Shown here piece by piece: positions 1 to 64,000 of a DNA stretch of 64,000 bases (positions are counted from its first letter, which is position 1; every line of letters begins with the position of its first letter). This stretch comes from a virus. The translations under genes and the position numbers were made by a program. Location: IMG/VR virus record IMGVR_UViG_3300033145_000681, positions 4,355 to 68,354 of that record; one strand, given 5' to 3'. The notes beneath the pieces were generated by a model. That model was not told where the DNA came from. It was given only the letters and a program-made list of their open reading frames with translations, and ran no database searches.

Positions 1-202
1 CTACTTCCTCCTGGCAGTAGGATTCCGGCGCGGAGACAAGGAGAGATGGATCGAGGAATTCAAGCGCCTGGAAGAGCTGGATGACAAGACGCTCTTCGAT
101 GCGGATCTGGTAATCATCGTGCCTGGCGCGATCCCCGATGGTAAATTCCGCGTTGTAGATCTCGAAGCGATTAACGAAGCGAATGATATCACGTTGCCAT
201 AG
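1..202 (+). CDS. 3' end of a phage protein, possibly head-tail connector (partial)
   Basis: Open frame 2 from the window edge (YFLLAVGFRRGDKERW...NDITLP) to TAG at 200-202, followed by the SD of the next gene; function guessed from position only. Confidence 0.5.
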   Translation, partial: YFLLAVGFRRGDKERWIEEFKRLEELDDKTLFDADLVIIVPGAIPDGKFRVVDLEAINEANDITLP

Positions 203-216
203 AAGGAGAGAAGAAG

Positions 217-669
217 ATGGGAGAATTTCTACTTACCGATAACCGAACCGCGATCGCTGACGGCGCCTCTGTCGGTATTTTGATCAGCATCCCTACGGGG
301 AACGAGCTGATCATGGGCGTCGATGCGGATGTGCCGGTCGAGTTTGCCGTCAACGTCTACGAAGATCCTACCGTTACGGATAACGGGGTGGAGATTACGC
401 CGATCGATATAGATCGCGCGGCGGCGACTGTTCCGAATTCGTCGTTCTATCGAGATCCTACCGTATCGGATGATGGGGATCTCCTGGTGTCGAGACGTGC
501 AGACCAGGGCGCTATATTCGAAGCCATCCCGAAAGATCCCGGGAAGGGCGGCCCGATGGTCATGAAGGAGAACGAGGAGTACGTGGTCTGGATTACCAAC
601 CGAAGCGGAGCGGCGGCGAACGCAGCGATCGTATTGTCATTCACCGAGGTACCGACGAGGGCGCTGTAG
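217..669 (+). CDS. hypothetical virion-associated protein
   Basis: 150 aa acidic, beta-rich ORF with SD AAGGAG; structural context. Confidence 0.6.
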   Translation: MGEFLLTDNRTAIADGASVGILISIPTGNELIMGVDADVPVEFAVNVYEDPTVTDNGVEITPIDIDRAAATVPNSSFYRDPTVSDDGDLLVSRRADQGAIFEAIPKDPGKGGPMVMKENEEYVVWITNRSGAAANAAIVLSFTEVPTRAL

Positions 670-671
670 CC

Positions 672-974
672 ATGAACGGAGAAGATCAGAAGCGGCTGGA
701 TACGATCCATAGCGAGCTACTACAGGAAGAGATTACCCAGGAGAAACGGCTCGCGCGTATGGAAGCTCGGCAGATGGTGTTCTTCGAGAAGGACGGCGTA
801 TGCGATCGTAGGGAGAAGCGAATCGATGGCGTGGAGGATCGAGTCGAGGACGTGAAGGGTCAGGTTGTCTCTCTGCGCGTCCGGATCGCCGCCTGGGTAG
901 GAGGCGCTACGGTGATCGTTATCATCCTTCAGGCGATTGGGATCAAGACCATCATCATGAAGTTCGTTACGTGA
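672..974 (+). CDS. small membrane protein, holin-like (coiled coil plus C-terminal TM)
   Basis: Charged heptad N-terminus, hydrophobic IAAWVGGATVIVIILQAIGI. Confidence 0.5.
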   Translation: MNGEDQKRLDTIHSELLQEEITQEKRLARMEARQMVFFEKDGVCDRREKRIDGVEDRVEDVKGQVVSLRVRIAAWVGGATVIVIILQAIGIKTIIMKFVT

Positions 975-993
975 TGGCCCATGAGGCATAGCC

Positions 994-3900
994 GTGAACA
1001 TAGAGAAAGTACAAGACATTGTCGGGGCGATGGTATCCGGCAATGTCGAAGCCGGGATCAGAGTAACCTATGCTGATAACGGAGACGATAACGGCAAGCT
1101 AGACTTCCATGTCGCTGGCGTAGCGACATTCCTCGATCTCGCAGATACTCCCGCAAGCTATGTAGGCGAAGCCACAAAAGTAGTCACCGTCAACGCAGCC
1201 CAGGACGGGCTCGAATTCGTTACCAACGTCACTACCGATGAGAAGGTCAAGGTAGATGTCGGGGCCGTAGCCGGCTACCTGGGCGCTGCGAATAACGACG
1301 GGGTCCTCCGCACCGATACCTCGATGACGTATGTTGATGGCGGGGATTTCGTCACGCTGAACACCATCCAGGACATCAGGACAACGGCAGAACCGGTGTT
1401 CAAGGATCTGTCGCTGACCGACTTCGCAAGCGGTAACGAAACGATCACGGAGATCCTGGACGATACCCTGCATGGTGATGTGCTAGATGCGATTGTTGTA
1501 TCTGATGATGGTGTTCTGAACATCAGCTGGACTGCCGGCGAGCTGTGGGATCATACGGCGAAGGATGTTGTCGATACGGATCTCAACGCCGGGCCCGTAG
1601 CCCTGACGGATCACATGATCAACTATCTCTGGTGGGATCGCTCCGGAGGGGGCACGGCGCTTACGGCCAATACCACGATACCGGATCTGTCTGATGACGA
1701 TGTATTCGTAGCGCAGATCAACTGTGCCGGCGGCGACATCCATGAGATCAACGAAGTGCCAATATATTCCATGCAGATCCCCACACTGATCGCCGCATTC
1801 CGGGATATCTTCCCGAGCATTGTGACCAGTGGATTGATCGTCAGCGAGCATGCGGGTGGCGGTGCGTGGGACGTTGACCAAACCCAGGGAACGTATTACC
1901 TGGCAGCATACGGGAAGGAAGATATCGCGGCCCAGGATTCTACCGTTGATCAGATGTCGAGATGGTGGCAGTCGGCAGCAGGGCAGAGCACGGAGGTAGC
2001 CGGTCAGACCGCGATTGATAATGCGCAGTGGAATACAGGGAACGCGCTGGTGGGTGTGAATGCGGCGAAGTGGTACCGCTCGATGTTCTTCGTTGATGAT
2101 GATGGGATCAATTGGGTATATCCTACGGCACAGTACAATACGGCTGCCCAGGCGATCGCCGGGGCCGATCCGATACTCCCGTATGGATTGCAGGATCATC
2201 CGAAAGTCATGGCCCTGGTACTCCGAGGCAATGCTGCGGCACTACCTGCTTCGGGAAGTAACCAGTGGATAGACATTCGTCCCACACTCGGCGGGACTGG
2301 TGGCGGCACGGTAACCCATCACGATCAGCTGGCAAATCTTGATTGGGCATCTGCCGGCCACAATATCAATACCTCCGTGAACATGGAAGGCAATACCCTG
2401 ATGGGCGATTCCGGGGTAGGCGGGGATCTCAATCTGCAGAGCACGTCCGACGCTACCCGGGGAGATGTGATCTCGATCGATAACTTCGTGATCGGGGTGG
2501 GCGGTGTGGGGCTCGATTACACGCTTACCTTCAACGGGGAGAATAGCGACGGCGTCCTTACCTGGATGGAGAATGAGGATTACTTCCTGTTCGGCGACGG
2601 GATCGTAATGGCAGACGGTGAGGGGATCTCCCTGCAGGAAGGGATTACCTGGACGGGAGCGACTACCGAGAATCTGATTACGTTTCCGGACAATACGGCG
2701 GTGGCGCTGGACATGCAGGGCGCGGTGGGGCCGATCAGTTTTCAGCGATTCAATACTACTACGGACGCATGTCAGATGGAGTACTTCACCGATGAGATGA
2801 TATGGGCCCAGGGCGGAAGCGATACAGCCATTAATGCGGCGATAGACTCAGGGAATGCGAATGGATTCGAACTCAAATTTCTCCCAGGGACTTCTACGAT
2901 AAGCGGACAGTCAGTCATCGATGTTGGGAAAACATCCATCCGCGGGAGTGGGCCGGCTACATTCTTCGACGCTACTCTCTGGCAGGCCGACGATATCATT
3001 TTCGCGCAGAATCTGGATTATCTAAGCGTTGAGAATATGTGGATCACTGGACTGAAAACAGGAACGGCTACTGAAAGCATCCTGTATTTCAATAACTGTG
3101 ATTACGTCAAAGTTAGAGACATGCGCCTGGCGAATTCCGCGAGGCACGGCGTTCATTTTGTTCAGTCGGATTTCTTCGTCTGCACGTTCAATGAGTTCTT
3201 TGATTGTCGAGATTACGCCGGTCGTTCGCAAGGCTCTGATTTCTCGATGTACCTCTTCAACTACATGCACGAGAATGACAGCATCGGCGTTATTGCGCAG
3301 GGCGGAGGACATAACCTCTTCGCGTTCAACCTTTCAAATAATGACGGGTACGGTGTGTGGGTGCAATCGAATTTTAGTTGCGCGAACAGCAACATCGTAT
3401 TCTCCAGCGCATTTCCATCGGTAGTGGTGGACGGTGACTGGTGTACGTGTGCTGGCAACATCGCGGATCAATCCTCCAGTTATAGTTTTGGAATATCGGC
3501 AGCCATTGGCACGACGCTCATGGGGAACGTGTCGTACATGGCAAGCAATATGGGCTATTTCCTGAATGCGTCGCGTGCGTGCGTGGCTATCGGAAACTCC
3601 TTGTATCGCTCCGGGAATGGGCAGCCTGATTTTCGGGTAGGTGGCTGCACGTACATGGTAGTTTCAACGAACGTCTGTGAAAGCACGGCAGGCAGGGCAG
3701 AGCGAATGGCAAACGTTACGGATTCTGATTACAACATTTTCGTGTCCAATGTTTCGTTCGATCACGATACCGGCAGTATTGATTTCGACCTCAACAGTAA
3801 TCACAACGTTGTTGGATGGAATCGCATGGAATTACTGCCTACATGGGTAGTGGGTAGGAACAATATCATCCAGTGGGAAGATACGGCCAACATGCTGGTG

Positions 3901-6900
3901 ACGTCGAATTTCGGCCAGGAGTGGCGATGCCTTGATGGCGATGGCAGAGATAATGAGTATGTGGGCCTTTTCTATAATCTCGAATCCACGAACGACCGCT
4001 CCTTCGGCCTCTACATCCAGGCAGGATCTACCACGGTCGATGCAGCCCTGAACATCTACGATCACGATGCGGCTACCCATCTCTTCATGATCGACGGCGC
4101 GGGCAATGCGGCGATCTACGAGAGTGCCGAGATGCGCTTCTGGGATGTCGGCAGCTCCAATTACGTAGGCTTCGAAGCGCCGGCCCTTACCGGGAATCAG
4201 ATCTGGGTACTTCCGGATGCTGATGGGAATCTCAACGATGTGCTGACTACCGATGGCGGCGGGAATCTCTCCTGGACAGCGGCAGTAGGGCCCCATGATA
4301 TGCTTTCTGCAACGCACTCTGATTCTGATCCAGCCGTAGTCTCTCAGGGCAGCCTCATCGTGGGGGATTCCTCTCCCGAATGGTCGGAGCTTACAGTCGG
4401 CGCTATCGGAGAATATCTGCAGGCTGATGGTAACGATACATATTGGGATTCAATCCAGGCTGGGGATCTCCCTGCCCATCCGCATGACGGCGAGACGATG
4501 CAGTTTGATGAGATCAACTCGAACGGTGGCGCATTCGCATTCACAACCAGCGGGGCAGTATCCTTCTCCCAGAACATCATCATCCCGGATGCCGGGAATA
4601 TCGGATCGGTGTCTGACGTTAATGCGATCTCCATATCCGCAACCGGCGCAGTGCATATCACGCACGGCGTTAATGGCGTGGCGCTGCAGGTTGGCCCTAA
4701 CGCTCCGCTGGAAGATTGGCATGCGACATTCGACGTTATTGAACTCGGAGGGAATGCCTCTTTCGCTGGAGATGATACTGCCGGCGCATCGAAGCATCTA
4801 CTCATCTCGCAAAACGCTTATTGGGATGCGGGGAATAACCGGTGGCAGTACCAGGATACGGATGAAGCGAGCACCTACGAGCAGACCGATGGAACTCACG
4901 CGTTTTACGTTGCTGCTTCGGGGAATGCTGACGATCCGATAACGTGGATAATGGGATTGGAAATTACTGTAGCGGGTGATCTTGTTGTCAGAGACGGGGC
5001 GAACATTGGCCCGGACTCAGACAAAGACGCTATGATTCTTTCATCAGGAGGAATGCTCCAGCTTACGCATGATGCTGGGGGCGTGGCGCTCCAGGTAGGA
5101 TTGAACGCACCGCTGGAAACCTGGCATACATCGTTCGATGTGATTGAGATCGGTGGGAATGCAGCCATTGCTGGAGACGGTACGGCTGGTGCGGGTGCGT
5201 ATCTGCTCATTGCCCAAAACGCCTATTGGGATCACGGGGATAACAGATGGGAATATCAGGATACGGATGAGGCCAGTCTGTACGAACAGGTTGACGGCCA
5301 TCATACATTCTATGTGGCGGTTTCAGGCAATGCCGATGATCCGATTACCTGGACAACAGCTCTTGAGATTACTGATACCGGGACCATAAGCGGCTCTACG
5401 ATTCTCGACGAGAATGACATGGCATCAGACAGTGACGTGCATCTGGCTACCCAGCAATCCATCAAGGCGTATGTGGATGGTGCTGGTGGCGGGGATGTAA
5501 CCGCGGCAGGGAATATCACGGATCATAGCGTTGTCCGCGGTGATGGCGGAGCGAAGGGGATCCAGGATAGCGGCTTCAAGGTTACTGATGGCGGTGCCTT
5601 GTACGGTGGCTCAGGCGGGACCGGTACGCTCGGCGGCTTGCTGGATATACGCGAATGGGCCGTCAACACAACGGCGGATTTCATAGGGACGTACTTCGGG
5701 TATAAGAAGACTGCCGGGGCGACGGCAGCCAATGATGATTTTGATGCTCTGCGCGTGGTGATGAACATAGATCACAATGGAGCGGATCATGGGATCATCG
5801 TCGGCGGGAAGTTTCAGGTACATATTTTCGACGGAACCGTAACCGATATAATCGGGGCATCGTATCTGGCATCGCTGACGGCCGCAACGGCGGAGGCGGA
5901 TGACGTTACGGGATTGCAGGCGACGGTGACGCTCTCGGGCGGAACGGTCAATGGTGATGTGTATGGGATATTCATAGATGTCTCTGACGCCAGCGCTGCC
6001 GGCTCCGTACACATGCTGTATCTGGAAGAGACGTTCGGGGTTGATTACGGAATCTATCAGAACGGGACGGCGGGTAATTACTTCGGTGGGAATATCGGAA
6101 TAAACGGAACGACGGCAACTTATACGCTCAATGTCGAGGGCGCGACTGATACAATGAGACTTCTGTCTTCCACTGGAGCTTGTTTCCTTCGTTTCGATAA
6201 CGCAGACCAGAACGCGCAGGGTTACATCGAATACGATGCCGATGTAATGGAGCTTTGGGCGAACGCTACGTCAATAATGCAAGTAAGCGGTACAACGATC
6301 AGCGTCGGAATCGCTGGCGCATCTCATGCAAGTTACGGTCTTCAAGTTCACGGTGCGGCTTTAGCTGGTGGCGGCATTTATTCATACAGCACAAAAGCAG
6401 CCGGTACTGCACTCGGCGTGTACGGCAGAGCTTACGGTGCCGCAACCACAAACCAGGGAGTCTACGCTTCTGCAACCAACGCCACTAATAATCATGGTTT
6501 TGAGGATAACTTCGGCAACTATTCTGACAATTCCGGAGGGGGCACATGGGTAGACGGAAGCTGTACGTTCGACAAGAAGTTTTGGTCAAGGCTCATGGAA
6601 CCCAACGACATCGCTTCGCTTTATGCCGATCTTGGGCACATGCGTGGGTATTTCTTCAAGGCGAAGAATGAGGGGGTTATCGGGGAGTCGAAGATTGAAA
6701 AAATAATTGACGCGGGTGGTGTAGAAGTGGGCGTTCCGATTTACGATGAGAGCAAGGCTCCCGAACGCTTCGGCGTGATCTTGGATGATGAGTATACGCC
6801 GGACTATCTTACCTGCACGGACAACTCTGGCAAGATTACTGGTTACAGTGCGGGACGGTGGAGTCAGTACCAGATGCTGATGATGATTCACCAGAAGGGC

Positions 6901-7095
6901 CTGATAGAAACGGGAGCATCCGAACGCGCCGGCATGCAGGCAGAGATTAACGGTATGGTTTCTTCGATGACTGGCTATGATGATCGTTTCACAATCATCG
7001 AAGCTGCCGGCGATGCAAGGGATCAGGAGATTCAGAAGCTCAAAGAAGAGAATGCCGCACTGAAGGAGCGAGTTGCGATTCTCGAAGCGGCGTGA
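994..7095 (+). CDS. giant fibre/tailspike with right-handed beta-helix region and probable C-terminal intramolecular chaperone plus coiled coil
   Basis: 2033 aa; Asn-ladder beta-helix pattern around aa 620-960; common fibre motifs (FLDLADTPASY, YVGFEAP..WVLPDADG, LATQQSIKAYVD); C-terminal QEIQKLKEENAALKERVAILE. Confidence 0.85.
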   Translation: MNIEKVQDIVGAMVSGNVEAGIRVTYADNGDDNGKLDFHVAGVATFLDLADTPASYVGEATKVVTVNAAQDGLEFVTNVTTDEKVKVDVGAVAGYLGAANNDGVLRTDTSMTYVDGGDFVTLNTIQDIRTTAEPVFKDLSLTDFASGNETITEILDDTLHGDVLDAIVVSDDGVLNISWTAGELWDHTAKDVVDTDLNAGPVALTDHMINYLWWDRSGGGTALTANTTIPDLSDDDVFVAQINCAGGDIHEINEVPIYSMQIPTLIAAFRDIFPSIVTSGLIVSEHAGGGAWDVDQTQGTYYLAAYGKEDIAAQDSTVDQMSRWWQSAAGQSTEVAGQTAIDNAQWNTGNALVGVNAAKWYRSMFFVDDDGINWVYPTAQYNTAAQAIAGADPILPYGLQDHPKVMALVLRGNAAALPASGSNQWIDIRPTLGGTGGGTVTHHDQLANLDWASAGHNINTSVNMEGNTLMGDSGVGGDLNLQSTSDATRGDVISIDNFVIGVGGVGLDYTLTFNGENSDGVLTWMENEDYFLFGDGIVMADGEGISLQEGITWTGATTENLITFPDNTAVALDMQGAVGPISFQRFNTTTDACQMEYFTDEMIWAQGGSDTAINAAIDSGNANGFELKFLPGTSTISGQSVIDVGKTSIRGSGPATFFDATLWQADDIIFAQNLDYLSVENMWITGLKTGTATESILYFNNCDYVKVRDMRLANSARHGVHFVQSDFFVCTFNEFFDCRDYAGRSQGSDFSMYLFNYMHENDSIGVIAQGGGHNLFAFNLSNNDGYGVWVQSNFSCANSNIVFSSAFPSVVVDGDWCTCAGNIADQSSSYSFGISAAIGTTLMGNVSYMASNMGYFLNASRACVAIGNSLYRSGNGQPDFRVGGCTYMVVSTNVCESTAGRAERMANVTDSDYNIFVSNVSFDHDTGSIDFDLNSNHNVVGWNRMELLPTWVVGRNNIIQWEDTANMLVTSNFGQEWRCLDGDGRDNEYVGLFYNLESTNDRSFGLYIQAGSTTVDAALNIYDHDAATHLFMIDGAGNAAIYESAEMRFWDVGSSNYVGFEAPALTGNQIWVLPDADGNLNDVLTTDGGGNLSWTAAVGPHDMLSATHSDSDPAVVSQGSLIVGDSSPEWSELTVGAIGEYLQADGNDTYWDSIQAGDLPAHPHDGETMQFDEINSNGGAFAFTTSGAVSFSQNIIIPDAGNIGSVSDVNAISISATGAVHITHGVNGVALQVGPNAPLEDWHATFDVIELGGNASFAGDDTAGASKHLLISQNAYWDAGNNRWQYQDTDEASTYEQTDGTHAFYVAASGNADDPITWIMGLEITVAGDLVVRDGANIGPDSDKDAMILSSGGMLQLTHDAGGVALQVGLNAPLETWHTSFDVIEIGGNAAIAGDGTAGAGAYLLIAQNAYWDHGDNRWEYQDTDEASLYEQVDGHHTFYVAVSGNADDPITWTTALEITDTGTISGSTILDENDMASDSDVHLATQQSIKAYVDGAGGGDVTAAGNITDHSVVRGDGGAKGIQDSGFKVTDGGALYGGSGGTGTLGGLLDIREWAVNTTADFIGTYFGYKKTAGATAANDDFDALRVVMNIDHNGADHGIIVGGKFQVHIFDGTVTDIIGASYLASLTAATAEADDVTGLQATVTLSGGTVNGDVYGIFIDVSDASAAGSVHMLYLEETFGVDYGIYQNGTAGNYFGGNIGINGTTATYTLNVEGATDTMRLLSSTGACFLRFDNADQNAQGYIEYDADVMELWANATSIMQVSGTTISVGIAGASHASYGLQVHGAALAGGGIYSYSTKAAGTALGVYGRAYGAATTNQGVYASATNATNNHGFEDNFGNYSDNSGGGTWVDGSCTFDKKFWSRLMEPNDIASLYADLGHMRGYFFKAKNEGVIGESKIEKIIDAGGVEVGVPIYDESKAPERFGVILDDEYTPDYLTCTDNSGKITGYSAGRWSQYQMLMMIHQKGLIETGASERAGMQAEINGMVSSMTGYDDRFTIIEAAGDARDQEIQKLKEENAALKERVAILEAA
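4580..5385 (+). repeat. tandem 405-bp (135 aa) domain duplication inside the fibre gene
   Basis: GVALQVG.NAPLE.WH..FDVIE.GGNA...QNAYWD..NRW.YQDTDEAS.YEQ.DG.H.FYVA.SGNADDPITW at 4663-4947 and 5068-5352. Confidence 0.95.
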
Positions 7096-7126
7096 TAGAA
7101 GATACCTGGAAGGAGGTGATGACCAG

Positions 7127-7450
7127 ATGAAGTGCAGACCGGAAGAGTACAAAGACCTGAAGGAGAAGGGTGTAGCTACGCTCACCAAGGTGCTCGGGGA
7201 TTCGATTCCCGGTGGATCCCGGAGTGGGAACGTATTCATTCAGATGTCCGTACCTCACTACGACGAGAGGACCGGAGAGAAGACCGGCGATCGGAGATTC
7301 AATTTCTCGCTCGAGGATCTGACGGGGAAGCGGGACGGCTTCCTTGCCAGAGCGGCGGCGGTCGATGAGATGATCCAGGATGCTGCGAAGATCGATGACC
7401 CGGCAGTCCCGGAAGAAGAGGAAGAAGAGGAAGAAGACGGGGAGGAATAG
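7127..7450 (+). CDS. hypothetical protein with acidic tail
   Basis: SD GGAGGT before ATG 7127; poly-Glu C-terminus. Confidence 0.65.
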   Translation: MKCRPEEYKDLKEKGVATLTKVLGDSIPGGSRSGNVFIQMSVPHYDERTGEKTGDRRFNFSLEDLTGKRDGFLARAAAVDEMIQDAAKIDDPAVPEEEEEEEEDGEE

Positions 7451-7451
7451 C

Positions 7452-7757
7452 GTGGGAACGCTCAGAATCAATGACGAGGAAGTGCGCTGGCCGGACGATA
7501 AGGATGATGTCGTAGCGGCGGCGCTGAAGGAAAGCTCTCACGTTGCCGGCAAGACTACCCAGGAGATTATCGATAATTGGGGACCGCACGAGGCAGCGTC
7601 GTATCGGGAGAGCGTAATCGGATGGCTTGCCAACAAGGTCAAGGCTGACGCTCTTGGGACAGCGATGGCCGATGCCGAGGCGGCGAAGGAAGCGGCAGAG
7701 GAATCCCTCAAGGCGGATGTGACGGTCGAGAAGGTAGCGGCGGCCGCGATTCCGTAG
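7452..7757 (+). CDS. hypothetical protein
   Basis: GTG start after GGAGG. Confidence 0.6.
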   Translation: MGTLRINDEEVRWPDDKDDVVAAALKESSHVAGKTTQEIIDNWGPHEAASYRESVIGWLANKVKADALGTAMADAEAAKEAAEESLKADVTVEKVAAAAIP

Positions 7758-7768
7758 ATCGGGACGCA

Positions 7769-7797
7769 TTGACAGTATACGGTTCCGACCGTATAGT
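7769..7797 (+). promoter_or_regulatory. sigma70-type promoter with overlapping inverted repeat
   Basis: TTGACA-N17-TATAGT; TATACGGT-tccg-ACCGTATA at 7776-7795. Confidence 0.7.
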
Positions 7798-7842
7798 TAT
7801 TTGGATGTTGGTTGGGAGGCGACTAGAACAAGGAGGAGATCG

Positions 7843-8448
7843 ATGGGCAATAAGGACAAGGCGAAGAAGAAGAAGAAAGACGCGAAAGAAGTGACCGAGG
7901 TAATGCTCGATCACATCTTCATGGATCGCAAAGGTGAGGCTCTCAGGGAGCGCACCGTAGACGTAGAAGAAGTCAACCGCGTCGTACAGATGAGGGCTCG
8001 CGGTATCGACTGGAGAAGCATCGGTGAGGCGATGGCCGACAAGGAAGTCGATGTCGAAGAGATCCCCGAGCTTACCCTGGCGATGGTTTGCGCAGTGGAG
8101 CTGGATCGAGATGAGCAGGACGATCGGGGCAAGAGCAAGCTGACTCAGGAGCAGAAGGTCAGGCGCTCTCATCTGGGTACCCGGATCTTGAATGCCGGTG
8201 ACGCCATGCGGATGACGAATGCGGACAAGACGATGATCATGGAGCTGATTACCAAGTATCGGAGCAATCGGATTACAACCCAGGCGCTGGCAATTATCGA
8301 TCCGGCAGCGTACGACGGGATCGTCAAGGGGATTGATGATGTCGCCGATGCCGATCCCGAGAAAGAAGAGCCCGGTGCGCCTGCAGAAGAGAATCCCGGC
8401 GCAGAGGCGAAGCCGGCAGCAGCAGGAGATCCTCCGCCCAAGACATAG
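7843..8448 (+). CDS. hypothetical protein, possible fibre chaperone
   Basis: SD AAGGAGG; helical protein downstream of the fibre gene. Confidence 0.55.
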   Translation: MGNKDKAKKKKKDAKEVTEVMLDHIFMDRKGEALRERTVDVEEVNRVVQMRARGIDWRSIGEAMADKEVDVEEIPELTLAMVCAVELDRDEQDDRGKSKLTQEQKVRRSHLGTRILNAGDAMRMTNADKTMIMELITKYRSNRITTQALAIIDPAAYDGIVKGIDDVADADPEKEEPGAPAEENPGAEAKPAAAGDPPPKT

Positions 8449-8458
8449 GAGGGAATAG

Positions 8459-10759
8459 ATGGCGTTCGGCTGGTATGACTTGGCGTGGCTCCAGGTCAAA
8501 GATGTTGTAATCCCCAGCGCCCAGCTCGGGGGCAGCGGAACCCTTTCTGATTTCAGATGGCTGGTGTCAAGGGTAGATGCGCAGTTGCAGGCGGACGCTC
8601 GGGCTGACGGCAACGATATCCTCTTCTGCGATACGGACGGCGTAACGAAACTCGATCACGAGCTGATCTCTTATGATAACGTCACCGGTACGATTCTGGC
8701 ATTGGTTCGGATTCCTACGGTTGCGGATGCATCCCAGGACTATACGGTCTGGATGTATTTTGACAATGCTGCTGCCGCGGCCCAGGAGAATCCAGATGGT
8801 GTTTGGAAGGACGCTCCCAGCAAGCCAGCCGTTGCCGCATACCATTTCGAGAATGACGTACTCGACTCCTCCGGAAACTCCTTCGATCTTACCAACGACG
8901 GCAGCGTAGACGTTGCCGGCAAGGTAGGCCGGGGAAGAACGCTGGATGGGGTAGCCGATTCGATGTCCGCTACCGGGGCCGATTTCAGTACTGTCGAGCA
9001 GGATACATCATTCTCCATTCTCGCTTTTGCCAAGCCGGGGGCATCTGCCGAACGCCAGCAGATATTCTACAAGGGCAATACCGGGGAAGAGAATCTCTGC
9101 CTCTTCATCAATGAGGTAGGCCATGCCGTCATCATGGTGTACCGCGCTACCATCTTCGAGTACTACGCGGAAGGCGCTACGAACCTGAAGGACGTTGCCT
9201 GGCATCGAATCATCGGCGTCCGGGACGGTACCGATTTCAGGATCTACGTAGACGGCGTGGATGATACTGCCGTCACATCCCTGGGCCCGACTACCCAGCA
9301 GACTGTTGAGGATGTGTATATCGGGAAGCGTTTCAACGAGGATTACTTCCTGAATGCGGACGTCGATGAGATCTGGGTGCTCAGTGCGGCGATGAACGAT
9401 GCGGAGGCTGCGGCGGATTACAATTCACTGAACGATCCGGCAGCCTTTGCTACATTCGGGCCGGCGAAGACCTTTGTGGAATCTACCGGGATGGAGATGC
9501 CGCTGACGTACCTCGAAGAGATCGAGGTTGATGACGAGATGGTAATGAGCATCCTGGAAGGTACTGCCGATCGCGTCATGATAGTCAGCATCATGGAATT
9601 CCTGAATTCCGATCAGTCGATGCCCTTCATCCAGGCGCCTCTGGTAGCGGTCACATCCGATGAGGAGATGCCGGTAACGTACCTGGAGCAGCTTGCCGTC
9701 GATGAAGAGATGCCGATTACCCTGCTCGAATACATCCTGAACGATCTGGAAATGCCGGTACCGATCCTGCAGTACATTTACAGCGATATCGAGATGGTCG
9801 TAGCTCCCTCCCAGGATCGTGATGACGATCGGATCATGCCGGTAACGTACCTGGAAGGCATCCGGGTAGACATGGATCTGCCGCTTACGTATCTCGAAGA
9901 GATCACCGTTGATCCGGATCTGCCGGTAATGAATACCCAGGAGATCCGCGCCGATGAAGAGATCCCCTTCCATCAGCTCCAGGAGATCTACAACGATGAG
10001 GAGATGCCGCTGAACGTAAGCAATACCGGGACGATCGCCGATAGGGAGATGCCGGTATTCTTCCGGGAGGAGATCGATGGCGACGAGGAGATGCCGGTAT
10101 CGATCGAGGAGCATCTGGAATTCGATTCCGAGATGCCGATCATGTGGACAGAAGCGCTGCTCAACGATGAGGAGATCCCGGAGACGTATCTGGAGGAGAT
10201 CACGGTAGAGCGGGAATTGCCGATGTCCTGGTCGGCGCCGCTATTCAATGACGTAGACATCCCGGTTACATTCCTGGAGATCCTGTACTTCGATCGGGAG
10301 CTGCCGATATCCATAAGCGAATTCATCGAGGTGCAGCGGGAGAGCCAGCTGCCGATCTTGCAGGGAGTGAATGCAGATCGTGAGATGCCGGCGACCATAC
10401 TGCAACTCGTCGCTTTCGACCTCGATGTTCCGATTGTGATCCTGGAGCATCTCTGGAACGAGCTGGAGATGCCGGTATCCTTCGACAAGGTCGTGGCGCC
10501 GGTACCGATCGTGCCGGCCGATCGGGAGATGAACATCTACATCGGCCAGGCGATTCGCGGCGAGCGCGAGATGCCGGTAACGCTCCGGGCATTCATCGAG
10601 GCATTCAGAGAGATGCCGATGGAGTGGCAGGACGAGATCCTGTATGTGATCCCGGAAGGCATCTACAACCTGATCGTCAAGACGTATCAGTACGATCTGG
10701 AAGTCATGAAGGAAACCGTACTGCATGAGCGCGTCGATACCGAGCTGGATATTCCCTGA
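8459..10759 (+). CDS. DUF2341 + LamG/ConA-like domain protein with long acidic 14-aa repeat shaft
   Basis: ADGNDILFCDTDGVTKLDHE..VWMYFDN (DUF2341-like); WHRIIGVRDGTDFRIYVDG..VDEIWV (LamG-like); repeats from about aa 345. Confidence 0.8.
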   Translation: MAFGWYDLAWLQVKDVVIPSAQLGGSGTLSDFRWLVSRVDAQLQADARADGNDILFCDTDGVTKLDHELISYDNVTGTILALVRIPTVADASQDYTVWMYFDNAAAAAQENPDGVWKDAPSKPAVAAYHFENDVLDSSGNSFDLTNDGSVDVAGKVGRGRTLDGVADSMSATGADFSTVEQDTSFSILAFAKPGASAERQQIFYKGNTGEENLCLFINEVGHAVIMVYRATIFEYYAEGATNLKDVAWHRIIGVRDGTDFRIYVDGVDDTAVTSLGPTTQQTVEDVYIGKRFNEDYFLNADVDEIWVLSAAMNDAEAAADYNSLNDPAAFATFGPAKTFVESTGMEMPLTYLEEIEVDDEMVMSILEGTADRVMIVSIMEFLNSDQSMPFIQAPLVAVTSDEEMPVTYLEQLAVDEEMPITLLEYILNDLEMPVPILQYIYSDIEMVVAPSQDRDDDRIMPVTYLEGIRVDMDLPLTYLEEITVDPDLPVMNTQEIRADEEIPFHQLQEIYNDEEMPLNVSNTGTIADREMPVFFREEIDGDEEMPVSIEEHLEFDSEMPIMWTEALLNDEEIPETYLEEITVERELPMSWSAPLFNDVDIPVTFLEILYFDRELPISISEFIEVQRESQLPILQGVNADREMPATILQLVAFDLDVPIVILEHLWNELEMPVSFDKVVAPVPIVPADREMNIYIGQAIRGEREMPVTLRAFIEAFREMPMEWQDEILYVIPEGIYNLIVKTYQYDLEVMKETVLHERVDTELDIP
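9491..10640 (+). repeat. about 25-27 degenerate 42-bp (14 aa) coding repeats
   Basis: Consensus xEMP(V/I)xxLExIxxD; GAGATGCCG recurs at about 42-bp period. Confidence 0.9.
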
Positions 10760-11436
10760 TGGCAGACGTATCAGTTACCCACAATCTGGGCCAGGTAGGA
10801 AACTGGTTTGAGGAGCTGGCTGGCGATATCGATGTGCTCTACGATGACATTCTCAAGACGGCGGCGAATTACGAGACGCGGGTAACGAAACAGCGATTCA
10901 CGAAGCAGCTCTCTGCAGATGGTGTACCCTGGCCTCCGCTATCCCCGCTTACGATCGCGGCACGGAGGAGCGGCCCAGGCCGTGCCGGCCGCGGGACGAA
11001 GCGCCTGCAGGGAGCCGGGATCTTGAGAGGGAGCATCGTCCCGCATCGCACCAAGAAGAACGAGATCAAGGTATGGACTCCTCTGTCATATGCCATCTAT
11101 CAGCAGGAGGGAGCTACCTGGATAATTACCAAGAAGCAGGCATGGTGGATGGTCTTCAATCTGTACGGCTTCAATCCGGACAGTCCCTGGGAATGGGGAC
11201 TCCGGCAGAACGCTCAATTCAGCCGTAAGCAGCTCGAAGGAGATCAGAGTCTTCGGGAGTACATCGGTGATCGAAACTGGAAAAAAGCATCGAATCTCGC
11301 GCGGAAGCTGACGGGCGGTTCGATAACGATTCCGGCGACGGGCTTCATGGGAATCAGTGAAGAGGACGCCGATGCGATAGAGAAAATCGCGCAGCGCCAT
11401 GTCGATCGTTATCTCAAGCGTCGCGGCCGGGGTTGA
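10759..11436 (+). CDS. phage virion morphogenesis (Mu gpG-like neck/tail completion) protein
   Basis: RFTKQLSADGVPWPPLSPLT, GILRGSI, YAIYQQEG, IPATGFMGIS. Confidence 0.85.
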   Translation: MADVSVTHNLGQVGNWFEELAGDIDVLYDDILKTAANYETRVTKQRFTKQLSADGVPWPPLSPLTIAARRSGPGRAGRGTKRLQGAGILRGSIVPHRTKKNEIKVWTPLSYAIYQQEGATWIITKKQAWWMVFNLYGFNPDSPWEWGLRQNAQFSRKQLEGDQSLREYIGDRNWKKASNLARKLTGGSITIPATGFMGISEEDADAIEKIAQRHVDRYLKRRGRG

Positions 11437-11460
11437 CATGAGCGTCTTCGGCAGTAGAAT
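11433..11460 (+). promoter_or_regulatory. sigma70-type promoter
   Basis: TTGACA-N16-TAGAAT, 19 bp before ATG 11479. Confidence 0.65.
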
Positions 11461-11478
11461 TACACGAGGAGATATCAA

Positions 11479-11820
11479 ATGTCAGAAATGATCGAGGTAA
11501 GAGTCGGTAGCGTCTTGCAGCCCTGGGACGTAAAGGTTCGGAAACGGGATCCGGAAACGGATCTCTGGGTGAATGATGATCTCTCCGACGTAACGCTGCT
11601 TACCGCTACCATGACTCTGGTATCTACCGGCGTGGCGAAGTTTACCGATCAGGCAGCATCCATCCTTAATCTTGCCGAAGCCATCATCCGGTATTCTCCC
11701 GTTGCGGCGAACGTCGATACGGCTGGGATCTACGAACTGGTATTCAACGCTACCCGGGGCGGCGAGATCCAGATCCTGCCGCATCGGGAATCGAATCGCG
11801 TATACGTAAAGGTGTGGTGA
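11479..11820 (+). CDS. small Ig-like structural protein (BppU N-terminal-like)
   Basis: DLSDVT, IIRY..DTAGIYELVF..QILP pattern. Confidence 0.55.
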   Translation: MSEMIEVRVGSVLQPWDVKVRKRDPETDLWVNDDLSDVTLLTATMTLVSTGVAKFTDQAASILNLAEAIIRYSPVAANVDTAGIYELVFNATRGGEIQILPHRESNRVYVKVW

Positions 11821-11821
11821 C

Positions 11822-12334
11822 ATGGCCGAATTCGGATATGATCAGACGCGGAATTGCTTCTTCTGTACGGATGTAATTGATCCGGGAGAGGATTCGAACT
11901 TCTGGCGGATCGTCATGGCTACCTCAGAGCGCCTTGCCGCGACAGGACTCTTCCGCTGGGTCTTCTCATCTTACATGCCGATGCACGATGCGCCCCAGGT
12001 AGATTATCCCTATGCCGCTGTATTCCCGGAAGAGCTGCCGGAGACGGAGCGGACGAACATCGAGAATCTGAAGACGTACGGCGTTCTGATTTTGATAGGG
12101 ACGATGGATGATCAGCGGCGCCGTGGTACGGCCCGGATGCTGGCGATCAGGCAGGCTTCCGAGCTGGTATGCCGATCGAAGCGGAAGATAGAGATGATGG
12201 ACGGGGACATCCATGAGAATACGCTGCTCGATTCTACCACGCTGATAGAAGCTCGGGCTGAAGGCAGCTCGTTCGTTTTCGGATCCGGATACAGGATTCA
12301 TTATGAAGTTACGGAACCCAGAGAGGAGGAGTAA
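11822..12334 (+). CDS. putative tail terminator/completion protein
   Basis: YPYAAVFP motif, size and position before the tail tube gene. Confidence 0.55.
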   Translation: MAEFGYDQTRNCFFCTDVIDPGEDSNFWRIVMATSERLAATGLFRWVFSSYMPMHDAPQVDYPYAAVFPEELPETERTNIENLKTYGVLILIGTMDDQRRRGTARMLAIRQASELVCRSKRKIEMMDGDIHENTLLDSTTLIEARAEGSSFVFGSGYRIHYEVTEPREEE

Positions 12335-12558
12335 TGCCGGAGAAATGTGCTACGTGTGGCAAGGCTGATTCCAACGGTGTACCGTGCGCTCTGATGTTCA
12401 AAGAAGGAACGGACATTCAGACGTGCTCGGGGCACGAGGAGGACAAGGAGAAGCATGCCAATCTCGCCAAGAAGGCGGCGAAGGTTGCGAAGGCTGCTGC
12501 GAAGGCATCTGATGCAGCGGCGGCGACTCCGGCACCCAAAGAAGGAGAAGGGAAATAA
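12334..12558 (+). CDS. small Cys-containing hypothetical protein
   Basis: TAATG coupling on both sides. Confidence 0.6.
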   Translation: MPEKCATCGKADSNGVPCALMFKEGTDIQTCSGHEEDKEKHANLAKKAAKVAKAAAKASDAAAATPAPKEGEGK

Positions 12559-13481
12559 TGGCTGAAAAAGATACCAGTCAAGGTCGGAATGTAGTTGTCG
12601 GGATCGGTCTGGAGGGTGATGCCGGCGTAGCCGTTGTGCCTGTCCTCTTCCCGGGGATTACCACGGAAGGATTCAGATGGAATCCGAATCGCCAGGACAT
12701 CACGGGCCTGAACGGATCGAGATCTCATCACTACCAGGCGACGGCAGAGGGGAACATCGACGGGACGGGAACGTTCGCGTTCAATTCCCGGAAGCAGTGG
12801 CTGCAGAACGTACTGTATTGGGCGATGGGCGGGGGCAATGCCAACGCTCCGACGCTGGCCGATACGATCAAATCGCTGACTATGGAAGTCGATAAGGTAG
12901 TCCGGGTCATCACGTATGCCGGCTGCAAAATCGGGACGCTGGTACTATCCAGTGAATCCAACAATCCGCTGATGATTAACTGCAACGATATCCTGGCGAT
13001 GTCGATTGCGGATGACGTTGCGGGGACGGCTACCAGCCCGATCAGAACCATCACTGATGGCCTGATGATGCATCATGGGCTGACAGTTACGGTAGACGGC
13101 GGGACGATTACGTGCAACTCGCACGTACTGAATCTCGAGAATATGCTGGAGGACGATCATTTCCAGAACTCGCAGAGCCGTACCGCGATTCCGGAAGGCG
13201 ACCGGATCATCCACGGCACGATCATCCCGGACTGGAGCGTAGCCAATGCGGTAACGCGGCAGACCTGGACGAAGTTCGTATCCGGCGCAACCGCGTCGAT
13301 CGCTGCAGCGTACACGGACGGGACGAACATCCTGACGCTTACGATGCCTCGGTGTCATTACCATGAGGGCGATCGCGCCCCGGGTACGGATACGCGCGGG
13401 ACGTTCTACGATGATGTCCGGTACCAGGCGAAAGCCTCGGCGGCCGGCGTAGCCGACGAGATGACGGCGGTCTGGTCGTAA
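12558..13481 (+). CDS. major tail tube protein
   Basis: 307 aa beta-rich; SLTMEVDK..YAGCKIGTL, LTLTMPR; position before chaperone and tape measure. Confidence 0.85.
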   Translation: MAEKDTSQGRNVVVGIGLEGDAGVAVVPVLFPGITTEGFRWNPNRQDITGLNGSRSHHYQATAEGNIDGTGTFAFNSRKQWLQNVLYWAMGGGNANAPTLADTIKSLTMEVDKVVRVITYAGCKIGTLVLSSESNNPLMINCNDILAMSIADDVAGTATSPIRTITDGLMMHHGLTVTVDGGTITCNSHVLNLENMLEDDHFQNSQSRTAIPEGDRIIHGTIIPDWSVANAVTRQTWTKFVSGATASIAAAYTDGTNILTLTMPRCHYHEGDRAPGTDTRGTFYDDVRYQAKASAAGVADEMTAVWS

Positions 13482-13621
13482 TCCGTAGCTAACGCGCGAG
13501 GTTGCCCTGAGAGCGATCGTCTGGAGTAGGCGCCCAGTGAGCCGAATCTCACGCCCGGAGCCACCACGCGCCCAGAATGGGGTCAGAATGGGGTATTTTC
13601 GAGGAGATCAGGAGGGGAGAG

Positions 13622-14272
13622 ATGTCTACTGAGGAGGCGAAGCAGGATATGGAGCGGTGCGAGGCCGCTGAACAGGAGGAGATCATGGAAGATTCGGAGA
13701 AGAAGGTGGGCGATCAGGTGCAATCAACTGAAGTGGCAGCCGGGATGCCGGAAGACATGAAGGGGGCGAAAGGTCCTACCGATCCGGACTATCTGGCGCA
13801 ACCGACTCCGGAGGATGACAGTGACTACGAGCTTTCGCCAACGGATCAATCGGCGCTTGCGGAATCCTTACTCGAGGAAGCCGAGGAGGACATTCCTGAT
13901 GGTGAGCTGAATGAGGTATCGGCATACACGGAGCCGGGAACAATTCAGCATGGGGAAACGAAACAGTACAGGATGAAGAATAACAGGGTAGTCCGGCCGC
14001 TGAAGTACACGTACATTGCGATGACGGATATGCAGCGGACGCGGTACGGGGAGAAGATCACGAAGTCACAATCCCTTACCAAGATCCGGGAAGTAAGCTA
14101 CGCGGCGCTCGTCCATCATGTGCAGACGCTGGATATCGAAGGCTTCAATCCCAGCAGCGCACTCAGCTGGTCGCACATTCGCCCGTCAGCAATCATTGAG
14201 GAGATACTGGATGCGGTTACCGGCAAGGTAGCGATCGAGGGGGCGGATCTAAAAAACTTATTGGGGGGGTAG
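13622..14272 (+). CDS. tail assembly chaperone (gpG-like)
   Basis: Between tail tube and tape measure; SD GGAGGGG before ATG 13622; in-frame slippery heptamer near the stop. Confidence 0.75.
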   Translation: MSTEEAKQDMERCEAAEQEEIMEDSEKKVGDQVQSTEVAAGMPEDMKGAKGPTDPDYLAQPTPEDDSDYELSPTDQSALAESLLEEAEEDIPDGELNEVSAYTEPGTIQHGETKQYRMKNNRVVRPLKYTYIAMTDMQRTRYGEKITKSQSLTKIREVSYAALVHHVQTLDIEGFNPSSALSWSHIRPSAIIEEILDAVTGKVAIEGADLKNLLGG

Positions 14273-14622
14273 CTCTCTTTGAGGATTATCCCGAGGTAGC
14301 GAACAGGACATGCGAGGATTGCAGGAAGCAGGTATATGACAAGCATGGAAACATCATCTATCGTCCTGACGGGACGCCGGAGCCCAGACCGACTCCTCCG
14401 GTATGTACCCAATGCGCGAAGAAGCGTCCCGGGCTTGCTGATCTCTCCTTTCGGAATTTCCAGGTCTACAAGAAGTATGTTACGTGCAAGACTCTCAGCT
14501 GCCTTCCCCGGCCTGGGGGCCTCGAAAATCAGGATCAGGAACTCGCTCGGAAGTTTGAATACCTTGCCATGTTCGATCGTCAAAGGGAGATCGCTATGCG
14601 TTCTGCAGGGGTTGGATTTTAA
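14251..14622 (+). CDS. tail assembly chaperone -1 frameshift extension (gpT-like)
   Basis: A AAA AAC at 14251-14257; -1 frame open about 120 codons (KLIGGVALFEDYPEVANRTCEDC...LPRPGGLENQD...SAGVGF) to TAA 14620-14622. Confidence 0.85.
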   Translation, partial: KKLIGGVALFEDYPEVANRTCEDCRKQVYDKHGNIIYRPDGTPEPRPTPPVCTQCAKKRPGLADLSFRNFQVYKKYVTCKTLSCLPRPGGLENQDQELARKFEYLAMFDRQREIAMRSAGVGF

Positions 14623-14637
14623 TTGCACGGTGCAATT
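14621..14637. promoter_or_regulatory. 17-bp palindrome copy 1 (candidate ParB site)
   Basis: AATTGCACgGTGCAATT overlapping a TAA stop, just before the tape measure gene. Confidence 0.85.
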
Positions 14638-14651
14638 GCCTGGAGTAAGTA

Positions 14652-16664
14652 ATGGCTGACCGCGAAGTAAATGTATGGATACGGATCAGAGACGGCATGA
14701 CCAAGGCCGTCAGGAAGATCGCCAGGCAGTTTCCTCGGCTTGCTCGGGTCATCAAGCGAACGGTAGCGATTGCGCGGCGAGCGTGGAGATCCCTGGGGAC
14801 GATGATCGGCTTTGTGGGCCGGCAGATCCGGCGCGTCATGATCGCGGGGATAGCCTTCACCACGTTCATGGCTCAGAAATTCGTGCGAGCGGTGATCGAT
14901 GCCGGTGGGGAGGCGGAACGCTTCGGCCTGCAGATGGTCAAGGCGTTCAGCAATGTAATCTCGGGCGCCAAGGAAGCCATGAAATGGGTACGGGAATTCG
15001 CGGCTCGTACCCCCTTCTTTACCCAGGAGGTGGTACGCTCATTCATCATCCTGAAGAATGTCGGCATCAAGAATGTCCGGGATGTAGTAACCGCTGCCGG
15101 CGATGCAGCCTTCATGATGGGCAGATCGATCGAGGATGTATCTACGGCATTCATCTCCCTGATAGCCAGGGTATGGCGGCGCCTGGGTATCCACATCGAT
15201 CGAAGCGGGAAGAAGGCGGTCATCTCCGCAGCCGGCATCCGGAAGGAAGTAGAGAACAATCTCGACGCGGTACGGAAGTCGCTCCTGGAAGTACTCATAT
15301 TCCGGTTCGGCGGCGCGATGAAGACGGCGGAGAAAACCTGGCAGGGCATGGTCGCGCTCTTCTGGTCTGAATGGTGGGAGTTCAAGGTCAAGATTTCCCG
15401 CGCCGGCATATTCGATTTCTTCAAAGCCGGTCTGAGCCTGGTGCTCAAATGGATCAAGAAGGTCAAATCCGAAGGGAAGCTCGAGGAATGGGCATCTGAT
15501 ATAAGCCAGCAGATGACCGACCTTACCGTTACGGTAGCGATACTCGGATTCGAATTCGCCAAGTGGGGAACGACTGTACTCCGAACGGGGATACAGATGG
15601 CCCTACTTTCCAGTCACGCTGCGAAGCTCGCGCTGCATCTTTCTAGGGTTGGTACCATAGCGAACGAGCCATTCCTTGAGAAGCAGCGGCTGGAAGATCT
15701 CGAGTTCATCACGGAGAATATCGCGCTTCTGACTGAGGCGCTGAACGATATCCCGTCCATGCAAGGGCTGGATTTCGACGCTTCGAATTGGGCGAAGACC
15801 ATCCAGAAGGTTCGGGATGAGATGGTAAACGTCAATTCCGAGATGGGCAATTTCGGCGATAAGAATGCCCGGGCAGTAAAGGAAGTCCAGTCGATCGACG
15901 ATGCTCTGAAGACTCAGGTGCAGACCATCAAGAGCATGCTCGGATTGACGGAGATACAGCGGCAGAACTTCCGGGAGATGTTCAGCGTCATCAAGAACAT
16001 CTCGAAGGAAGAGTTCCTCCGTAGTGAGTTGCTCCAGAATTTCGTTGCCAACAACAAGATTCTCCAGCAGATGAGGCCGGATCTGATAGACGCATTTCAC
16101 GAGGAGCAAATAGCTCTCCTGGACATGAACCGGACAGAGAAGGATCGGATACGGACGAATCTGGGGCTGAAGACTGAGCTGGAAAATATGCGGGAAGAAG
16201 CCCAGCAGATCCGGGAGCGGGAGAAGGAAATCAATGACGCGGCACGTACCCGGCTGCAGATCTACAAGGATATGAATTCGGAGCTGATCGCCCAGGAACA
16301 TGCGATGGCGAGAATCGCGGGGATCTTCGGCAAGGACGTAGGCGGCTTATTCACTCCCGAAGAAAGAGCTGCGGAGGTTCGGCCGGAAGACCGGGTGGCA
16401 GCCAGGCGCGGAATCGATGCGCTTCTCAATGCCGGCGTTCCGAGATTCCAGCAGCCGGTAATCGAGATCAAGAACAAGTTCGAGATCAATACCGAAGTGA
16501 AGGCCCAGGCATCAGAGATCGCGCGGGAGGTAAGTGATTCCCTGCAGGCGAACATCTCAAAGCTCATCTCTACGATGCTCGAAGAGAGTAGCCGGAAAAC
16601 AATGGAGGCACGGCGTCGACTCCGGGAAGGAGAGACGGCGGTGACCCAGGCGGAAGGACCATAG
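14652..16664 (+). CDS. tape measure protein
   Basis: 670 aa helical; REFAARTPF..EVVRSF, AAGDAA, FGGAM..TWQG tape-measure motifs. Confidence 0.9.
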   Translation: MADREVNVWIRIRDGMTKAVRKIARQFPRLARVIKRTVAIARRAWRSLGTMIGFVGRQIRRVMIAGIAFTTFMAQKFVRAVIDAGGEAERFGLQMVKAFSNVISGAKEAMKWVREFAARTPFFTQEVVRSFIILKNVGIKNVRDVVTAAGDAAFMMGRSIEDVSTAFISLIARVWRRLGIHIDRSGKKAVISAAGIRKEVENNLDAVRKSLLEVLIFRFGGAMKTAEKTWQGMVALFWSEWWEFKVKISRAGIFDFFKAGLSLVLKWIKKVKSEGKLEEWASDISQQMTDLTVTVAILGFEFAKWGTTVLRTGIQMALLSSHAAKLALHLSRVGTIANEPFLEKQRLEDLEFITENIALLTEALNDIPSMQGLDFDASNWAKTIQKVRDEMVNVNSEMGNFGDKNARAVKEVQSIDDALKTQVQTIKSMLGLTEIQRQNFREMFSVIKNISKEEFLRSELLQNFVANNKILQQMRPDLIDAFHEEQIALLDMNRTEKDRIRTNLGLKTELENMREEAQQIREREKEINDAARTRLQIYKDMNSELIAQEHAMARIAGIFGKDVGGLFTPEERAAEVRPEDRVAARRGIDALLNAGVPRFQQPVIEIKNKFEINTEVKAQASEIAREVSDSLQANISKLISTMLEESSRKTMEARRRLREGETAVTQAEGP

Positions 16665-16665
16665 A

Positions 16666-17880
16666 ATGGCACTCCAATTAAGAGCGCTTACGGGAGCAAG
16701 CACATACAGCCACGATCCGCAGCCGGACATCAAGATCGCCCGGACACCGATCATGGACGAGGATGGCGGGAAGGCGATCGGATACAAGGAAACGTGGACG
16801 ATCGAGGGGACGCTGGTAGGCTCTGGCATCGCGGACATCTCTGGGCAGATCGTAGATCTGGAAGCGGCATATGCATCGCCGACAAGTCTCCGTCTATACG
16901 ATACCGTCTTGGCAGCGAATCGCCGATCCCTGGTAGGCGCATCGGCAAGGGATGGAATCGTCATCACTGGCCCGAGCTATCCCCAGGGGAACAAGGCTGA
17001 ATACGCTTCGAAGCGTCGGTACAACATTACGGGATACGGTGATTTCTATGATGGGAGTCAATTCGGCGGCGATCCTCAGATCCTCTGGTACGAAGAGACA
17101 ACGGATTACTCCTATGACCAGCACGGGAAGTATACGCGCACAATCAGCGGCCGGCTCCGGACGAAGGATGGCGTATCGGCATCCGGGAAGTTCGCATCGA
17201 TTACTCCGGCGATCGTAGCCGGCACGAATCGGATCAGATATAACCGGCGATCGAATACGGATGATGACGAGCTGACATTCTCATTCATGGATGTCGAGTA
17301 CTGGATACCCTGGCCGGTGGGTGTAACGGGAGGCCAGGCGATCGCATCGAGGACCCTGGGCGCATATGGTCAGCTGAAGATATCGGTACACGGACAATTC
17401 ACCGGAGCCGGTGCGTTCGCGGCAGCGGAAGCAAACAAGCTGACGCTCCCGCAGTACCTGACAATCCAGGAGAGCTGGGACATCAATGCGTATGACGGAT
17501 CGGTATCGTTCCGGTTCGACTACGTTGATCTCGTAACTTCCGCGCTGGACCTGATCGCCTTCAATGAGACTACGACGATGGAATTCTCTTCGCAGGATTT
17601 CGTAATTCTTGAGGCGCTCGATGGCGCGATCCCGGAGCGGCAGCAGACGGTGGTCACGCCGGCCCGAGCCAGGCAGTCAGGATCGGCCGTTGCGCTTTCA
17701 GCATTCTGGGCTTTCCCGGCGCCGCTATGGGGAACGGTACCGCTGAAGCCTCCGAAGGTGCAATCGAAGAGCGGTCCTGATTTGATGCCGAATGGTGGGT
17801 TCTCAAATTACCGAACGTCATGGAGTTACGACTTTGAATTCGCTACAAATCCGACATTTCACGATCCGAATACTACTTAG
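16666..17880 (+). CDS. distal tail/baseplate protein
   Basis: Beta-rich, directly after tape measure. Confidence 0.6.
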   Translation: MALQLRALTGASTYSHDPQPDIKIARTPIMDEDGGKAIGYKETWTIEGTLVGSGIADISGQIVDLEAAYASPTSLRLYDTVLAANRRSLVGASARDGIVITGPSYPQGNKAEYASKRRYNITGYGDFYDGSQFGGDPQILWYEETTDYSYDQHGKYTRTISGRLRTKDGVSASGKFASITPAIVAGTNRIRYNRRSNTDDDELTFSFMDVEYWIPWPVGVTGGQAIASRTLGAYGQLKISVHGQFTGAGAFAAAEANKLTLPQYLTIQESWDINAYDGSVSFRFDYVDLVTSALDLIAFNETTTMEFSSQDFVILEALDGAIPERQQTVVTPARARQSGSAVALSAFWAFPAPLWGTVPLKPPKVQSKSGPDLMPNGGFSNYRTSWSYDFEFATNPTFHDPNTT

Positions 17881-18027
17881 CGTATTAATGTGTTGGATGT
17901 ATGTGTACCAGTAGAGCACGTACAACAGATGTCCCGTGATACTGGTATATGGTGTACAGTACCTTGTTACCTGTTAGTACAGTAACATGGGTATAGGTTT
18001 CTAAGAGACGGGCTCCGGAGCTTTTTT

Positions 18028-20334
18028 ATGGGCATTGCTAGTTCTTATGCAGGGATCGGGATTGAAGCAGGGAGCGGCGCGAACCTCACCCTTCAGCGCG
18101 GGATCTCTCCGGGTACCGTCCAGATTACTCTGAAAGCGAATACCGTTCTGGCAAACGTTCCAGACTCCGGCGATCTGATCATCTCGGATGGATCCACATC
18201 TATTACGATGGAGATGTGGGTAGATGGAGATATCCAGAGGAAGCGGAGTAGCGCTGGTGATCTGATGACGGTAACGCTGAAGGACCGGCGCTGGAAATGG
18301 AAGTATGGGTATTACAGCGGCAGTCACAATCAGCCGGACAAGGAAGGCAATCCGGTAGATGAGAAGACAGCGCTGTCCATCTTTCAGGATCTCCGGGACA
18401 AGATAGGGAATGCCGGGCCCGATGAGACGGCGTTGACATTCGACGTATCGGCGGTGCCGGCGAACAGGTACCCTGCAGTAGATTGGGATCTGGTCAATCC
18501 CGTCCAGGCAATGCAGGAGCTGTGCGAAGTACTCGGCCTGGCAATCATGCTGGAGACGGATGATGTAGCATACGTCCGAGCACTCGGTGCCGGCGCCGCA
18601 CTCCCTGCCGGCAGCTTCGATGAGGATGTCACGACCATCGCAACCCCGGAGCTTCCCGCGACGATTCTCATCCGCGGCAGCCGGAAGGTGTACGAGGAGG
18701 ATCTCGTTGTCTTCGAGGCGGTCGGGATGGATACCGATTCGAACAACAGCGCCATCAAGGCGATTGCTGATTTGTCATACGCTCCTACGGCGCCGGCTAC
18801 CTGGCTGGATTATCTGAGAGAGGATTTTCGGCGCCTTACCGATCCGGAGGAGAAGAAGCTCGCCAAGAAATGCATCTACAAATGGTATCGATGGAATCCG
18901 GTAGGCGGGGATGCATATCGAGATCTGGTACTGCCCTGGATGAACATGCGAGCGAGGCCGTCCGAGATCGATGGTGATGACGAACGTGCAGAGCCGACGC
19001 TGCGGGTATCGTTTGTTGAGAAAGATCCGAAGGCCATCAGATTCATAGACCATATTCTGAAGGAGATTACTGACGGCTGGACGCTCGATACTGAGAAGGG
19101 CATCATCAAATTCAACGAAGCGAAATTCATGCGCGGGAATTCGGATCTCTACTTCATCGATTATACGACGGTAGTGAATCCGAGCATTAAGCTGACGATC
19201 GCTTACGAGCAGAAGACCGGTACCGGCTTCTCGGATTTCTACACGTATTCGTTCAATCCTACCTGGCCGGATGGGAAGGTAGCGAACTGCGGGATACATC
19301 CTGAGAACATGGCGGAGCTGGTAGCGTACTACAGGAACGATCCGCTGGGCCCCGGGATTACTCCGTACAACGTTTCCGAGCTGGATGATTACAGCGCCCT
19401 GATCGCGCCGTTGATTCAGAAGAAGTTCTGGGACGGCCTAACCGGCTCCGCGCGAACGTATCTCGGCATGAAAAACATTTCCCCAGACGGCGCTATCTCG
19501 TCGATTACCTGGCGCATCTCACGGGCCGGAGTAAAGACTGAGGTTCAGCGTGGCAGAGACGATCCTCCGGTGCACATCCCCACGTACAAGCAGCTCCGAA
19601 ATAAGTCCCGGATGACCCGGGACGATTCGGATAACACAGCAAAATCGAGGGATGATGAACGTCGCCGGAGGGAGACGCGCGGGGGCGGCTCTGAATTCAA
19701 AGCCCAGGGTGTAGCCGTAGATCCCGCAAACATCGGAAAAGGCCGTGTAGCGATCAAGAACACTCATGCGACGAATGCCCTGGCTGGCGGCATGGCGCAG
19801 CGTACGGGCGATGTGGAGCCCACTACGGGGGCGATAGAGGTTACCAGGCCATCAGTGGACGATTCTGAGAACGTAGTCATCCTCGAGACGGAGGTTCCTG
19901 CTGGCGAGTACGGCATCGCCTCCGAATCATCGAGCAGCTATATCGCGCATACCGGGGCCGGGCCGGTGGTAGGGGACACGCTCGGATCGAAGACGGATCA
20001 GTGGGAAGCGGAGGTGTCCGGCAACGGTTCGCATCTTGTCGGCTCGGTAGACGATGACGGGAATGCTCTCGGCGTATCGGTAGGCGGGGGCGGGGGCGGC
20101 GCTGATTTCTGCCAGATCGTAGATGTCGGTGGTACTCAGGTGCTCAAGAAGTTCAAGCCTTCGGACGGTACCCTTACCGATTTCAAGAAAGACATCACGG
20201 AAGTGTACGAGGCGTACAGCAACAAGACGCTGGATTTGGCGAATTACCCGGATGATACCTTCCTCGTGGTAATCCAGGATGGCAGCGGGGAGTACTTCGC
20301 GCATCCGTTCGCGCAATACAAAGAGTACAGCTGA
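18028..20334 (+). CDS. baseplate hub/tail tip protein
   Basis: VTLKDRRWKW, AMQELCEVLG hub-like N-terminus; position. Confidence 0.6.
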   Translation: MGIASSYAGIGIEAGSGANLTLQRGISPGTVQITLKANTVLANVPDSGDLIISDGSTSITMEMWVDGDIQRKRSSAGDLMTVTLKDRRWKWKYGYYSGSHNQPDKEGNPVDEKTALSIFQDLRDKIGNAGPDETALTFDVSAVPANRYPAVDWDLVNPVQAMQELCEVLGLAIMLETDDVAYVRALGAGAALPAGSFDEDVTTIATPELPATILIRGSRKVYEEDLVVFEAVGMDTDSNNSAIKAIADLSYAPTAPATWLDYLREDFRRLTDPEEKKLAKKCIYKWYRWNPVGGDAYRDLVLPWMNMRARPSEIDGDDERAEPTLRVSFVEKDPKAIRFIDHILKEITDGWTLDTEKGIIKFNEAKFMRGNSDLYFIDYTTVVNPSIKLTIAYEQKTGTGFSDFYTYSFNPTWPDGKVANCGIHPENMAELVAYYRNDPLGPGITPYNVSELDDYSALIAPLIQKKFWDGLTGSARTYLGMKNISPDGAISSITWRISRAGVKTEVQRGRDDPPVHIPTYKQLRNKSRMTRDDSDNTAKSRDDERRRRETRGGGSEFKAQGVAVDPANIGKGRVAIKNTHATNALAGGMAQRTGDVEPTTGAIEVTRPSVDDSENVVILETEVPAGEYGIASESSSSYIAHTGAGPVVGDTLGSKTDQWEAEVSGNGSHLVGSVDDDGNALGVSVGGGGGGADFCQIVDVGGTQVLKKFKPSDGTLTDFKKDITEVYEAYSNKTLDLANYPDDTFLVVIQDGSGEYFAHPFAQYKEYS

Positions 20335-21458
20335 TGTCCTGGTCGATAGGGCCATGCCCCACACTGTTCGGATCTCTCAGGAATCTTGATGCGATGGGGA
20401 TTGTTATTGCAGAGATCGTGCAGGGATTAAAAGAACGGGATTCACATGCAAGAGCGAATGGCTCATGGGGTGGAGGTCCTCCCTTCAATTGGTCCGGTGC
20501 TGGTAGTGATGATGTCAGAGACATAACCGTCCCGACGATAGCATCCACGGATTACGATCGTCTTGATATTACGTTCGGAAAGGCCGGCTCGGAATTCGAT
20601 GTAACGGATTTGCGGCTGGTACGCAAGTGGTTTGACGAAGGGGGGCCGTGGGGATTTGCAACGCCTGATTATAAGACCGGCTGGGGCGATGCGGCGAATC
20701 CGCGGTGGGGCTCGCTGTCTGATTTTCTGACGTATGCACTCGGGTATCCTGCCTGGAAAGCAGACGCATGGACAGATCGTGGCGATGTGTCTACGAGAGC
20801 GATAGAGGAGCTTCGGCTATGCCTTGAAGCTCTGGAGTACGCACAGACCAGCCATGCGATAGGTGGATCGTTTGACGGTTATGGTTATGATTCTTTCGTC
20901 GGGACAGGAGCTACTCCGACGCTGGCGTTCGATGATTGGGATGCGAACAAAGTACTGATCCAGACGCTTACAAACTCACAGTCGGGATCGTACATGCGGT
21001 GGAACGATCTGGGGGCAAATTACGATTGCCGGAGTTTTCTGAGCGGTGCCCATCCGTCGCTGAAACGGACTTCACACACAATGCCGTTATCTCGTTCTCC
21101 GAAATTGGCATTCTCTCTTCCCTGCCGTTCGCTATCGTGGCTCGATGGTCCGTGGGATGTTGAGGTGTATATTTCAGAGTTGGTGTACCCGGCTGGGTCT
21201 GCGATGTATAACTGGGGTGGCTGGTCGCTGGGTGCTTCCGATGTTGCCGCTGGTGGGGATGGTACTGAATGGAAGGGATTGACATACGAGTGGATCGGTG
21301 GAGGGCCGCGAACGGTTTACTTTCAATTCCGCGGGTCTGATGTGCTCCCGGCGTCCCCAGCTATACCGATGCCAGCGACGCCATATTTACCACGAGCATT
21401 TGTCGACCAGACGTGGGAGATCTGGGAATACGGCGCGTACAATTACGGGACGCCATAA
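20334..21458 (+). CDS. putative minor tail/receptor-binding protein
   Basis: Trp/Gly-rich, TGATG-coupled, last gene of the tail block. Confidence 0.5.
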   Translation: MSWSIGPCPTLFGSLRNLDAMGIVIAEIVQGLKERDSHARANGSWGGGPPFNWSGAGSDDVRDITVPTIASTDYDRLDITFGKAGSEFDVTDLRLVRKWFDEGGPWGFATPDYKTGWGDAANPRWGSLSDFLTYALGYPAWKADAWTDRGDVSTRAIEELRLCLEALEYAQTSHAIGGSFDGYGYDSFVGTGATPTLAFDDWDANKVLIQTLTNSQSGSYMRWNDLGANYDCRSFLSGAHPSLKRTSHTMPLSRSPKLAFSLPCRSLSWLDGPWDVEVYISELVYPAGSAMYNWGGWSLGASDVAAGGDGTEWKGLTYEWIGGGPRTVYFQFRGSDVLPASPAIPMPATPYLPRAFVDQTWEIWEYGAYNYGTP

Positions 21459-21479
21459 GCTCCGGATATAATCTCCCGT

Positions 21480-23174
21480 ATGAAATCATCTCTGATCGTA
21501 GACGAGGATGGCACCTTCCGCGTTCACATGAAGCGGGAGACTGCCAAGAGCATCCCGTGGATCCGCGCGGCGAAGGACGGTTGGTTTACCGGATTCTGGA
21601 TCAACATCCCGCGGCTGGTACAGCATGTCGAGCTTACCCCGGCGCCGGACAGCGTAAGGATACTCAAGCAGCTCCGGGAAGCCAAGCGCCAGGCGATCGA
21701 GATGAAGGATGACGAATCGGATCAGGTATCCCATCTCTTCCTGGAGGGGAAGAAGCCGAAGCCGTTCCAGCACCAGGCGATCAATTTCTCCCTGCATCAG
21801 AAGAATGTACTCATTGCCGACGATGTAGGGCTGGGGAAGACCTTCGAAGCGATGGGGATCATGCTCCGCGCCTTCGAGCTTGATGAGGTAGATATCGCCA
21901 TCATCCTGTGCCCTGGCTCGATCAAGTATCAGTGGAAGCAGGAGATCGAGATGGCGAATGCATACCTCCCGGATTTCGAGAGCCAGGTTGAGATAGTAGA
22001 TGGCGATCGCTCATCCCGGATGGACAGCTATGAATTGCACCGTGCAATTACCATCCTGCACTACCAGTGCCTCATCCGGGACTATGAAGAGATCTGGGAG
22101 ATGATTGAAGGCAAGCGGATCCTGGTAATCGCTGACGAGATTACGGCGAAGGGGGGCTGCAAGAATCGAACTACCAAGACCGCGAAGATATTCAAGAAGC
22201 TGTTCAAGAAGGCCGTATACAAAATCGCGCTTACCGCTACGCCGATCGAGAATCGGCTGGAGGATCTGTACTCAGTATTCGAGTGGATCGATTCCAGGCC
22301 CTTCGGGCCCGTAGGATGGTTCCGGGAGAAGTACTGCCGAATGATCGACATCCCTCTCAAGAATCGCGGGTTCACCATCAAGAAGGTAATCGGGTACAAG
22401 AATCTCCAGGATGCGGAGAATCGGATTGCCGATCGGTACATCCGGAGGACCGCGGCGGACGTCGGTGTACAGATGCCGAAGGTCGTAACGATGGTGCGCC
22501 GCGTAGAGATGATCCCGGAAGCTCGAAAGATATACGATGTGATGTGCGCCCAGATCCGCGCGGAGAAGGCGGCCGGGGCAGGGAGCATGTTCGGGAAGAT
22601 GATCCCGCTTCGCAGATGCTGTGCGGCGCCGTGCCTGGTAGGCGGGGAGGGAGAGGATTCCGGGAAGATCGCCGATCTCCTAGAAATGATGGAGGGGGAG
22701 CTTGCCGGCGAATCTATCATCATCGTTACGCAATGGCGCGAGAAGTGGATGGACATCCTCACGCGCCGGCTGAAGAAATGGAATCCGGTAGTAATGCATG
22801 GAGAGGTCGATCGCCGGCAGCGGGAAGCAGCCAGGCGGCGCTTCCAGGATGGGGAGTGCAAGGTAATGATCATGACCGAGGTAGGCGAGAGGGGGATGAA
22901 TCTGCAGACGGGGAGCGTACTCGTAAACCTGGATCTTCCCTTCAATCCCGCGAACATCCATCAACGCGCCGGCAGGATCTATCGCATGGGATCCCCGCAC
23001 GATCGGATCAGGGTAGTCGCTTTCGTCGCTCGGGATACGGTAGAGGAGCGGGTACTGGATATACTATCGCAGAAGGGCGATCTATTCGCCGAGGTTTTCT
23101 CTGAGGATGGGGTAGCGAAGCTGGTATCCCGGATGAGTAAGCTGACGGACGATCAATGGAGGAAGATGCTATGA
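21480..23174 (+). CDS. SNF2-family helicase/ATPase
   Basis: LIADDVGLGKT, IADE, LTATPIENRLEDL, GMNLQ, DLPFNP, QRAGRIYRMG. Confidence 0.95.
   Translation: MKSSLIVDEDGTFRVHMKRETAKSIPWIRAAKDGWFTGFWINIPRLVQHVELTPAPDSVRILKQLREAKRQAIEMKDDESDQVSHLFLEGKKPKPFQHQAINFSLHQKNVLIADDVGLGKTFEAMGIMLRAFELDEVDIAIILCPGSIKYQWKQEIEMANAYLPDFESQVEIVDGDRSSRMDSYELHRAITILHYQCLIRDYEEIWEMIEGKRILVIADEITAKGGCKNRTTKTAKIFKKLFKKAVYKIALTATPIENRLEDLYSVFEWIDSRPFGPVGWFREKYCRMIDIPLKNRGFTIKKVIGYKNLQDAENRIADRYIRRTAADVGVQMPKVVTMVRRVEMIPEARKIYDVMCAQIRAEKAAGAGSMFGKMIPLRRCCAAPCLVGGEGEDSGKIADLLEMMEGELAGESIIIVTQWREKWMDILTRRLKKWNPVVMHGEVDRRQREAARRRFQDGECKVMIMTEVGERGMNLQTGSVLVNLDLPFNPANIHQRAGRIYRMGSPHDRIRVVAFVARDTVEERVLDILSQKGDLFAEVFSEDGVAKLVSRMSKLTDDQWRKML
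22033..22049. promoter_or_regulatory. 17-bp palindrome copy 2 (inside helicase CDS)
   Basis: AATTGCACcGTGCAATT. Confidence 0.85.
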
Positions 23175-23512
23175 GCGAGCCTTGCGTAAATGCGAAGAGT
23201 GCGGCGGTAGAGGTTGAAAGCAGTGACGGTATCCAGCCAGTCGCAATCACGTTTGTGATCTCTGGGCAGAGCGTCGATGCTGTCCAGAAAGTCTCTACCG
23301 CGATAGAGGCATCTTGTCTGGGTGCGATGCGCGGTATGGGGAAGGAAGTCGATGTTGAGACGGACTTCGAAGAGGAATTCGAAAAAGAATTGTTCATCTG
23401 CCGTCATTGTGGCAAAGCGGAAGAGGAGTATTTGTGCGAGCATTTCCCGGAGATCACGGTAGTGCAGAGAGATCTCGGGTATTTTCACAAGGAATATCGG
23501 TTGATGGGATGA
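23171..23512 (+). CDS. hypothetical protein with CxxC
   Basis: ATGA overlap with helicase stop. Confidence 0.55.
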   Translation: MSEPCVNAKSAAVEVESSDGIQPVAITFVISGQSVDAVQKVSTAIEASCLGAMRGMGKEVDVETDFEEEFEKELFICRHCGKAEEEYLCEHFPEITVVQRDLGYFHKEYRLMG

Positions 23513-23519
23513 GGGGCTG

Positions 23520-23864
23520 ATGAGAAAAGAGACGGAAGTGCAGGCTGTCCGGATCGAACAGACGTGCGAGAACTGTAAAGATGGCATGATGGAGATTCCC
23601 CGTGAAAGATCTACGATGGCACCTCCCGGGGAGCATCTTCACGAATGCACGAAATGCAAGCATACCGAACATTTTACAGCGATCTATCCCCGTATTGAAT
23701 ATCGGGAGAAAGATGAAGAGCCAGGGCGCGTTTCTGATTTGCCGACTCAGCGCTGCAAGGCTACGAGCCATCATGGTTATCGTTGCGCATTGGCTCTCGA
23801 TCATCTTGCTCGGGATCACCAGGCATTGAACGACAGCGGATCGGTAGTTCTTTGGCCGAAGTAG
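23520..23864 (+). CDS. zinc-ribbon hypothetical protein
   Basis: CENC..CTKC; SD GAGGGG. Confidence 0.6.
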   Translation: MRKETEVQAVRIEQTCENCKDGMMEIPRERSTMAPPGEHLHECTKCKHTEHFTAIYPRIEYREKDEEPGRVSDLPTQRCKATSHHGYRCALALDHLARDHQALNDSGSVVLWPK

Positions 23865-23875
23865 GAGAAGAAGGA

Positions 23876-24184
23876 ATGAACACCTATCCCGACAACTGGA
23901 AGCAGATTGCATTCTACGTCAAGACAACATGGGGATGGATCTGCGAGCGGTGCGGCCACCGACACGAACCGCCCACCGGGTACTGCCTCACGGTCCATCA
24001 TCTCGTTCCAGACAAGAGTCTCTGCGAGCTTTGGAATCTCGCATGCCTCTGCCAGCGATGTCATCTTTCCATCCAGGCTCGGGTGAATATGTTCCAGGAG
24101 ATGCTTCCCGGGATGGTGGTGTCGGAATGGTTCATCCCGCATCTGGTAGGATTCAGGGAGTGGCAGGAAAGGACGGCGGCATAA
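23876..24184 (+). CDS. HNH endonuclease
   Basis: YPDNW..CERCG..LTVHHL..NLACLCQRCHL. Confidence 0.85.
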   Translation: MNTYPDNWKQIAFYVKTTWGWICERCGHRHEPPTGYCLTVHHLVPDKSLCELWNLACLCQRCHLSIQARVNMFQEMLPGMVVSEWFIPHLVGFREWQERTAA

Positions 24185-24552
24185 TGGGTCATGAAGACGA
24201 TGGTGGAGACTTGGTCGGCAGTAAGGGATGGTATGACGAGTTCCATCGCAAACTGGAACCCGAGGGGTTTGCGTTGTGGTGGGACAAAGTATTCGGGTAT
24301 GAACCGCAGCCAGAGAAAGGGATCTACGGATTCCAGTGTTATTACGAGCGCCGATCTTCTGCACTTGCTGCGTGGATTATGGCTTCCGAGCTGGATACTG
24401 CTAGGGATTTGATCTCGGCGCTCAAGAGCGGCGATTGCTGGTGCCCTATGGGGATCGGAGATCCCAGGTACTCAGACCATACGGATACGTGCAAGAAGAT
24501 CCAGGAAAAGATCGATGCTTCGCCGCGGGATTTCTCGCTGGAGGATAGCTGA
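24184..24552 (+). CDS. hypothetical protein
   Basis: TAATG coupling. Confidence 0.55.
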   Translation: MGHEDDGGDLVGSKGWYDEFHRKLEPEGFALWWDKVFGYEPQPEKGIYGFQCYYERRSSALAAWIMASELDTARDLISALKSGDCWCPMGIGDPRYSDHTDTCKKIQEKIDASPRDFSLEDS

Positions 24553-24905
24553 TGAACATCGACAAAAAGACGGTATCCTTCGAATTGTCAAAATCGATCA
24601 TGGCCGCGGGAGCGAAGCAGGGAGATGCGGAGTGCGTCTATGTGGTGGATGTTTCCGGGAACATACTGCTTCGGTATCGTGTTCACGGATGCCCTAGCGA
24701 TCGGCACATCTGTGATGCTTTCGATCATGACGAGCTTATAGAGCGCCTTCGGGAGTACGGGACGATTACTGAGCATTACGATACGGTGACAAACGTAGTG
24801 ATTATCAGGTTCGATTTTCCTGGTTGCGACAGTCCCCCATACGCTCCGCTGATCGAAGTGTTGGGTGATCTGTACTGGAAGTGCTTGTGCAGGAAGAAGA
24901 CATGA
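24552..24905 (+). CDS. hypothetical protein
   Basis: TGATG coupling, SD GGAGG. Confidence 0.55.
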   Translation: MNIDKKTVSFELSKSIMAAGAKQGDAECVYVVDVSGNILLRYRVHGCPSDRHICDAFDHDELIERLREYGTITEHYDTVTNVVIIRFDFPGCDSPPYAPLIEVLGDLYWKCLCRKKT

Positions 24906-25183
24906 ACATCTACCAGCTCAACGATTACGAATGGTACGCAGCTGAAACGTTCGAGGCGGCGGTGGTATTCGCAATGGATAATTGCGGGGTGAGCCGGGAA
25001 GAGGCGTATGACGAGAGCTATGGTGACGAGCCCCTGGACGATGCCGATCTGGATGGCCTGATGTTCTTTGATGATATCGAGAACAAGGAGACATGCCAGA
25101 AGCGAACCTTCCGGGAGCATCTGGCTCTCATGGTCCAGGCCGGCGCGGAGTTTCCATGTTTCTTTGCGGGATGTGATTGGTAG
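24902..25183 (+). CDS. hypothetical acidic protein
   Basis: ATGA overlap. Confidence 0.55.
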   Translation: MNIYQLNDYEWYAAETFEAAVVFAMDNCGVSREEAYDESYGDEPLDDADLDGLMFFDDIENKETCQKRTFREHLALMVQAGAEFPCFFAGCDW

Positions 25184-25193
25184 GAGGGATGAC

Positions 25194-26417
25194 ATGCTGG
25201 ACGAGCCTGACGAAGTGGAAGTAATCGAGAAGCCGATCAAGCTGATGATCGTAGGGGGGGCTAGGCCGAACTGGATGAAGATCTCTCCGATCCTCCGGGC
25301 GATCGACCAGTACAATCTGAACGGGGTCACGGTGCTCGGCCCAGGCGATTACGGGCTGGGGACCGAAGCCATAACGGGCCTTCAGAAGATCAAGCCGATC
25401 ATCGTCAATACCGGCCAGCATTACGATTACGAGATGGCCGGCTCATTCCTGGAGGGATTCGGTATCTCTGAAGATGACATGATCAGCCTGGACGTTCGGA
25501 AGAACGGGCTGGGGATGGTGATGGCGACGGTCATGGCGCGGATCTCTCCGGTTATGGAGTATGTCGAGCCGGATGCGGTAATGGTAGTCGGCGATGTAGA
25601 TTCTACCCTGGCCGCGGCGATCACTGCCAGGCGATTGAGCATCCCGGTAATCCATGTCGAGGCCGGCCTGAGATCCGATGACGAGACGATGCCGGAGGAG
25701 AACAATCGGCGCCTGACGGATCACGTATCTGATTTGCTGTTCACTACGGAATCGGATGCGGATCATAATCTCGATTGCGACGGGATCGACATGGAGCGGG
25801 TACACTTTGTCGGGGATGTAATGATCGATTGCCTGATGCAGCATGAGGAGGAGATCGCAGCCAGCGATATCGTCTCGAAGCTCGGCCTGGAAGGGAAGCC
25901 GTATGCGGTATTGACTCTCCATCGGCCGGCGAATGTGGATGATGGGGAGATTCTGAGAAGGATACTCGATGCCGTGGAAGAGATCTCGAAGAAGATTCCG
26001 ATCATATTCCCGATACATCCCAGAACGAAGAATGCCCTGCTCGGTTGCTGGGGAGATCTGCCATCTTTGAGGGGACCTCTCCAGGCGATCAAGCCGCAGC
26101 CCTACGCCGACTTCATGAGCCTGGTCAAGAATTCCCGCATGGTGCTTACCGACTCCGGAGGCATCCAGTCAGAGACTACCTTCTTCGGTGTACCGTGCCT
26201 GACGCTTCGAGAGAATACTGAGCGGCCGATAACGATGCGGATGGGATCGAATGCCCTGGCCGGTACGGCTACCGACGAGATCGTAAACCGGGCCATGCTG
26301 GTGCTCGAGGATGGCTGGATCAATGAGAGCGATGTCCCTCCCCAATGGGACGGCTTCGCGGCCGAAAGGATCGTAGAACATATCGCGCTGTGGTGGCGGG
26401 ATAGAATACAGGTATGA
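25194..26417 (+). CDS. wecB: UDP-N-acetylglucosamine 2-epimerase (non-hydrolysing, WecB/WbpI family)
   Basis: GARPNWMK, TGQHYD, VGDVDSTLAAA, HVEAGLRS, PEENNR, TDSGGIQ, LRENTERP. Confidence 0.95.
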   Translation: MLDEPDEVEVIEKPIKLMIVGGARPNWMKISPILRAIDQYNLNGVTVLGPGDYGLGTEAITGLQKIKPIIVNTGQHYDYEMAGSFLEGFGISEDDMISLDVRKNGLGMVMATVMARISPVMEYVEPDAVMVVGDVDSTLAAAITARRLSIPVIHVEAGLRSDDETMPEENNRRLTDHVSDLLFTTESDADHNLDCDGIDMERVHFVGDVMIDCLMQHEEEIAASDIVSKLGLEGKPYAVLTLHRPANVDDGEILRRILDAVEEISKKIPIIFPIHPRTKNALLGCWGDLPSLRGPLQAIKPQPYADFMSLVKNSRMVLTDSGGIQSETTFFGVPCLTLRENTERPITMRMGSNALAGTATDEIVNRAMLVLEDGWINESDVPPQWDGFAAERIVEHIALWWRDRIQV

Positions 26418-26800
26418 GCAAGAAATCGTCAGACATCCTCCCGAGCTGGACAGACTTCGTAGAGAAGTGTCTTGCCGGTCGCGCGTACATTCTGGTCAAG
26501 GGATTGGCGCCGGATAAGATCTTCCAGGTCACCACGCTCGAGGAAGCGAAGCGAGCGGTGGAGCTGCTGACCAAGCTGAAGATATCCAATTGGGTACTCT
26601 TCTCGGTAGAGGGCCATCCTCGCGCGATCGTACTCATGGCGACGGCGATGCTGGTCAAGGATCTGGAAGCCATCTCCGGGAAGGACCCCTTGATCTACGT
26701 CGAGGATCGGATCGCATACATCGATGGCGCCTTCCCGAATATGCAGAAGGCAGACAAGGCTGAGATAAAGAAATTCTACGAGGACATCCGTGGACAGTAA
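26414..26800 (+). CDS. hypothetical protein
   Basis: Coupled between epimerase and loader-like gene. Confidence 0.6.
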   Translation: MSKKSSDILPSWTDFVEKCLAGRAYILVKGLAPDKIFQVTTLEEAKRAVELLTKLKISNWVLFSVEGHPRAIVLMATAMLVKDLEAISGKDPLIYVEDRIAYIDGAFPNMQKADKAEIKKFYEDIRGQ

Positions 26801-27434
26801 TGAGTGTTCCTGCAATGGGCGCAAGCACATTCTCACAGAGGACGGCTGGATTCCCTGCCCCTGCCTGAACAGGGAACGGTACGATCGCAACATCTCCCGC
26901 GCCGGCATCCCGGTATACATGACAGACATGACCTGGAAGGCCTGGGCGAAACGGCATGCCAGCGCCGCGCGGATAGCCAAGGAGCTGCGGGGATACTTCG
27001 ATGAGATCATACGAGAGGGTCGGGTGCAGAGATCTCGCTGCCTCTACGGGCCGGCCAGCTCCGGGAAGGTCACGCTGGCGTACCTCTTTCTGAAGGAGTG
27101 CATCAAGCGGGGGCTCACCGGAAGAACGGTACTTCTCGGAGATCTCGTTCGTGGTCAATTCGATGACAACCGGGAGCTGCTGACTGAGATGCTGAACGTA
27201 GACGTAGCGATTGTCCGGCTCGGGATGGAGGAGGAGCACAAGTGGAACGGCCCGACGCTTGAGCGGCTGCACTTTACTAGGAAGGCCGGCGAGAAGGCGA
27301 CGATCTACACGACCAGGGATGGCCCCGGAATATGGACGGCGAAGTACGGGGATGTCATCAGTAATGTCGTATGGGAACCGAAGGCGGATACAATTGTGTG
27401 GAACCTTGCATCAGGAAAAACAGTTGTACCATGA
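26790..27434 (+). CDS. DnaC/IstB-like helicase loader with degenerate Walker motifs
   Basis: N-terminal CSC..CPC, AGIP, LYGPASSGKV, TIYTT; adjacent to DnaB. Confidence 0.75.
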   Translation: MDSNECSCNGRKHILTEDGWIPCPCLNRERYDRNISRAGIPVYMTDMTWKAWAKRHASAARIAKELRGYFDEIIREGRVQRSRCLYGPASSGKVTLAYLFLKECIKRGLTGRTVLLGDLVRGQFDDNRELLTEMLNVDVAIVRLGMEEEHKWNGPTLERLHFTRKAGEKATIYTTRDGPGIWTAKYGDVISNVVWEPKADTIVWNLASGKTVVP

Positions 27435-28849
27435 CAGAGAGAAACGTTCGCAATCGGAAAGCCTGGGCTGAACAATATCCAAATGAAGACTCATACGGCT
27501 CTGCGTTCGTCGGCTGGATCGTAAGCCACGGAGAGTTGTTCGGAGATGATCATCGTATAGCATCGGTATCGGATCTTGCTCTGAGCCGGGGATGGAAAGC
27601 GGTGCTCGGCATCGCGCGAGCCGTCTGGAAAGAGCACGACGGCGTTACCTTCGAATCTGTCCGGCGCCGCATATCCAAAGAGAAGAAGGCCAGTCTCGAC
27701 ACGCAGAAGCATCTGGTCGAGCTTGTCGGTTGGGCGGAGGAGGTATCTGAGAATCTGACGGAGGATGACTATACCGAGATTGCCGACCAGATCTGGCAGA
27801 AGACCAGGCGCCTGCATTTTGCATCCGGTATGGGATCGATTATCGAGAAGATCGGCCACGGCGATCAGCATCTCGATGCTGGGGTTGAGGAGCTGTACGT
27901 GCTGTGTGACGGCATCCGGAGGATGGGGCAATCCGGCAATGCCGGCACGGCGACGATGATGGAGTTGGGTGCCCGGATACATGATAATTTTGACAAGTCC
28001 TTGGGTATCCCGATCGGTACGGAATTCTATCGGCTCGACCAGGCCACGCTCGGCGGTCATCGCAAAGGACATCTCTGGTTGTTGTGTGGGTACACCAGCC
28101 AGGGCAAGACGTACCTTGCCAGGGAGATCTCCTTCCGGATGGCGATGAGGGGATTCCGAGTCGTATGGTGCTCTCTTGAGATGGGGCTTGATGATATGCC
28201 TGAGTACTTTGTCGGAAGGATGGTTCATGAGATCCGGGCTGGCGGTGTGGATATCGGGCCGGCGATGCAGCGAACGCTTCACGATCATGACAAGGAAGTC
28301 TATCTGGAGGCAGCGAAGCGGTGGGCAGATCCGGCATCGGAATGCGGGAACAATGTCCAGCTCTGGGTTCCGGATACGGATGTGACGTCTCAGGACATTG
28401 CTCAGTATGCAGAGACGGAACATCGGAAGCGGCCGATCGATTTGCTGGTAGTAGATTATTCGGAGCTGATTCAGGCAACCAACATGCGGGACGATTACCG
28501 GATTAGGCTCGGGGAATCGATCCGGGTGATGAAGCTCATCGCCAAGCATCTCGGACGCGGGGACGGTACCCGGGTCCTTCTGCTGCATCAGACCAGCCGG
28601 AAGGGATTCGACAAAGCGATCAACCGCGGTTACTACGTGAAGCAGGACATGGCCGAGACGAGCCACGCAGAGAAGCATGCCGATGTGATCGCCTGGATCT
28701 TGCGCGACGAAGACATGGAGCGTGACAATGAGGCGAAGATCGGGACCGCAAAGAACAGGATCGGTTCCATGCAGCTCGCATACGGTTACAAAGTATACGC
28801 CGACTATACCACTGGCTACATCGGCGATCTGGCTGCCGGGGGGCAATAG
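27431..28849 (+). CDS. dnaB: DnaB-like replicative helicase
   Basis: GYTSQGKT, SLEM, LLVVDYSELI, LLHQTSR, EKHADVI, AKNRIG. Confidence 0.9.
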   Translation: MTERNVRNRKAWAEQYPNEDSYGSAFVGWIVSHGELFGDDHRIASVSDLALSRGWKAVLGIARAVWKEHDGVTFESVRRRISKEKKASLDTQKHLVELVGWAEEVSENLTEDDYTEIADQIWQKTRRLHFASGMGSIIEKIGHGDQHLDAGVEELYVLCDGIRRMGQSGNAGTATMMELGARIHDNFDKSLGIPIGTEFYRLDQATLGGHRKGHLWLLCGYTSQGKTYLAREISFRMAMRGFRVVWCSLEMGLDDMPEYFVGRMVHEIRAGGVDIGPAMQRTLHDHDKEVYLEAAKRWADPASECGNNVQLWVPDTDVTSQDIAQYAETEHRKRPIDLLVVDYSELIQATNMRDDYRIRLGESIRVMKLIAKHLGRGDGTRVLLLHQTSRKGFDKAINRGYYVKQDMAETSHAEKHADVIAWILRDEDMERDNEAKIGTAKNRIGSMQLAYGYKVYADYTTGYIGDLAAGGQ

Positions 28850-28963
28850 GCGTCAAGCGCCTTCTCCCTGCCATAGTATAGGGGTGTTCGAATAACCCCA
28901 CAATTCTAGCCTCTAAGGCCGAATACTCGCATCAAAAAAGATTGCATATAACAGTACAAGAAA

Positions 28964-28992
28964 GTGGCATATCGTAATAAAAACGGTATAAT
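28964..28992 (+). promoter_or_regulatory. AT-rich promoter heading the early-type block
   Basis: GTGGCA-N17-TATAAT in an A-tract-rich 200-bp intergenic region. Confidence 0.55.
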
Positions 28993-29048
28993 CCTTATAG
29001 ATGAGTAAGGAACATAACAACCGGGGCCAGGAAGAAAAGGGGGAGACG

Positions 29049-29243
29049 ATGGGAACGCACAAGTCTACTAAATGTGAAGTTTGCGGGACGATTGTGATCG
29101 TATGGAAACGCAAGGGCATATCGGCGAGGACTCTTCGAGCATTGGCATTGGCTGATCATATCCGCACATTGCATCCTGAACTTTGGAATCCTGCCAAGAG
29201 AGAAGGTATCGAATCCGCAGTTGCTGCCAAGGTGCAGGGATAA
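29049..29243 (+). CDS. small C2H2-like zinc protein
   Basis: CEVC..HIRTLH; SD GGGGGAG. Confidence 0.55.
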   Translation: MGTHKSTKCEVCGTIVIVWKRKGISARTLRALALADHIRTLHPELWNPAKREGIESAVAAKVQG

Positions 29244-29253
29244 GGGAGAGACG

Positions 29254-30039
29254 ATGAACTCCAAGACCAAGCCGAACACTTCGGAGCTTCTCTCTCTGGA
29301 CATGTACGACAAGATCGTGGTGGCCTTCTCCGGCGGCAAGGATTCCGAAGCCTGCATCTTGCATCTTCTCGAGATGGGGGTGCGGAGAGAAGACATCGTG
29401 CTCTGGCATCATCACATCGATGGGGCGCCTGGGCAGGAGCAGGGGTTGATGGATTGGTCAGTGACGGAGGATTACTGCAGGGCCGTCGCGCGTGAACTCG
29501 GAATCGAGATCAGGTTCTCATGGAAGGAAGGCGGCTTTGAAGGTGAGATGCTCAGAGAGAACGCATTGACAGCGCCCACATCATTCGAGATGCACGATGG
29601 TGGGATCAAGACGGTCGGCGGCACTAGGGGCAAGCTCTCCACGCGGAGGATGTTTCCCCAGGTGACGGCGAACCTTTCCGTCAGATGGTGTTCGGCATAT
29701 CTGAAGATCGATGTCTGTAGCGCGGTGTTCGCTAACGATCCGGCATACAAGAATGGGACGTTTCTTCTGATTACTGGAGAGCGCCGTGAGGAAAGCGCAT
29801 CGAGAGCAACCTACGCCGAGGTCGAGAAGCACAGGCGTTCGAACAAATCGCGCCGGGTAGATCACTGGAGAGCGGTTATCGATTGGGACGAGGCGAAGGT
29901 CTGGGGAATCATCGAGCGCTGGAAGATCCAGGTACATCCCGCGTACCGTCTGGGTTGGGGTCGGGTGTCCTGGCTGCTGCGAGCCGAGTTGCGTGTGCCC
30001 AAGGACAAGAACAACCTCGTGGATATTGTAATCGACTAG
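29254..30039 (+). CDS. PAPS reductase-family PP-loop protein, probably C-terminally truncated
   Basis: VVAFSGGKDS, RWCSAYLKID, GERREESASRA, HPAYRLGWGRVS then an abrupt end. Confidence 0.85.
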   Translation: MNSKTKPNTSELLSLDMYDKIVVAFSGGKDSEACILHLLEMGVRREDIVLWHHHIDGAPGQEQGLMDWSVTEDYCRAVARELGIEIRFSWKEGGFEGEMLRENALTAPTSFEMHDGGIKTVGGTRGKLSTRRMFPQVTANLSVRWCSAYLKIDVCSAVFANDPAYKNGTFLLITGERREESASRATYAEVEKHRRSNKSRRVDHWRAVIDWDEAKVWGIIERWKIQVHPAYRLGWGRVSWLLRAELRVPKDKNNLVDIVID

Positions 30040-30091
30040 CCTGACCTGCTGGGGGGCTGTTCGCAGCCGTCCGTTGGGTTTGGAAACGAGG
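30038..30091 (+). ncRNA. structured intergenic RNA motif copy 1
   Basis: AGCCTGAcCTGCT-[9-bp stem with one mismatch, TTCG loop]-GTTGGgTTTGGAAaCGAGG. Confidence 0.6.
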
Positions 30092-30109
30092 CACGGAACA
30101 GGGGGTTGT

Positions 30110-30487
30110 ATGGGAGATGTGAGGGAGGCGGGGTATTACCCGACAAACTGGAAGCCGGACTATAGCCGGATGGTGTTGCTCAACGATTTGTCTGGGCTGG
30201 ACGTGGAAGCGGTGGCCGAAGTGTGTCCGATATGTAACGGTACCGGGACGATGGTGAATCCGAATATCGACGCTCATGGCATCTCGCCTGGCGAGTTCGC
30301 AGAAGATCCCGACTTCGCAGACGAGTATCACCGGGGAGCGTATGACATGGTGTGTTCCGGGTGCCGCGGTTACCGGGTTGTGCTGATACCGGTCAACGTC
30401 GATGATAAGACCGAGTTCGAAGGGTGCAAGCGCGAGGACGCGGCGTACCGTGCCGAGGTCGCTGCCGAGCGTCGGATGGGAGCCTGA
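30110..30487 (+). CDS. hypothetical protein with two CxxCxGxG-like motifs
   Basis: CPICNGTG, CSGCRG, AERRMGA end. Confidence 0.7.
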   Translation: MGDVREAGYYPTNWKPDYSRMVLLNDLSGLDVEAVAEVCPICNGTGTMVNPNIDAHGISPGEFAEDPDFADEYHRGAYDMVCSGCRGYRVVLIPVNVDDKTEFEGCKREDAAYRAEVAAERRMGA

Positions 30488-30534
30488 TCTGCTACCGGCT
30501 CTTGCGGGGGCCGGTGTTGGATTTGGAAGCGAGG
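30481..30534 (+). ncRNA. structured intergenic RNA motif copy 2
   Basis: AGCCTGAtCTGCT-[9-bp stem, TGCG loop]-GTTGGaTTTGGAAgCGAGG. Confidence 0.6.
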
Positions 30535-30548
30535 AAAGGAGGTCTGGT

Positions 30549-30794
30549 ATGAAGAGTGGTCGTAGTTCGGTGGACATGGCAATCGTCAAGGGTGTCCCCA
30601 GGGACGTGAAGGATGCGGTGTTCGCGGCAGAGGAGCAGGTTGATGATATCCTAGTCATTACCGAGTGGGATGCTGCAGAGCGCCAGGTCGAGCTGGATTG
30701 TCGGAGTGGTGACAGCCTGGGCCGGAACGGCGTCGAGCATGTGCTTGGCGAGGCGGGGATCAAGGTGATGTGGCTCGATGGCGGAAAGGTGTAA
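30549..30794 (+). CDS. hypothetical protein
   Basis: Perfect SD AAAGGAGGT. Confidence 0.65.
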   Translation: MKSGRSSVDMAIVKGVPRDVKDAVFAAEEQVDDILVITEWDAAERQVELDCRSGDSLGRNGVEHVLGEAGIKVMWLDGGKV

Positions 30795-31012
30795 TGAAAG
30801 ACGCCGACTACAGAGGATGGGTTCGAGGATTCACATGGAAGGCTCGCATGTTCAATGGTGCGGTTTTTCAGTGGTGGACTCCCCGCGATCTTTGCCGGGT
30901 CGAAGCGCGACGGGAGTTGTTTGCTATAGCAAACGCTTCCTGTGCTGATGACAATCCCGCATACGAGAAAGGCGATATTGATTCGATGTGGGTAACAAAG
31001 GGGGGCAAATGA
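30794..31012 (+). CDS. hypothetical protein
   Basis: TAATG coupling. Confidence 0.55.
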   Translation: MKDADYRGWVRGFTWKARMFNGAVFQWWTPRDLCRVEARRELFAIANASCADDNPAYEKGDIDSMWVTKGGK

Positions 31013-31555
31013 AGTTCGATCTGCTCTATGAGATTAACGAATTGCTGGGGACGAATCACAAGGGCCTCGATGATATTCCCCGGTCGGATTTGTTGAAGGC
31101 GTTGACGGCATTACTGATCGCGGTAGAAATGGAGGGGTTGCGACCATGAATCTTCTGGATGACTGGCGTCCTCCGCAGAAAATTGATCATTTGAAAGGGT
31201 GTGTATTGAAAAACCATGTTCAGGAAGGGGGCGATCAGATGGCAGCGTTGAAATGTTACCGGTGCGGAAGGCGCATAGAAGCGGCGACTCTCAGCGATTG
31301 CTACACGCATGCGCACCAGACTGGCTGGAGGATTGAGACTGAGGATAATCCTGTGGATGTGGCGGCAGAAGATCTCTGTCCGAGATGTTATGCGGAAGTT
31401 TGTTGTTTGAGGGGTAGGATAGTAGATTGATTACCGACTATCAAGTAGAGTGTCTGGGCCGAATGAGTCGCGCCGTGAAGGGCGGCAATAGAGATCTAGC
31501 GTACCAGTGGCTCGGACGGGCACAGGCGATATCAACAATTGGAAAGGAGGATCGT

Positions 31556-31768
31556 GTGAAGTTGAAGACGGTAGACGAGGTTGCGGAGGAGATGAGGGTC
31601 ACGCCTGGGACGGTGTACAAATGGATCAAGGAAGGCTTGCTCGATGCGGACAAGCTGCCGTCCGGGGTCATTCGGATCAGTGAGGAGGCGATCGAGAAAT
31701 TCATGGGCCGTGACAAAGGAGGAGGCGATGCAGTCGGACAGCCGGCCGTACCTGAAGGAACTGCTTGA
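31556..31768 (+). CDS. excisionase-like HTH_17 DNA-binding protein
   Basis: TVDEVAEEMRVTPGTVYKWIKEGLL..IRISEEAIEKF; SD AAGGAGG before GTG; ORF is open from 31427. Confidence 0.85.
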   Translation: MKLKTVDEVAEEMRVTPGTVYKWIKEGLLDADKLPSGVIRISEEAIEKFMGRDKGGGDAVGQPAVPEGTA

Positions 31769-32276
31769 TTTCGAACCGAAGATGAGGAGCATGATCAACA
31801 ACTTCAGATCGGTCGGCTACCGATTCGAAGGCCACGACGAAGAGGATCTCACGCAAGAGCTTTTTGTCAAGGCGCTGGAGATCGAGGGGAAGTACGATGC
31901 AGAGAAGGCGATGCTGCGCACATGGTGGTATCGCTGCTTCACCGCTCATCTCGTCAAGCTCGCAGAAAGATCCGGGAAGATCATGAAGTGGGCAGCCAGG
32001 CTGGAGGATGCGGATATTGTGATCGCATCGCCGGCATTCGTAGAGACGGATGACTGGAGGACCCGGGCCCAGGCGCTCATCGATGAGATGATGCGCGAGC
32101 TTCATGTGGTAGATCCTCCGCTGGCTCGAGTATGCGAAGCGGTAATGGATCTCGATGGCGATATCGATGCCGTAGCGGATCATATGGGGATTCCTAGTTA
32201 CAAGATTGAGAGGGATATGAGAAGGCTCCGGTATTGGGAGCCGTACCGGGAAGCGCTGGAGAGCATCCCGTGGTGA
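31728..32276 (+). CDS. sigma70/ECF-like transcription factor
   Basis: EDLTQELFVKALE..KYDAEK..LRTW (region 2-like); IDAVADHMGIP (region 4 HTH-like). Confidence 0.75.
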   Translation: MQSDSRPYLKELLDFEPKMRSMINNFRSVGYRFEGHDEEDLTQELFVKALEIEGKYDAEKAMLRTWWYRCFTAHLVKLAERSGKIMKWAARLEDADIVIASPAFVETDDWRTRAQALIDEMMRELHVVDPPLARVCEAVMDLDGDIDAVADHMGIPSYKIERDMRRLRYWEPYREALESIPW

Positions 32277-32280
32277 GATC

Positions 32281-32301
32281 TTAATTGCACCGTGCAATTA
32301 A
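32281..32301. promoter_or_regulatory. palindrome copy 3, extended to 21 bp, upstream of parB
   Basis: TTAATTGCACcGTGCAATTAA, 58 bp before the parB ATG; TACAAT at 32319-32324. Confidence 0.9.
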
Positions 32302-32359
32302 AAGTACGCAAGTCCGGATACAATGAAGAGGATAGGGTTTCTACAATAGGAGGTATTCG

Positions 32360-33388
32360 ATGGTTGAAGAGATTGACAAGATCTTAGAGGATTTCGAGGA
32401 TGGGGACAGCGCCCCCGCAGAGCCCGGCAAGAAGCCGGAGGAGGCCGAGAAGAAAGCGGCCGGGAAGGCGCCGGCAGCTGGGAAGGGTACAAAGGCGGCG
32501 AAGAGAACGAAGGTATCAAAGCCGGGGAAGGGTGGCAAGGGATCGAAGCCGGCAGCGGAGCCGAAGGGAGTCCCGGAGCCGACGATCGATCTGCGGCTCG
32601 AGAACGTTCCCTGCACGGCAATCAAGACAAAGGCGCACCAGACGAATACCAGGGAGAAGCTCACGGATGCGGATCTCGAAGACATTCTCGAATCAGCCGG
32701 CACGGCCGGCATCAGGAATCCGATCAGGTTGATCGATGATAAGGATGGATCGTTCACGCTGGTAACCGGAAAGCGGCGTCTGGCTGCCGCGCGGAAGCTG
32801 GCGCTCGAGGAGATCCCTGCTCTGGTCAGCTCTGCCGATGCGGTAGACGTCGAGGTGGATAGTGCGATCGAGAATCTGGTGCGCCGGGATTACGGGCCGA
32901 TCGAGGAGGCGAAGGCATACCATGTGCTGATCAAGAAGCACAAGGTAGATCAGAAGCGGCTGGCGAAGATGGTAGGGCGCAGCGAATCTCACATTTCCCG
33001 GAAGCTCTCGCTCCTGGATGCTCCTGCCAAGACGCAGAAGAAGCTGGAGGCGGGGAAGGTTACGGAGAAGCAGGCGCGGAGCAAGGCTTCGAAGAGCGCT
33101 CCTGGTGCGAAGCGGGGCCCGAAGATGAGCATCATGCCGATACCCCCGGGGGATCTCCCCTATGGCGTATCGCTTTCCGTCCGGGAAGGTTTCGATGTCG
33201 AGTACTCCTCCGCGCTGGGGCTGCCCAGGCAGACCATTACGCTTTCGGTAAAGGTCGATATCAATACCGCGAAGAAGGGACTCGCCAGGTCTGTAGGGAA
33301 GGCCGCGAAGCTGGCGGCGATCAAGATGATCAACGAGATCGTCCCGAAGAATGTAGACTCCGCATACAAGGCCATCAAGGGAGTCTGA
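32360..33388 (+). CDS. parB: ParB/RepB/Spo0J-family protein
   Basis: GIRNPI, LVTGKRRLAA (arginine patch), IENLVRRDYGPIEEA, HTH QKRLAKMVGRSESHISRKLSLL. Confidence 0.92.
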   Translation: MVEEIDKILEDFEDGDSAPAEPGKKPEEAEKKAAGKAPAAGKGTKAAKRTKVSKPGKGGKGSKPAAEPKGVPEPTIDLRLENVPCTAIKTKAHQTNTREKLTDADLEDILESAGTAGIRNPIRLIDDKDGSFTLVTGKRRLAAARKLALEEIPALVSSADAVDVEVDSAIENLVRRDYGPIEEAKAYHVLIKKHKVDQKRLAKMVGRSESHISRKLSLLDAPAKTQKKLEAGKVTEKQARSKASKSAPGAKRGPKMSIMPIPPGDLPYGVSLSVREGFDVEYSSALGLPRQTITLSVKVDINTAKKGLARSVGKAAKLAAIKMINEIVPKNVDSAYKAIKGV

Positions 33389-33702
33389 TGAAGACGTACA
33401 CATCTCGCAAGGAATTCGAGAAGGATAACGAGGCCCGGATCAGCAAGGTCCGGGATACGGACTTCGGTTGCTGGTGGCAGTCGAAGGAGAGGTACCCGGT
33501 ATACCGGATTTCCTGGGTGCCGTCCACCGGGGAGTTCATCGTAGTTGCTACCGCCTTCGGCCACGTCCACGTTACGGATACTGTCATGAAGACGGAAGAG
33601 GAAGCGCGGGGATTCATGATAGGGTGGGAGAGCGATTGCCTTCATCATGTGAAGATGATCGAGGACATTTTCCCGGAGCTTTTAGGGAGGGTAGTGTACT
33701 GA
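33388..33702 (+). CDS. hypothetical protein
   Basis: TGATG-coupled to parB. Confidence 0.65.
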   Translation: MKTYTSRKEFEKDNEARISKVRDTDFGCWWQSKERYPVYRISWVPSTGEFIVVATAFGHVHVTDTVMKTEEEARGFMIGWESDCLHHVKMIEDIFPELLGRVVY

Positions 33703-34202
33703 TGGCGGAGAACAAGATCGACGTACGGGCGAACATTATCAGGCTGAACAATCTCCTGGACGTTCAGCTTCCGGAGGATGCGACGGAGAGCGGGTTCGGT
33801 ACCATCAATCAGGCACTGAGCCTTCTGGCGGCGCATGTCCAGGAAGCGACGATGATCACCAACAGCGCGATCGCGGATCAGGCTTATGCTACGAAGGATC
33901 GAGCCAAGGCGAAGGTGGTGATGGATCTCAAGATGGCTGATCTCCTGGCGAACAATGCGGAGGTTAAGGCTGGCAGCAATGCGGAGTCCAGGGCGGCGGT
34001 GGCGAAGGTGATGATTGCCAAGCAGATTGGCACCTTCGAGAAGAGCGAGATGGATGTCCAGTACCTGAAGGCGCTCGTCCAGGCCGGCGACAATACGCTG
34101 TCCGCGCTCAAGCATACCAAGGAGCTGGCGAGTCACATGCTGAACGTCACGCAGAAGGAGATGGATCTCGGGATGATCACTGGCGAGAGCATCGCCGGAT
34201 AG
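33702..34202 (+). CDS. helical protein, possible UvsY-like recombination mediator
   Basis: All-alpha 166 aa just upstream of SSB and RecA; function inferred from context. Confidence 0.45.
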   Translation: MAENKIDVRANIIRLNNLLDVQLPEDATESGFGTINQALSLLAAHVQEATMITNSAIADQAYATKDRAKAKVVMDLKMADLLANNAEVKAGSNAESRAAVAKVMIAKQIGTFEKSEMDVQYLKALVQAGDNTLSALKHTKELASHMLNVTQKEMDLGMITGESIAG

Positions 34203-34240
34203 AATAGATCAGGGAAACGAAACCACAGAAGGAGAATGAA

Positions 34241-34942
34241 ATGGCAAAGGCAGGGAAGCGGCCGCCAGCTGATGCGCCTAAATCAGCAACGGGAGTTGAC
34301 AAGGACAGGTACCGGGCAGAGGCGGGGCGGCAGGATCTGATCCTGATTCTCTGTGAGCCGAGATGGACTCCGAAGCATTGGACGGGCACCTACTATCTCG
34401 ACTGTCTGCAGGGAGAGAACGAGCCTTGCTGCGAGCACTTCGGGAAGCCGGCGCCGTCGAACACATCGTACATTCTCCATGTCGCGTCCCGGCAGGGGAA
34501 CGGCCCCTGGCAGACGGTCGGCAAGCCGATGGTCTGGGGATTCGGTGACGATAAGTGGGCGCAGTACCAGACGATTCTCCGGGATCATTGCGATAACGAT
34601 TTCGCAAAGCTCCGCGGGATGCTGCTTTCCATTACGTGCCAGAATACGAGCAAGCAGAAGCTCTTCGTTTCGCCGTATCCCAAGACGGACGTGACGCCCA
34701 CGGCGGAGATGGTCAAGAACGCCAAGGCGCGGAAGGAGATGTTCGATGACGATATCACCCTCGACAGATCCGACGTGCTCCGAAGCCTTCAGGAGATGGG
34801 CGCTTCTACCGGATTCGCCCCGGAAGAAAGCGCTTCCGCCGATACTTCGTTCGAGCCGGCTGCGGAAGAAGGGCCCGGAGAGGAAGCTCCTCCGGAGAAT
34901 GTAGACAGCGAGATCGACAATCTTATGGCGGAATGGGATTGA
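34241..34942 (+). CDS. putative single-stranded DNA-binding protein
   Basis: Cys/His cluster, acidic tail ending EIDNLMAEWD, adjacent to RecA. Confidence 0.65.
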   Translation: MAKAGKRPPADAPKSATGVDKDRYRAEAGRQDLILILCEPRWTPKHWTGTYYLDCLQGENEPCCEHFGKPAPSNTSYILHVASRQGNGPWQTVGKPMVWGFGDDKWAQYQTILRDHCDNDFAKLRGMLLSITCQNTSKQKLFVSPYPKTDVTPTAEMVKNAKARKEMFDDDITLDRSDVLRSLQEMGASTGFAPEESASADTSFEPAAEEGPGEEAPPENVDSEIDNLMAEWD

Positions 34943-34951
34943 GTATCCCTC

Positions 34952-35908
34952 GTGCCAAAGAAGCCCAAACAAAGCGTTCTCGGCGCGGCAGCCGAGGATC
35001 TCAAGAAGAAGGGACTGCACCGTCCCGGAAAGCGTACCGTCGAGGTCTTCAAGACAGGGCTCATCGCCTTTGACAAAGGCTTCGGCGGCGGTCTGGTAAG
35101 AGGGAAGATCTACGAGATCGCCGGAAGGGAATCTACCGGCAAGACCACGCTCTGCACGGAGATCGCCAAACAAATTCAGCGCCAGCTGAAGAAGGCGGTT
35201 GTCTATCTTGATTTTGAGCATTCCTATGATGTTGCCTATGCGGCCGCGATGGGATTGGAAGTCGATGACCCGGATGCATTCATATTCGACCAGCCGAACA
35301 GTCTGGAAGATGGGCTCAAGGTAGGCCGGCGTCTGATCGAGACGGGGAAGGTAGGTGCGGTTGTGGTCGATTCCGTAGCCGGCATGTCCCCAAAGTCGGA
35401 GATCAAGGTTAACAAGAAGGGAGAGGAGAGCAGCGCTCCCGCGCAGCAAGCCCAGGCATTCGGGCCGGAGATCCGGAAGTACATCTCCCTCCTGGCGAAT
35501 ACCAATACGATCGGGTTATTCGTTAATCAGACCCGGGTGAAGTTCGCTACCTGGGGCAAGTCAGGAACGACTACGCCTGGCGGCAGCGCTCTGAAGTTCT
35601 TCGCATCCGGAAGGATGATGCTCTTCTGCCGGAGATCCAAGGTCCACCCCGAGGATGGCAAACGCACGAAGATCTGTATCTGGAAGAACAAGACCCTGGG
35701 TGGCGTATGCCAGGACAGCGAATACGAGATCCGGCCGATGATGGGCATCCTCCGGGAAGAGGAACTGCTGGAGATTGCGCAGAACGCCGGGATCATAACT
35801 GACAAGCAGGGATACTATACCCTTGCGGGGAAGAAATTCCGGGGGCGCGAGAAGATCCTGGAAGTACTGCGGGATGAGAGGGTCAGGAAATGGATACTGG
35901 ATCAGTAG
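34952..35908 (+). CDS. recA: RecA-like recombinase
   Basis: EIAGRESTGKTT, YLDFEH, VVVDSVAGM, FVNQTR, TTPGGSALKFFAS. Confidence 0.95.
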   Translation: MPKKPKQSVLGAAAEDLKKKGLHRPGKRTVEVFKTGLIAFDKGFGGGLVRGKIYEIAGRESTGKTTLCTEIAKQIQRQLKKAVVYLDFEHSYDVAYAAAMGLEVDDPDAFIFDQPNSLEDGLKVGRRLIETGKVGAVVVDSVAGMSPKSEIKVNKKGEESSAPAQQAQAFGPEIRKYISLLANTNTIGLFVNQTRVKFATWGKSGTTTPGGSALKFFASGRMMLFCRRSKVHPEDGKRTKICIWKNKTLGGVCQDSEYEIRPMMGILREEELLEIAQNAGIITDKQGYYTLAGKKFRGREKILEVLRDERVRKWILDQ

Positions 35909-36264
35909 AGTACAAAGAAGCGGTCGAGGCAGGGGCCCGAGAGCTGCATAGGGATCTCTGGGATCTTCTGGGTGATAGCGTAGCCCGAGGAGTTTCAGTG
36001 CGTCCGGTTCTGGAGGATATCAGAAAGAAGATAGATCGATTCTGTGCAGCTAACGGATTCGAAGACGTTTTCGCTCGGGTATTCGGGAAGATGATGTGCA
36101 AGACCCTCGATGGTCTTTGTAAAATCAGAGAGATGCAGGTCAAGCTCGGGAAGGCTCGGCTGGAATTGGAAAATGCCCGGTCGAGAGTCAGCGATCTGGA
36201 GGAGGCGCAATATCTCAGGCAGCGGCTCCGGCAGCTCCGCGAAGCAGAGGCGGACGCATTCTGA
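35890..36264 (+). CDS. hypothetical coiled-coil protein
   Basis: Coupled between RecA and SbcC-N. Confidence 0.55.
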   Translation: MDTGSVEYKEAVEAGARELHRDLWDLLGDSVARGVSVRPVLEDIRKKIDRFCAANGFEDVFARVFGKMMCKTLDGLCKIREMQVKLGKARLELENARSRVSDLEEAQYLRQRLRQLREAEADAF

Positions 36265-37370
36265 TGAAACCATTCAAGCACGTAACGATCAAACATTTCC
36301 AGGGCATCGAGCATATGCAGATCGAGCTGGATCCGGGGATCAACGTATTCACCGGGCCTACCGATTCAGGGAAGAGTTCCATTTTCCGTGCGATCGAAGG
36401 TTGGTCATTCAACGAGATCGGAGAGGGTTTCGTCCAGGCTGGTGCGAAGTTTCTCTCCGTAGAGATCGACGGGATCAGATGGGAGAAGAGCGACAAGGTT
36501 AACCGGTACATCATCGGGAAGGAGATCTACGACAAGGTCGGCCGCGGCAATGTTCCGGAGGACGTCCGGGAGATTACGAGAATCCGGGAGGTTGAATTCG
36601 GGGATGGCGTAACAGCCAGGCTGAACTTCGCGCCTCAATTCGGGCCCGAGTTCATGGTCGGATTCCGGGGCTCAGAGAATGCCAAGATCGTAGGATCTCT
36701 CTCCGGGATTCACAACGTATTCAACGCGCTCCGGGATGCGACGGCGGATCACAAGAGAGCCCGGACGGAGAGCGGCCGGCTGGAGAAGGAAATCGAAGGA
36801 GCCGAGGAGATGGTCGAGTCACAGGTTTGGATACAGGAGATCGCCAAACGCATGACCACTCTCGGCTCCCTTATTACGGAGGCAGAGGAAACTGAGGGTC
36901 GCGTGGAGCAGCTCCGGCAATATGTCATGGACATTGCCTCTGCAGTGGCCTGTCTGAAGGGCTCTCAGGGCCGTGTGGAAGAGTTGCGGCCCCTTGCCGA
37001 GCTGGACTTTGAGTCGTATGATCAGGCCCTTCAGCGGCGCGATACGCTCTCGGGCCTGGCGGAGCGGTACGATGAGGCGAGAGAGACGCTCGGTACTGCC
37101 GAGAATCGGGTGCTGGAGCTACAGAATGCGCCCGTAGTCGACTTCGATGCATATGATGCCCTGGGAGAGCGGCTGGATTTCCTGAAGGGCTTAGAGGCGA
37201 AATACGAGAAATCAGAACAGGCGCTGGGTGATGCCGAGGATGCCGTCACCTTATCAGTTGACGTCATGAATCTTCGGACAAAGGATTTCAACGAAGCGAT
37301 AGAAGGTATGGATCTCTGTCCTGTAACGGGAGGACCGATGTTGGCGGAATGTAAAGAGGCATTGAAATGA
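36264..37370 (+). CDS. SbcC/Rad50-like ATPase, N-terminal half
   Basis: IKHFQG, GINVFTGPTDSGKSS, NFAPQ (Q-loop), coiled coil, CPVTG; no Walker B. Confidence 0.88.
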   Translation: MKPFKHVTIKHFQGIEHMQIELDPGINVFTGPTDSGKSSIFRAIEGWSFNEIGEGFVQAGAKFLSVEIDGIRWEKSDKVNRYIIGKEIYDKVGRGNVPEDVREITRIREVEFGDGVTARLNFAPQFGPEFMVGFRGSENAKIVGSLSGIHNVFNALRDATADHKRARTESGRLEKEIEGAEEMVESQVWIQEIAKRMTTLGSLITEAEETEGRVEQLRQYVMDIASAVACLKGSQGRVEELRPLAELDFESYDQALQRRDTLSGLAERYDEARETLGTAENRVLELQNAPVVDFDAYDALGERLDFLKGLEAKYEKSEQALGDAEDAVTLSVDVMNLRTKDFNEAIEGMDLCPVTGGPMLAECKEALK

Positions 37371-37715
37371 TGCTCTGGCTGAAGAGGAAGTATAACGGTG
37401 CGCTCTGCAGGATCGCCCTACTGTGCATCAGCAAGCTCCGGTATTTCTGCATGATAGATACCACGATCAAGATGATCAAGACGGACATCGAGAAGGTAAG
37501 GAGAACAATCGGATGAAGATCAAGAATGGATCGGAGCTTCGGGTACAGCTTTGTGAGCGGGAGCTGGAGCAGTCGAAGGATCTGATGGAGGCGATCAATC
37601 GATCACTGGTCATCCAGGCCGGCTGCCGGAAGAATGGAGTATCAGAAACCTGTGCTGGCAGGCGTCAGGTAATTCTGAGAGTAGCGTCCATGAAGGCTGG
37701 GACGAAGGCGAAGAA

Positions 37716-38252
37716 ATGCCCGTAATGCCCGAGAGATTCTTTCTGACGGCTGGGCTTCGCCTGGGGCAGCCGGACGTGATAGAAACCTATCGCCGGCCAT
37801 TCGAGTCCGTAGAGGAGCATGACAAGACCCTGATCGATAACTGGAATGAAGTCATCTCCGATGATGACATGATATGGGTACTCGGGGATCTCGCATACGG
37901 GACGCGGGATCAGGTACTTCGATTCACCAGGCGGCTCAACGGCCGGAAGGTAATCATGCTCGGCAACATCGATCGGGATCCGATTCAGTGGTGGGTAGAG
38001 CATGGCTTCGGCGCGGCCATGCGGAAGTCGATCGTATTTGACAAGACAAAGATCCGGCTGTCGTATGCTGCGCACCATTCATGCGCCCAGGTAAATCTTC
38101 ATGGATGTACCGAGGGAAGCTACCTTCCGAATCACCAGACCGTATCGGTAGAGCGATGGGACTGGCGTCCCGTTCAGCTACGCGATGTGCTGAAGTCGAT
38201 GGGCAATCCGGAGAGAGAGCCTCTCCGCGGCATGAAGATTAAGAATAACTGA
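37716..38252 (+). CDS. calcineurin-like metallophosphoesterase homologue with substituted metal ligands
   Basis: RPFESVEEHDKTLIDNWNEV..WVLGD..RLNGRK..LGNID..NLHG. Confidence 0.8.
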   Translation: MPVMPERFFLTAGLRLGQPDVIETYRRPFESVEEHDKTLIDNWNEVISDDDMIWVLGDLAYGTRDQVLRFTRRLNGRKVIMLGNIDRDPIQWWVEHGFGAAMRKSIVFDKTKIRLSYAAHHSCAQVNLHGCTEGSYLPNHQTVSVERWDWRPVQLRDVLKSMGNPEREPLRGMKIKNN

Positions 38253-38613
38253 TGAATGATCTGGACAAGAAACTGGTCGGGCCTGGGCCCGTTCTTCTCT
38301 TCCTGGTATTGGTCGGGGTATTGTTTGCCACAACAATTCTCCTGCTTGATCAGCTGCAGAAGAAGGAGATTTTGAGGAACAACTCCCCTTGGATGCAGGA
38401 CAGGATGAGGCTCCGGACGAGGGATATAATTGAACAGGAGAAGATGATGGCAAAGAACAAAACCAGGGGGAAGCGGCGCCGGCCTACGCGATGCATACAG
38501 GGCTGCTTCAAGTTCAAAACCTTCGAGCTTGATACCAGCGGTGAGTATGATCGATGGACGTGCGGGGAGTGTGGAGCGACCTGGGTAGTATACCAGTACG
38601 GAAGGAAGATCAA

Positions 38614-39564
38614 GTGAGCATCGTCAAGCTGCTCCATTTCACGGATGTTCATTACAGCCAGACGGCGCCGGAGAGTCGGGCAGAGGAGTACAAGGAAGAC
38701 ATCAAGGCGAAGATGTTGGAGATCCTGGCGATTGAAACGAAGCTCCAGCCGGCAGCAGTCCTCTTCGGCGGGGATCTCTATCATCGGAAGCAGAACGTAA
38801 CGCATCTTGAAGTCGGGATCATGATCAACATATTCAAGGAATTCTCCGCGCCGATATACGGTATCGTCGGCAGCCATGATGTAACCGGGCATCAGGTATT
38901 GACGATCGATCACAAGCCTGCCGGCGTTCTTGAGGCGGCTGGGGTAATTGAGTGGATCTCGCCGAACGTGAAGATCTCGCCGGTAAAGGGAGTATCGATC
39001 GGCGGCGCTCCTTGCCATGCTGGCTACGAGGAAGATCCGAAGTCTTACGGGGTGGGAGTGGAGTGTGCGAAAAAGGACGTTCTGGTCTGGCTTTCGCACG
39101 GCGTACTCGTACGTGGTGGCAAGAAGCTGATTTACGACCACACGGATATCAGCGCTCTTGAACAGACCCGGGCAGATATCCTCATCAATGGACACTACCA
39201 TTCCGAGACATGGGTACAGACAGCGGTTGATGGAAGGCTCTTCCTGAATCCCGGCAGCGTAGGCAGGACGGACATCCAGGACATGCATGAGCCGTGCGTA
39301 ACCATCCTGGCGATCGATACGGAGGCGCGTACCTGGAAGCACAAGTTCGTGAAGCTCAAATCCGCCAGGCCGTACAGTGATGTCTTCGAGGCGAAGGCGG
39401 CGCCGGCAAAGAAGAGCGATGCAGAGATCACGGAATTCGTCGAGGCACTCGAGAAGGAATCGGGGGACGTCCGGACGGAGGATCTTCAGGAAGCGATCGG
39501 AGTAGGATGCAAGGGCAAGCCTAAGAATGTGAAGCCGGCAATCAGCGCGAGGCTCGGGGTATGA
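38614..39564 (+). CDS. SbcD/Mre11-like nuclease
   Basis: FTDVH, GGDLYH, VGSHD, LSHG, NGHYH, NPGS. Confidence 0.9.
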   Translation: MSIVKLLHFTDVHYSQTAPESRAEEYKEDIKAKMLEILAIETKLQPAAVLFGGDLYHRKQNVTHLEVGIMINIFKEFSAPIYGIVGSHDVTGHQVLTIDHKPAGVLEAAGVIEWISPNVKISPVKGVSIGGAPCHAGYEEDPKSYGVGVECAKKDVLVWLSHGVLVRGGKKLIYDHTDISALEQTRADILINGHYHSETWVQTAVDGRLFLNPGSVGRTDIQDMHEPCVTILAIDTEARTWKHKFVKLKSARPYSDVFEAKAAPAKKSDAEITEFVEALEKESGDVRTEDLQEAIGVGCKGKPKNVKPAISARLGV

Positions 39565-39944
39565 GTGATCTGACGATCGAGGTATGCGGCCCCTGCTGGG
39601 GAAAGGAATTCAACGACTTCGAGGAGTCGTGCGACTGCACGATGTACGACGGTGGAGATCCCGAGAAGTTCGGGTACCCGCCATACCACAAGGGCTGCAT
39701 GTGCGTGGTGACGGGGCCGTCGATGGAACACTTGATGGATATGTCTATCGCTGCAGACCTGCTCCCTGCATACGGAGTGAAAATTTCGTTCTGGGGTGGC
39801 ATTTTTGGGAAGCGATATCGCGGGTTCATTGTCAGTAGCGATCCCGACAAACCGGGGATGTATGTATTCACCGGGATAGGATGGAAGGGGCGGCTGTACT
39901 GTATTCATGAAGAATTCACAAGGAGGGTAGATTCCGATGATTGA
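39561..39944 (+). CDS. hypothetical Cys-rich protein
   Basis: ATGA overlap; PPYHKGCMC. Confidence 0.55.
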   Translation: MSDLTIEVCGPCWGKEFNDFEESCDCTMYDGGDPEKFGYPPYHKGCMCVVTGPSMEHLMDMSIAADLLPAYGVKISFWGGIFGKRYRGFIVSSDPDKPGMYVFTGIGWKGRLYCIHEEFTRRVDSDD

Positions 39945-40236
39945 CATTGCCAAGATGAAGAAGGCTTCCGAGGATGCGAAGCTGGATCTCGTTCGGGAGG
40001 AAGAGCGCCGGGATCAGGCGGCGAAGAATGTAGCCGGGGTCGAGGAGGAGATCAAGGGAGCCGGCTGCACTCCGAAGACTCTGGGCAAAGAGATCAAGAA
40101 GGCGGAGGCGAACCTGGAAGCCCAGGGGAAGAAGATCGAGAAGGAATTCGGGACGATCGAGAAGGGGATGGAGGATGAGCACGTTGAAGACAGCGGAGTA
40201 TCGGCAGCGCTATCAGACCTTGACCTCGAAGACTGA
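39937..40236 (+). CDS. small coiled-coil protein
   Basis: Lys/Glu heptads; SD GGAGGG. Confidence 0.65.
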   Translation: MIDIAKMKKASEDAKLDLVREEERRDQAAKNVAGVEEEIKGAGCTPKTLGKEIKKAEANLEAQGKKIEKEFGTIEKGMEDEHVEDSGVSAALSDLDLED

Positions 40237-40828
40237 CATCGAGCAGGGCAAGCTCGAAGCGTACAAGGAAACCCTGGACGGGCTCCGGGTAAAGATCCAG
40301 AAGGTCGAAAAGGCCGTGGAGCTGCACGGCCATGAGTGCGATGCTCTGAGGATCGTCAGCGAGATCCTCCGGGAGCGGATCCGGGCCCGGGTGGAGCATC
40401 TTACTACCCTGGCGGTGCGATCGGTATTCGGGAAGGATGATTACCGCTTCGAGCTGGAGATGGAGCCGAAGCGCGGCCAGATGACGGCGACTCCCATGTT
40501 CGCATCCCGCTTCAAAGATCAGGAGATCGTGGTCCCGGTAAAGGATGCCCGGGGTGGCGGGATTGTAAACGTGGTATCGTTCGTTCTCCGGGAAGTAGTC
40601 CGGGCCCTTACCAGGCCGCGGGTCGCGCCGGTATCGATCGGGGATGAGACATTCAAGAATGTATCCCGGGAGTATCTCCCGAAGATTGCCCAGCTGCTTC
40701 AGAAGCTCCACGATACGACGGGGGTGCAATTCATCATCGTAACGCACAAATCCGAGCTGGCAGAGATTGGGAAGGTATTCCATGTGAGCAAGGATGCCGA
40801 AGGTCTGACGATTGTGGAGGAGGGATGA
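40175..40828 (+). CDS. SbcC/Rad50-like ATPase, C-terminal half
   Basis: Coiled coil, RGGG signature-like, GDETFKNVS (Walker B/D-loop), QFIIVTH (H-loop). Confidence 0.85.
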   Translation: MSTLKTAEYRQRYQTLTSKTDIEQGKLEAYKETLDGLRVKIQKVEKAVELHGHECDALRIVSEILRERIRARVEHLTTLAVRSVFGKDDYRFELEMEPKRGQMTATPMFASRFKDQEIVVPVKDARGGGIVNVVSFVLREVVRALTRPRVAPVSIGDETFKNVSREYLPKIAQLLQKLHDTTGVQFIIVTHKSELAEIGKVFHVSKDAEGLTIVEEG

Positions 40829-41280
40829 GCAAGTATACAAAGAGCATTCGTTGCCGGCATGATTGGGCCTATGTGGGCCGTTGTAATTATCCGACATGGC
40901 ACTGCGGCTTGTGCGGGGCATACCGGGAGCGGCACGGAAGAAGGTTTCGCTATCAGTATCCAAAAGGGGGACGGTAGGAGCCATGAAGCGCAAATACCAG
41001 AAGCGGGACGGCCGGGAGAATTCGAACGAGCGGATGCGGGTAGCGATATTCAAGTTCGCGCAGCGAGCGATGGAAGAGTCTGGCTGGAATCCCCGGAGAG
41101 ATTACATGACCAATCAGATGCGGCGCTGGCGTCGGAGGACGCGCACTTCTATTCGGCAGCGATTCAAAGCGCGAACGAAGAAGCTCAAGAAATGATCCCC
41201 TGGCGCATAATCGGAATCCTCGCGGCACTGGCAGCGATCCTGCTGGCAATCATGATGCTCTACGTAGCGGGGGTGCCGGA

Positions 41281-41751
41281 ATGAAAGCTCTGAGCATTCG
41301 GCATCCCTGGGCGTGGCTGATTAGGGAGCGCATGAAGGATGTTGAGAATCGCACATGGAAGACAGACTTCCGGGGATCGTTTTTCATTCACGCCAGCAAG
41401 ACTCCCGACGAAGATGCATTCAATAGGATCGAGCAAGATCTCCGGTGCATTCTACTGGCGGGAAATCTTGACCGTTCGAAATTCAGATATGGCGGTCTGA
41501 TTGCGATCGCAGAGATTGTTGATTGTGTAGAGAATAGCGGCAGCAAATGGTTCGAGGGCCCTTACGGATTCGTGATAAAGAAAGTGCAGCCTATCAAGTT
41601 CATCCCCTGGTATGGTGCTCTCCAATTCTTTGACATCCCGCATTCGATAGCGCGGATGGTAGAAGGGGATTGCGATCGGGCATGCGGCTGGCAGGACCCT
41701 TACGGATTCGTTCCGGAAGCAGGATGCCCGGTACATGATGGAGGTGATTGA
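41281..41751 (+). CDS. ASCH domain protein
   Basis: KALSIRHPWAWLI..KDVENRTW..RG..IHAS. Confidence 0.92.
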   Translation: MKALSIRHPWAWLIRERMKDVENRTWKTDFRGSFFIHASKTPDEDAFNRIEQDLRCILLAGNLDRSKFRYGGLIAIAEIVDCVENSGSKWFEGPYGFVIKKVQPIKFIPWYGALQFFDIPHSIARMVEGDCDRACGWQDPYGFVPEAGCPVHDGGD

Positions 41752-42355
41752 TGGCGAAGCTGATACGTACTCCGACAAGAAGAAGGGTTCCGAAAGTGCT
41801 GGCAGAGAGGCACGATCTGGGGGTGAATTGGAGCGTTGATGGCGACCATCAATCTCTCTGGCTTTCAGCGTGGGGCGAGAAGATGAAGTATAGATATGAT
41901 CTCACAATGTCAAAGAAGGAAGCGAAGAAACTCCGGGACGAGCTGACCGAGGCATTGACGGAGATGGATGACGTATGATCGGATTCCTTCGCCGGCTTAC
42001 CTGGGTGCTCTTCGCGGCCATCATTATCATTCCCGTTCTCGCCTGGTGCCTGGCATACTGGATCGTTTGCGGGGGGCATCTATTGAATCTCCCGAAGCTC
42101 GCATGGCTGGATAGAATACGGGAGAAGTGGGCAGGCAAGGAGGAGGAATCGGTATGAGCGAGAGAGAAGAGATAGAATCCGTATCGCGCTTTATCCGGGT
42201 AGCCATGATCATCATCCTTCTTGCGATGATTTCGCTGGTGCTCGTCGGCGCCTGGAAGGTAGGCAGCTGGATCGGGTGGACATATGGGTACGGGCCGCGA
42301 GTGGATCGCCGGCTCGAGACAATAGAGAAGAGAGTCAAGCAACTGGAGGAGAAGC

Positions 42356-42655
42356 ATGTTCGAATGCCTGATGGTGAAGGATGATTCCGTAGCAACGCTG
42401 ATATTCGATTACGATGAAGGATTCATTGCGGAGCTGAAGCAGGCGGTCCCGAGCCATGATCGCGGATGGAATCCGGAGAAGAAGGAATGGACGGTCAGCG
42501 CCAGGCACGTAGAGGACGTCCTGGCCATGGCGGTAGACTACTTCGGCCGGGAAACGTACAAGGTAGTTACCGATGACGATGCCGGCAAGACGGTCAGAAC
42601 GAACATGGTAACAGGGCATAAGCAATCTCAGGGGCATCTATTTAGTGGGGCGTAA
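42356..42655 (+). CDS. hypothetical protein (HARP-like FDY..LK..RGWNPEKKEW motif)
   Basis: SD GGAGGAG; motif recognition only. Confidence 0.6.
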   Translation: MFECLMVKDDSVATLIFDYDEGFIAELKQAVPSHDRGWNPEKKEWTVSARHVEDVLAMAVDYFGRETYKVVTDDDAGKTVRTNMVTGHKQSQGHLFSGA

Positions 42656-42670
42656 TTGCACGGTGCAATT
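42654..42670. promoter_or_regulatory. 17-bp palindrome copy 4
   Basis: AATTGCACgGTGCAATT overlapping TAA stop, 11 bp before radical SAM ATG. Confidence 0.85.
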
Positions 42671-42681
42671 GAAGGGATCAT

Positions 42682-43500
42682 ATGAATCAGTGGCGTAAAG
42701 GGATCGCCCTGTGGAGAGTAGGCACAACCATCTATCTCTCCGTACCATTTACGTGGCTTGCAGAAAAAGCGCGGATGATCGCCGAAGAATGGAAAGGGAA
42801 GGGATTCACCGTTGAGATGGGCGGCCCTGGATTCATGGAGCCTACCAGCTGCGAACTTTTCGAGCCGGTACTATTCCATAATCCATGTGCGACATTTACT
42901 ACCAGAGGATGCCCGAACGCTTGCCCGTGGTGTGCGGTCCCGAAGCTGGAACCTGAATTCAAGGAGATCCGTGACTTTCGCCCCGCGCCAGTAGTATGTG
43001 ACAATAACCTGTTGGCGGCGTCATGGGGGCACATAAAACGAGTTGTCGAGAGGGTGCGTGATTTCACGATGGTAGATTTCAATCAGGGACTCGAAGCGTT
43101 TCGCTTCACGTTTCAGGTGGCGAGGGAACTTGGGAAGCTCCGGTGTAAGGTGAGGTTTGCGTTTGATAGGTGGGGCGATGAGGGGATGGTGAAGGATGCG
43201 ATAGATCTATGCCGGAAGCGTACCACAAAAGACATCGGGGTATTCGTTCTCATCGGATTCAAAGGAGCCCAGGAGGAGGATCTGGCGAGGCTCGATCTCG
43301 TGAGGGAGTGGGGGATACGGCCGACGCCGATGAGGTACCAGCCTCTTGATGCTAAAGAGAAGAACGCATATCTTCCCGAGGAAGGGTGGACAGAGCATGA
43401 GATGCTTCGGACAATGAAATACTATTCTCGCCTCAGATATTATGAGCACATTCCCTTCGATGATTTCCGAAATGCTCATCAGGGTGAATTGTTTTCATGA
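42682..43500 (+). CDS. radical SAM protein
   Basis: TTRGCPNACPWCAVP, DNNLLA, VDFNQGL, RFAFD, FVLIGF. Confidence 0.9.
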   Translation: MNQWRKGIALWRVGTTIYLSVPFTWLAEKARMIAEEWKGKGFTVEMGGPGFMEPTSCELFEPVLFHNPCATFTTRGCPNACPWCAVPKLEPEFKEIRDFRPAPVVCDNNLLAASWGHIKRVVERVRDFTMVDFNQGLEAFRFTFQVARELGKLRCKVRFAFDRWGDEGMVKDAIDLCRKRTTKDIGVFVLIGFKGAQEEDLARLDLVREWGIRPTPMRYQPLDAKEKNAYLPEEGWTEHEMLRTMKYYSRLRYYEHIPFDDFRNAHQGELFS

Positions 43501-43547
43501 ATATGATATACTCCAGAAATTCAATTGAAGGGGGGTGAGATCAAATC

Positions 43548-43814
43548 ATGGCAGATGACAAACCGAAGAAAGATCCGAAACCGCATGCCCAGGTAGATAT
43601 CAAGTGCCCGTGCTGCAAGAAGGAGATCGAGGTAACGGTATTCAAGAACAGAACCACTGCGAGCGTCAAGCACGAGTATGAGATCACCGGGAAGGCGCGA
43701 TCGGTAAAGGAGCGAACGCTCTTTGAGATGGGGCAGAAGGCCGGCACTTCAGTAAGCACCAAGCGAACGACCAAGAAGAAAACCGACAAGAAGAAAACGG
43801 GAGCGGCGGCATGA
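43548..43814 (+). CDS. small basic protein with CPCC
   Basis: SD GGGGGTGA; TGn-TATACT upstream. Confidence 0.6.
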   Translation: MADDKPKKDPKPHAQVDIKCPCCKKEIEVTVFKNRTTASVKHEYEITGKARSVKERTLFEMGQKAGTSVSTKRTTKKKTDKKKTGAAA

Positions 43815-43997
43815 AGACCAAGGGCAGGGTGAGGCGGCTCTCCCCGATTACCGGCAGACCACAGCTGCGGTATTTTCATGGAGAGCCGTGCTACGCAGTA
43901 GGCTGCAAGCAATGGATCTGCCCACCCTGCCCGACCTGCCATCGGCGCCAGGCTCATGGCAATACCTGGGTGGATGAACATCCCCGGAAGGAAGACG

Positions 43998-44306
43998 ATG
44001 CCGAGACACACTAGGCATTCCGTAGACAAGGTCCAGCCGGAGATTGTAGAGCAGCTGGAGCGGACGGGGCACAAGGTCCTGGATCTCTCCGCGGTAGGCG
44101 GTGGATGTCCGGATATTTTGTGTTCCAGATCAGGCCGTAGCGTTTTATTTGAAATAAAATCAGACAAAAGTATCTCTCATCGAAAGGATAAAGAGCTTCG
44201 TCTATCTCAGAAGATTTTCCGTGAAGAGTGGAAGGGGGCGATCCGGGTGGTCAGTACTCCGATCGAGGCGATTGAGGCTATGAATGAGATAATCAGGGGG
44301 CGATGA
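43998..44306 (+). CDS. VRR-NUC-like PD-(D/E)xK nuclease
   Basis: GGCPDIL..LFEIK..LSQKIF..W. Confidence 0.8.
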   Translation: MPRHTRHSVDKVQPEIVEQLERTGHKVLDLSAVGGGCPDILCSRSGRSVLFEIKSDKSISHRKDKELRLSQKIFREEWKGAIRVVSTPIEAIEAMNEIIRGR

Positions 44307-44469
44307 TGGATGAAAGGATCAATAACGGGTTTTGGGATTTGGATGCCGATGAACGTGCGGCTATTATCGAATCTGCTTGCGATCGCGCTGGTATTGAAAA
44401 TTTCTGTGACCTTTCTCCAGAGGAGAGGAGTCGTGCGTATGAACAATCGAGCGCGGTGGAAGAGGGGCG

Positions 44470-44838
44470 ATGATGAAGACGTATCGAGAGGCTGAATTCA
44501 ATGGCGATAATCTCATTATCGACGGCAAGAGATTCGAGCATTGCAGTATCAAGAACTGCAGGCTGTACTATACCGGGGGCGCTCTCCCGCAATTCGATCG
44601 CTGTAGCATCAACGGCTGTCAGTGGACATTCACCGGGCCGGCAGAGAATACGATCGCATTCCTGACGCTGATGTATCACGGCCTGGGCGGGGCGCATGTT
44701 GTGGTCGAGCAGATGTTCAATCAGATCAGGCAGGCAAAATTCCCGGTAGCGATGAGTGGCAGAGAAGTCCCGTCGAGGCCGATCCCTCCGGAGAAGCCGG
44801 AAGGGCCGGGATCAAAGCCGATACCCCCGGCGCTGTAG
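44470..44838 (+). CDS. hypothetical protein
   Basis: SD GAGGGG; Cys-ladder pattern. Confidence 0.65.
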   Translation: MMKTYREAEFNGDNLIIDGKRFEHCSIKNCRLYYTGGALPQFDRCSINGCQWTFTGPAENTIAFLTLMYHGLGGAHVVVEQMFNQIRQAKFPVAMSGREVPSRPIPPEKPEGPGSKPIPPAL

Positions 44839-44841
44839 ACC

Positions 44842-44869
44842 TTGACAGAATCAGTTTCCGGGATAGAAT
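44842..44869 (+). promoter_or_regulatory. sigma70-type promoter
   Basis: TTGACA-N16-TAGAAT. Confidence 0.65.
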
Positions 44870-44944
44870 GAAGTATGCGGATTGGGTTATGCGGATTGGG
44901 TGGCGCCGAGGCGCCGTTCGAGTCTTTTGGGAAGGGGGTGCGTT

Positions 44945-45274
44945 ATGCGGATTGTGATGGGCTTGGTGCTTGCCTGCCTGATCATCGGTCTGGCCGTCGT
45001 GGCGACGGAGGGTCGTAGTGATCTGGTAGGGGTGCCGGCGGGGCTTGCGATCGAGAACGGCAATGCGTCGGATCTGGGGGTCGAGGTCCCTGGCATTCGA
45101 TGGCATAACTACACAAGTCCGGCAGAGCTTTTCGAGAGTAAAGAAATCGTCGAGGCCTATGTATACCAGGAGGACGGAATCGAATCACCACATAACCTGA
45201 GATGTACCTGTGGTGGACACATCCTGATGCCTGAATTCTCTCGCGTGTCCATAGGTAAGATATTGGGCGTCTAG
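44945..45274 (+). CDS. secreted or membrane-anchored hypothetical protein
   Basis: MRIVMGLVLACLIIGLAVVA signal-like N-terminus. Confidence 0.6.
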   Translation: MRIVMGLVLACLIIGLAVVATEGRSDLVGVPAGLAIENGNASDLGVEVPGIRWHNYTSPAELFESKEIVEAYVYQEDGIESPHNLRCTCGGHILMPEFSRVSIGKILGV

Positions 45275-45293
45275 GGGGGCGCCGGAACAAAAC

Positions 45294-45353
45294 AGGCGGG
45301 AGCCGGGCGGCAAAAGGACACCGGCTCCCGCTTCTTGGGTTTCGGGTTTTTTT
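45294..45353 (+). terminator. GC-rich hairpin with U-rich tail
   Basis: GCGGGAGCCGG (45296-45306) / CCGGCTCCCGC (45321-45331), 14-nt loop, T-rich tail. Confidence 0.7.
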
Positions 45354-45373
45354 CATCTTGGGAGGAGGTCGCT

Positions 45374-45784
45374 ATGGTCAGATTTTTAATCGCGTTGACA
45401 TTATGCGCGATGGTGCTGTGCCTGGGCTTCGGCTGTACGCCGGAGCAGAAGGAGACAGCCATGAACGTCATCCAGGAGGGAGCGGATGCCGCAGCGAAGG
45501 TCGCTCCGGTGACGGGACCGGCAGCTCCTATCCTGTATGCGGTAGGCACCATCGGCACGGCAATCGTTGCTCTATGGAAGGCGTTACAGAACAGGAAGAA
45601 TGCAACGGAGGTCAAGAAGGCGCATCGGCTGCTTACATCCACGATCGATGCATGGAAGACTACAGAACCCGAGGCCAGGACGGGGAGCTTGCTCAGTTAC
45701 ATCTCTCAGGCCAAGTCAGTAGCCGACGAAGCGGAGAGAGCCTTGTGGGGCTTAGAGGAATCGGTACGGAAGGGAATGCAGTAG
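45374..45784 (+). CDS. putative lipoprotein with second hydrophobic segment
   Basis: Signal peptide ending LGFG-C; ILYAVGTIGTAIVALW; SD GGAGGAGGT. Confidence 0.7.
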   Translation: MVRFLIALTLCAMVLCLGFGCTPEQKETAMNVIQEGADAAAKVAPVTGPAAPILYAVGTIGTAIVALWKALQNRKNATEVKKAHRLLTSTIDAWKTTEPEARTGSLLSYISQAKSVADEAERALWGLEESVRKGMQ

Positions 45785-45794
45785 ACTGTGCTCC

Positions 45795-45890
45795 GAGGCG
45801 GCGGGGATCGCTCCCGGCATTATAGATCCTACTTCTTCGCTGATGATGAGCGACGAAAAGTGGAGCGATATCCCGCTGGCCTCTTTTTTT
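45795..45890 (+). terminator. long imperfect hairpin plus T7 (terminator or small RNA)
   Basis: 45795-45814 pairs with 45862-45883 (about 20 bp), followed by TTTTTTT. Confidence 0.7.
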
Positions 45891-46036
45891 ATAGGAACCG
45901 GGCTCCTGACTGAGAAGCTATTACGGGAAGAGAGAGAGGACATGGCCCGGGGAACTCCACTCTGAGGATGTTGCCGGGTCCGTTATCAGAAAAGGCGAAT
46001 CCGGTTCCTATCTTTACCAAGGCGAAGGGAGATCAC

Positions 46037-46237
46037 ATGCCGAAGTGCAAAGGCAAGACGTGCGGCGCTGACATCCTCTGGATACAAACCCCGAACGGAG
46101 TCAATACCCCCATCGATGCAAAGCCGAAGAAGCGATGGGTACGGGGATGGGGTGGGGGAGGATGGTGCCTGGTCGACTGCCATGTACCTCACCAGGAGAC
46201 ATGCCCGAACGTAGATGATCTCAGGAAGAAGAGATGA
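46037..46237 (+). CDS. small zinc-binding phage protein
   Basis: CKGKTCGADILW..PIDA..HQETCP. Confidence 0.65.
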   Translation: MPKCKGKTCGADILWIQTPNGVNTPIDAKPKKRWVRGWGGGGWCLVDCHVPHQETCPNVDDLRKKR

Positions 46238-46396
46238 GTAAGAAGCTCGTTGAATGCGGCTTCTGCGGAAGATGGCAAAAGGGGAGGCTTCGGTGCTTGG
46301 CGGGGAGATTGCTGAAGATGCGGAAGCATAGGTGCTCGGACTATTTCCCTTACATCGTACCCGGCTTCAAACAGCAGCCGGATAAGGAGTAGATAC

Positions 46397-46834
46397 GTGA
46401 AGCATCCCGAGATGGTAAAGGTGGCGGAGCGATGGCTTCGATCATTCGGTTGCTCTATTGTGGTAACTGAGATGGTGACGGTTGCAATGGAGACTCCTGA
46501 CGCAATAGGATTCCGTAACCAGATGTCTATCATGGTTGAGTGCAAGACCAGCATGGCTGACTTCCGTGCAGACGCTAAGAAGTTTCACCGGCTACATCCA
46601 GAGACGGGCATGGGGAACTATCGATTCTTCATGTGTGAGGATGGACTGATACCTGAAGCAGATGTACCTCTGGGTTGGGGGCTTCTCTATATCCAAGGAA
46701 AGAAAGTGAAGAAGATACGAGGGCTGCACGGTAATTGCGGCGCGACAGAAAACGGCGTATTCTGTTTCGATGCTTCACTGAGAGCGGAGAGGACGTTACT
46801 GCTGTCGATACTGAGGCGTCTACAAAGTGAATAG
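46397..46834 (+). CDS. PD-(D/E)xK nuclease-like protein (MmcB-like)
   Basis: ETPDAIGF..VECKTSMADFRAD..GNYRFF..PLGWGLL. Confidence 0.75.
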   Translation: MKHPEMVKVAERWLRSFGCSIVVTEMVTVAMETPDAIGFRNQMSIMVECKTSMADFRADAKKFHRLHPETGMGNYRFFMCEDGLIPEADVPLGWGLLYIQGKKVKKIRGLHGNCGATENGVFCFDASLRAERTLLLSILRRLQSE

Positions 46835-46917
46835 AAAACATCGAAGAATACATCACCATCCCATGCATTCCCGGTGCAGTATCCCAGCATCTGTCGCCCG
46901 AGCAGGAAAAGCGTAGC

Positions 46918-47490
46918 ATGCCATCCAAGGGAAGAGATTGGGAAACTATCAAGCGGGAGTTCATTACCAGCGACATCCCGACCATGACCAAGTTCTTCGC
47001 CAAGAAGAAGATATCCCGGGGTACGTGGACGCACCATACCAAGGGGTGGAAGAAAGAACGGGACGTTTATCGACGGTCTATAGACGCCGAAATACTGGCT
47101 GAGACGAAGAAGACGAAGGTGCTGACAGCTTCAAAACAGGCCGAGTACATGAGCACGATCGTATTGAAGACCCTGGAACGCTGGCAGGCCATGAACAAGA
47201 AGATCGATGACATCGAGTCGAAGATCAAGAAGAAGAAAACATATACGGATCTGGAACATGCGCGGTTAGCGAAGCAGCTCAATGAAATTACCCGGATGCT
47301 CCCGGCGCTGGTAGAGTCCGTCGAGCTGCTGGAAGGCCGAGCTACGAGTCGGCCGGATCTCCAGGACAAAACCTCTGCAGAGATGTCCAGGCTCGAGAAG
47401 GAATTCGATGAGAAAAAGAAGAGGATGCAGAAGGCGCTCAAGGGCGGCAAGCTCACGCTCGTCAAGAAGGAAGAGCAGAAAGCCGGCTGA
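46918..47490 (+). CDS. terminase small subunit (putative)
   Basis: DWETIKREF..HTH..W basic N-terminus; upstream of TerL. Confidence 0.7.
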   Translation: MPSKGRDWETIKREFITSDIPTMTKFFAKKKISRGTWTHHTKGWKKERDVYRRSIDAEILAETKKTKVLTASKQAEYMSTIVLKTLERWQAMNKKIDDIESKIKKKKTYTDLEHARLAKQLNEITRMLPALVESVELLEGRATSRPDLQDKTSAEMSRLEKEFDEKKKRMQKALKGGKLTLVKKEEQKAG

Positions 47491-47626
47491 TCGTGACGGA
47501 TGAAGCGGCCGTTGCGCGGAGCGAAGTGCGTACTATGCGAGAGCCTACACAGCGCCATGATGATTCATCTGGGCTGTTCGAAGATCTACCGCGCGGCACT
47601 GAGAGTAAAGGGGGGACGCTGCCGGT

Positions 47627-49114
47627 ATGGCCCGATCAGAATTGAAAAACCCCGACATTACCGACGATGAGCTGTATGCTGATCAGAGTCGCCTGCCGCC
47701 CCGTGACGAGCTTCTAGATTACCTCTACCTCCATACCGGGAAGATCATTCCGTACAAGCCTGTATGCCCGGATCACAATGCGCCGGCAGAGTTCATCGAT
47801 CACATCGTCTACGGCTATGGAAGTGTTTGCGCGATCGGTCCGAGGTCCGGATCGAAGACCACCCAGATAGGTATCGGGGTAGGTATGGTCGCGCGGCATT
47901 TCGGAGTATCGACCAGGGTGCTCGGCGGATCTGCATACCAGAGCCTGGCGGCATACCGGGAGTTCAAGGATTTCCTGGGGCATGGATTCATCCTCGATGT
48001 GTACGGGAAGATGCTCCAATCCCGAACGGAATTCATCAATGGCGGTACCGTTGAGCTACTTACGCAATCGGAGACATCGGTTCGATCCCCGCATGTGCCA
48101 TTTGTGGCCTTGGATGAGCTGGACGAATTCAAGCCGAAGATTCTGAAGGCATCGAAATTCATCGCGCAATCCGTACCCAACTTCCGGAGGAAGATGGTCG
48201 AGGCATCTACCAGGCACCGGCCGATGGGTTTGATGACACTCGAGTGGGATCTCTTCAAGGGGCTCAAGCTGATATGGTGTCTCCTCGAGGTGATGGAGCC
48301 ATGCACCGGGGATTACAAATGCTCGATGTGCAATCTGACAGCCAGCTGTCCAGGCAAGGCGAAGATGGGCCCGAAATACAAAGAGCGCAGCGGATACTAT
48401 CTGATAGACGATGCCCGGCAGCTCCGGGACGATGTGCATGATGATGAGACGTGGATTTCGGAGGCTATGTGTGGAGAGCCCCGGACGGAAGGCGCGATCT
48501 ATACGAAACTCAAGGAGCGGATCCACATGGGTACCCTTCCCTGGGACAGAGGACTGGCGCTCGATCGGGTATTCGATTACGGCGCCGCGGACAGTCCCTG
48601 CGTTCTCCAGTACTGGCAGCTTACCAAGGAGAACGGCCGCCTCCAGGCTCGGATGGTAGATGAGCTGCGCTGGCAGGGGACAGCGGATCGGCTGATCGTA
48701 GATGACTTCCTGTCGTATGAGAAGGAGATGGGGTACAACAACTGGATCGGCAGGACGATCATCCCGGGAGATGGTGCATCGCTGAGAAACGAATGCGAGA
48801 CGAGAGGGCTTTCGGTAGAGCTTCCGGATCAGGACGTAGCGGAGGGAATCGCTACGATGAGGAATCTGATTGCGGTAGATAAGAAGGGTACGCCGGGAGT
48901 GAAGTGGGACAAGGAAGCAGCGACTACCCGGACGTGTTGCCATCCGACATGGACGGAACTGAAGGGATATCACATGATCAAAGGGCGCGTAGTGAAGGAA
49001 GATGATCACGGTCCGGACGCTTCGAGATACTACTGCCAATCGACTCCGGAGTTGGTCGTACACAAGAAGTCGAGTATGATAATCCTCCCCGATAATCTCG
49101 ATATCAATCCATGA
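47627..49114 (+). CDS. terminase large subunit
   Basis: GPRSGSKT (Walker A), VALDE (Walker B), AST, FDYG and DDHGPDASRY nuclease motifs. Confidence 0.9.
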   Translation: MARSELKNPDITDDELYADQSRLPPRDELLDYLYLHTGKIIPYKPVCPDHNAPAEFIDHIVYGYGSVCAIGPRSGSKTTQIGIGVGMVARHFGVSTRVLGGSAYQSLAAYREFKDFLGHGFILDVYGKMLQSRTEFINGGTVELLTQSETSVRSPHVPFVALDELDEFKPKILKASKFIAQSVPNFRRKMVEASTRHRPMGLMTLEWDLFKGLKLIWCLLEVMEPCTGDYKCSMCNLTASCPGKAKMGPKYKERSGYYLIDDARQLRDDVHDDETWISEAMCGEPRTEGAIYTKLKERIHMGTLPWDRGLALDRVFDYGAADSPCVLQYWQLTKENGRLQARMVDELRWQGTADRLIVDDFLSYEKEMGYNNWIGRTIIPGDGASLRNECETRGLSVELPDQDVAEGIATMRNLIAVDKKGTPGVKWDKEAATTRTCCHPTWTELKGYHMIKGRVVKEDDHGPDASRYYCQSTPELVVHKKSSMIILPDNLDINP

Positions 49115-49118
49115 TCTC

Positions 49119-49146
49119 TTGACAGGAAGCGTATCGACCATATAAT
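49119..49146 (+). promoter_or_regulatory. consensus sigma70-type promoter before portal
   Basis: TTGACA-N16-TATAAT. Confidence 0.8.
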
Positions 49147-49189
49147 TCCATAACGGCCGCAATGAAATCCGAAGGGGAGGATCATATCA

Positions 49190-50656
49190 ATGGATCGTGA
49201 AAGCAAGAAGAAGCTCGGTCGATTCCTATCACCCAGCAAAAAGGAACTGGCAAGACAGAACGAAGAGCTGGCCGTAAAGAATGAAGAGATGACCGAATCC
49301 GTCCAGGAGATGAAGGTCAATATCCAGGAGCTTCGCCTTCAGGTAGTAGATGTTCTCTCCGCGACGATGATTACTACCGATGATGATTCCGGGAATCCGT
49401 ATACAGACAAAAGTGCAGCCGTCGAGGAAATCATCAGCAAGTATCAGAACGCATCGGAGTGGGGATGCCAGCTGGCCCAGAAGATAATCAATCAGCGCAA
49501 GGCTCTCGTGATTCCTTTCGGGGTAGACGTCCAGCCTTCGGAGGAATTCGAGAATGTCGAGCAGCCCCCGGTTACGGAGATCCAGTACATCAAGGACTTC
49601 CTCAAATTCAATGGCTTCCCGCAGCGCAGAGAGGATGATCTTTCCCGGCAGTCTGAGATGGAGGGGCAGTGTCTGATTACCCTTCATTGGGATGAGCAGG
49701 CTCTGGTAAATGGTAACGAGGGAATGGTAACGGTAAGGCGTCTGCAATGGTCAGATCTGGACTACACCATTCATACCGCGAAGGGTGATGTCGATAAGGT
49801 GGTCGGGATTACCTGGCAGGATGAGACGCTCGGCAAGCAGGTACTGACTCCTGATGGGCTGGTGCCGTACGTGCTTGCTGTATTTAATGGGACCACTTCA
49901 TCCGACAGCACGATGCAGGGAATGCCTCCCGTCGCATTCGTACTGGCGGAGTGCGAGAATCTGGACAAGGCGCTGAAGGGCTGGCGGAAGGTCAATCGAT
50001 ACTTTGCAAACCTGACTCCCTTCTTCGAGTCTGAAGGAAAATCAGAATCAGATGAGATCCTGGCTCGCATTACCGCGGCCGGCTGGAAAGTAGGAAAGGC
50101 ATTCGTAGGCCGCGGCATGCAGCTGGTCGGTCCCGAATCCGGTACCGAAGTGAAGGAACTGATCTACGGGGAGATCCGGACGAATGCCCAGGTCATATCC
50201 GGCACTACCGGCATCCCTGTACATCATCTCGGATTTGCTGATGTCATCGGCCAGGGCAGGGCGACGGCGCAGACGATGATGGAGCCGATGGAAGTAATCG
50301 CAATCAATGACATGGGTGTCTGGCACGGCTTCTACAAGGATCTGTTCGACAAGGTAATCCAGATGCGTAACGAGCGATCGAACGTACAGCTGCGAGAGGG
50401 CGCTGTCGTACCGAAGCTCCTGCCGATCTCAGCTACGCAATGGAATCGGATAGAGAAGATCTGGCTGCCGGCGACGAAGAACAAGCTGATTTCGAAGAAG
50501 CTGTTCTTGAAGCAGCTCCCGAACGTTGATGTTGAGGAGGAGATGGAATCGCTACTAGAAGAGTTCGAGGACGCGTCGCTGCGAAGGGTCACAAGCGAAC
50601 TAGACAGCGTAATGTCGCGCTCCACAAGCAGGCAGAGCGGGACGGACGAAGAATAG
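49190..50656 (+). CDS. portal protein
   Basis: 488 aa after TerL; ISGTTGIPVHHLG, RATA motifs. Confidence 0.8.
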   Translation: MDRESKKKLGRFLSPSKKELARQNEELAVKNEEMTESVQEMKVNIQELRLQVVDVLSATMITTDDDSGNPYTDKSAAVEEIISKYQNASEWGCQLAQKIINQRKALVIPFGVDVQPSEEFENVEQPPVTEIQYIKDFLKFNGFPQRREDDLSRQSEMEGQCLITLHWDEQALVNGNEGMVTVRRLQWSDLDYTIHTAKGDVDKVVGITWQDETLGKQVLTPDGLVPYVLAVFNGTTSSDSTMQGMPPVAFVLAECENLDKALKGWRKVNRYFANLTPFFESEGKSESDEILARITAAGWKVGKAFVGRGMQLVGPESGTEVKELIYGEIRTNAQVISGTTGIPVHHLGFADVIGQGRATAQTMMEPMEVIAINDMGVWHGFYKDLFDKVIQMRNERSNVQLREGAVVPKLLPISATQWNRIEKIWLPATKNKLISKKLFLKQLPNVDVEEEMESLLEEFEDASLRRVTSELDSVMSRSTSRQSGTDEE

Positions 50657-50676
50657 ACTCCTTCCATGCCGGGCTC

Positions 50677-51822
50677 ATGGCGGTAGCTCGGCATCAGGAC
50701 GCGCGGATAAGGAAGTACGCCAGGCGGGTATGGGATACCGCGGAGCAGGCTACCCGTCTGGAGATGATCACCGACCTTACCATCCCCTTCCGTAATTCCA
50801 CGAAGGTATACATCAAGTCTCAGATGATGGAGTCCTATCGAATGGCCCGGGCCCGGGCTCGGATGACGGTAGAGAGAGCGCATCGAGCGCGGGTACAGAT
50901 CCAGGAGATGGACCCCTTTTCTAATTGCACGGTGCAATTGCCCGACATAACCCCTGAGTTCCTAGAGCGTTTCGATGGCGCCGTGGAGCTGGATGAGATC
51001 TCATTCGTATCCAAGATCCAGGAGCTGGAAGCTGACGAGCTTGCCTACCATCAGATCGTAAAGGAGTATGGCGCCTGGGCAGAGCTGCAGGGTAATGAGA
51101 TGTGGCAGCAGAAGGTCAAGACCGCGAAGGGCACGATGGTGCGCGGCATTGAGAATGGCTGGGGGCTCAATCCTGTAGGGGAGTATACCAAGGCCGGTAA
51201 ATCGGTATCGGCTTTCGAGGCAACGGGCGGGGTTGGGGGCTCCGCCAATGTCCTGAAGGGATATAGCTACACGCAGCTTACCCCGGGGATACTGGACGAG
51301 CTGCAGAAGGATCTCGCCAGCTTCGGGTATAGCGGTCATCAGCTTGAGCGCCTGGCGCGGACGGAATATACCCGGGCCATGAATGCGGGGCTGCTGTCCA
51401 TCTACCAGGAAGACGATATGATTGTCGGGTACGAATGGTCCGCGATCCTGGATGCCCGGACATGCGTAGAGTGCGCCATGATGGACGGGGTACAGATGGA
51501 TCGAGGAGATCCCCGGCTCGGGGATTACACACCTCCGCTGCATCCTCATTGCCGATGTGAGATCCTACCGATATTCGCCTGGGAGCAGCGAGAGGCGAAC
51601 ATGGATACGCAGCGTACCGTTACGCTGTACGACAAGGAGGGGAGAGACTTCACGGTCGACTACATCCCGAATCGGATCAATCCGGACTTCCTGAAGACCA
51701 TCCGGCCGGCGAACGATTCGGCGGGTATCAAGCGGCAGCTGATTACCAAGAAGAAGGCGGAGAAGCTCCGGAACAATTTCGTCCCGACGATGCTGGTACA
51801 CGATTCCCCGGCGCTGAATTGA
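50677..51822 (+). CDS. minor head protein (SPP1 gp7/Mu gpF family)
   Basis: RLARTEYTRAMN, WSAILDARTCVEC..DG, PPLHPHCRC. Confidence 0.92.
   Translation: MAVARHQDARIRKYARRVWDTAEQATRLEMITDLTIPFRNSTKVYIKSQMMESYRMARARARMTVERAHRARVQIQEMDPFSNCTVQLPDITPEFLERFDGAVELDEISFVSKIQELEADELAYHQIVKEYGAWAELQGNEMWQQKVKTAKGTMVRGIENGWGLNPVGEYTKAGKSVSAFEATGGVGGSANVLKGYSYTQLTPGILDELQKDLASFGYSGHQLERLARTEYTRAMNAGLLSIYQEDDMIVGYEWSAILDARTCVECAMMDGVQMDRGDPRLGDYTPPLHPHCRCEILPIFAWEQREANMDTQRTVTLYDKEGRDFTVDYIPNRINPDFLKTIRPANDSAGIKRQLITKKKAEKLRNNFVPTMLVHDSPALN
50923..50939. promoter_or_regulatory. 17-bp palindrome copy 5 (inside minor head CDS)
   Basis: AATTGCACgGTGCAATT. Confidence 0.85.
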
Positions 51823-51855
51823 TGGAAGAAATCCCGCGCGACGTAACGGTATATC

Positions 51856-51883
51856 TTGACACATCTCAAACGTACCGTATAAT
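51856..51883 (+). promoter_or_regulatory. consensus sigma70-type promoter
   Basis: TTGACA-N16-TATAAT, then SD AAGGAG and ATG 51902. Confidence 0.8.
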
Positions 51884-51901
51884 TCTGCGAAAGGAGATCA
51901 C

Positions 51902-52315
51902 ATGCCGGACGAGAAGGAAGAGTACGATCTGATCGAAGAGCCCCGGATATTCCTGAACCGAGGAAGAGAAGTCAGGATGTTCACCGATGTCATGAAGGGC
52001 ACCGTTCGCTTCGAAGGCTTCCACGTATTCAAGCAGATCATCAAACATGAGATTACCGGCCGGGAGATCATGCAGCAGGCACCTACCGATTTCAGCATCC
52101 CGATAGCCGAGGAGGATCTCACGGACAATATGTACACGACAATCCAGAATGTATTCGCCAAATTCGAAACGGCGAAGGCGGCATGCCGGGACAGCATGAA
52201 TGCTGCGGAGGCTCTGGAGGCGGAGCCGGACATCGTGAAGGCGCCGGCCAATATCCTGGATGCTACGGGACGCATCGCGGCGGCGAGTATGCCGTCTGGA
52301 TTGACGGGGATGTAG
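51902..52315 (+). CDS. hypothetical protein
   Basis: Promoter and SD upstream. Confidence 0.7.
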   Translation: MPDEKEEYDLIEEPRIFLNRGREVRMFTDVMKGTVRFEGFHVFKQIIKHEITGREIMQQAPTDFSIPIAEEDLTDNMYTTIQNVFAKFETAKAACRDSMNAAEALEAEPDIVKAPANILDATGRIAAASMPSGLTGM

Positions 52316-52317
52316 GG

Positions 52318-52563
52318 ATGGCATCTATCGAACTTGTCAGTAGCGCAGCCGAAGACCAGGAGGTCACGATCAAGGGGCTCGATCCTGAATCTGGAGAGAC
52401 GCGTAGCGTTGATGTGATCGTTCCCGGGAATGGTTTCCCTGTAGATTCCCCCCTCTATCCTGGTGAGGTTATTATTCACATAGCCCAGAAGAGAGACGAG
52501 ATTACGATACGCAAGAAATGCAACCCGGCAGGAGGACCGCATGAAAGTCAAGATCAAGCGTAA
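52318..52563 (+). CDS. hypothetical protein
   Basis: Fills the gap between coupled genes. Confidence 0.5.
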   Translation: MASIELVSSAAEDQEVTIKGLDPESGETRSVDVIVPGNGFPVDSPLYPGEVIIHIAQKRDEITIRKKCNPAGGPHESQDQA

Positions 52564-53998
52564 AGTCACATTCGCCGCATCCATCCAGGAGATGACGGAT
52601 TCCGCGCATGTGATATCCATCATCGGGAACGATGCCTACAATGCGATCAAGCGGGAAGATCCGCATCCGCTATTCGTAGAGATGAAGGTAGGCCAGCAGG
52701 GGATCTCTTCCGGGCCCGTACTCATCGGCGGGATCAAGCGAGCGTGGAATAAGATCTGGGGCGCTCCCCGGATCCGGGAGCTGGCTGCCTGGCTCTCCCG
52801 AGGTATCCCTCTCGTATTCAAGCATGCCGCCAGCAACAGTCTCGAAGGCCGCGAGAAGGTAGGCCGTACCCTGAAGGGCTGGACGGAAGAGTCTCCCAGC
52901 GGGGTAGTCGCCAAGGCGCTCGGGTATGTCTCGAGTACGTATGCCGGCATCCAGGAGATGGTTCGGAACGATACCATTGACGGCTGCTCGATCGAGGGTG
53001 CGATGAAGCTCTCGATGGGCGGGGCAGCCAGACTGATAGTGGACAAGATCATGGATCTGTCAGCGGTAGCGCTTTCGCGGACGGGAGTGGATGGCGTAAC
53101 GGGCTTTGCCGGCGCCGGGATCGTAGCGGCTGTCCAGGAGACGGCGAAGATCCAGGACGTACTCATAGCAGCGGGATTCTCTGAAGAGGATTTCGAAATC
53201 GTAGACGGTGGGGATGGGGATGAAGGAGAAGGCCGGCAATCGGTCAAGGATAGAAGAGGCGGGAGATCGAAAGAAGGGAGGAGGAGAGGCGTGGGTGACA
53301 GCTTGACAATCAGTGAGGTGAAGACGTTTATCGAAGAGGGAGGCGTTCGTCCGGAGCGGCTGTTCAGTACGGAGATGCTGCTCAAGGTAGATGCCGTCAA
53401 GGATGCGATCGATACGGAGGTCAAAGAGCAGCTGGCTTCTGGGCAGACGGAGAAGGATACGGAGATCACGGATCTCAAGAAGAAGCTCGATGACACGAAG
53501 AAGGAGGTCGATACCAAAGCCCAGGAGATGAAGGATCTCCAGGACAAGGTTGCTCCCTTCCAGGGCAAGCTCAGATCAGAGAAGATCTCGGATCTGGTAA
53601 AGAAGAGCGAGCTGCTGTCGAAGGCTTCGAAGAAGAAGGCGGATTACATCGCCAAGATGGTCGCGGCATCGATTGCCGAGGATGCGGATCTGGAAGCGGA
53701 TACCGCGGCGGCGCTGATCGAGGGCGGGATCAAGAAGCAGATCGATGACATCAAGGAGTACGGGATGAACTTCGGCGCCGATGATGGTGGCGGAGAAGGC
53801 GCTGGTGGTGAAGGCGGCGGGGAAGGCGGAAGCAATAATGATAACGATCCGATGGATCGTCCGCCCGAGTCGCGTAAGGGAGATCAGGGTTCCGGTAAGG
53901 GCGGGACAGTAGAGACTGCCACGGCGATGTTCGCAGCAGGCATCAACCCTCTCGATCCGGATGCCGACGAGCAGCTCGCGGCTACGAAGAAGAAATAG
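52541..53998 (+). CDS. prohead protease-scaffold fusion (putative)
   Basis: N-domain with FKH..GCSIEG..SAVAL..GFAGAG protease-like pattern; Lys/Glu coiled-coil C-half. Confidence 0.75.
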   Translation: MKVKIKRKVTFAASIQEMTDSAHVISIIGNDAYNAIKREDPHPLFVEMKVGQQGISSGPVLIGGIKRAWNKIWGAPRIRELAAWLSRGIPLVFKHAASNSLEGREKVGRTLKGWTEESPSGVVAKALGYVSSTYAGIQEMVRNDTIDGCSIEGAMKLSMGGAARLIVDKIMDLSAVALSRTGVDGVTGFAGAGIVAAVQETAKIQDVLIAAGFSEEDFEIVDGGDGDEGEGRQSVKDRRGGRSKEGRRRGVGDSLTISEVKTFIEEGGVRPERLFSTEMLLKVDAVKDAIDTEVKEQLASGQTEKDTEITDLKKKLDDTKKEVDTKAQEMKDLQDKVAPFQGKLRSEKISDLVKKSELLSKASKKKADYIAKMVAASIAEDADLEADTAAALIEGGIKKQIDDIKEYGMNFGADDGGGEGAGGEGGGEGGSNNDNDPMDRPPESRKGDQGSGKGGTVETATAMFAAGINPLDPDADEQLAATKKK

Positions 53999-54004
53999 GA
54001 GGCG

Positions 54005-54463
54005 ATGGAGATGGCAGAGAAAACGAAGGCGAAGAAGAGAGCTTCGGACAGCGCACCCCAGGCACCTCCGGAAGAGCCGATTATCCCGGAGGAGGAACCG
54101 GAGCCCGAGGCGCCGGCAGAAGAGGAGCCGAAGGAAGTAATCGAGCCGGAGGAGGCAGCGGGAGCCGTCCCGAGTCCGCAGCACAAGGAAGAGCCGGCCG
54201 GCATAGACAAGGCCGAGGCAGCTCCGGAGCGATCGGTAACGAAGGAATCGAAGGGGACGCATGATTGCAGGGGCTGCCTGCACTATCCTCTGATGACGAA
54301 TCCGTCTACCTCCTCTCTGGTAGAGGATATCAAGATGGTCACGAATGGCTGGCGGCTGTCGTATTGCGGCAAGCAGCCGAAGCGGCACGGAGGTCCCCTG
54401 GATGGGAAGGTAGTCAACCCGCATATCAACTGCATCGGGAAGACATTCACCAAGGTAAAGTAG
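54005..54463 (+). CDS. Pro/Glu-rich protein with C-terminal Cys cluster
   Basis: SD AGGAGG; CRGC..C..C. Confidence 0.65.
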   Translation: MEMAEKTKAKKRASDSAPQAPPEEPIIPEEEPEPEAPAEEEPKEVIEPEEAAGAVPSPQHKEEPAGIDKAEAAPERSVTKESKGTHDCRGCLHYPLMTNPSTSSLVEDIKMVTNGWRLSYCGKQPKRHGGPLDGKVVNPHINCIGKTFTKVK

Positions 54464-54493
54464 CCGGGCTTCCGTACCCGCTAGGAGATCGCC

Positions 54494-56527
54494 ATGCCGG
54501 AGATCGTATTCGACGCCAGCATGGGTATGTCTGCAGAGCAGGCTCCCAGGCCGACAAGGAAGAAAAAGCCTCGTGTGGGGCGACCTGGGAGCCACCACAA
54601 GGAGATTCTGACCACATCCCAGGTAGATTCGAATATCCATAGAAAGGCTCGTGGTGGAGGGGCGGCCGGGGCCGGTGCGTTCGTGCCATCAATCCCCGAA
54701 GTCGCCCAGCCACCCACTACCAGATTCCCGGCGATGGGGACATCGGTACAGGTAGTTCGGCAGAAGGGCTTCCCGCTGCAGCCTACGGAGGTCGCTTTAT
54801 GGGTAGTAATCCCGACGCACAATCGCCCGAAGGAATTCCCTAGATGCCTGGAGCGAGTACTCGCGGAGCTGGGCCCGGACGATCGGGTAGTAGTAGTCGC
54901 CAGCGGCTTCCGGATGTTCCAGGCAGTACGGGAAGCGTCAAGGCATCCGAGCGTGATAGGATTGCTCTTCGGGGATTGTACCGTAAACGAAGCGCGGCGC
55001 CATGCGAATGGTATCGTTCCTGAAGGCGCGGCGATTGTAGAGACGGGAGATAATGACTTCATCACTACCGGATCTCTCGATCGCATCCGGGAAGCATTCG
55101 AAGATCCAAAGCTGGGAGTCGTATACGGCAATCTCCAATTCCTGGACATCCACGGCAGGGCGCACGGGCCGATGATCCGGAAGCCTGCCTGGGAGAAGGG
55201 GATCATGCATCGGCGCTGCGAAGTAAAGGGGCTCCATGCATATCGGAAGATCGTATACGAGCAGTACGGGGGGTGGTATCAATCGGAGTGGCCTGCCGGC
55301 GATCATGCCAATGCGATCCGCTGGGAAGATGCCGGGGTCAAATTCAAGAGCATCGGCGGTCCTCCTCTCGTATGCTGTACCTGGGATCCGGAAGGGATGT
55401 CGACGGGCAAGCTCCGGAGTCAGCAGCATCACAATTCCCAGCAATTCGCGCGGGGTCATTACCGAAGGAAGTACTCCGTAGGGATGGCCTGCTGGGCAGT
55501 CGCCGGCCGGCGTACCAAGATGCTGGCGCTGATAGATGATATCTGCGATCAGAGCAAGGTCCGGATCTATGCATGCGCTCGGGGCCGGTACGGAGCGGCA
55601 TGCGATACGGACGAGCATATCAGGAAGCGGATCGTCTGGTGGAAGGCGATGAGCGAGCTGGACGAGCATCTCCCGAAGCATGAGGTATCGCACCTCTTTG
55701 TCGATCGCCTGAATTTCGCTACCCGATCTGCAGCCCTGGGCAGAAGGGTAGTCGTAGACATCTGCGATCTGAGGAGCCAGCGTACCGGGACGCATGACGA
55801 TCCGGATGAGAAGATCCTATGTACGAGCCCGAACGTCTGGCTGATGTTCGTATCGGAAGGTCATCGGGATTACATCTGCGAGAAGTACGGCATGCCGATC
55901 GAGCGGACGCACATCGTACCGAATCTTCCCATGAAGAGCTGGCGGCCGGAGGAGCCGATCACGGAAGAGGAGAAGGTTCCCAATTCCCTGGTCTACTACG
56001 GAGGGATTACCGCGAAGCGTGGGCATACCGCGGCGTACCGATGTTATTACGATCTCTTCCTGGCGCTGAAGAATGCCGGCGTCGATGTCCATATCTATCC
56101 TTCAGGGGCCCGGAAGAGAGAGGTCGAAGAGGGGTATGCGGAATTCACCGTGCATGAGCGCTTCGATCATCGGGACATCTACAAGATTCTCAGGAAGTAC
56201 ACCGTAGGCTTCGCCGGCTACGAGGATCGCGCGGGATGCCCGAAGGTATCTCATGACTATGCGATGAAGTGTTATCCGAACAAAGCTACCGATTACATGA
56301 TGGCCGGTATCCCTACGGTAAGCTACGCGCTGGGCTTGGCAGAGAAGGACGTTCAGAATTGGGGTGTCTGCGTACCGAAGGGATCTGCCGGCAGGTTGGC
56401 CGATGCGTATGAGGAAGCCCGGATCAAGGTAATCGATTACGAGCGGTGGCAGAACATCTTCTGCATGGAGAGCCAGGCAGATAAGCTGATCGAGGCATAC
56501 GATTGGGTTGCGGGGAGGAAGGGATGA
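54494..56527 (+). CDS. two-domain glycosyltransferase (GT2-like plus GT-B-like)
   Basis: VVIPTHNRP..GDND..VVYG (GT2); LVYYGGI..PNKATDYMMAGIPTV (GT4-like). Confidence 0.85.
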   Translation: MPEIVFDASMGMSAEQAPRPTRKKKPRVGRPGSHHKEILTTSQVDSNIHRKARGGGAAGAGAFVPSIPEVAQPPTTRFPAMGTSVQVVRQKGFPLQPTEVALWVVIPTHNRPKEFPRCLERVLAELGPDDRVVVVASGFRMFQAVREASRHPSVIGLLFGDCTVNEARRHANGIVPEGAAIVETGDNDFITTGSLDRIREAFEDPKLGVVYGNLQFLDIHGRAHGPMIRKPAWEKGIMHRRCEVKGLHAYRKIVYEQYGGWYQSEWPAGDHANAIRWEDAGVKFKSIGGPPLVCCTWDPEGMSTGKLRSQQHHNSQQFARGHYRRKYSVGMACWAVAGRRTKMLALIDDICDQSKVRIYACARGRYGAACDTDEHIRKRIVWWKAMSELDEHLPKHEVSHLFVDRLNFATRSAALGRRVVVDICDLRSQRTGTHDDPDEKILCTSPNVWLMFVSEGHRDYICEKYGMPIERTHIVPNLPMKSWRPEEPITEEEKVPNSLVYYGGITAKRGHTAAYRCYYDLFLALKNAGVDVHIYPSGARKREVEEGYAEFTVHERFDHRDIYKILRKYTVGFAGYEDRAGCPKVSHDYAMKCYPNKATDYMMAGIPTVSYALGLAEKDVQNWGVCVPKGSAGRLADAYEEARIKVIDYERWQNIFCMESQADKLIEAYDWVAGRKG

Positions 56528-57123
56528 AAAGGATATTTATTACCGGCTGCTCTCGATCGGGTACCACGCTGCTGAAGAGATTGTTCTATGCATTCCCGTC
56601 AGTAGGCGTACACAAGGCTGAGATCTCTCTGGATAGTTTTTCAGGGATCCCGAATCACCTCGATTGCATTGCCTATGTCGGGAAGCGGAAGTGCAAAACG
56701 GTCTTCAGCAATGTGCTGCCCCAGGCAGAGATCGATCTGCAGCTGAAGCTCATCCGCGAGAGGGAGATCCTGGTAGTCAACATCATCCGGGGAAGGACGG
56801 CGGTGACCGAGGCGAAGGATTGGCCGGTTCCGGTAGATAGATACAATGCCGCGATTACCCAGGCGGGGATCTACTGCAATCACATCGCGTATGAAACGAA
56901 TTACGAGACGCTCATATCTGAGCCGGATCTCGTACAGGGGGAGATTGCTGAGCGGTTAATTCCTGAAGTTAAGAAATTCGGATATCAGGTATGGAGTGAC
57001 TATCCTGAATTTGTTCCTCCAGACGAATTCGCCGACATATCAGATCCGCGGTACGCTCCCCGACCGATCGGGCAGAGCATGTTTCATGAGGAGGCGATCA
57101 ATGAAGATCCTGCTCTGGGCTAA
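56524..57123 (+). CDS. sulfotransferase-family protein
   Basis: IFITGCSRSGTTLL PSB loop; NIIR; YETLISEP. Confidence 0.75.
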   Translation: MKRIFITGCSRSGTTLLKRLFYAFPSVGVHKAEISLDSFSGIPNHLDCIAYVGKRKCKTVFSNVLPQAEIDLQLKLIREREILVVNIIRGRTAVTEAKDWPVPVDRYNAAITQAGIYCNHIAYETNYETLISEPDLVQGEIAERLIPEVKKFGYQVWSDYPEFVPPDEFADISDPRYAPRPIGQSMFHEEAINEDPALG

Positions 57124-58126
57124 GAGCCCATGCATCCGGACGTACAAGGAAGCCGTCGCGCTCCGGACGTACGGGGTAGAGACAGTCCTGGCCTATGCCG
57201 GGCAGACCATCGGCGGCCGGTATCCCGGGCTCAAGGATGAGGATGCCTTCGATGAGATCGCAATCCAGAAGGACATCTCCCGATTCCATTACATCGATGA
57301 TCAGAAGGTCGATGTAATCCATACGGCGCATCCTCCGGACAGTTCCGTCCGGGAGCTGTTGGGAGCGAATGTCCCGATCGTCCATGACTTCCATGATCTG
57401 GAGAGCTTTTCTGAATCGCCGAAGCCCCTGCTGGTACGGCATGAGAAGGATGCGGCCTGCTGTGCATCGGCGCTGGTATTCGTATCCGGATCGATGGAGC
57501 GCAGCGTCAAGGCGACGTATCCGGGAGCGGCGATGATGGGAGCGGTAATCCCGAATGCGGCAGGGGAGGAAGAACTCTCGAATGAGGTTGTCTGGCATTG
57601 GCCTGCCGGCGAGACGCATGTGGTCTACGCAGCAGCAATGCCTCATTGGGGAGATGGTCACTTCCGGGATCTGAAGCCTCATGCCGATCAGCTCATCGCC
57701 CAGGGGATCTTCGTGCACGTTCATGCGTTGATCATCCAGCCGGCGCTGCAGGCAGCGGCAGCCCATTGTCCGCTTCTCCGCATCGAGCCCCAGGTAACAG
57801 GGCTGTTATTGCTGGAGCAGCTGGAGAAGTACCATGCCGGCATCATCCCGCATCGAGGCAGGAATAAACTCATCCAGAAGCATATCGACATGAGCGTCCC
57901 GAACAAGCTGTACGAGTACTGGCAAGTAGGCGTCCCGGTAATCTGCCTGCCGGCAGTAGAGACGCAGCTCATGGTCGAGGAGTACAAGCTCGGGTGGATC
58001 GTAGAGGATTACTCGAATCTGGCATCCGTAATCAAGCAGCCGTACAAACCGAAGCGGAAGGTCATCAGAATGCGGGAAGAGGTCAGGAAGTTAATCTCAC
58101 TCTACGAGGATGTGTTATGGCGATAA
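57101..58126 (+). CDS. GT-B (GT4-like) glycosyltransferase
   Basis: VHDFHD, VIPNA, PNKLYEYWQVGVPVI. Confidence 0.85.
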   Translation: MKILLWAKSPCIRTYKEAVALRTYGVETVLAYAGQTIGGRYPGLKDEDAFDEIAIQKDISRFHYIDDQKVDVIHTAHPPDSSVRELLGANVPIVHDFHDLESFSESPKPLLVRHEKDAACCASALVFVSGSMERSVKATYPGAAMMGAVIPNAAGEEELSNEVVWHWPAGETHVVYAAAMPHWGDGHFRDLKPHADQLIAQGIFVHVHALIIQPALQAAAAHCPLLRIEPQVTGLLLLEQLEKYHAGIIPHRGRNKLIQKHIDMSVPNKLYEYWQVGVPVICLPAVETQLMVEEYKLGWIVEDYSNLASVIKQPYKPKRKVIRMREEVRKLISLYEDVLWR

Positions 58127-58995
58127 AGCTCTACGGTGTAGTTTCCGGCAGATCCATCAGCGGCCTGAATCGAATCGGACGGATGATCATGCCTGACATT
58201 GAGATAGTCAAGGATGGGCCAGCTGATCCATCTCTTTATCAGGGGGTGATCTGTCATAATTACATGGGCGATCCATTCGGGAAGAAGCTCCCGAGGATCG
58301 TCTTCCTTGCCAGCTGCAAGACGGGGAGCCTGGCGCTGAACAAGAAGACCAGGAGGCTATTCCTTGCGCATCCTCCAGACGCGCTCTGGGTCAATCAGGA
58401 ATCCGGGCGCCTGGCGCTGAAGAAGGTAGGCATCGAAGCGACTACCATGTTCCGGCCGAATCGCCTGGCGATCCCGAGTGAGGAGCCCCTGCCGTTCAAT
58501 GAGAAGAAGATCCTCTGGCATTGGCATCCCGGATCATGGATGTCCCCGAAACTCGAGGCCGGTATTGCCAAGGCCATGCGGAGCCTGAAGGATTTCGAGA
58601 TCCTGGTTATCAGCGGGCTCCGCGATAAGAGCCTCAAGCCTGCAGGGAAGGGGCTCGATCATGTAACGGGCGGGGGCTGGATAGATCTCCGGACGGATAT
58701 GAACCAATACGCCGGGATCGTTCGCGTATATGATGTTCCCTGCATGTTCGATCTCGGCAGGAGCACGTTTCAGGCATTCGCGTATGGCCGCTGGAATATA
58801 TGCCGAGCTACACGCGAGCCGTTAGTAGATACAATACACCGTGTGGAGGAGATTCCGGCGCTGGTACGCAGCCTGGTAAAAGGCGACAATCAGAAGATTG
58901 CCCGGAAGCGGTGGAAGTATATCAGGAGTAACTTTACGGAGGAGGCGCTGCATGAGCGGTGGGTCAAAGCGGTCAAGGAAGTTATCCATGCATGA
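58117..58995 (+). CDS. putative GT-B glycosyltransferase
   Basis: GRSTFQAFAYGR acceptor-side motif; cluster context. Confidence 0.55.
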   Translation: MAIKLYGVVSGRSISGLNRIGRMIMPDIEIVKDGPADPSLYQGVICHNYMGDPFGKKLPRIVFLASCKTGSLALNKKTRRLFLAHPPDALWVNQESGRLALKKVGIEATTMFRPNRLAIPSEEPLPFNEKKILWHWHPGSWMSPKLEAGIAKAMRSLKDFEILVISGLRDKSLKPAGKGLDHVTGGGWIDLRTDMNQYAGIVRVYDVPCMFDLGRSTFQAFAYGRWNICRATREPLVDTIHRVEEIPALVRSLVKGDNQKIARKRWKYIRSNFTEEALHERWVKAVKEVIHA

Positions 58996-59608
58996 GGTGA
59001 AGAAATGTCTGGTACTCAGTCCCCATTACGATGATGCGGAGCTGGGGTGCGGCGGGACGATTGCCAAGCTCATCCGGAACGGCGCCCATGTCCGGGTAAT
59101 GGTATTCGCAGAGCAGCGCCGGCTGGACAAGAGCATGCCGGAAAGGCTTGAGGAGGAGATGAACGCCTCTGCCAAGATCCTCGGCTTCGATGGGATAATG
59201 TTCAGGCTCGAAGGCCGGCGCCTGGGAGAATCCCGGCAGGCCATTCTTGATGACATGATCCAGGAGGGGAAAGACTTCCAACCGGATCTGGTGCTCGCGC
59301 CTTCGCTGATGCAGACGCACCAGGATCATCAGGTCGTATCCCATGAAGCCTTCCGGGCATTCAAGTATACGTCCCTGCTGGGATATGACATGCCGTGGAA
59401 CTATCTGGATTCCGGCCGGCTGAGTACGTTCGTGGAGATCTCGAAGCAGCACCTTGCCAAGAAGGCGGCAGCCGTTCAATGCTACGCCTCCCAGATGCCG
59501 CGGCCGTACTTCGATCGAGAGGTAATCGAATCCCTGGCCCGGGCCCGGGGGCTGCAGTGCGGCAGGAAATATGCCGAAGCCTTCGAGACGTACCGCTGGT
59601 TTCTCTGA
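58988..59608 (+). CDS. PIG-L/LmbE-family deacetylase
   Basis: SPHYDDAELGCGGTI, HQDH, YASQ, YAEAFE. Confidence 0.93.
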   Translation: MHEVKKCLVLSPHYDDAELGCGGTIAKLIRNGAHVRVMVFAEQRRLDKSMPERLEEEMNASAKILGFDGIMFRLEGRRLGESRQAILDDMIQEGKDFQPDLVLAPSLMQTHQDHQVVSHEAFRAFKYTSLLGYDMPWNYLDSGRLSTFVEISKQHLAKKAAAVQCYASQMPRPYFDREVIESLARARGLQCGRKYAEAFETYRWFL

Positions 59609-60150
59609 TGGATGCCTCCGAGTATCTGACCATCAAACAGAAGCTGATCGATTCAGGATACTCCGACGAGATAGACTGGAGCGAGAACGTAGCCGCTCCG
59701 GAGACACCCATGCAGTTCTTCATCCAGTACGGCTGGGTGGTAGTCAACAGCGGCATGAAGAATCAGGTCGCCGAAAAGATCTGGGATCGGATCACGGAGG
59801 CGCTCGCGGAGGGGAAGTCATCCTCTGCGGTATTCGGGCACAAGGGGAAGACAGAGGCGATCGATTACGTCTTCAATCATCGGGATACCATCTTCCGGGA
59901 ATACCAGGAGGCGTCGGACAAGCTGGCGTACTTCGAAAGCCTGCCCTGGATCGGGAAGATCACGAAATGGCATCTCGCCAAGAACGTAGGGATGGATGTC
60001 TGCAAGCCCGATCGGCATCTGGTACGGATAGCCACGAGGTACAATACAGATCCGGACAAGCTCTGCAGACGGCTCTCGGAAGAGACGGGGGATAGAATAG
60101 TAACGGTAGATATGGTTTTGTGGAGAGCTGCGAATCTGGGGAGGATCTAA
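59608..60150 (+). CDS. HhH-GPD superfamily DNA glycosylase-like protein
   Basis: LPWIGKIT (HhH), KPDRHLVR, VDMVLW. Confidence 0.6.
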   Translation: MDASEYLTIKQKLIDSGYSDEIDWSENVAAPETPMQFFIQYGWVVVNSGMKNQVAEKIWDRITEALAEGKSSSAVFGHKGKTEAIDYVFNHRDTIFREYQEASDKLAYFESLPWIGKITKWHLAKNVGMDVCKPDRHLVRIATRYNTDPDKLCRRLSEETGDRIVTVDMVLWRAANLGRI

Positions 60151-60165
60151 TTGCACCGTGCAATT
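60149..60165. promoter_or_regulatory. 17-bp palindrome copy 6
   Basis: AATTGCACcGTGCAATT overlapping TAA stop, followed by SD AGGAGG. Confidence 0.85.
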
Positions 60166-60180
60166 GGCAGGAGGTTGGTA

Positions 60181-60384
60181 ATGCCAGGATATTTGAACAA
60201 GATGAATGCCGAGGAAGAGCGGTGGGCCGAGGCGAGCAGGAAGGTCAGGGATGCGATCCATAATATGATCCGCTCCAGTGAAGCAGTTGGCAAGGATAAA
60301 GCTGACGTTGCCGAGGATATTGCAGATATGGTTCATGACGAGTGTGGAGTCACTTTCAGGAATGAAGCAGGAGGCGGCCGATAA
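60181..60384 (+). CDS. hypothetical protein
   Basis: SD AGGAGGT. Confidence 0.6.
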   Translation: MPGYLNKMNAEEERWAEASRKVRDAIHNMIRSSEAVGKDKADVAEDIADMVHDECGVTFRNEAGGGR

Positions 60385-61058
60385 TGCAGGATGTAAGGAT
60401 TAAGGAATTCGAAAGCGACGAGGCATACCGGGCCAGCCAGACCACATCCTCGATCGATACCAGGCTCTGGCCGGTGTACCAGGACCGGTGCCGGAGCGAT
60501 GTCGAGAAGTTCATGCCTTGGTGGCCGCGAGAGTGCAAGGTGCTTGATGCCGGATGCGGGGACGGTTACACGATGGATATCATCCGTTCTGTAAGACCGC
60601 CGTTTTGGATCTACGGTATCGACATGACTCCCGCAAAGGTAGAAGAAGCTCGGATACATGGGCACGATGTTTACATCAATGATCTTTCGGAAATCAAGTT
60701 CAAAAACCAGATATTTGATGTAGTCTACTGCCGGCACGTATTCGAGCACGTAATCAAGCCGAAGCGTGTCATGATGGAATTCTACCGGGTGCTGGCAGAT
60801 TGGGGACGGCTCTGCCTGATCGTTCCGCTGGTAGCAGCCAAGGATGTTCGGGGGAAGCATCCCCAGGAGATTCCGAATCTGCAGTACGTGAAGGATCTCG
60901 TGGAGGGCGCCGGTTTCTATGTCAATCGCGCATCTCTGGAGAAGCCGAAGTATGGAGATGAGGTATGGATCTGGGCAACGAAAAGGGGAGAAGAGCGTTC
61001 TGCTGGAGAGAGATGGACCGTCAGTGAAGAGGATCATCTTCCAGCATTAAACGGGTGA
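60384..61058 (+). CDS. class I SAM-dependent methyltransferase
   Basis: VLDAGCGDG, GIDM, FDVVYCRHVFEH. Confidence 0.92.
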   Translation: MQDVRIKEFESDEAYRASQTTSSIDTRLWPVYQDRCRSDVEKFMPWWPRECKVLDAGCGDGYTMDIIRSVRPPFWIYGIDMTPAKVEEARIHGHDVYINDLSEIKFKNQIFDVVYCRHVFEHVIKPKRVMMEFYRVLADWGRLCLIVPLVAAKDVRGKHPQEIPNLQYVKDLVEGAGFYVNRASLEKPKYGDEVWIWATKRGEERSAGERWTVSEEDHLPALNG

Positions 61059-61076
61059 CATGAAAAGGGGACAGGA

Positions 61077-61691
61077 ATGATCATCGTAACGGGATGCGGA
61101 AGATCGGGAACGTACTACATGGCGCTTGCCCTGCAGGCGCTGGGCTTCGATGTCGGGCATGAGCAATGGGGCACGGCCGGCCAGGTAGGCTTCCATGCCG
61201 CGGTGGATCTCCGGGGCGCGAAGAAGGGGAAGCCCTGGCGGCTCGAAAGAGATACCAGCGATATCGTGCTCCATCAGGTACGCCATCCGCTGGGTACCAT
61301 CAGCTCATTCCAGACGGCCCAGGGATACAGCTGGGATTTCATCTGCGAGCATGAGAAGGCGATTGATAGGAAGGCGCCCCTGGTACTCCGGTGCATGCAG
61401 TACTGGTATTACTGGAACATCAAGGCGTCGACGTACGCGGATCTGACGTACCGGATCGAGGAGATCGAGGAGGCATGGCCGGAGATCTGTACCCTGATCG
61501 GCATCCCTGCCGATACTCCCAGGCCGAAGGAGACGCACAAAGGTTGGCATAAGCGTGGGCATTCGAATCTGACCTGGGCGGATCTCCATGAGGCCAGTGC
61601 GGATCTCTGCCTGAACATCAAGACGGCCGCCGTCGATCTGGGATACTCGGTTGATGAGGAGCCCGAGCCGGAGAAGGATGCCGATGCCTGA
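61077..61691 (+). CDS. sulfotransferase-family protein
   Basis: IIVTGCGRSGT, VGHE, HQVRHPLGTISS. Confidence 0.75.
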   Translation: MIIVTGCGRSGTYYMALALQALGFDVGHEQWGTAGQVGFHAAVDLRGAKKGKPWRLERDTSDIVLHQVRHPLGTISSFQTAQGYSWDFICEHEKAIDRKAPLVLRCMQYWYYWNIKASTYADLTYRIEEIEEAWPEICTLIGIPADTPRPKETHKGWHKRGHSNLTWADLHEASADLCLNIKTAAVDLGYSVDEEPEPEKDADA

Positions 61692-62292
61692 CAGTGATGT
61701 AATGCGCGACGATATCATCCCCGGCGTTCTCATCCACGAATCATCCTACGTGGGCAAGAATGTGAAGATAGGAAAAGGCACCAAGATCTGGCGCTTCTGT
61801 AATATCCTGGACGGCGTCGAGATCGGGGAGAGCTGCAACATCGGCCAGAACGTAGTAATGATGCCTGGCGTGACGATCGGCAGGAATTGCAAGATCCAGA
61901 ATAACGTCTCTCTCCACATCGGAGTAACCTGTGAAGACGATGTATTCCTCGGGCCATCATGTGTATTCACGAACGTATTCAATCCGCGGAGCCACGTCTC
62001 CCGGAATCACGAATACAGGGATACCCTGATCAAGAAGGGCGCGAGCATCGGCGCCAATGTAACTACCGTCTGCGGCCATACCGTAGGGCGATACGCACTC
62101 GTGGGGGCTGGCTCGGTTGTAACCAGGGACGTACCCGATCACGCGCTGGTATACGGCAACCCGGCGACGCTCAAAGGGTGGGTATGCGAATGCGGTGTAA
62201 AGGTCCATGTGCAAGGGTTCCCGAGGCTCGGTGCGTGCTCAGAATGCGGGAAGCGGCTCGTAGAGAAATACGGGGTGATGGTGCAGGAATGA
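61684..62292 (+). CDS. hexapeptide-repeat N-acetyltransferase, WbpD-like
   Basis: IGESCNIGQNV, CKIQNNVS, EDDVFLGPSCVFTNVFNPRS, GNPA..GWVCECG. Confidence 0.93.
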   Translation: MPDSDVMRDDIIPGVLIHESSYVGKNVKIGKGTKIWRFCNILDGVEIGESCNIGQNVVMMPGVTIGRNCKIQNNVSLHIGVTCEDDVFLGPSCVFTNVFNPRSHVSRNHEYRDTLIKKGASIGANVTTVCGHTVGRYALVGAGSVVTRDVPDHALVYGNPATLKGWVCECGVKVHVQGFPRLGACSECGKRLVEKYGVMVQE

Positions 62293-62298
62293 AGATGA

Positions 62299-62326
62299 TT
62301 GATATATTCCCTCACGGCGGTATAAT
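62299..62326 (+). promoter_or_regulatory. sigma70-type promoter of the HNH-AP2 cassette
   Basis: TTGATA-N16-TATAAT. Confidence 0.65.
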
Positions 62327-62331
62327 GGCGT

Positions 62332-62430
62332 AGCCATGATAAGCGTCGTACATGAAGAATCTGAAGCGAAAGCCCAGCGGTTGACATACCCTCACGGCGT
62401 TTGTCATGGCTCCGTTGGGCTTTCCTTTTT
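62332..62430 (+). ncRNA. structured leader (pseudoknot or attenuator)
   Basis: 18-bp helix 62332-62349/62394-62411 crossing 13-bp helix 62368-62380/62412-62424, then CTTTTT. Confidence 0.65.
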
Positions 62431-62443
62431 GGAGGAGGATGCC

Positions 62444-62935
62444 GTGAGGATCATATCGCTGACCAGGGGCAAAGTAGCAATTATTGATGACGAAGATTAC
62501 GAGCGGCTGAAGGGGTTTCGGTATTATGCCGAGCCATGCGTCTCTGGAAAATTCTACGCAAAGAGGCGCCTACGCATGAGCGAATGTGGAAAGCGTGGTC
62601 CGACTAGATATCTCCATTACGATATTATCGAACGGCTTCCTGGGCTCTATATGGATCACAGGAATGGAAACTCTCTTGATAATCGAAGGGGCAATCTCCG
62701 TCATTGTACGCGCAAGCAGAATCAGGCAAATATGAAACCCCACCGTGATCGAGGGTCAAGGTACAAAGGCGTCTCGTGGCATCGGGAAGGCCATAAGTGG
62801 GCGGCTTATATTCGTGTTGATGAGAAGAATAAATATCTTGGATTATTCATGGAAGAAGAAGATGCTGCACGAGCATATGATACAGCGGCACGGGTAGCGT
62901 TTGGTGAATTCGCCTGGTGCAATTTCGAGGAGTGA
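62444..62935 (+). mobile_element. free-standing HNH-AP2 homing endonuclease
   Basis: LTRGKVAIIDDEDY, DHRNGNSLDNRRGNLR, SRYKGVSW..YLGLF..AARAYD; GTG after GGAGGAGG; lower GC. Confidence 0.92.
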
Positions 62936-62936
62936 G

Positions 62937-63677
62937 ATGAAGCTGGCGGCGCACCAACCTTATTATCTTCCCTGGGCTGGGTATTTTTCGAAGATGTCTA
63001 TGGTGGATCTTTTCGTCTTCATGGACGATGTGCAGTTCACGCATCGGGAGTATTTCAATCGGGCTCGGGTGCTTGTCCAGGGTGTCCCGAAGTGGCTTAC
63101 CGTTCCGGTGCATGGGAGCAAGCGCAAGACACTTTTCGAAACGTTGCTGATGACCGAAGGTCGGAGCTGGCTCGAAGCGCATTTCAAAACGCTGAAGCTG
63201 AACTACTCCAGGGCACTTCATGGGGATGAGATGCTCGGGTATATCGAAGCCATACTCGGTGCATTCTCAATGATGCAGACATCTCCGGGATGGAGTCCGT
63301 CCCTGGCAGATCTCACGATTCCGATGGTGAACTCTCTTGCCCAGCTGCTCGGGATCGAAACCTGTACGATCAATGCGTCCCGTCTCGAGTACGAGCCGGC
63401 GCTCAAGAGTCAGCGGCTCATCAATATGTGCAAGGCGGCCGGGGCCGATACGTATGTCGCCGGCAGCGGGGGGAGCAGGAACTACCTCGATCGGGATCTC
63501 TTCCGGAAGCACGGTATCAAGATAGAGTGGCAGACATTCTCATGCGGGAAGTACGAGCAGTACAAGGCAGAGGAGTTCATCCCCGGGCTCTCGATCGTGG
63601 ATCTGATTGCTAACTGCGGGATACAATATTCCAGGCAGTACCTGAAATGGTGGGGTCATACGTACGAGGAAAAATGA
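62937..63677 (+). CDS. wbqC: WbqC-family protein
   Basis: HQPYYLPWAGYFSK..DDVQF..NR..WLTVPV, Y.Q..FIPGLSIVDLI. Confidence 0.92.
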   Translation: MKLAAHQPYYLPWAGYFSKMSMVDLFVFMDDVQFTHREYFNRARVLVQGVPKWLTVPVHGSKRKTLFETLLMTEGRSWLEAHFKTLKLNYSRALHGDEMLGYIEAILGAFSMMQTSPGWSPSLADLTIPMVNSLAQLLGIETCTINASRLEYEPALKSQRLINMCKAAGADTYVAGSGGSRNYLDRDLFRKHGIKIEWQTFSCGKYEQYKAEEFIPGLSIVDLIANCGIQYSRQYLKWWGHTYEEK

Positions 63678-64000
63678 AGACATCAATCCTGCAGAATGAG
63701 GATCACGATCGATTCGGTGTAGCTACGGGCATCGGCGATCTGAAAGGGAAGGACATCCTTGATGTCGGCAGCGGATATGCCAAGCTGCTGACCTATCTGA
63801 ATGATCAGGGCATAGAGCCAGGCTCATATACCGGAATCGATGAAGACGATCGCGCACTGGCTACCAGCAGGGAGACATATCCAGATCATGAATTCATCAA
63901 GGGATCGTATCCGGCAGATGCGCCGGCCATAGAGGTGGACTACACATTCGCGCTCGGCTTTTTCTCGTACGAGAGAGATGACTGGACGGCGTTCATGCTG
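63674..64000 (+). CDS. class I SAM-dependent methyltransferase (partial, absent from ORF track)
   Basis: ATGA overlap; ILDVGSGYA, YTGID; open to the window edge. Confidence 0.85.
   Translation, partial: MKTSILQNEDHDRFGVATGIGDLKGKDILDVGSGYAKLLTYLNDQGIEPGSYTGIDEDDRALATSRETYPDHEFIKGSYPADAPAIEVDYTFALGFFSYERDDWTAFML

What the first reader, a model, noticed from the sequence alone, without database searches (positions are those of the whole stretch)
14621..60165. Orphan phage ParB with six evenly dispersed 17-bp palindromes: candidate KorB/Noc-like genome-wide clamp system
Seen: AATTGCAC(G/C)GTGCAATT occurs exactly at 14621, 22033, 32283, 42654, 50923 and 60149, with gaps of 7412, 10250, 10371, 8269 and 9226 bp. 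With 16 fixed bases, about 1.5e-5 chance copies are expected per 64 kb. Two copies lie inside coding sequence (helicase, minor head), three overlap TAA stops, and the longest (21 bp) sits just upstream of parB. ParB keeps the arginine patch and HTH, and no ParA is recognisable in the window. Known: RK2 KorB binds dispersed odd-length palindromes with a central G/C (TTTAGCSGCTAAA) and silences at long range; phage N15 has dispersed centromere sites; Noc is a ParA-independent paralogue; ParB clamps spread for kilobases. Inference: the phage loads CTP-dependent clamps at regular intervals to coat, segregate, protect or silence the whole genome.
Basis: partly seen in the sequence, partly recalled or inferred. 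Interest (0 to 1): 0.88.

Follow-up and report, generated by a model that had tools for sequence, protein, structure and literature searches.

The report
Phage ParB with evenly spaced docking palindromes
An uncultured tailed phage repeats one 17-letter DNA palindrome about every 9 kb, and because the same word sits beside ParB genes on unrelated plasmids and phages it is most likely the docking site of the phage's own partner-less ParB protein.

Summary
AATTGCACSGTGCAATT occurs exactly six times in the window, with no further copy at up to 3 mismatches and none in shuffles. A seventh exact copy lies on the 68,354-bp virus contig outside the window. The spacing is more even than chance.

The ParB link is supported by comparison, not by binding data. 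Of 194 motif-bearing stretches from three public collections, 8 hold a ParB-fold gene. In six of the seven that carry an HTH, the motif lies within about 300 bp of a parA-parB operon or ParB gene. ParB is the only protein family shared across the motif-bearing groups. These ParBs share an S/T-R recognition-helix signature seen in only 2 of 84 general ParB homologues. No ParA is on the contig.

Against this: a distantly related 49-kb phage contig keeps 19 copies, but its only ParB-fold protein is a ParB_N-methyltransferase fusion without that signature. NTP use, clamping and the biological role remain inferred.

This scan has noted orphan ParB plus dispersed palindromes many times on other DNA. 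KorB and BisD are published precedents on a plasmid and an ICE. I class it as a new variant of a known kind.

The parts
14621..14637 (.). Palindrome copy 1 (central G). It lies in the last codons of ORF 14336-14659 and ends 14 bp before the ATG of the tape-measure gene 14652-16664.
22033..22049 (.). Palindrome copy 2 (central C), inside the SNF2-family helicase gene 21480-23174. It encodes ELHRAI at residues 185-190, which the C7 homologue does not conserve.
32281..32301 (.). Palindrome copy 3, extended to 21 bp (TT..AA). It starts 5 bp after the sigma-like gene's stop codon, and its 17-bp core ends 60 bp before the parB start codon. A TACAAT box lies downstream of it.
   Evidence: note e1-6200361
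32360..33388 (+). parB, 342 aa. It begins with an acidic helix followed by a disordered K/A/P-rich arm of about 60 aa. Then come ParB_N (Box I Q94..R98, Box II GKRRLAAA, Box III ENLVRR) and HTH_ParB with recognition helix SESHISRKLSLL. The C-terminal 90 aa are of uncertain fold.
42654..42670 (.). Palindrome copy 4 (central G). It overlaps the TAA stop of ORF 42356-42655 and ends 11 bp before the ATG of the radical-SAM gene 42682-43500.
50923..50939 (.). Palindrome copy 5 (central G), in frame inside the Mu-F-like minor head gene 50677-51822 (codons NCTVQL, residues 83-88).
60149..60165 (.). Palindrome copy 6 (central C). It overlaps the TAA stop of ORF 59395-60150 and ends 17 bp before an ATG that is preceded by AGGAGG.

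Best explanation
The 17-bp palindromes are the cognate parS-type docking sites of the phage's own ParB, a ParB/Noc-type protein with a variant recognition helix (..ISRKL..) that works without a ParA.

Shown by sequence and comparison: there are seven perfect, evenly spaced sites, one of them just upstream of parB. The identical word flanks ParB genes on unrelated replicons. ParB is the only protein family those replicons share. No ParA and no LG-R/K-GL ParA-binding motif is present.

Inferred from what is established for ParB, KorB and BisD: a ParB dimer binds each palindrome. Nucleotide binding (CTP is likely but not predictable from sequence) closes the N-terminal gate, and the clamps slide several kb away from each site. 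With sites about 7-10 kb apart, this would load ParB over most of the genome.

The purpose is open. I rank the possibilities as follows: (a) long-range control of transcription, or roadblocking at gene junctions, in the KorB/BisD style; (b) compaction or marking of phage DNA; (c) partition of a plasmid-like state using a ParA that was not seen.
For:: there are seven exact copies and no degenerate ones, with none expected by chance.

the spacing is over-dispersed (P about 6e-4 to 0.014).

of 194 motif-bearing stretches (1.30 Mb in total), 8 hold a ParB-HMM hit at E<=1e-5. Seven of these 8 have an HTH.

in L033, L147, L126 and L103 the motif lies at the edge of a parA-parB operon. In L178 it is 284 bp after parB, and in L154 it is 23 bp before a ParB_N-HTH-methyltransferase gene.

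the 6.4-Mb genome G005 has three ParB_N loci and only two motif copies, both directly upstream of one of those loci.

ParB is the only family shared between the motif-bearing groups, apart from three replication and recombination proteins shared with C7.

the recognition helix reads [IV][ST]R.L in the phage's own ParB, P0002, L033, L103, L126, L147, L154 and L178. Only 2 of 84 general ParB homologues have it, and those two are the phage ParB and P0002; the rest mostly read [ST]N..RLL.

Box I, II and III residues Q94, R98, G137, R139, R140, E171, N172 and R175 are invariant in the 10-sequence alignment.

the nearest solved structures are the Noc and ParB clamps.

as RNA the hairpin is weak (-6 to -8 kcal/mol, not different from shuffles) and has no T-run, which argues for a DNA-level role.
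Against: The phage contig G001:C7 shares SNF2, DnaB and RecA with this phage at about 30% identity. It keeps 19 copies at up to 2 mismatches, but no HTH_ParB was found on its 49 kb. Its only ParB-fold protein is a ParB_N-N6_N4-methyltransferase fusion whose linker lacks the S/T-R signature. That contig is cut within this gene, so the absence is not proven.

Several multi-copy occurrences have no ParB on the DNA held. These are the Lachnospiraceae contigs C24, C30 and C35, the L023 tandem array (its 3.8-Mb MAG has no ParB_N hit), L008, L100 and L181.

Box II has K in place of the usual E and lacks the third R (GKRRLAAA).

No Pfam C-terminal dimerisation domain was detected, and the AlphaFold2 model of the C-terminus is of low confidence.

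Only one close homologue exists (P0002, 49% identity, on a 996-bp contig), so covariation among true relatives could not be tested.

There are no binding data of any kind.
Confidence: 0.62

Rival explanations
1. N15-like partition. The phage persists as a low-copy plasmid prophage, and the dispersed sites are centromeres for ParB working with a ParA encoded in the missing ~12% of the genome or borrowed from the host.
For: The same motif serves parA-parB cassettes on other contigs. The contig is only 88% complete. N15 SopB uses four IR centromere sites, IR1-4 (PMC7205306, passages read).
Against: No ParA is on the 68 kb held. The N-terminus lacks the LG-R/K-GL ParA-binding motif (motif as given in PMC12704722). 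No integrase, repressor or plasmid replication gene was found among the roughly 55 ORFs scanned, though many small ORFs were not scanned. Seven evenly spaced sites are more than partition needs.
Confidence: 0.13
2. A different phage DNA-binding protein recognises the palindrome as a dispersed operator set, and its position next to parB is incidental. Candidates are the sigma-like protein 31644-32276 or an unannotated small HTH protein.
For: C7 keeps the motif without a recognisable HTH-ParB. The site lies between the sigma-like gene and parB. Five of the 7 sites sit at gene junctions close to start codons.
Against: No protein other than ParB is shared among the motif-bearing groups at phmmer E<=1e-4. 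The sigma-like protein has no homologue on the other contigs. Sigma factors do not read perfect palindromes (established knowledge). The ParB adjacency recurs in about five independent lineages.
Confidence: 0.12
3. The sites address a DNA-modification activity. ParB bound at the palindromes recruits or activates an enzyme, in the way ParB_N-methyltransferase fusions may do in cis. Candidate enzymes are the nearby PAPS-reductase-like protein 29221-30039, the radical-SAM protein 42682-43500, or a methyltransferase.
For: Two other elements with dispersed copies of this same motif (L154 and C7) encode ParB_N-DNA-methyltransferase fusions, each with a site just upstream of the gene. ParB-methyltransferase fusions are enriched in phages (PMC12704722, section 7 read). 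A phage ParB-like protein activates a DNA thymine dioxygenase (PMC13229309, abstract only).
Against: The phage ParB is not fused to any enzyme. The ParB in PMC13229309 lacks an obvious DNA-binding domain, according to its abstract. No N6_N4 DNA methyltransferase was found among the ORFs scanned here; the two methyltransferases seen belong to the generic Methyltransf_11/23/25 class. The link to neighbouring enzymes rests on proximity alone.
Confidence: 0.08
4. The element acts at the RNA level. The palindrome forms a hairpin in the polycistronic mRNA at gene junctions and serves as a processing, stabilising or terminator signal.
For: Five of 7 sites lie at junctions 11-87 bp before a start codon, all on the transcribed strand.
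Against: The hairpins are weak and no better than shuffles (z from +0.07 to -1.87), and no T-run follows them. All seven copies are identical in sequence rather than showing compensatory change. Two copies lie inside genes. The same word stands outside transcription units, flanking parAB operons, in either central-base orientation.
Confidence: 0.04

Closest known systems
KorB and its OB operators on IncP-1 plasmid RK2 (PMC11790492; abstract and passages read)
   Same: Both are ParB-family proteins with many copies of one short palindrome dispersed over a mobile replicon. KorB has 12 binding sites, according to a reference title in that paper. KorB is a CTP-dependent sliding clamp that represses at a distance. 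The odd-length site with a central G/C is recalled from memory, not taken from a call.
   Different: KorB has a ParA partner (IncC) and a clamp-locking partner (KorA). Neither was found here. By sequence this ParB is much nearer Noc/ParB (E 1.5e-20) than KorB (1.1e-6), and the Pfam KorB domain scores below its cut-off. Most sites here are not at recognisable promoters.
BisD-bisS of ICEclc, Pseudomonas putida (PMC12409273; abstract read)
   Same: Both are ParA-independent ParB-like proteins on a mobile element. BisD is a CTP clamp that loads at parS-like sites and spreads over tens of kb.
   Different: BisD uses two bisS sites, has an extra activator domain and works with BisC. This is a phage with seven evenly spaced sites and no such domain detected.
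Noc and its NBS sites (Bacillus); solved structures 7ng0, 7nfu and 7ol9 are the best PDB sequence matches
   Same: Both are orphan ParB paralogues with many dispersed palindromic sites and no ParA. Noc is the closest solved relative by sequence.
   Different: Noc is chromosomal and acts through a membrane-binding N-terminal helix (recalled). Here the N-terminus is an acidic helix followed by a long K/A/P-rich arm, and the recognition helix differs (ISRKL against IANKL, alignment).
Canonical ParABS, and N15 SopAB with IR1-4 (PMC7205306 passages; PMC12704722)
   Same: The domain order is the same (ParB_N then HTH), the site is palindromic, and the inner CAC/GTG of the half-sites resembles canonical parS (recalled). 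The very same 17-mer is used by parA-parB cassettes on other contigs.
   Different: There is no ParA and no LG-R/K-GL motif. The site has 17 bp with a central base pair rather than 16 bp. The sites are spread evenly over the genome rather than clustered.
Phage ParB_N-DNA-methyltransferase fusions (PMC12704722, section 7 read)
   Same: L154 and C7 carry such fusions together with dispersed copies of this same motif, and each has a site directly upstream of the gene.
   Different: This phage's ParB is not fused to anything. No DNA targets for the fusions are reported in the sections I read.

Membership tests
ParB/Spo0J/Noc family (ParB-CTPase fold plus HTH) | ParB N-terminal domain (PF02195) | tested here: met
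   40.7 bits against a cut-off of 26.3, residues 80-173
ParB/Spo0J/Noc family (ParB-CTPase fold plus HTH) | ParB HTH domain (PF17762) | tested here: met
   59.1 bits against a cut-off of 22.6, residues 177-241. Noc and ParB structures match at E about 1e-20.
ParB/Spo0J/Noc family (ParB-CTPase fold plus HTH) | Nucleotide-pocket motifs Box I (QPR), Box II (GERRxRA) and Box III (ENLQR) | tested here: inconclusive
   Q94, R98, G137, R139, R140, E171, N172 and R175 are invariant in alignment A1. However, Box I carries a 2-residue insertion (QTNTR) and Box II reads GKRRLAAA. Sequence does not reliably predict NTP specificity (heading of section 9 of PMC12704722, seen in the outline).
ParB/Spo0J/Noc family (ParB-CTPase fold plus HTH) | C-terminal dimerisation domain | tested here: inconclusive
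   PF23552 was not detected. The AlphaFold2 model shows strands and a long helix at pLDDT 50-63.
ParB/Spo0J/Noc family (ParB-CTPase fold plus HTH) | CTP binding and hydrolysis, and clamp closure at the cognate site | not testable with these tools
   This needs biochemistry.
ParABS partition system | Adjacent ParA (Walker-type ATPase) | tested here: not met
   PF13614 gave no hit at E<=1. PF01656 gave only 12.9 bits, inside recA. The contig is 88% complete.
ParABS partition system | N-terminal ParA-binding motif LG-R/K-GL | tested here: not met
   It is absent from residues 1-80. Canonical ParBs in alignment A1 have GLGRGL. The motif is as stated in PMC12704722.
KorB/OB global regulon | KorB-type DNA-binding domain (PF08535) | tested here: not met
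   18.3 bits against a cut-off of 22.3. The KorB structure matches at only E = 1.1e-6.
KorB/OB global regulon | Many dispersed copies of one palindromic operator on the replicon | tested here: met
   Seven exact copies on 68 kb.
KorB/OB global regulon | Operators at or within reach of promoters, plus a KorA-like locking partner | tested here: inconclusive
   A TTGACA-17-TATACT promoter-like site lies about 30 bp downstream of the contig-1148 copy, and a TACAAT box lies downstream of copy 3. The consensus scan of 14000-33000 gave no promoter excess (7 found against 12.9 expected) and none at the sites. No KorA homologue was sought.
Noc/NBS nucleoid occlusion | N-terminal amphipathic membrane-targeting helix | not tested
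   The N-terminus MVEEIDKILEDFED is predicted helical (residues 3-10) but is acidic. No membrane-binding prediction was run.

The most novel reading that the evidence does not exclude
One odd-length parS class (AATTGCAC-S-GTGCAATT), read by ParBs with an S/T-R recognition helix, is shared across phyla. It is used by plasmid parABS cassettes, by orphan phage ParBs and by phage ParB-methyltransferase fusions.

In phages the sites have been multiplied and spaced evenly so that ParA-independent clamps load over the whole genome. This would be a phage 'chromatin' layer that controls transcription, compaction or enzyme access. In the fusion proteins it would carry a methyltransferase along the DNA.
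Probability: 0.3. Interest if true: 0.75.

Novelty: new variant of a known kind. Interest (0 to 1): 0.55.

Why it matters
ParB clamps are known from chromosomes, plasmids and one ICE. Orphan ParBs and ParB-enzyme fusions are now known to be common in phages, but in the papers I could search they have no reported DNA targets or role.

This locus offers a defined protein, a defined 17-bp site, a candidate specificity residue, and natural comparators that use the same site with and without ParA. That makes site-stimulated NTPase assays, ChIP-seq and specificity-swap experiments straightforward.

The even spacing gives a testable prediction about how far a clamp travels. The value is tempered because this scan has already logged the same theme on many other genomes.

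Tried and rejected
**Close relatives of the phage.** Megablast of 30000-36000 against GenBank phages found nothing. tblastn with ORF 47627-49114 found nothing. tblastn with ParB found only hits below 36% identity. IMG/VR scans with ParB and with the portal-position ORF found none. As a result the motif-versus-HTH covariation test among true relatives could not be done.

**P0002.** This is the only close ParB homologue (49% identity).

**Motif in IMG/VR.** The scan found 8 contigs. None is related to this phage by tblastn (the tblastx one search returned nothing and was replaced by tblastn).

**Host-element idea.** The genome scan gave 69 stretches in 596 Gb. That equals my own estimate of about 69 chance matches (2/4^17 per base, assuming uniform composition). 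No host genome is rich in the motif apart from the contigs discussed. The three Methylophilaceae hits L044, L045 and L053 lie in one conserved coding region, so they reflect inheritance rather than function; the fourth, L078, lies in an unrelated sequence context.

**Cyanophage idea from HIP1 (GCGATCGC).** There are 8 copies against 4.7 expected, and 10 of 100 shuffles reach 8, so I dropped it. No tRNA genes were found.

**Strand bias of the half-site.** TTGCAC outside the sites occurs 0 times against 2.6-4.3 expected, which is not significant.

**ATPase 40175-40828 as a hidden ParA.** The sequence looks like the C-terminal half of an SbcC/Rad50-type ATPase and has no deviant Walker A. Rejected.

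**Homologous intragenic sites.** The SNF2 genes of this phage and of C7 both contain a site, but at non-homologous positions (residue 185 against 252). These are independent acquisitions.

**Complex prediction.** I ran two copies of ParB residues 250-342. The result was no verdict (score 0.01, controls not run). It counts neither for nor against dimerisation.

**Literature.** The motif letters were found only as unrelated primers. No paper describing dispersed ParB sites in a lytic-type phage turned up with the term sets. The supplementary datasets of PMC12704722 may list this protein class.

Full report
**Observation.** The pattern AATTGCACSGTGCAATT matches six times in the window, at the stated coordinates. 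There is no additional match at up to three mismatches and none in dinucleotide-preserving shuffles. The window is bases 4355-68354 of a 68,354-bp IMG/VR virus record, linear and estimated 88% complete. That record carries a seventh exact copy at contig position 1148. No degenerate copies at up to two mismatches exist on the contig.

The spacing is more even than random placement. For seven sites on a linear contig, P(minimum gap >= 7412 bp) = 6.5e-4, or 0.014 if the contig is treated as a circle. For the six window sites the gap CV of 0.125 has P = 5e-4.

**Setting.** Nearly all plausible genes are on the + strand. Annotated genes include:
- tail tube, tape measure and other tail genes;
- an SNF2 helicase, a DnaC-like loader, DnaB and RecA;
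- a split SbcC-like ATPase with phosphoesterases;
- a PAPS-reductase-like gene, a radical-SAM gene, and a sigma-like gene directly before parB;
- a Mu-F-like head gene and glycosyltransferase and methyltransferase genes;
- at the contig start, a methyltransferase and weak decoration and capsid matches. This suggests the record is circularly permuted or broken inside the head module.

No integrase, repressor or ParA was found among the ORFs scanned, but many small ORFs were not scanned. ParA models gave nothing on the whole contig.

**Site positions.** Five of the seven sites sit at gene junctions:
- Copies 4 and 6 overlap the TAA stop of the upstream ORF.
- Copies 1, 4 and 6 end 14, 11 and 17 bp before a start codon. 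For copy 6 the AGGAGG-preceded ATG is read from the sequence; the crude ORF table gives a different next start.
- Copy 3 is the 21-bp palindrome, whose 17-bp core ends 60 bp before the parB start codon.
- The contig-1148 copy lies about 30 bp upstream of a TTGACA-17-TATACT promoter-like site.

Two copies are inside genes, and the residues they encode are not conserved in the C7 homologue. As RNA the hairpins are weak, no better than shuffles, and lack a T-run.

**The protein.** ORF 32360-33388 has ParB_N and HTH_ParB above the Pfam cut-offs. The KorB domain scores below its cut-off. The best solved-structure matches are Noc and ParB (E about 1e-20), with KorB far behind at 1.1e-6.

The nucleotide-pocket residues Q94, R98, G137, R139, R140, E171, N172 and R175 are invariant in a 10-sequence alignment. 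Box II reads GKRRLAAA and Box I has a two-residue insertion. The N-terminus is a short acidic helix followed by about 60 residues of disordered K/A/P-rich sequence. It has no LG-R/K-GL ParA-binding motif (motif as given in PMC12704722). The C-terminal 90 residues have no Pfam match and were modelled with low confidence. Only one close homologue exists among 5.8 billion proteins: P0002, at 49% identity, on a 996-bp contig.

That is 194 loci and 1.30 Mb in all. The count of 69 in 596 Gb equals my estimate of chance matches, so most single hits are noise. The informative loci are those with several copies or with a telling neighbour.

A ParB HMM built from the homologues hit 8 of the 194 loci at E<=1e-5. 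One of them, L007, is a ParB_N-only protein 5.7 kb from the site and is probably coincidental. The other seven have an HTH:
- **L033:** two sites lie directly upstream of parA-parB.
- **L147:** sites flank the operon, and two weaker ones lie inside it.
- **L126:** a double site lies just upstream of parA.
- **L103:** a site lies 58 bp after parB.
- **L178:** a site lies 284 bp after parB.
- **L154:** a site lies 23 bp before a ParB_N-HTH-N6_N4-methyltransferase gene, and two further dispersed copies are present.
- **L190:** the site is 3 kb away.

L126, L147 and L178 are related to one another, so they count as roughly five independent lineages.

In the 6.4-Mb genome that holds L033 there are three ParB_N loci but only two motif copies, both next to one of those loci. 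An all-against-all phmmer search among the motif-bearing groups found ParB as the only shared family, apart from three replication and recombination proteins shared between this phage and C7.

The recognition helix of the motif-associated ParBs reads [IV][ST]R.L. This holds for the phage ParB, P0002, L033, L103, L126, L147, L154 and L178; L190 has SK. Among 84 general homologues only the phage ParB and P0002 have it, and most others read [ST]N..RLL.

**Evidence against.** Contig C7 of genome G001 is 49.5 kb with 57.7% GC and was binned with a Saccharibacteria MAG. It is a phage: it has a terminase, a Pol III alpha subunit, and SNF2, DnaB and RecA at about 30% identity to ours. It carries 19 copies at up to two mismatches, also evenly spaced (P about 0.002) and often just upstream of gene starts.

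No HTH_ParB was found on C7. Its only ParB-fold protein is a ParB_N-methyltransferase fusion that runs off the contig end. A site lies about 180 bp upstream of that gene, and its linker lacks the S/T-R signature. So a distant relative keeps the motif without a canonical ParB on the DNA available. Either a ParB lies on the missing part, or the fusion reads the site in another way, or another protein is the binder.

Other multi-copy cases without a ParB on the held DNA:
- Lachnospiraceae contigs, where the motif is the centre of a palindrome of about 60 bp with GTGCAGGT iterons.
- A six-unit, 42-bp tandem array in a Verrucomicrobia MAG that has no ParB_N hit at all.
- Fragments L008, L100 and L181. 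L181 is a conjugative-plasmid fragment with relaxase, ArdC and KfrB domains and two sites upstream of that gene block.

Some of these may be chance matches multiplied by an unrelated repeat.

**Mechanism.** The best-supported step is that the palindromes are the cognate sites of the phage ParB. The rest follows from what is established for the family. ParB, KorB and BisD bind CTP, close into clamps at their sites and slide for kb. These statements rest on PMC11790492 (abstract and passages), PMC12409273 (abstract) and PMC12704722 (introduction passages).

Seven sites 7-10 kb apart would then load clamps over most of the genome. The exception would be the 17.8-kb gap between contig positions 1148 and 18975. 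Whether the nucleotide is CTP cannot be read from sequence (PMC12704722; heading of section 9 seen in the outline).

The purpose is open. The junction positions and the two promoter-proximal sites fit KorB/BisD-style transcriptional control or roadblocking. The K/A/P-rich arm fits compaction. The fusion proteins on L154 and C7, together with the ParB-activated dioxygenase of PMC13229309 (abstract only), keep a DNA-modification role alive. Partition with an unseen ParA cannot be excluded at 88% completeness.

**Comparison and novelty.** By membership this is a ParB/Noc-type protein. It is not a member of a ParABS system as far as the contig shows, and it is not of the KorB lineage. It works most like KorB-OB, BisD-bisS or Noc-NBS.

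Orphan ParBs and ParB-methyltransferase fusions in phages are published as a survey (PMC12704722, sections 5 and 7 read). With the searches I found no paper assigning dispersed DNA sites to a phage orphan ParB, nor this 17-mer. Supplements were closed. This scan has already logged the theme many times on other DNA: 108 notes in at least 97 genomes hold the search words, and 41 notes hold those, several of them followed up. So it is a recurrent, still unpublished pattern rather than a singular find.

What this case adds is a site shared word for word between parABS cassettes, an orphan phage ParB and ParB-methyltransferase fusions, together with a candidate specificity residue.

**Verdict.** I class it as a new variant of a known kind, with interest 0.55.

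Noticed in passing
G001:C7 (loci L204-L206), whole 49,474-bp contig: This is a phage contig (terminase, Pol III alpha, SNF2, DnaB, RecA) binned in a Saccharibacteria MAG at 57.7% GC. It holds 19 evenly spaced copies of the same palindrome, many just upstream of gene starts. A ParB_N-N6_N4-methyltransferase fusion is cut by the contig end at 3-965(-). A masked N-run lies at about 1180-1280.
   Followed up: partly
L154:1485-3062(-), with sites at L154 3085, 7241 and 9652; also L153, L099, L100, L187 and L008: L154 encodes a ParB_N-HTH-DNA-methyltransferase fusion (HTH helix TVSRNL) with the motif 23 bp upstream. In this set of contigs the motif is extended to the 23-bp palindrome ACT-motif-AGT. 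These are candidate docking sites for a ParB-methyltransferase.
   Followed up: partly
G003 contigs C24, C30, C35 (L207-L210), L151, L180, and Lachnospiraceae G11 loci L020, L043, L062: In Lachnospiraceae the 17-mer is the centre of a repeated palindrome of about 60 bp (ggggacaggccca-motif-tgggcctgtcccc), flanked by GTGCAGGT iterons. No ParB-fold gene lies on these contigs. The nature of the element is unknown.
   Followed up: partly
L023 7076-7302 (G004:C116): This is a tandem array of six motif copies with a 42-bp period, resembling F sopC in layout (recalled). It lies in a Verrucomicrobia MAG with no ParB_N hit. The neighbouring genes look chromosomal (AraC-like, thioredoxin-like).
   Followed up: partly
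L181 5025 and 5288: Two motif copies 263 bp apart lie upstream of a conjugative-plasmid gene block (relaxase/DUF3363; ArdC-metallopeptidase-KfrB protein). The layout is like KorB operators in a transfer region.
   Followed up: no
contig G000:C1:1165-1275 (locus L211), outside the window: Just after the seventh motif copy come a near-consensus promoter (TTGACA-17-TATACT) and then a GC-rich hairpin with a T-run. Both lie before the decoration-like and capsid-like genes at 1252-2996. This could be a short transcript or an attenuator.
   Followed up: no
window 36264-37370 and 40175-40828: An SbcC/Rad50-type ATPase appears to be split. The N-terminal Walker-A half and a separate C-terminal half lie about 2.8 kb apart, with two phosphoesterase genes (37716-38252, 38554-39564) between them.
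   Followed up: no
window 29221-30039: A PAPS-reductase-like gene lies 2.3 kb upstream of parB. ParB-like and PAPS-reductase-like pairs (IbrB/IbrA, DndB/DndC) are recalled from the literature as DNA-modification or regulatory pairs. This was not tested here.
   Followed up: no
L039 5042-5080 and L079 1660-1735 (Brevundimonas): The full motif is accompanied by extra direct GGTGCAATT half-site repeats close by. This may be a centromere-like cluster.
   Followed up: no
L025 552 and L074 4284 (one Ignavibacteria MAG): The motif is embedded in a longer repeated element (..gaattatgcaaaagagaa-motif-..gacaattttta..) present on two contigs.
   Followed up: no
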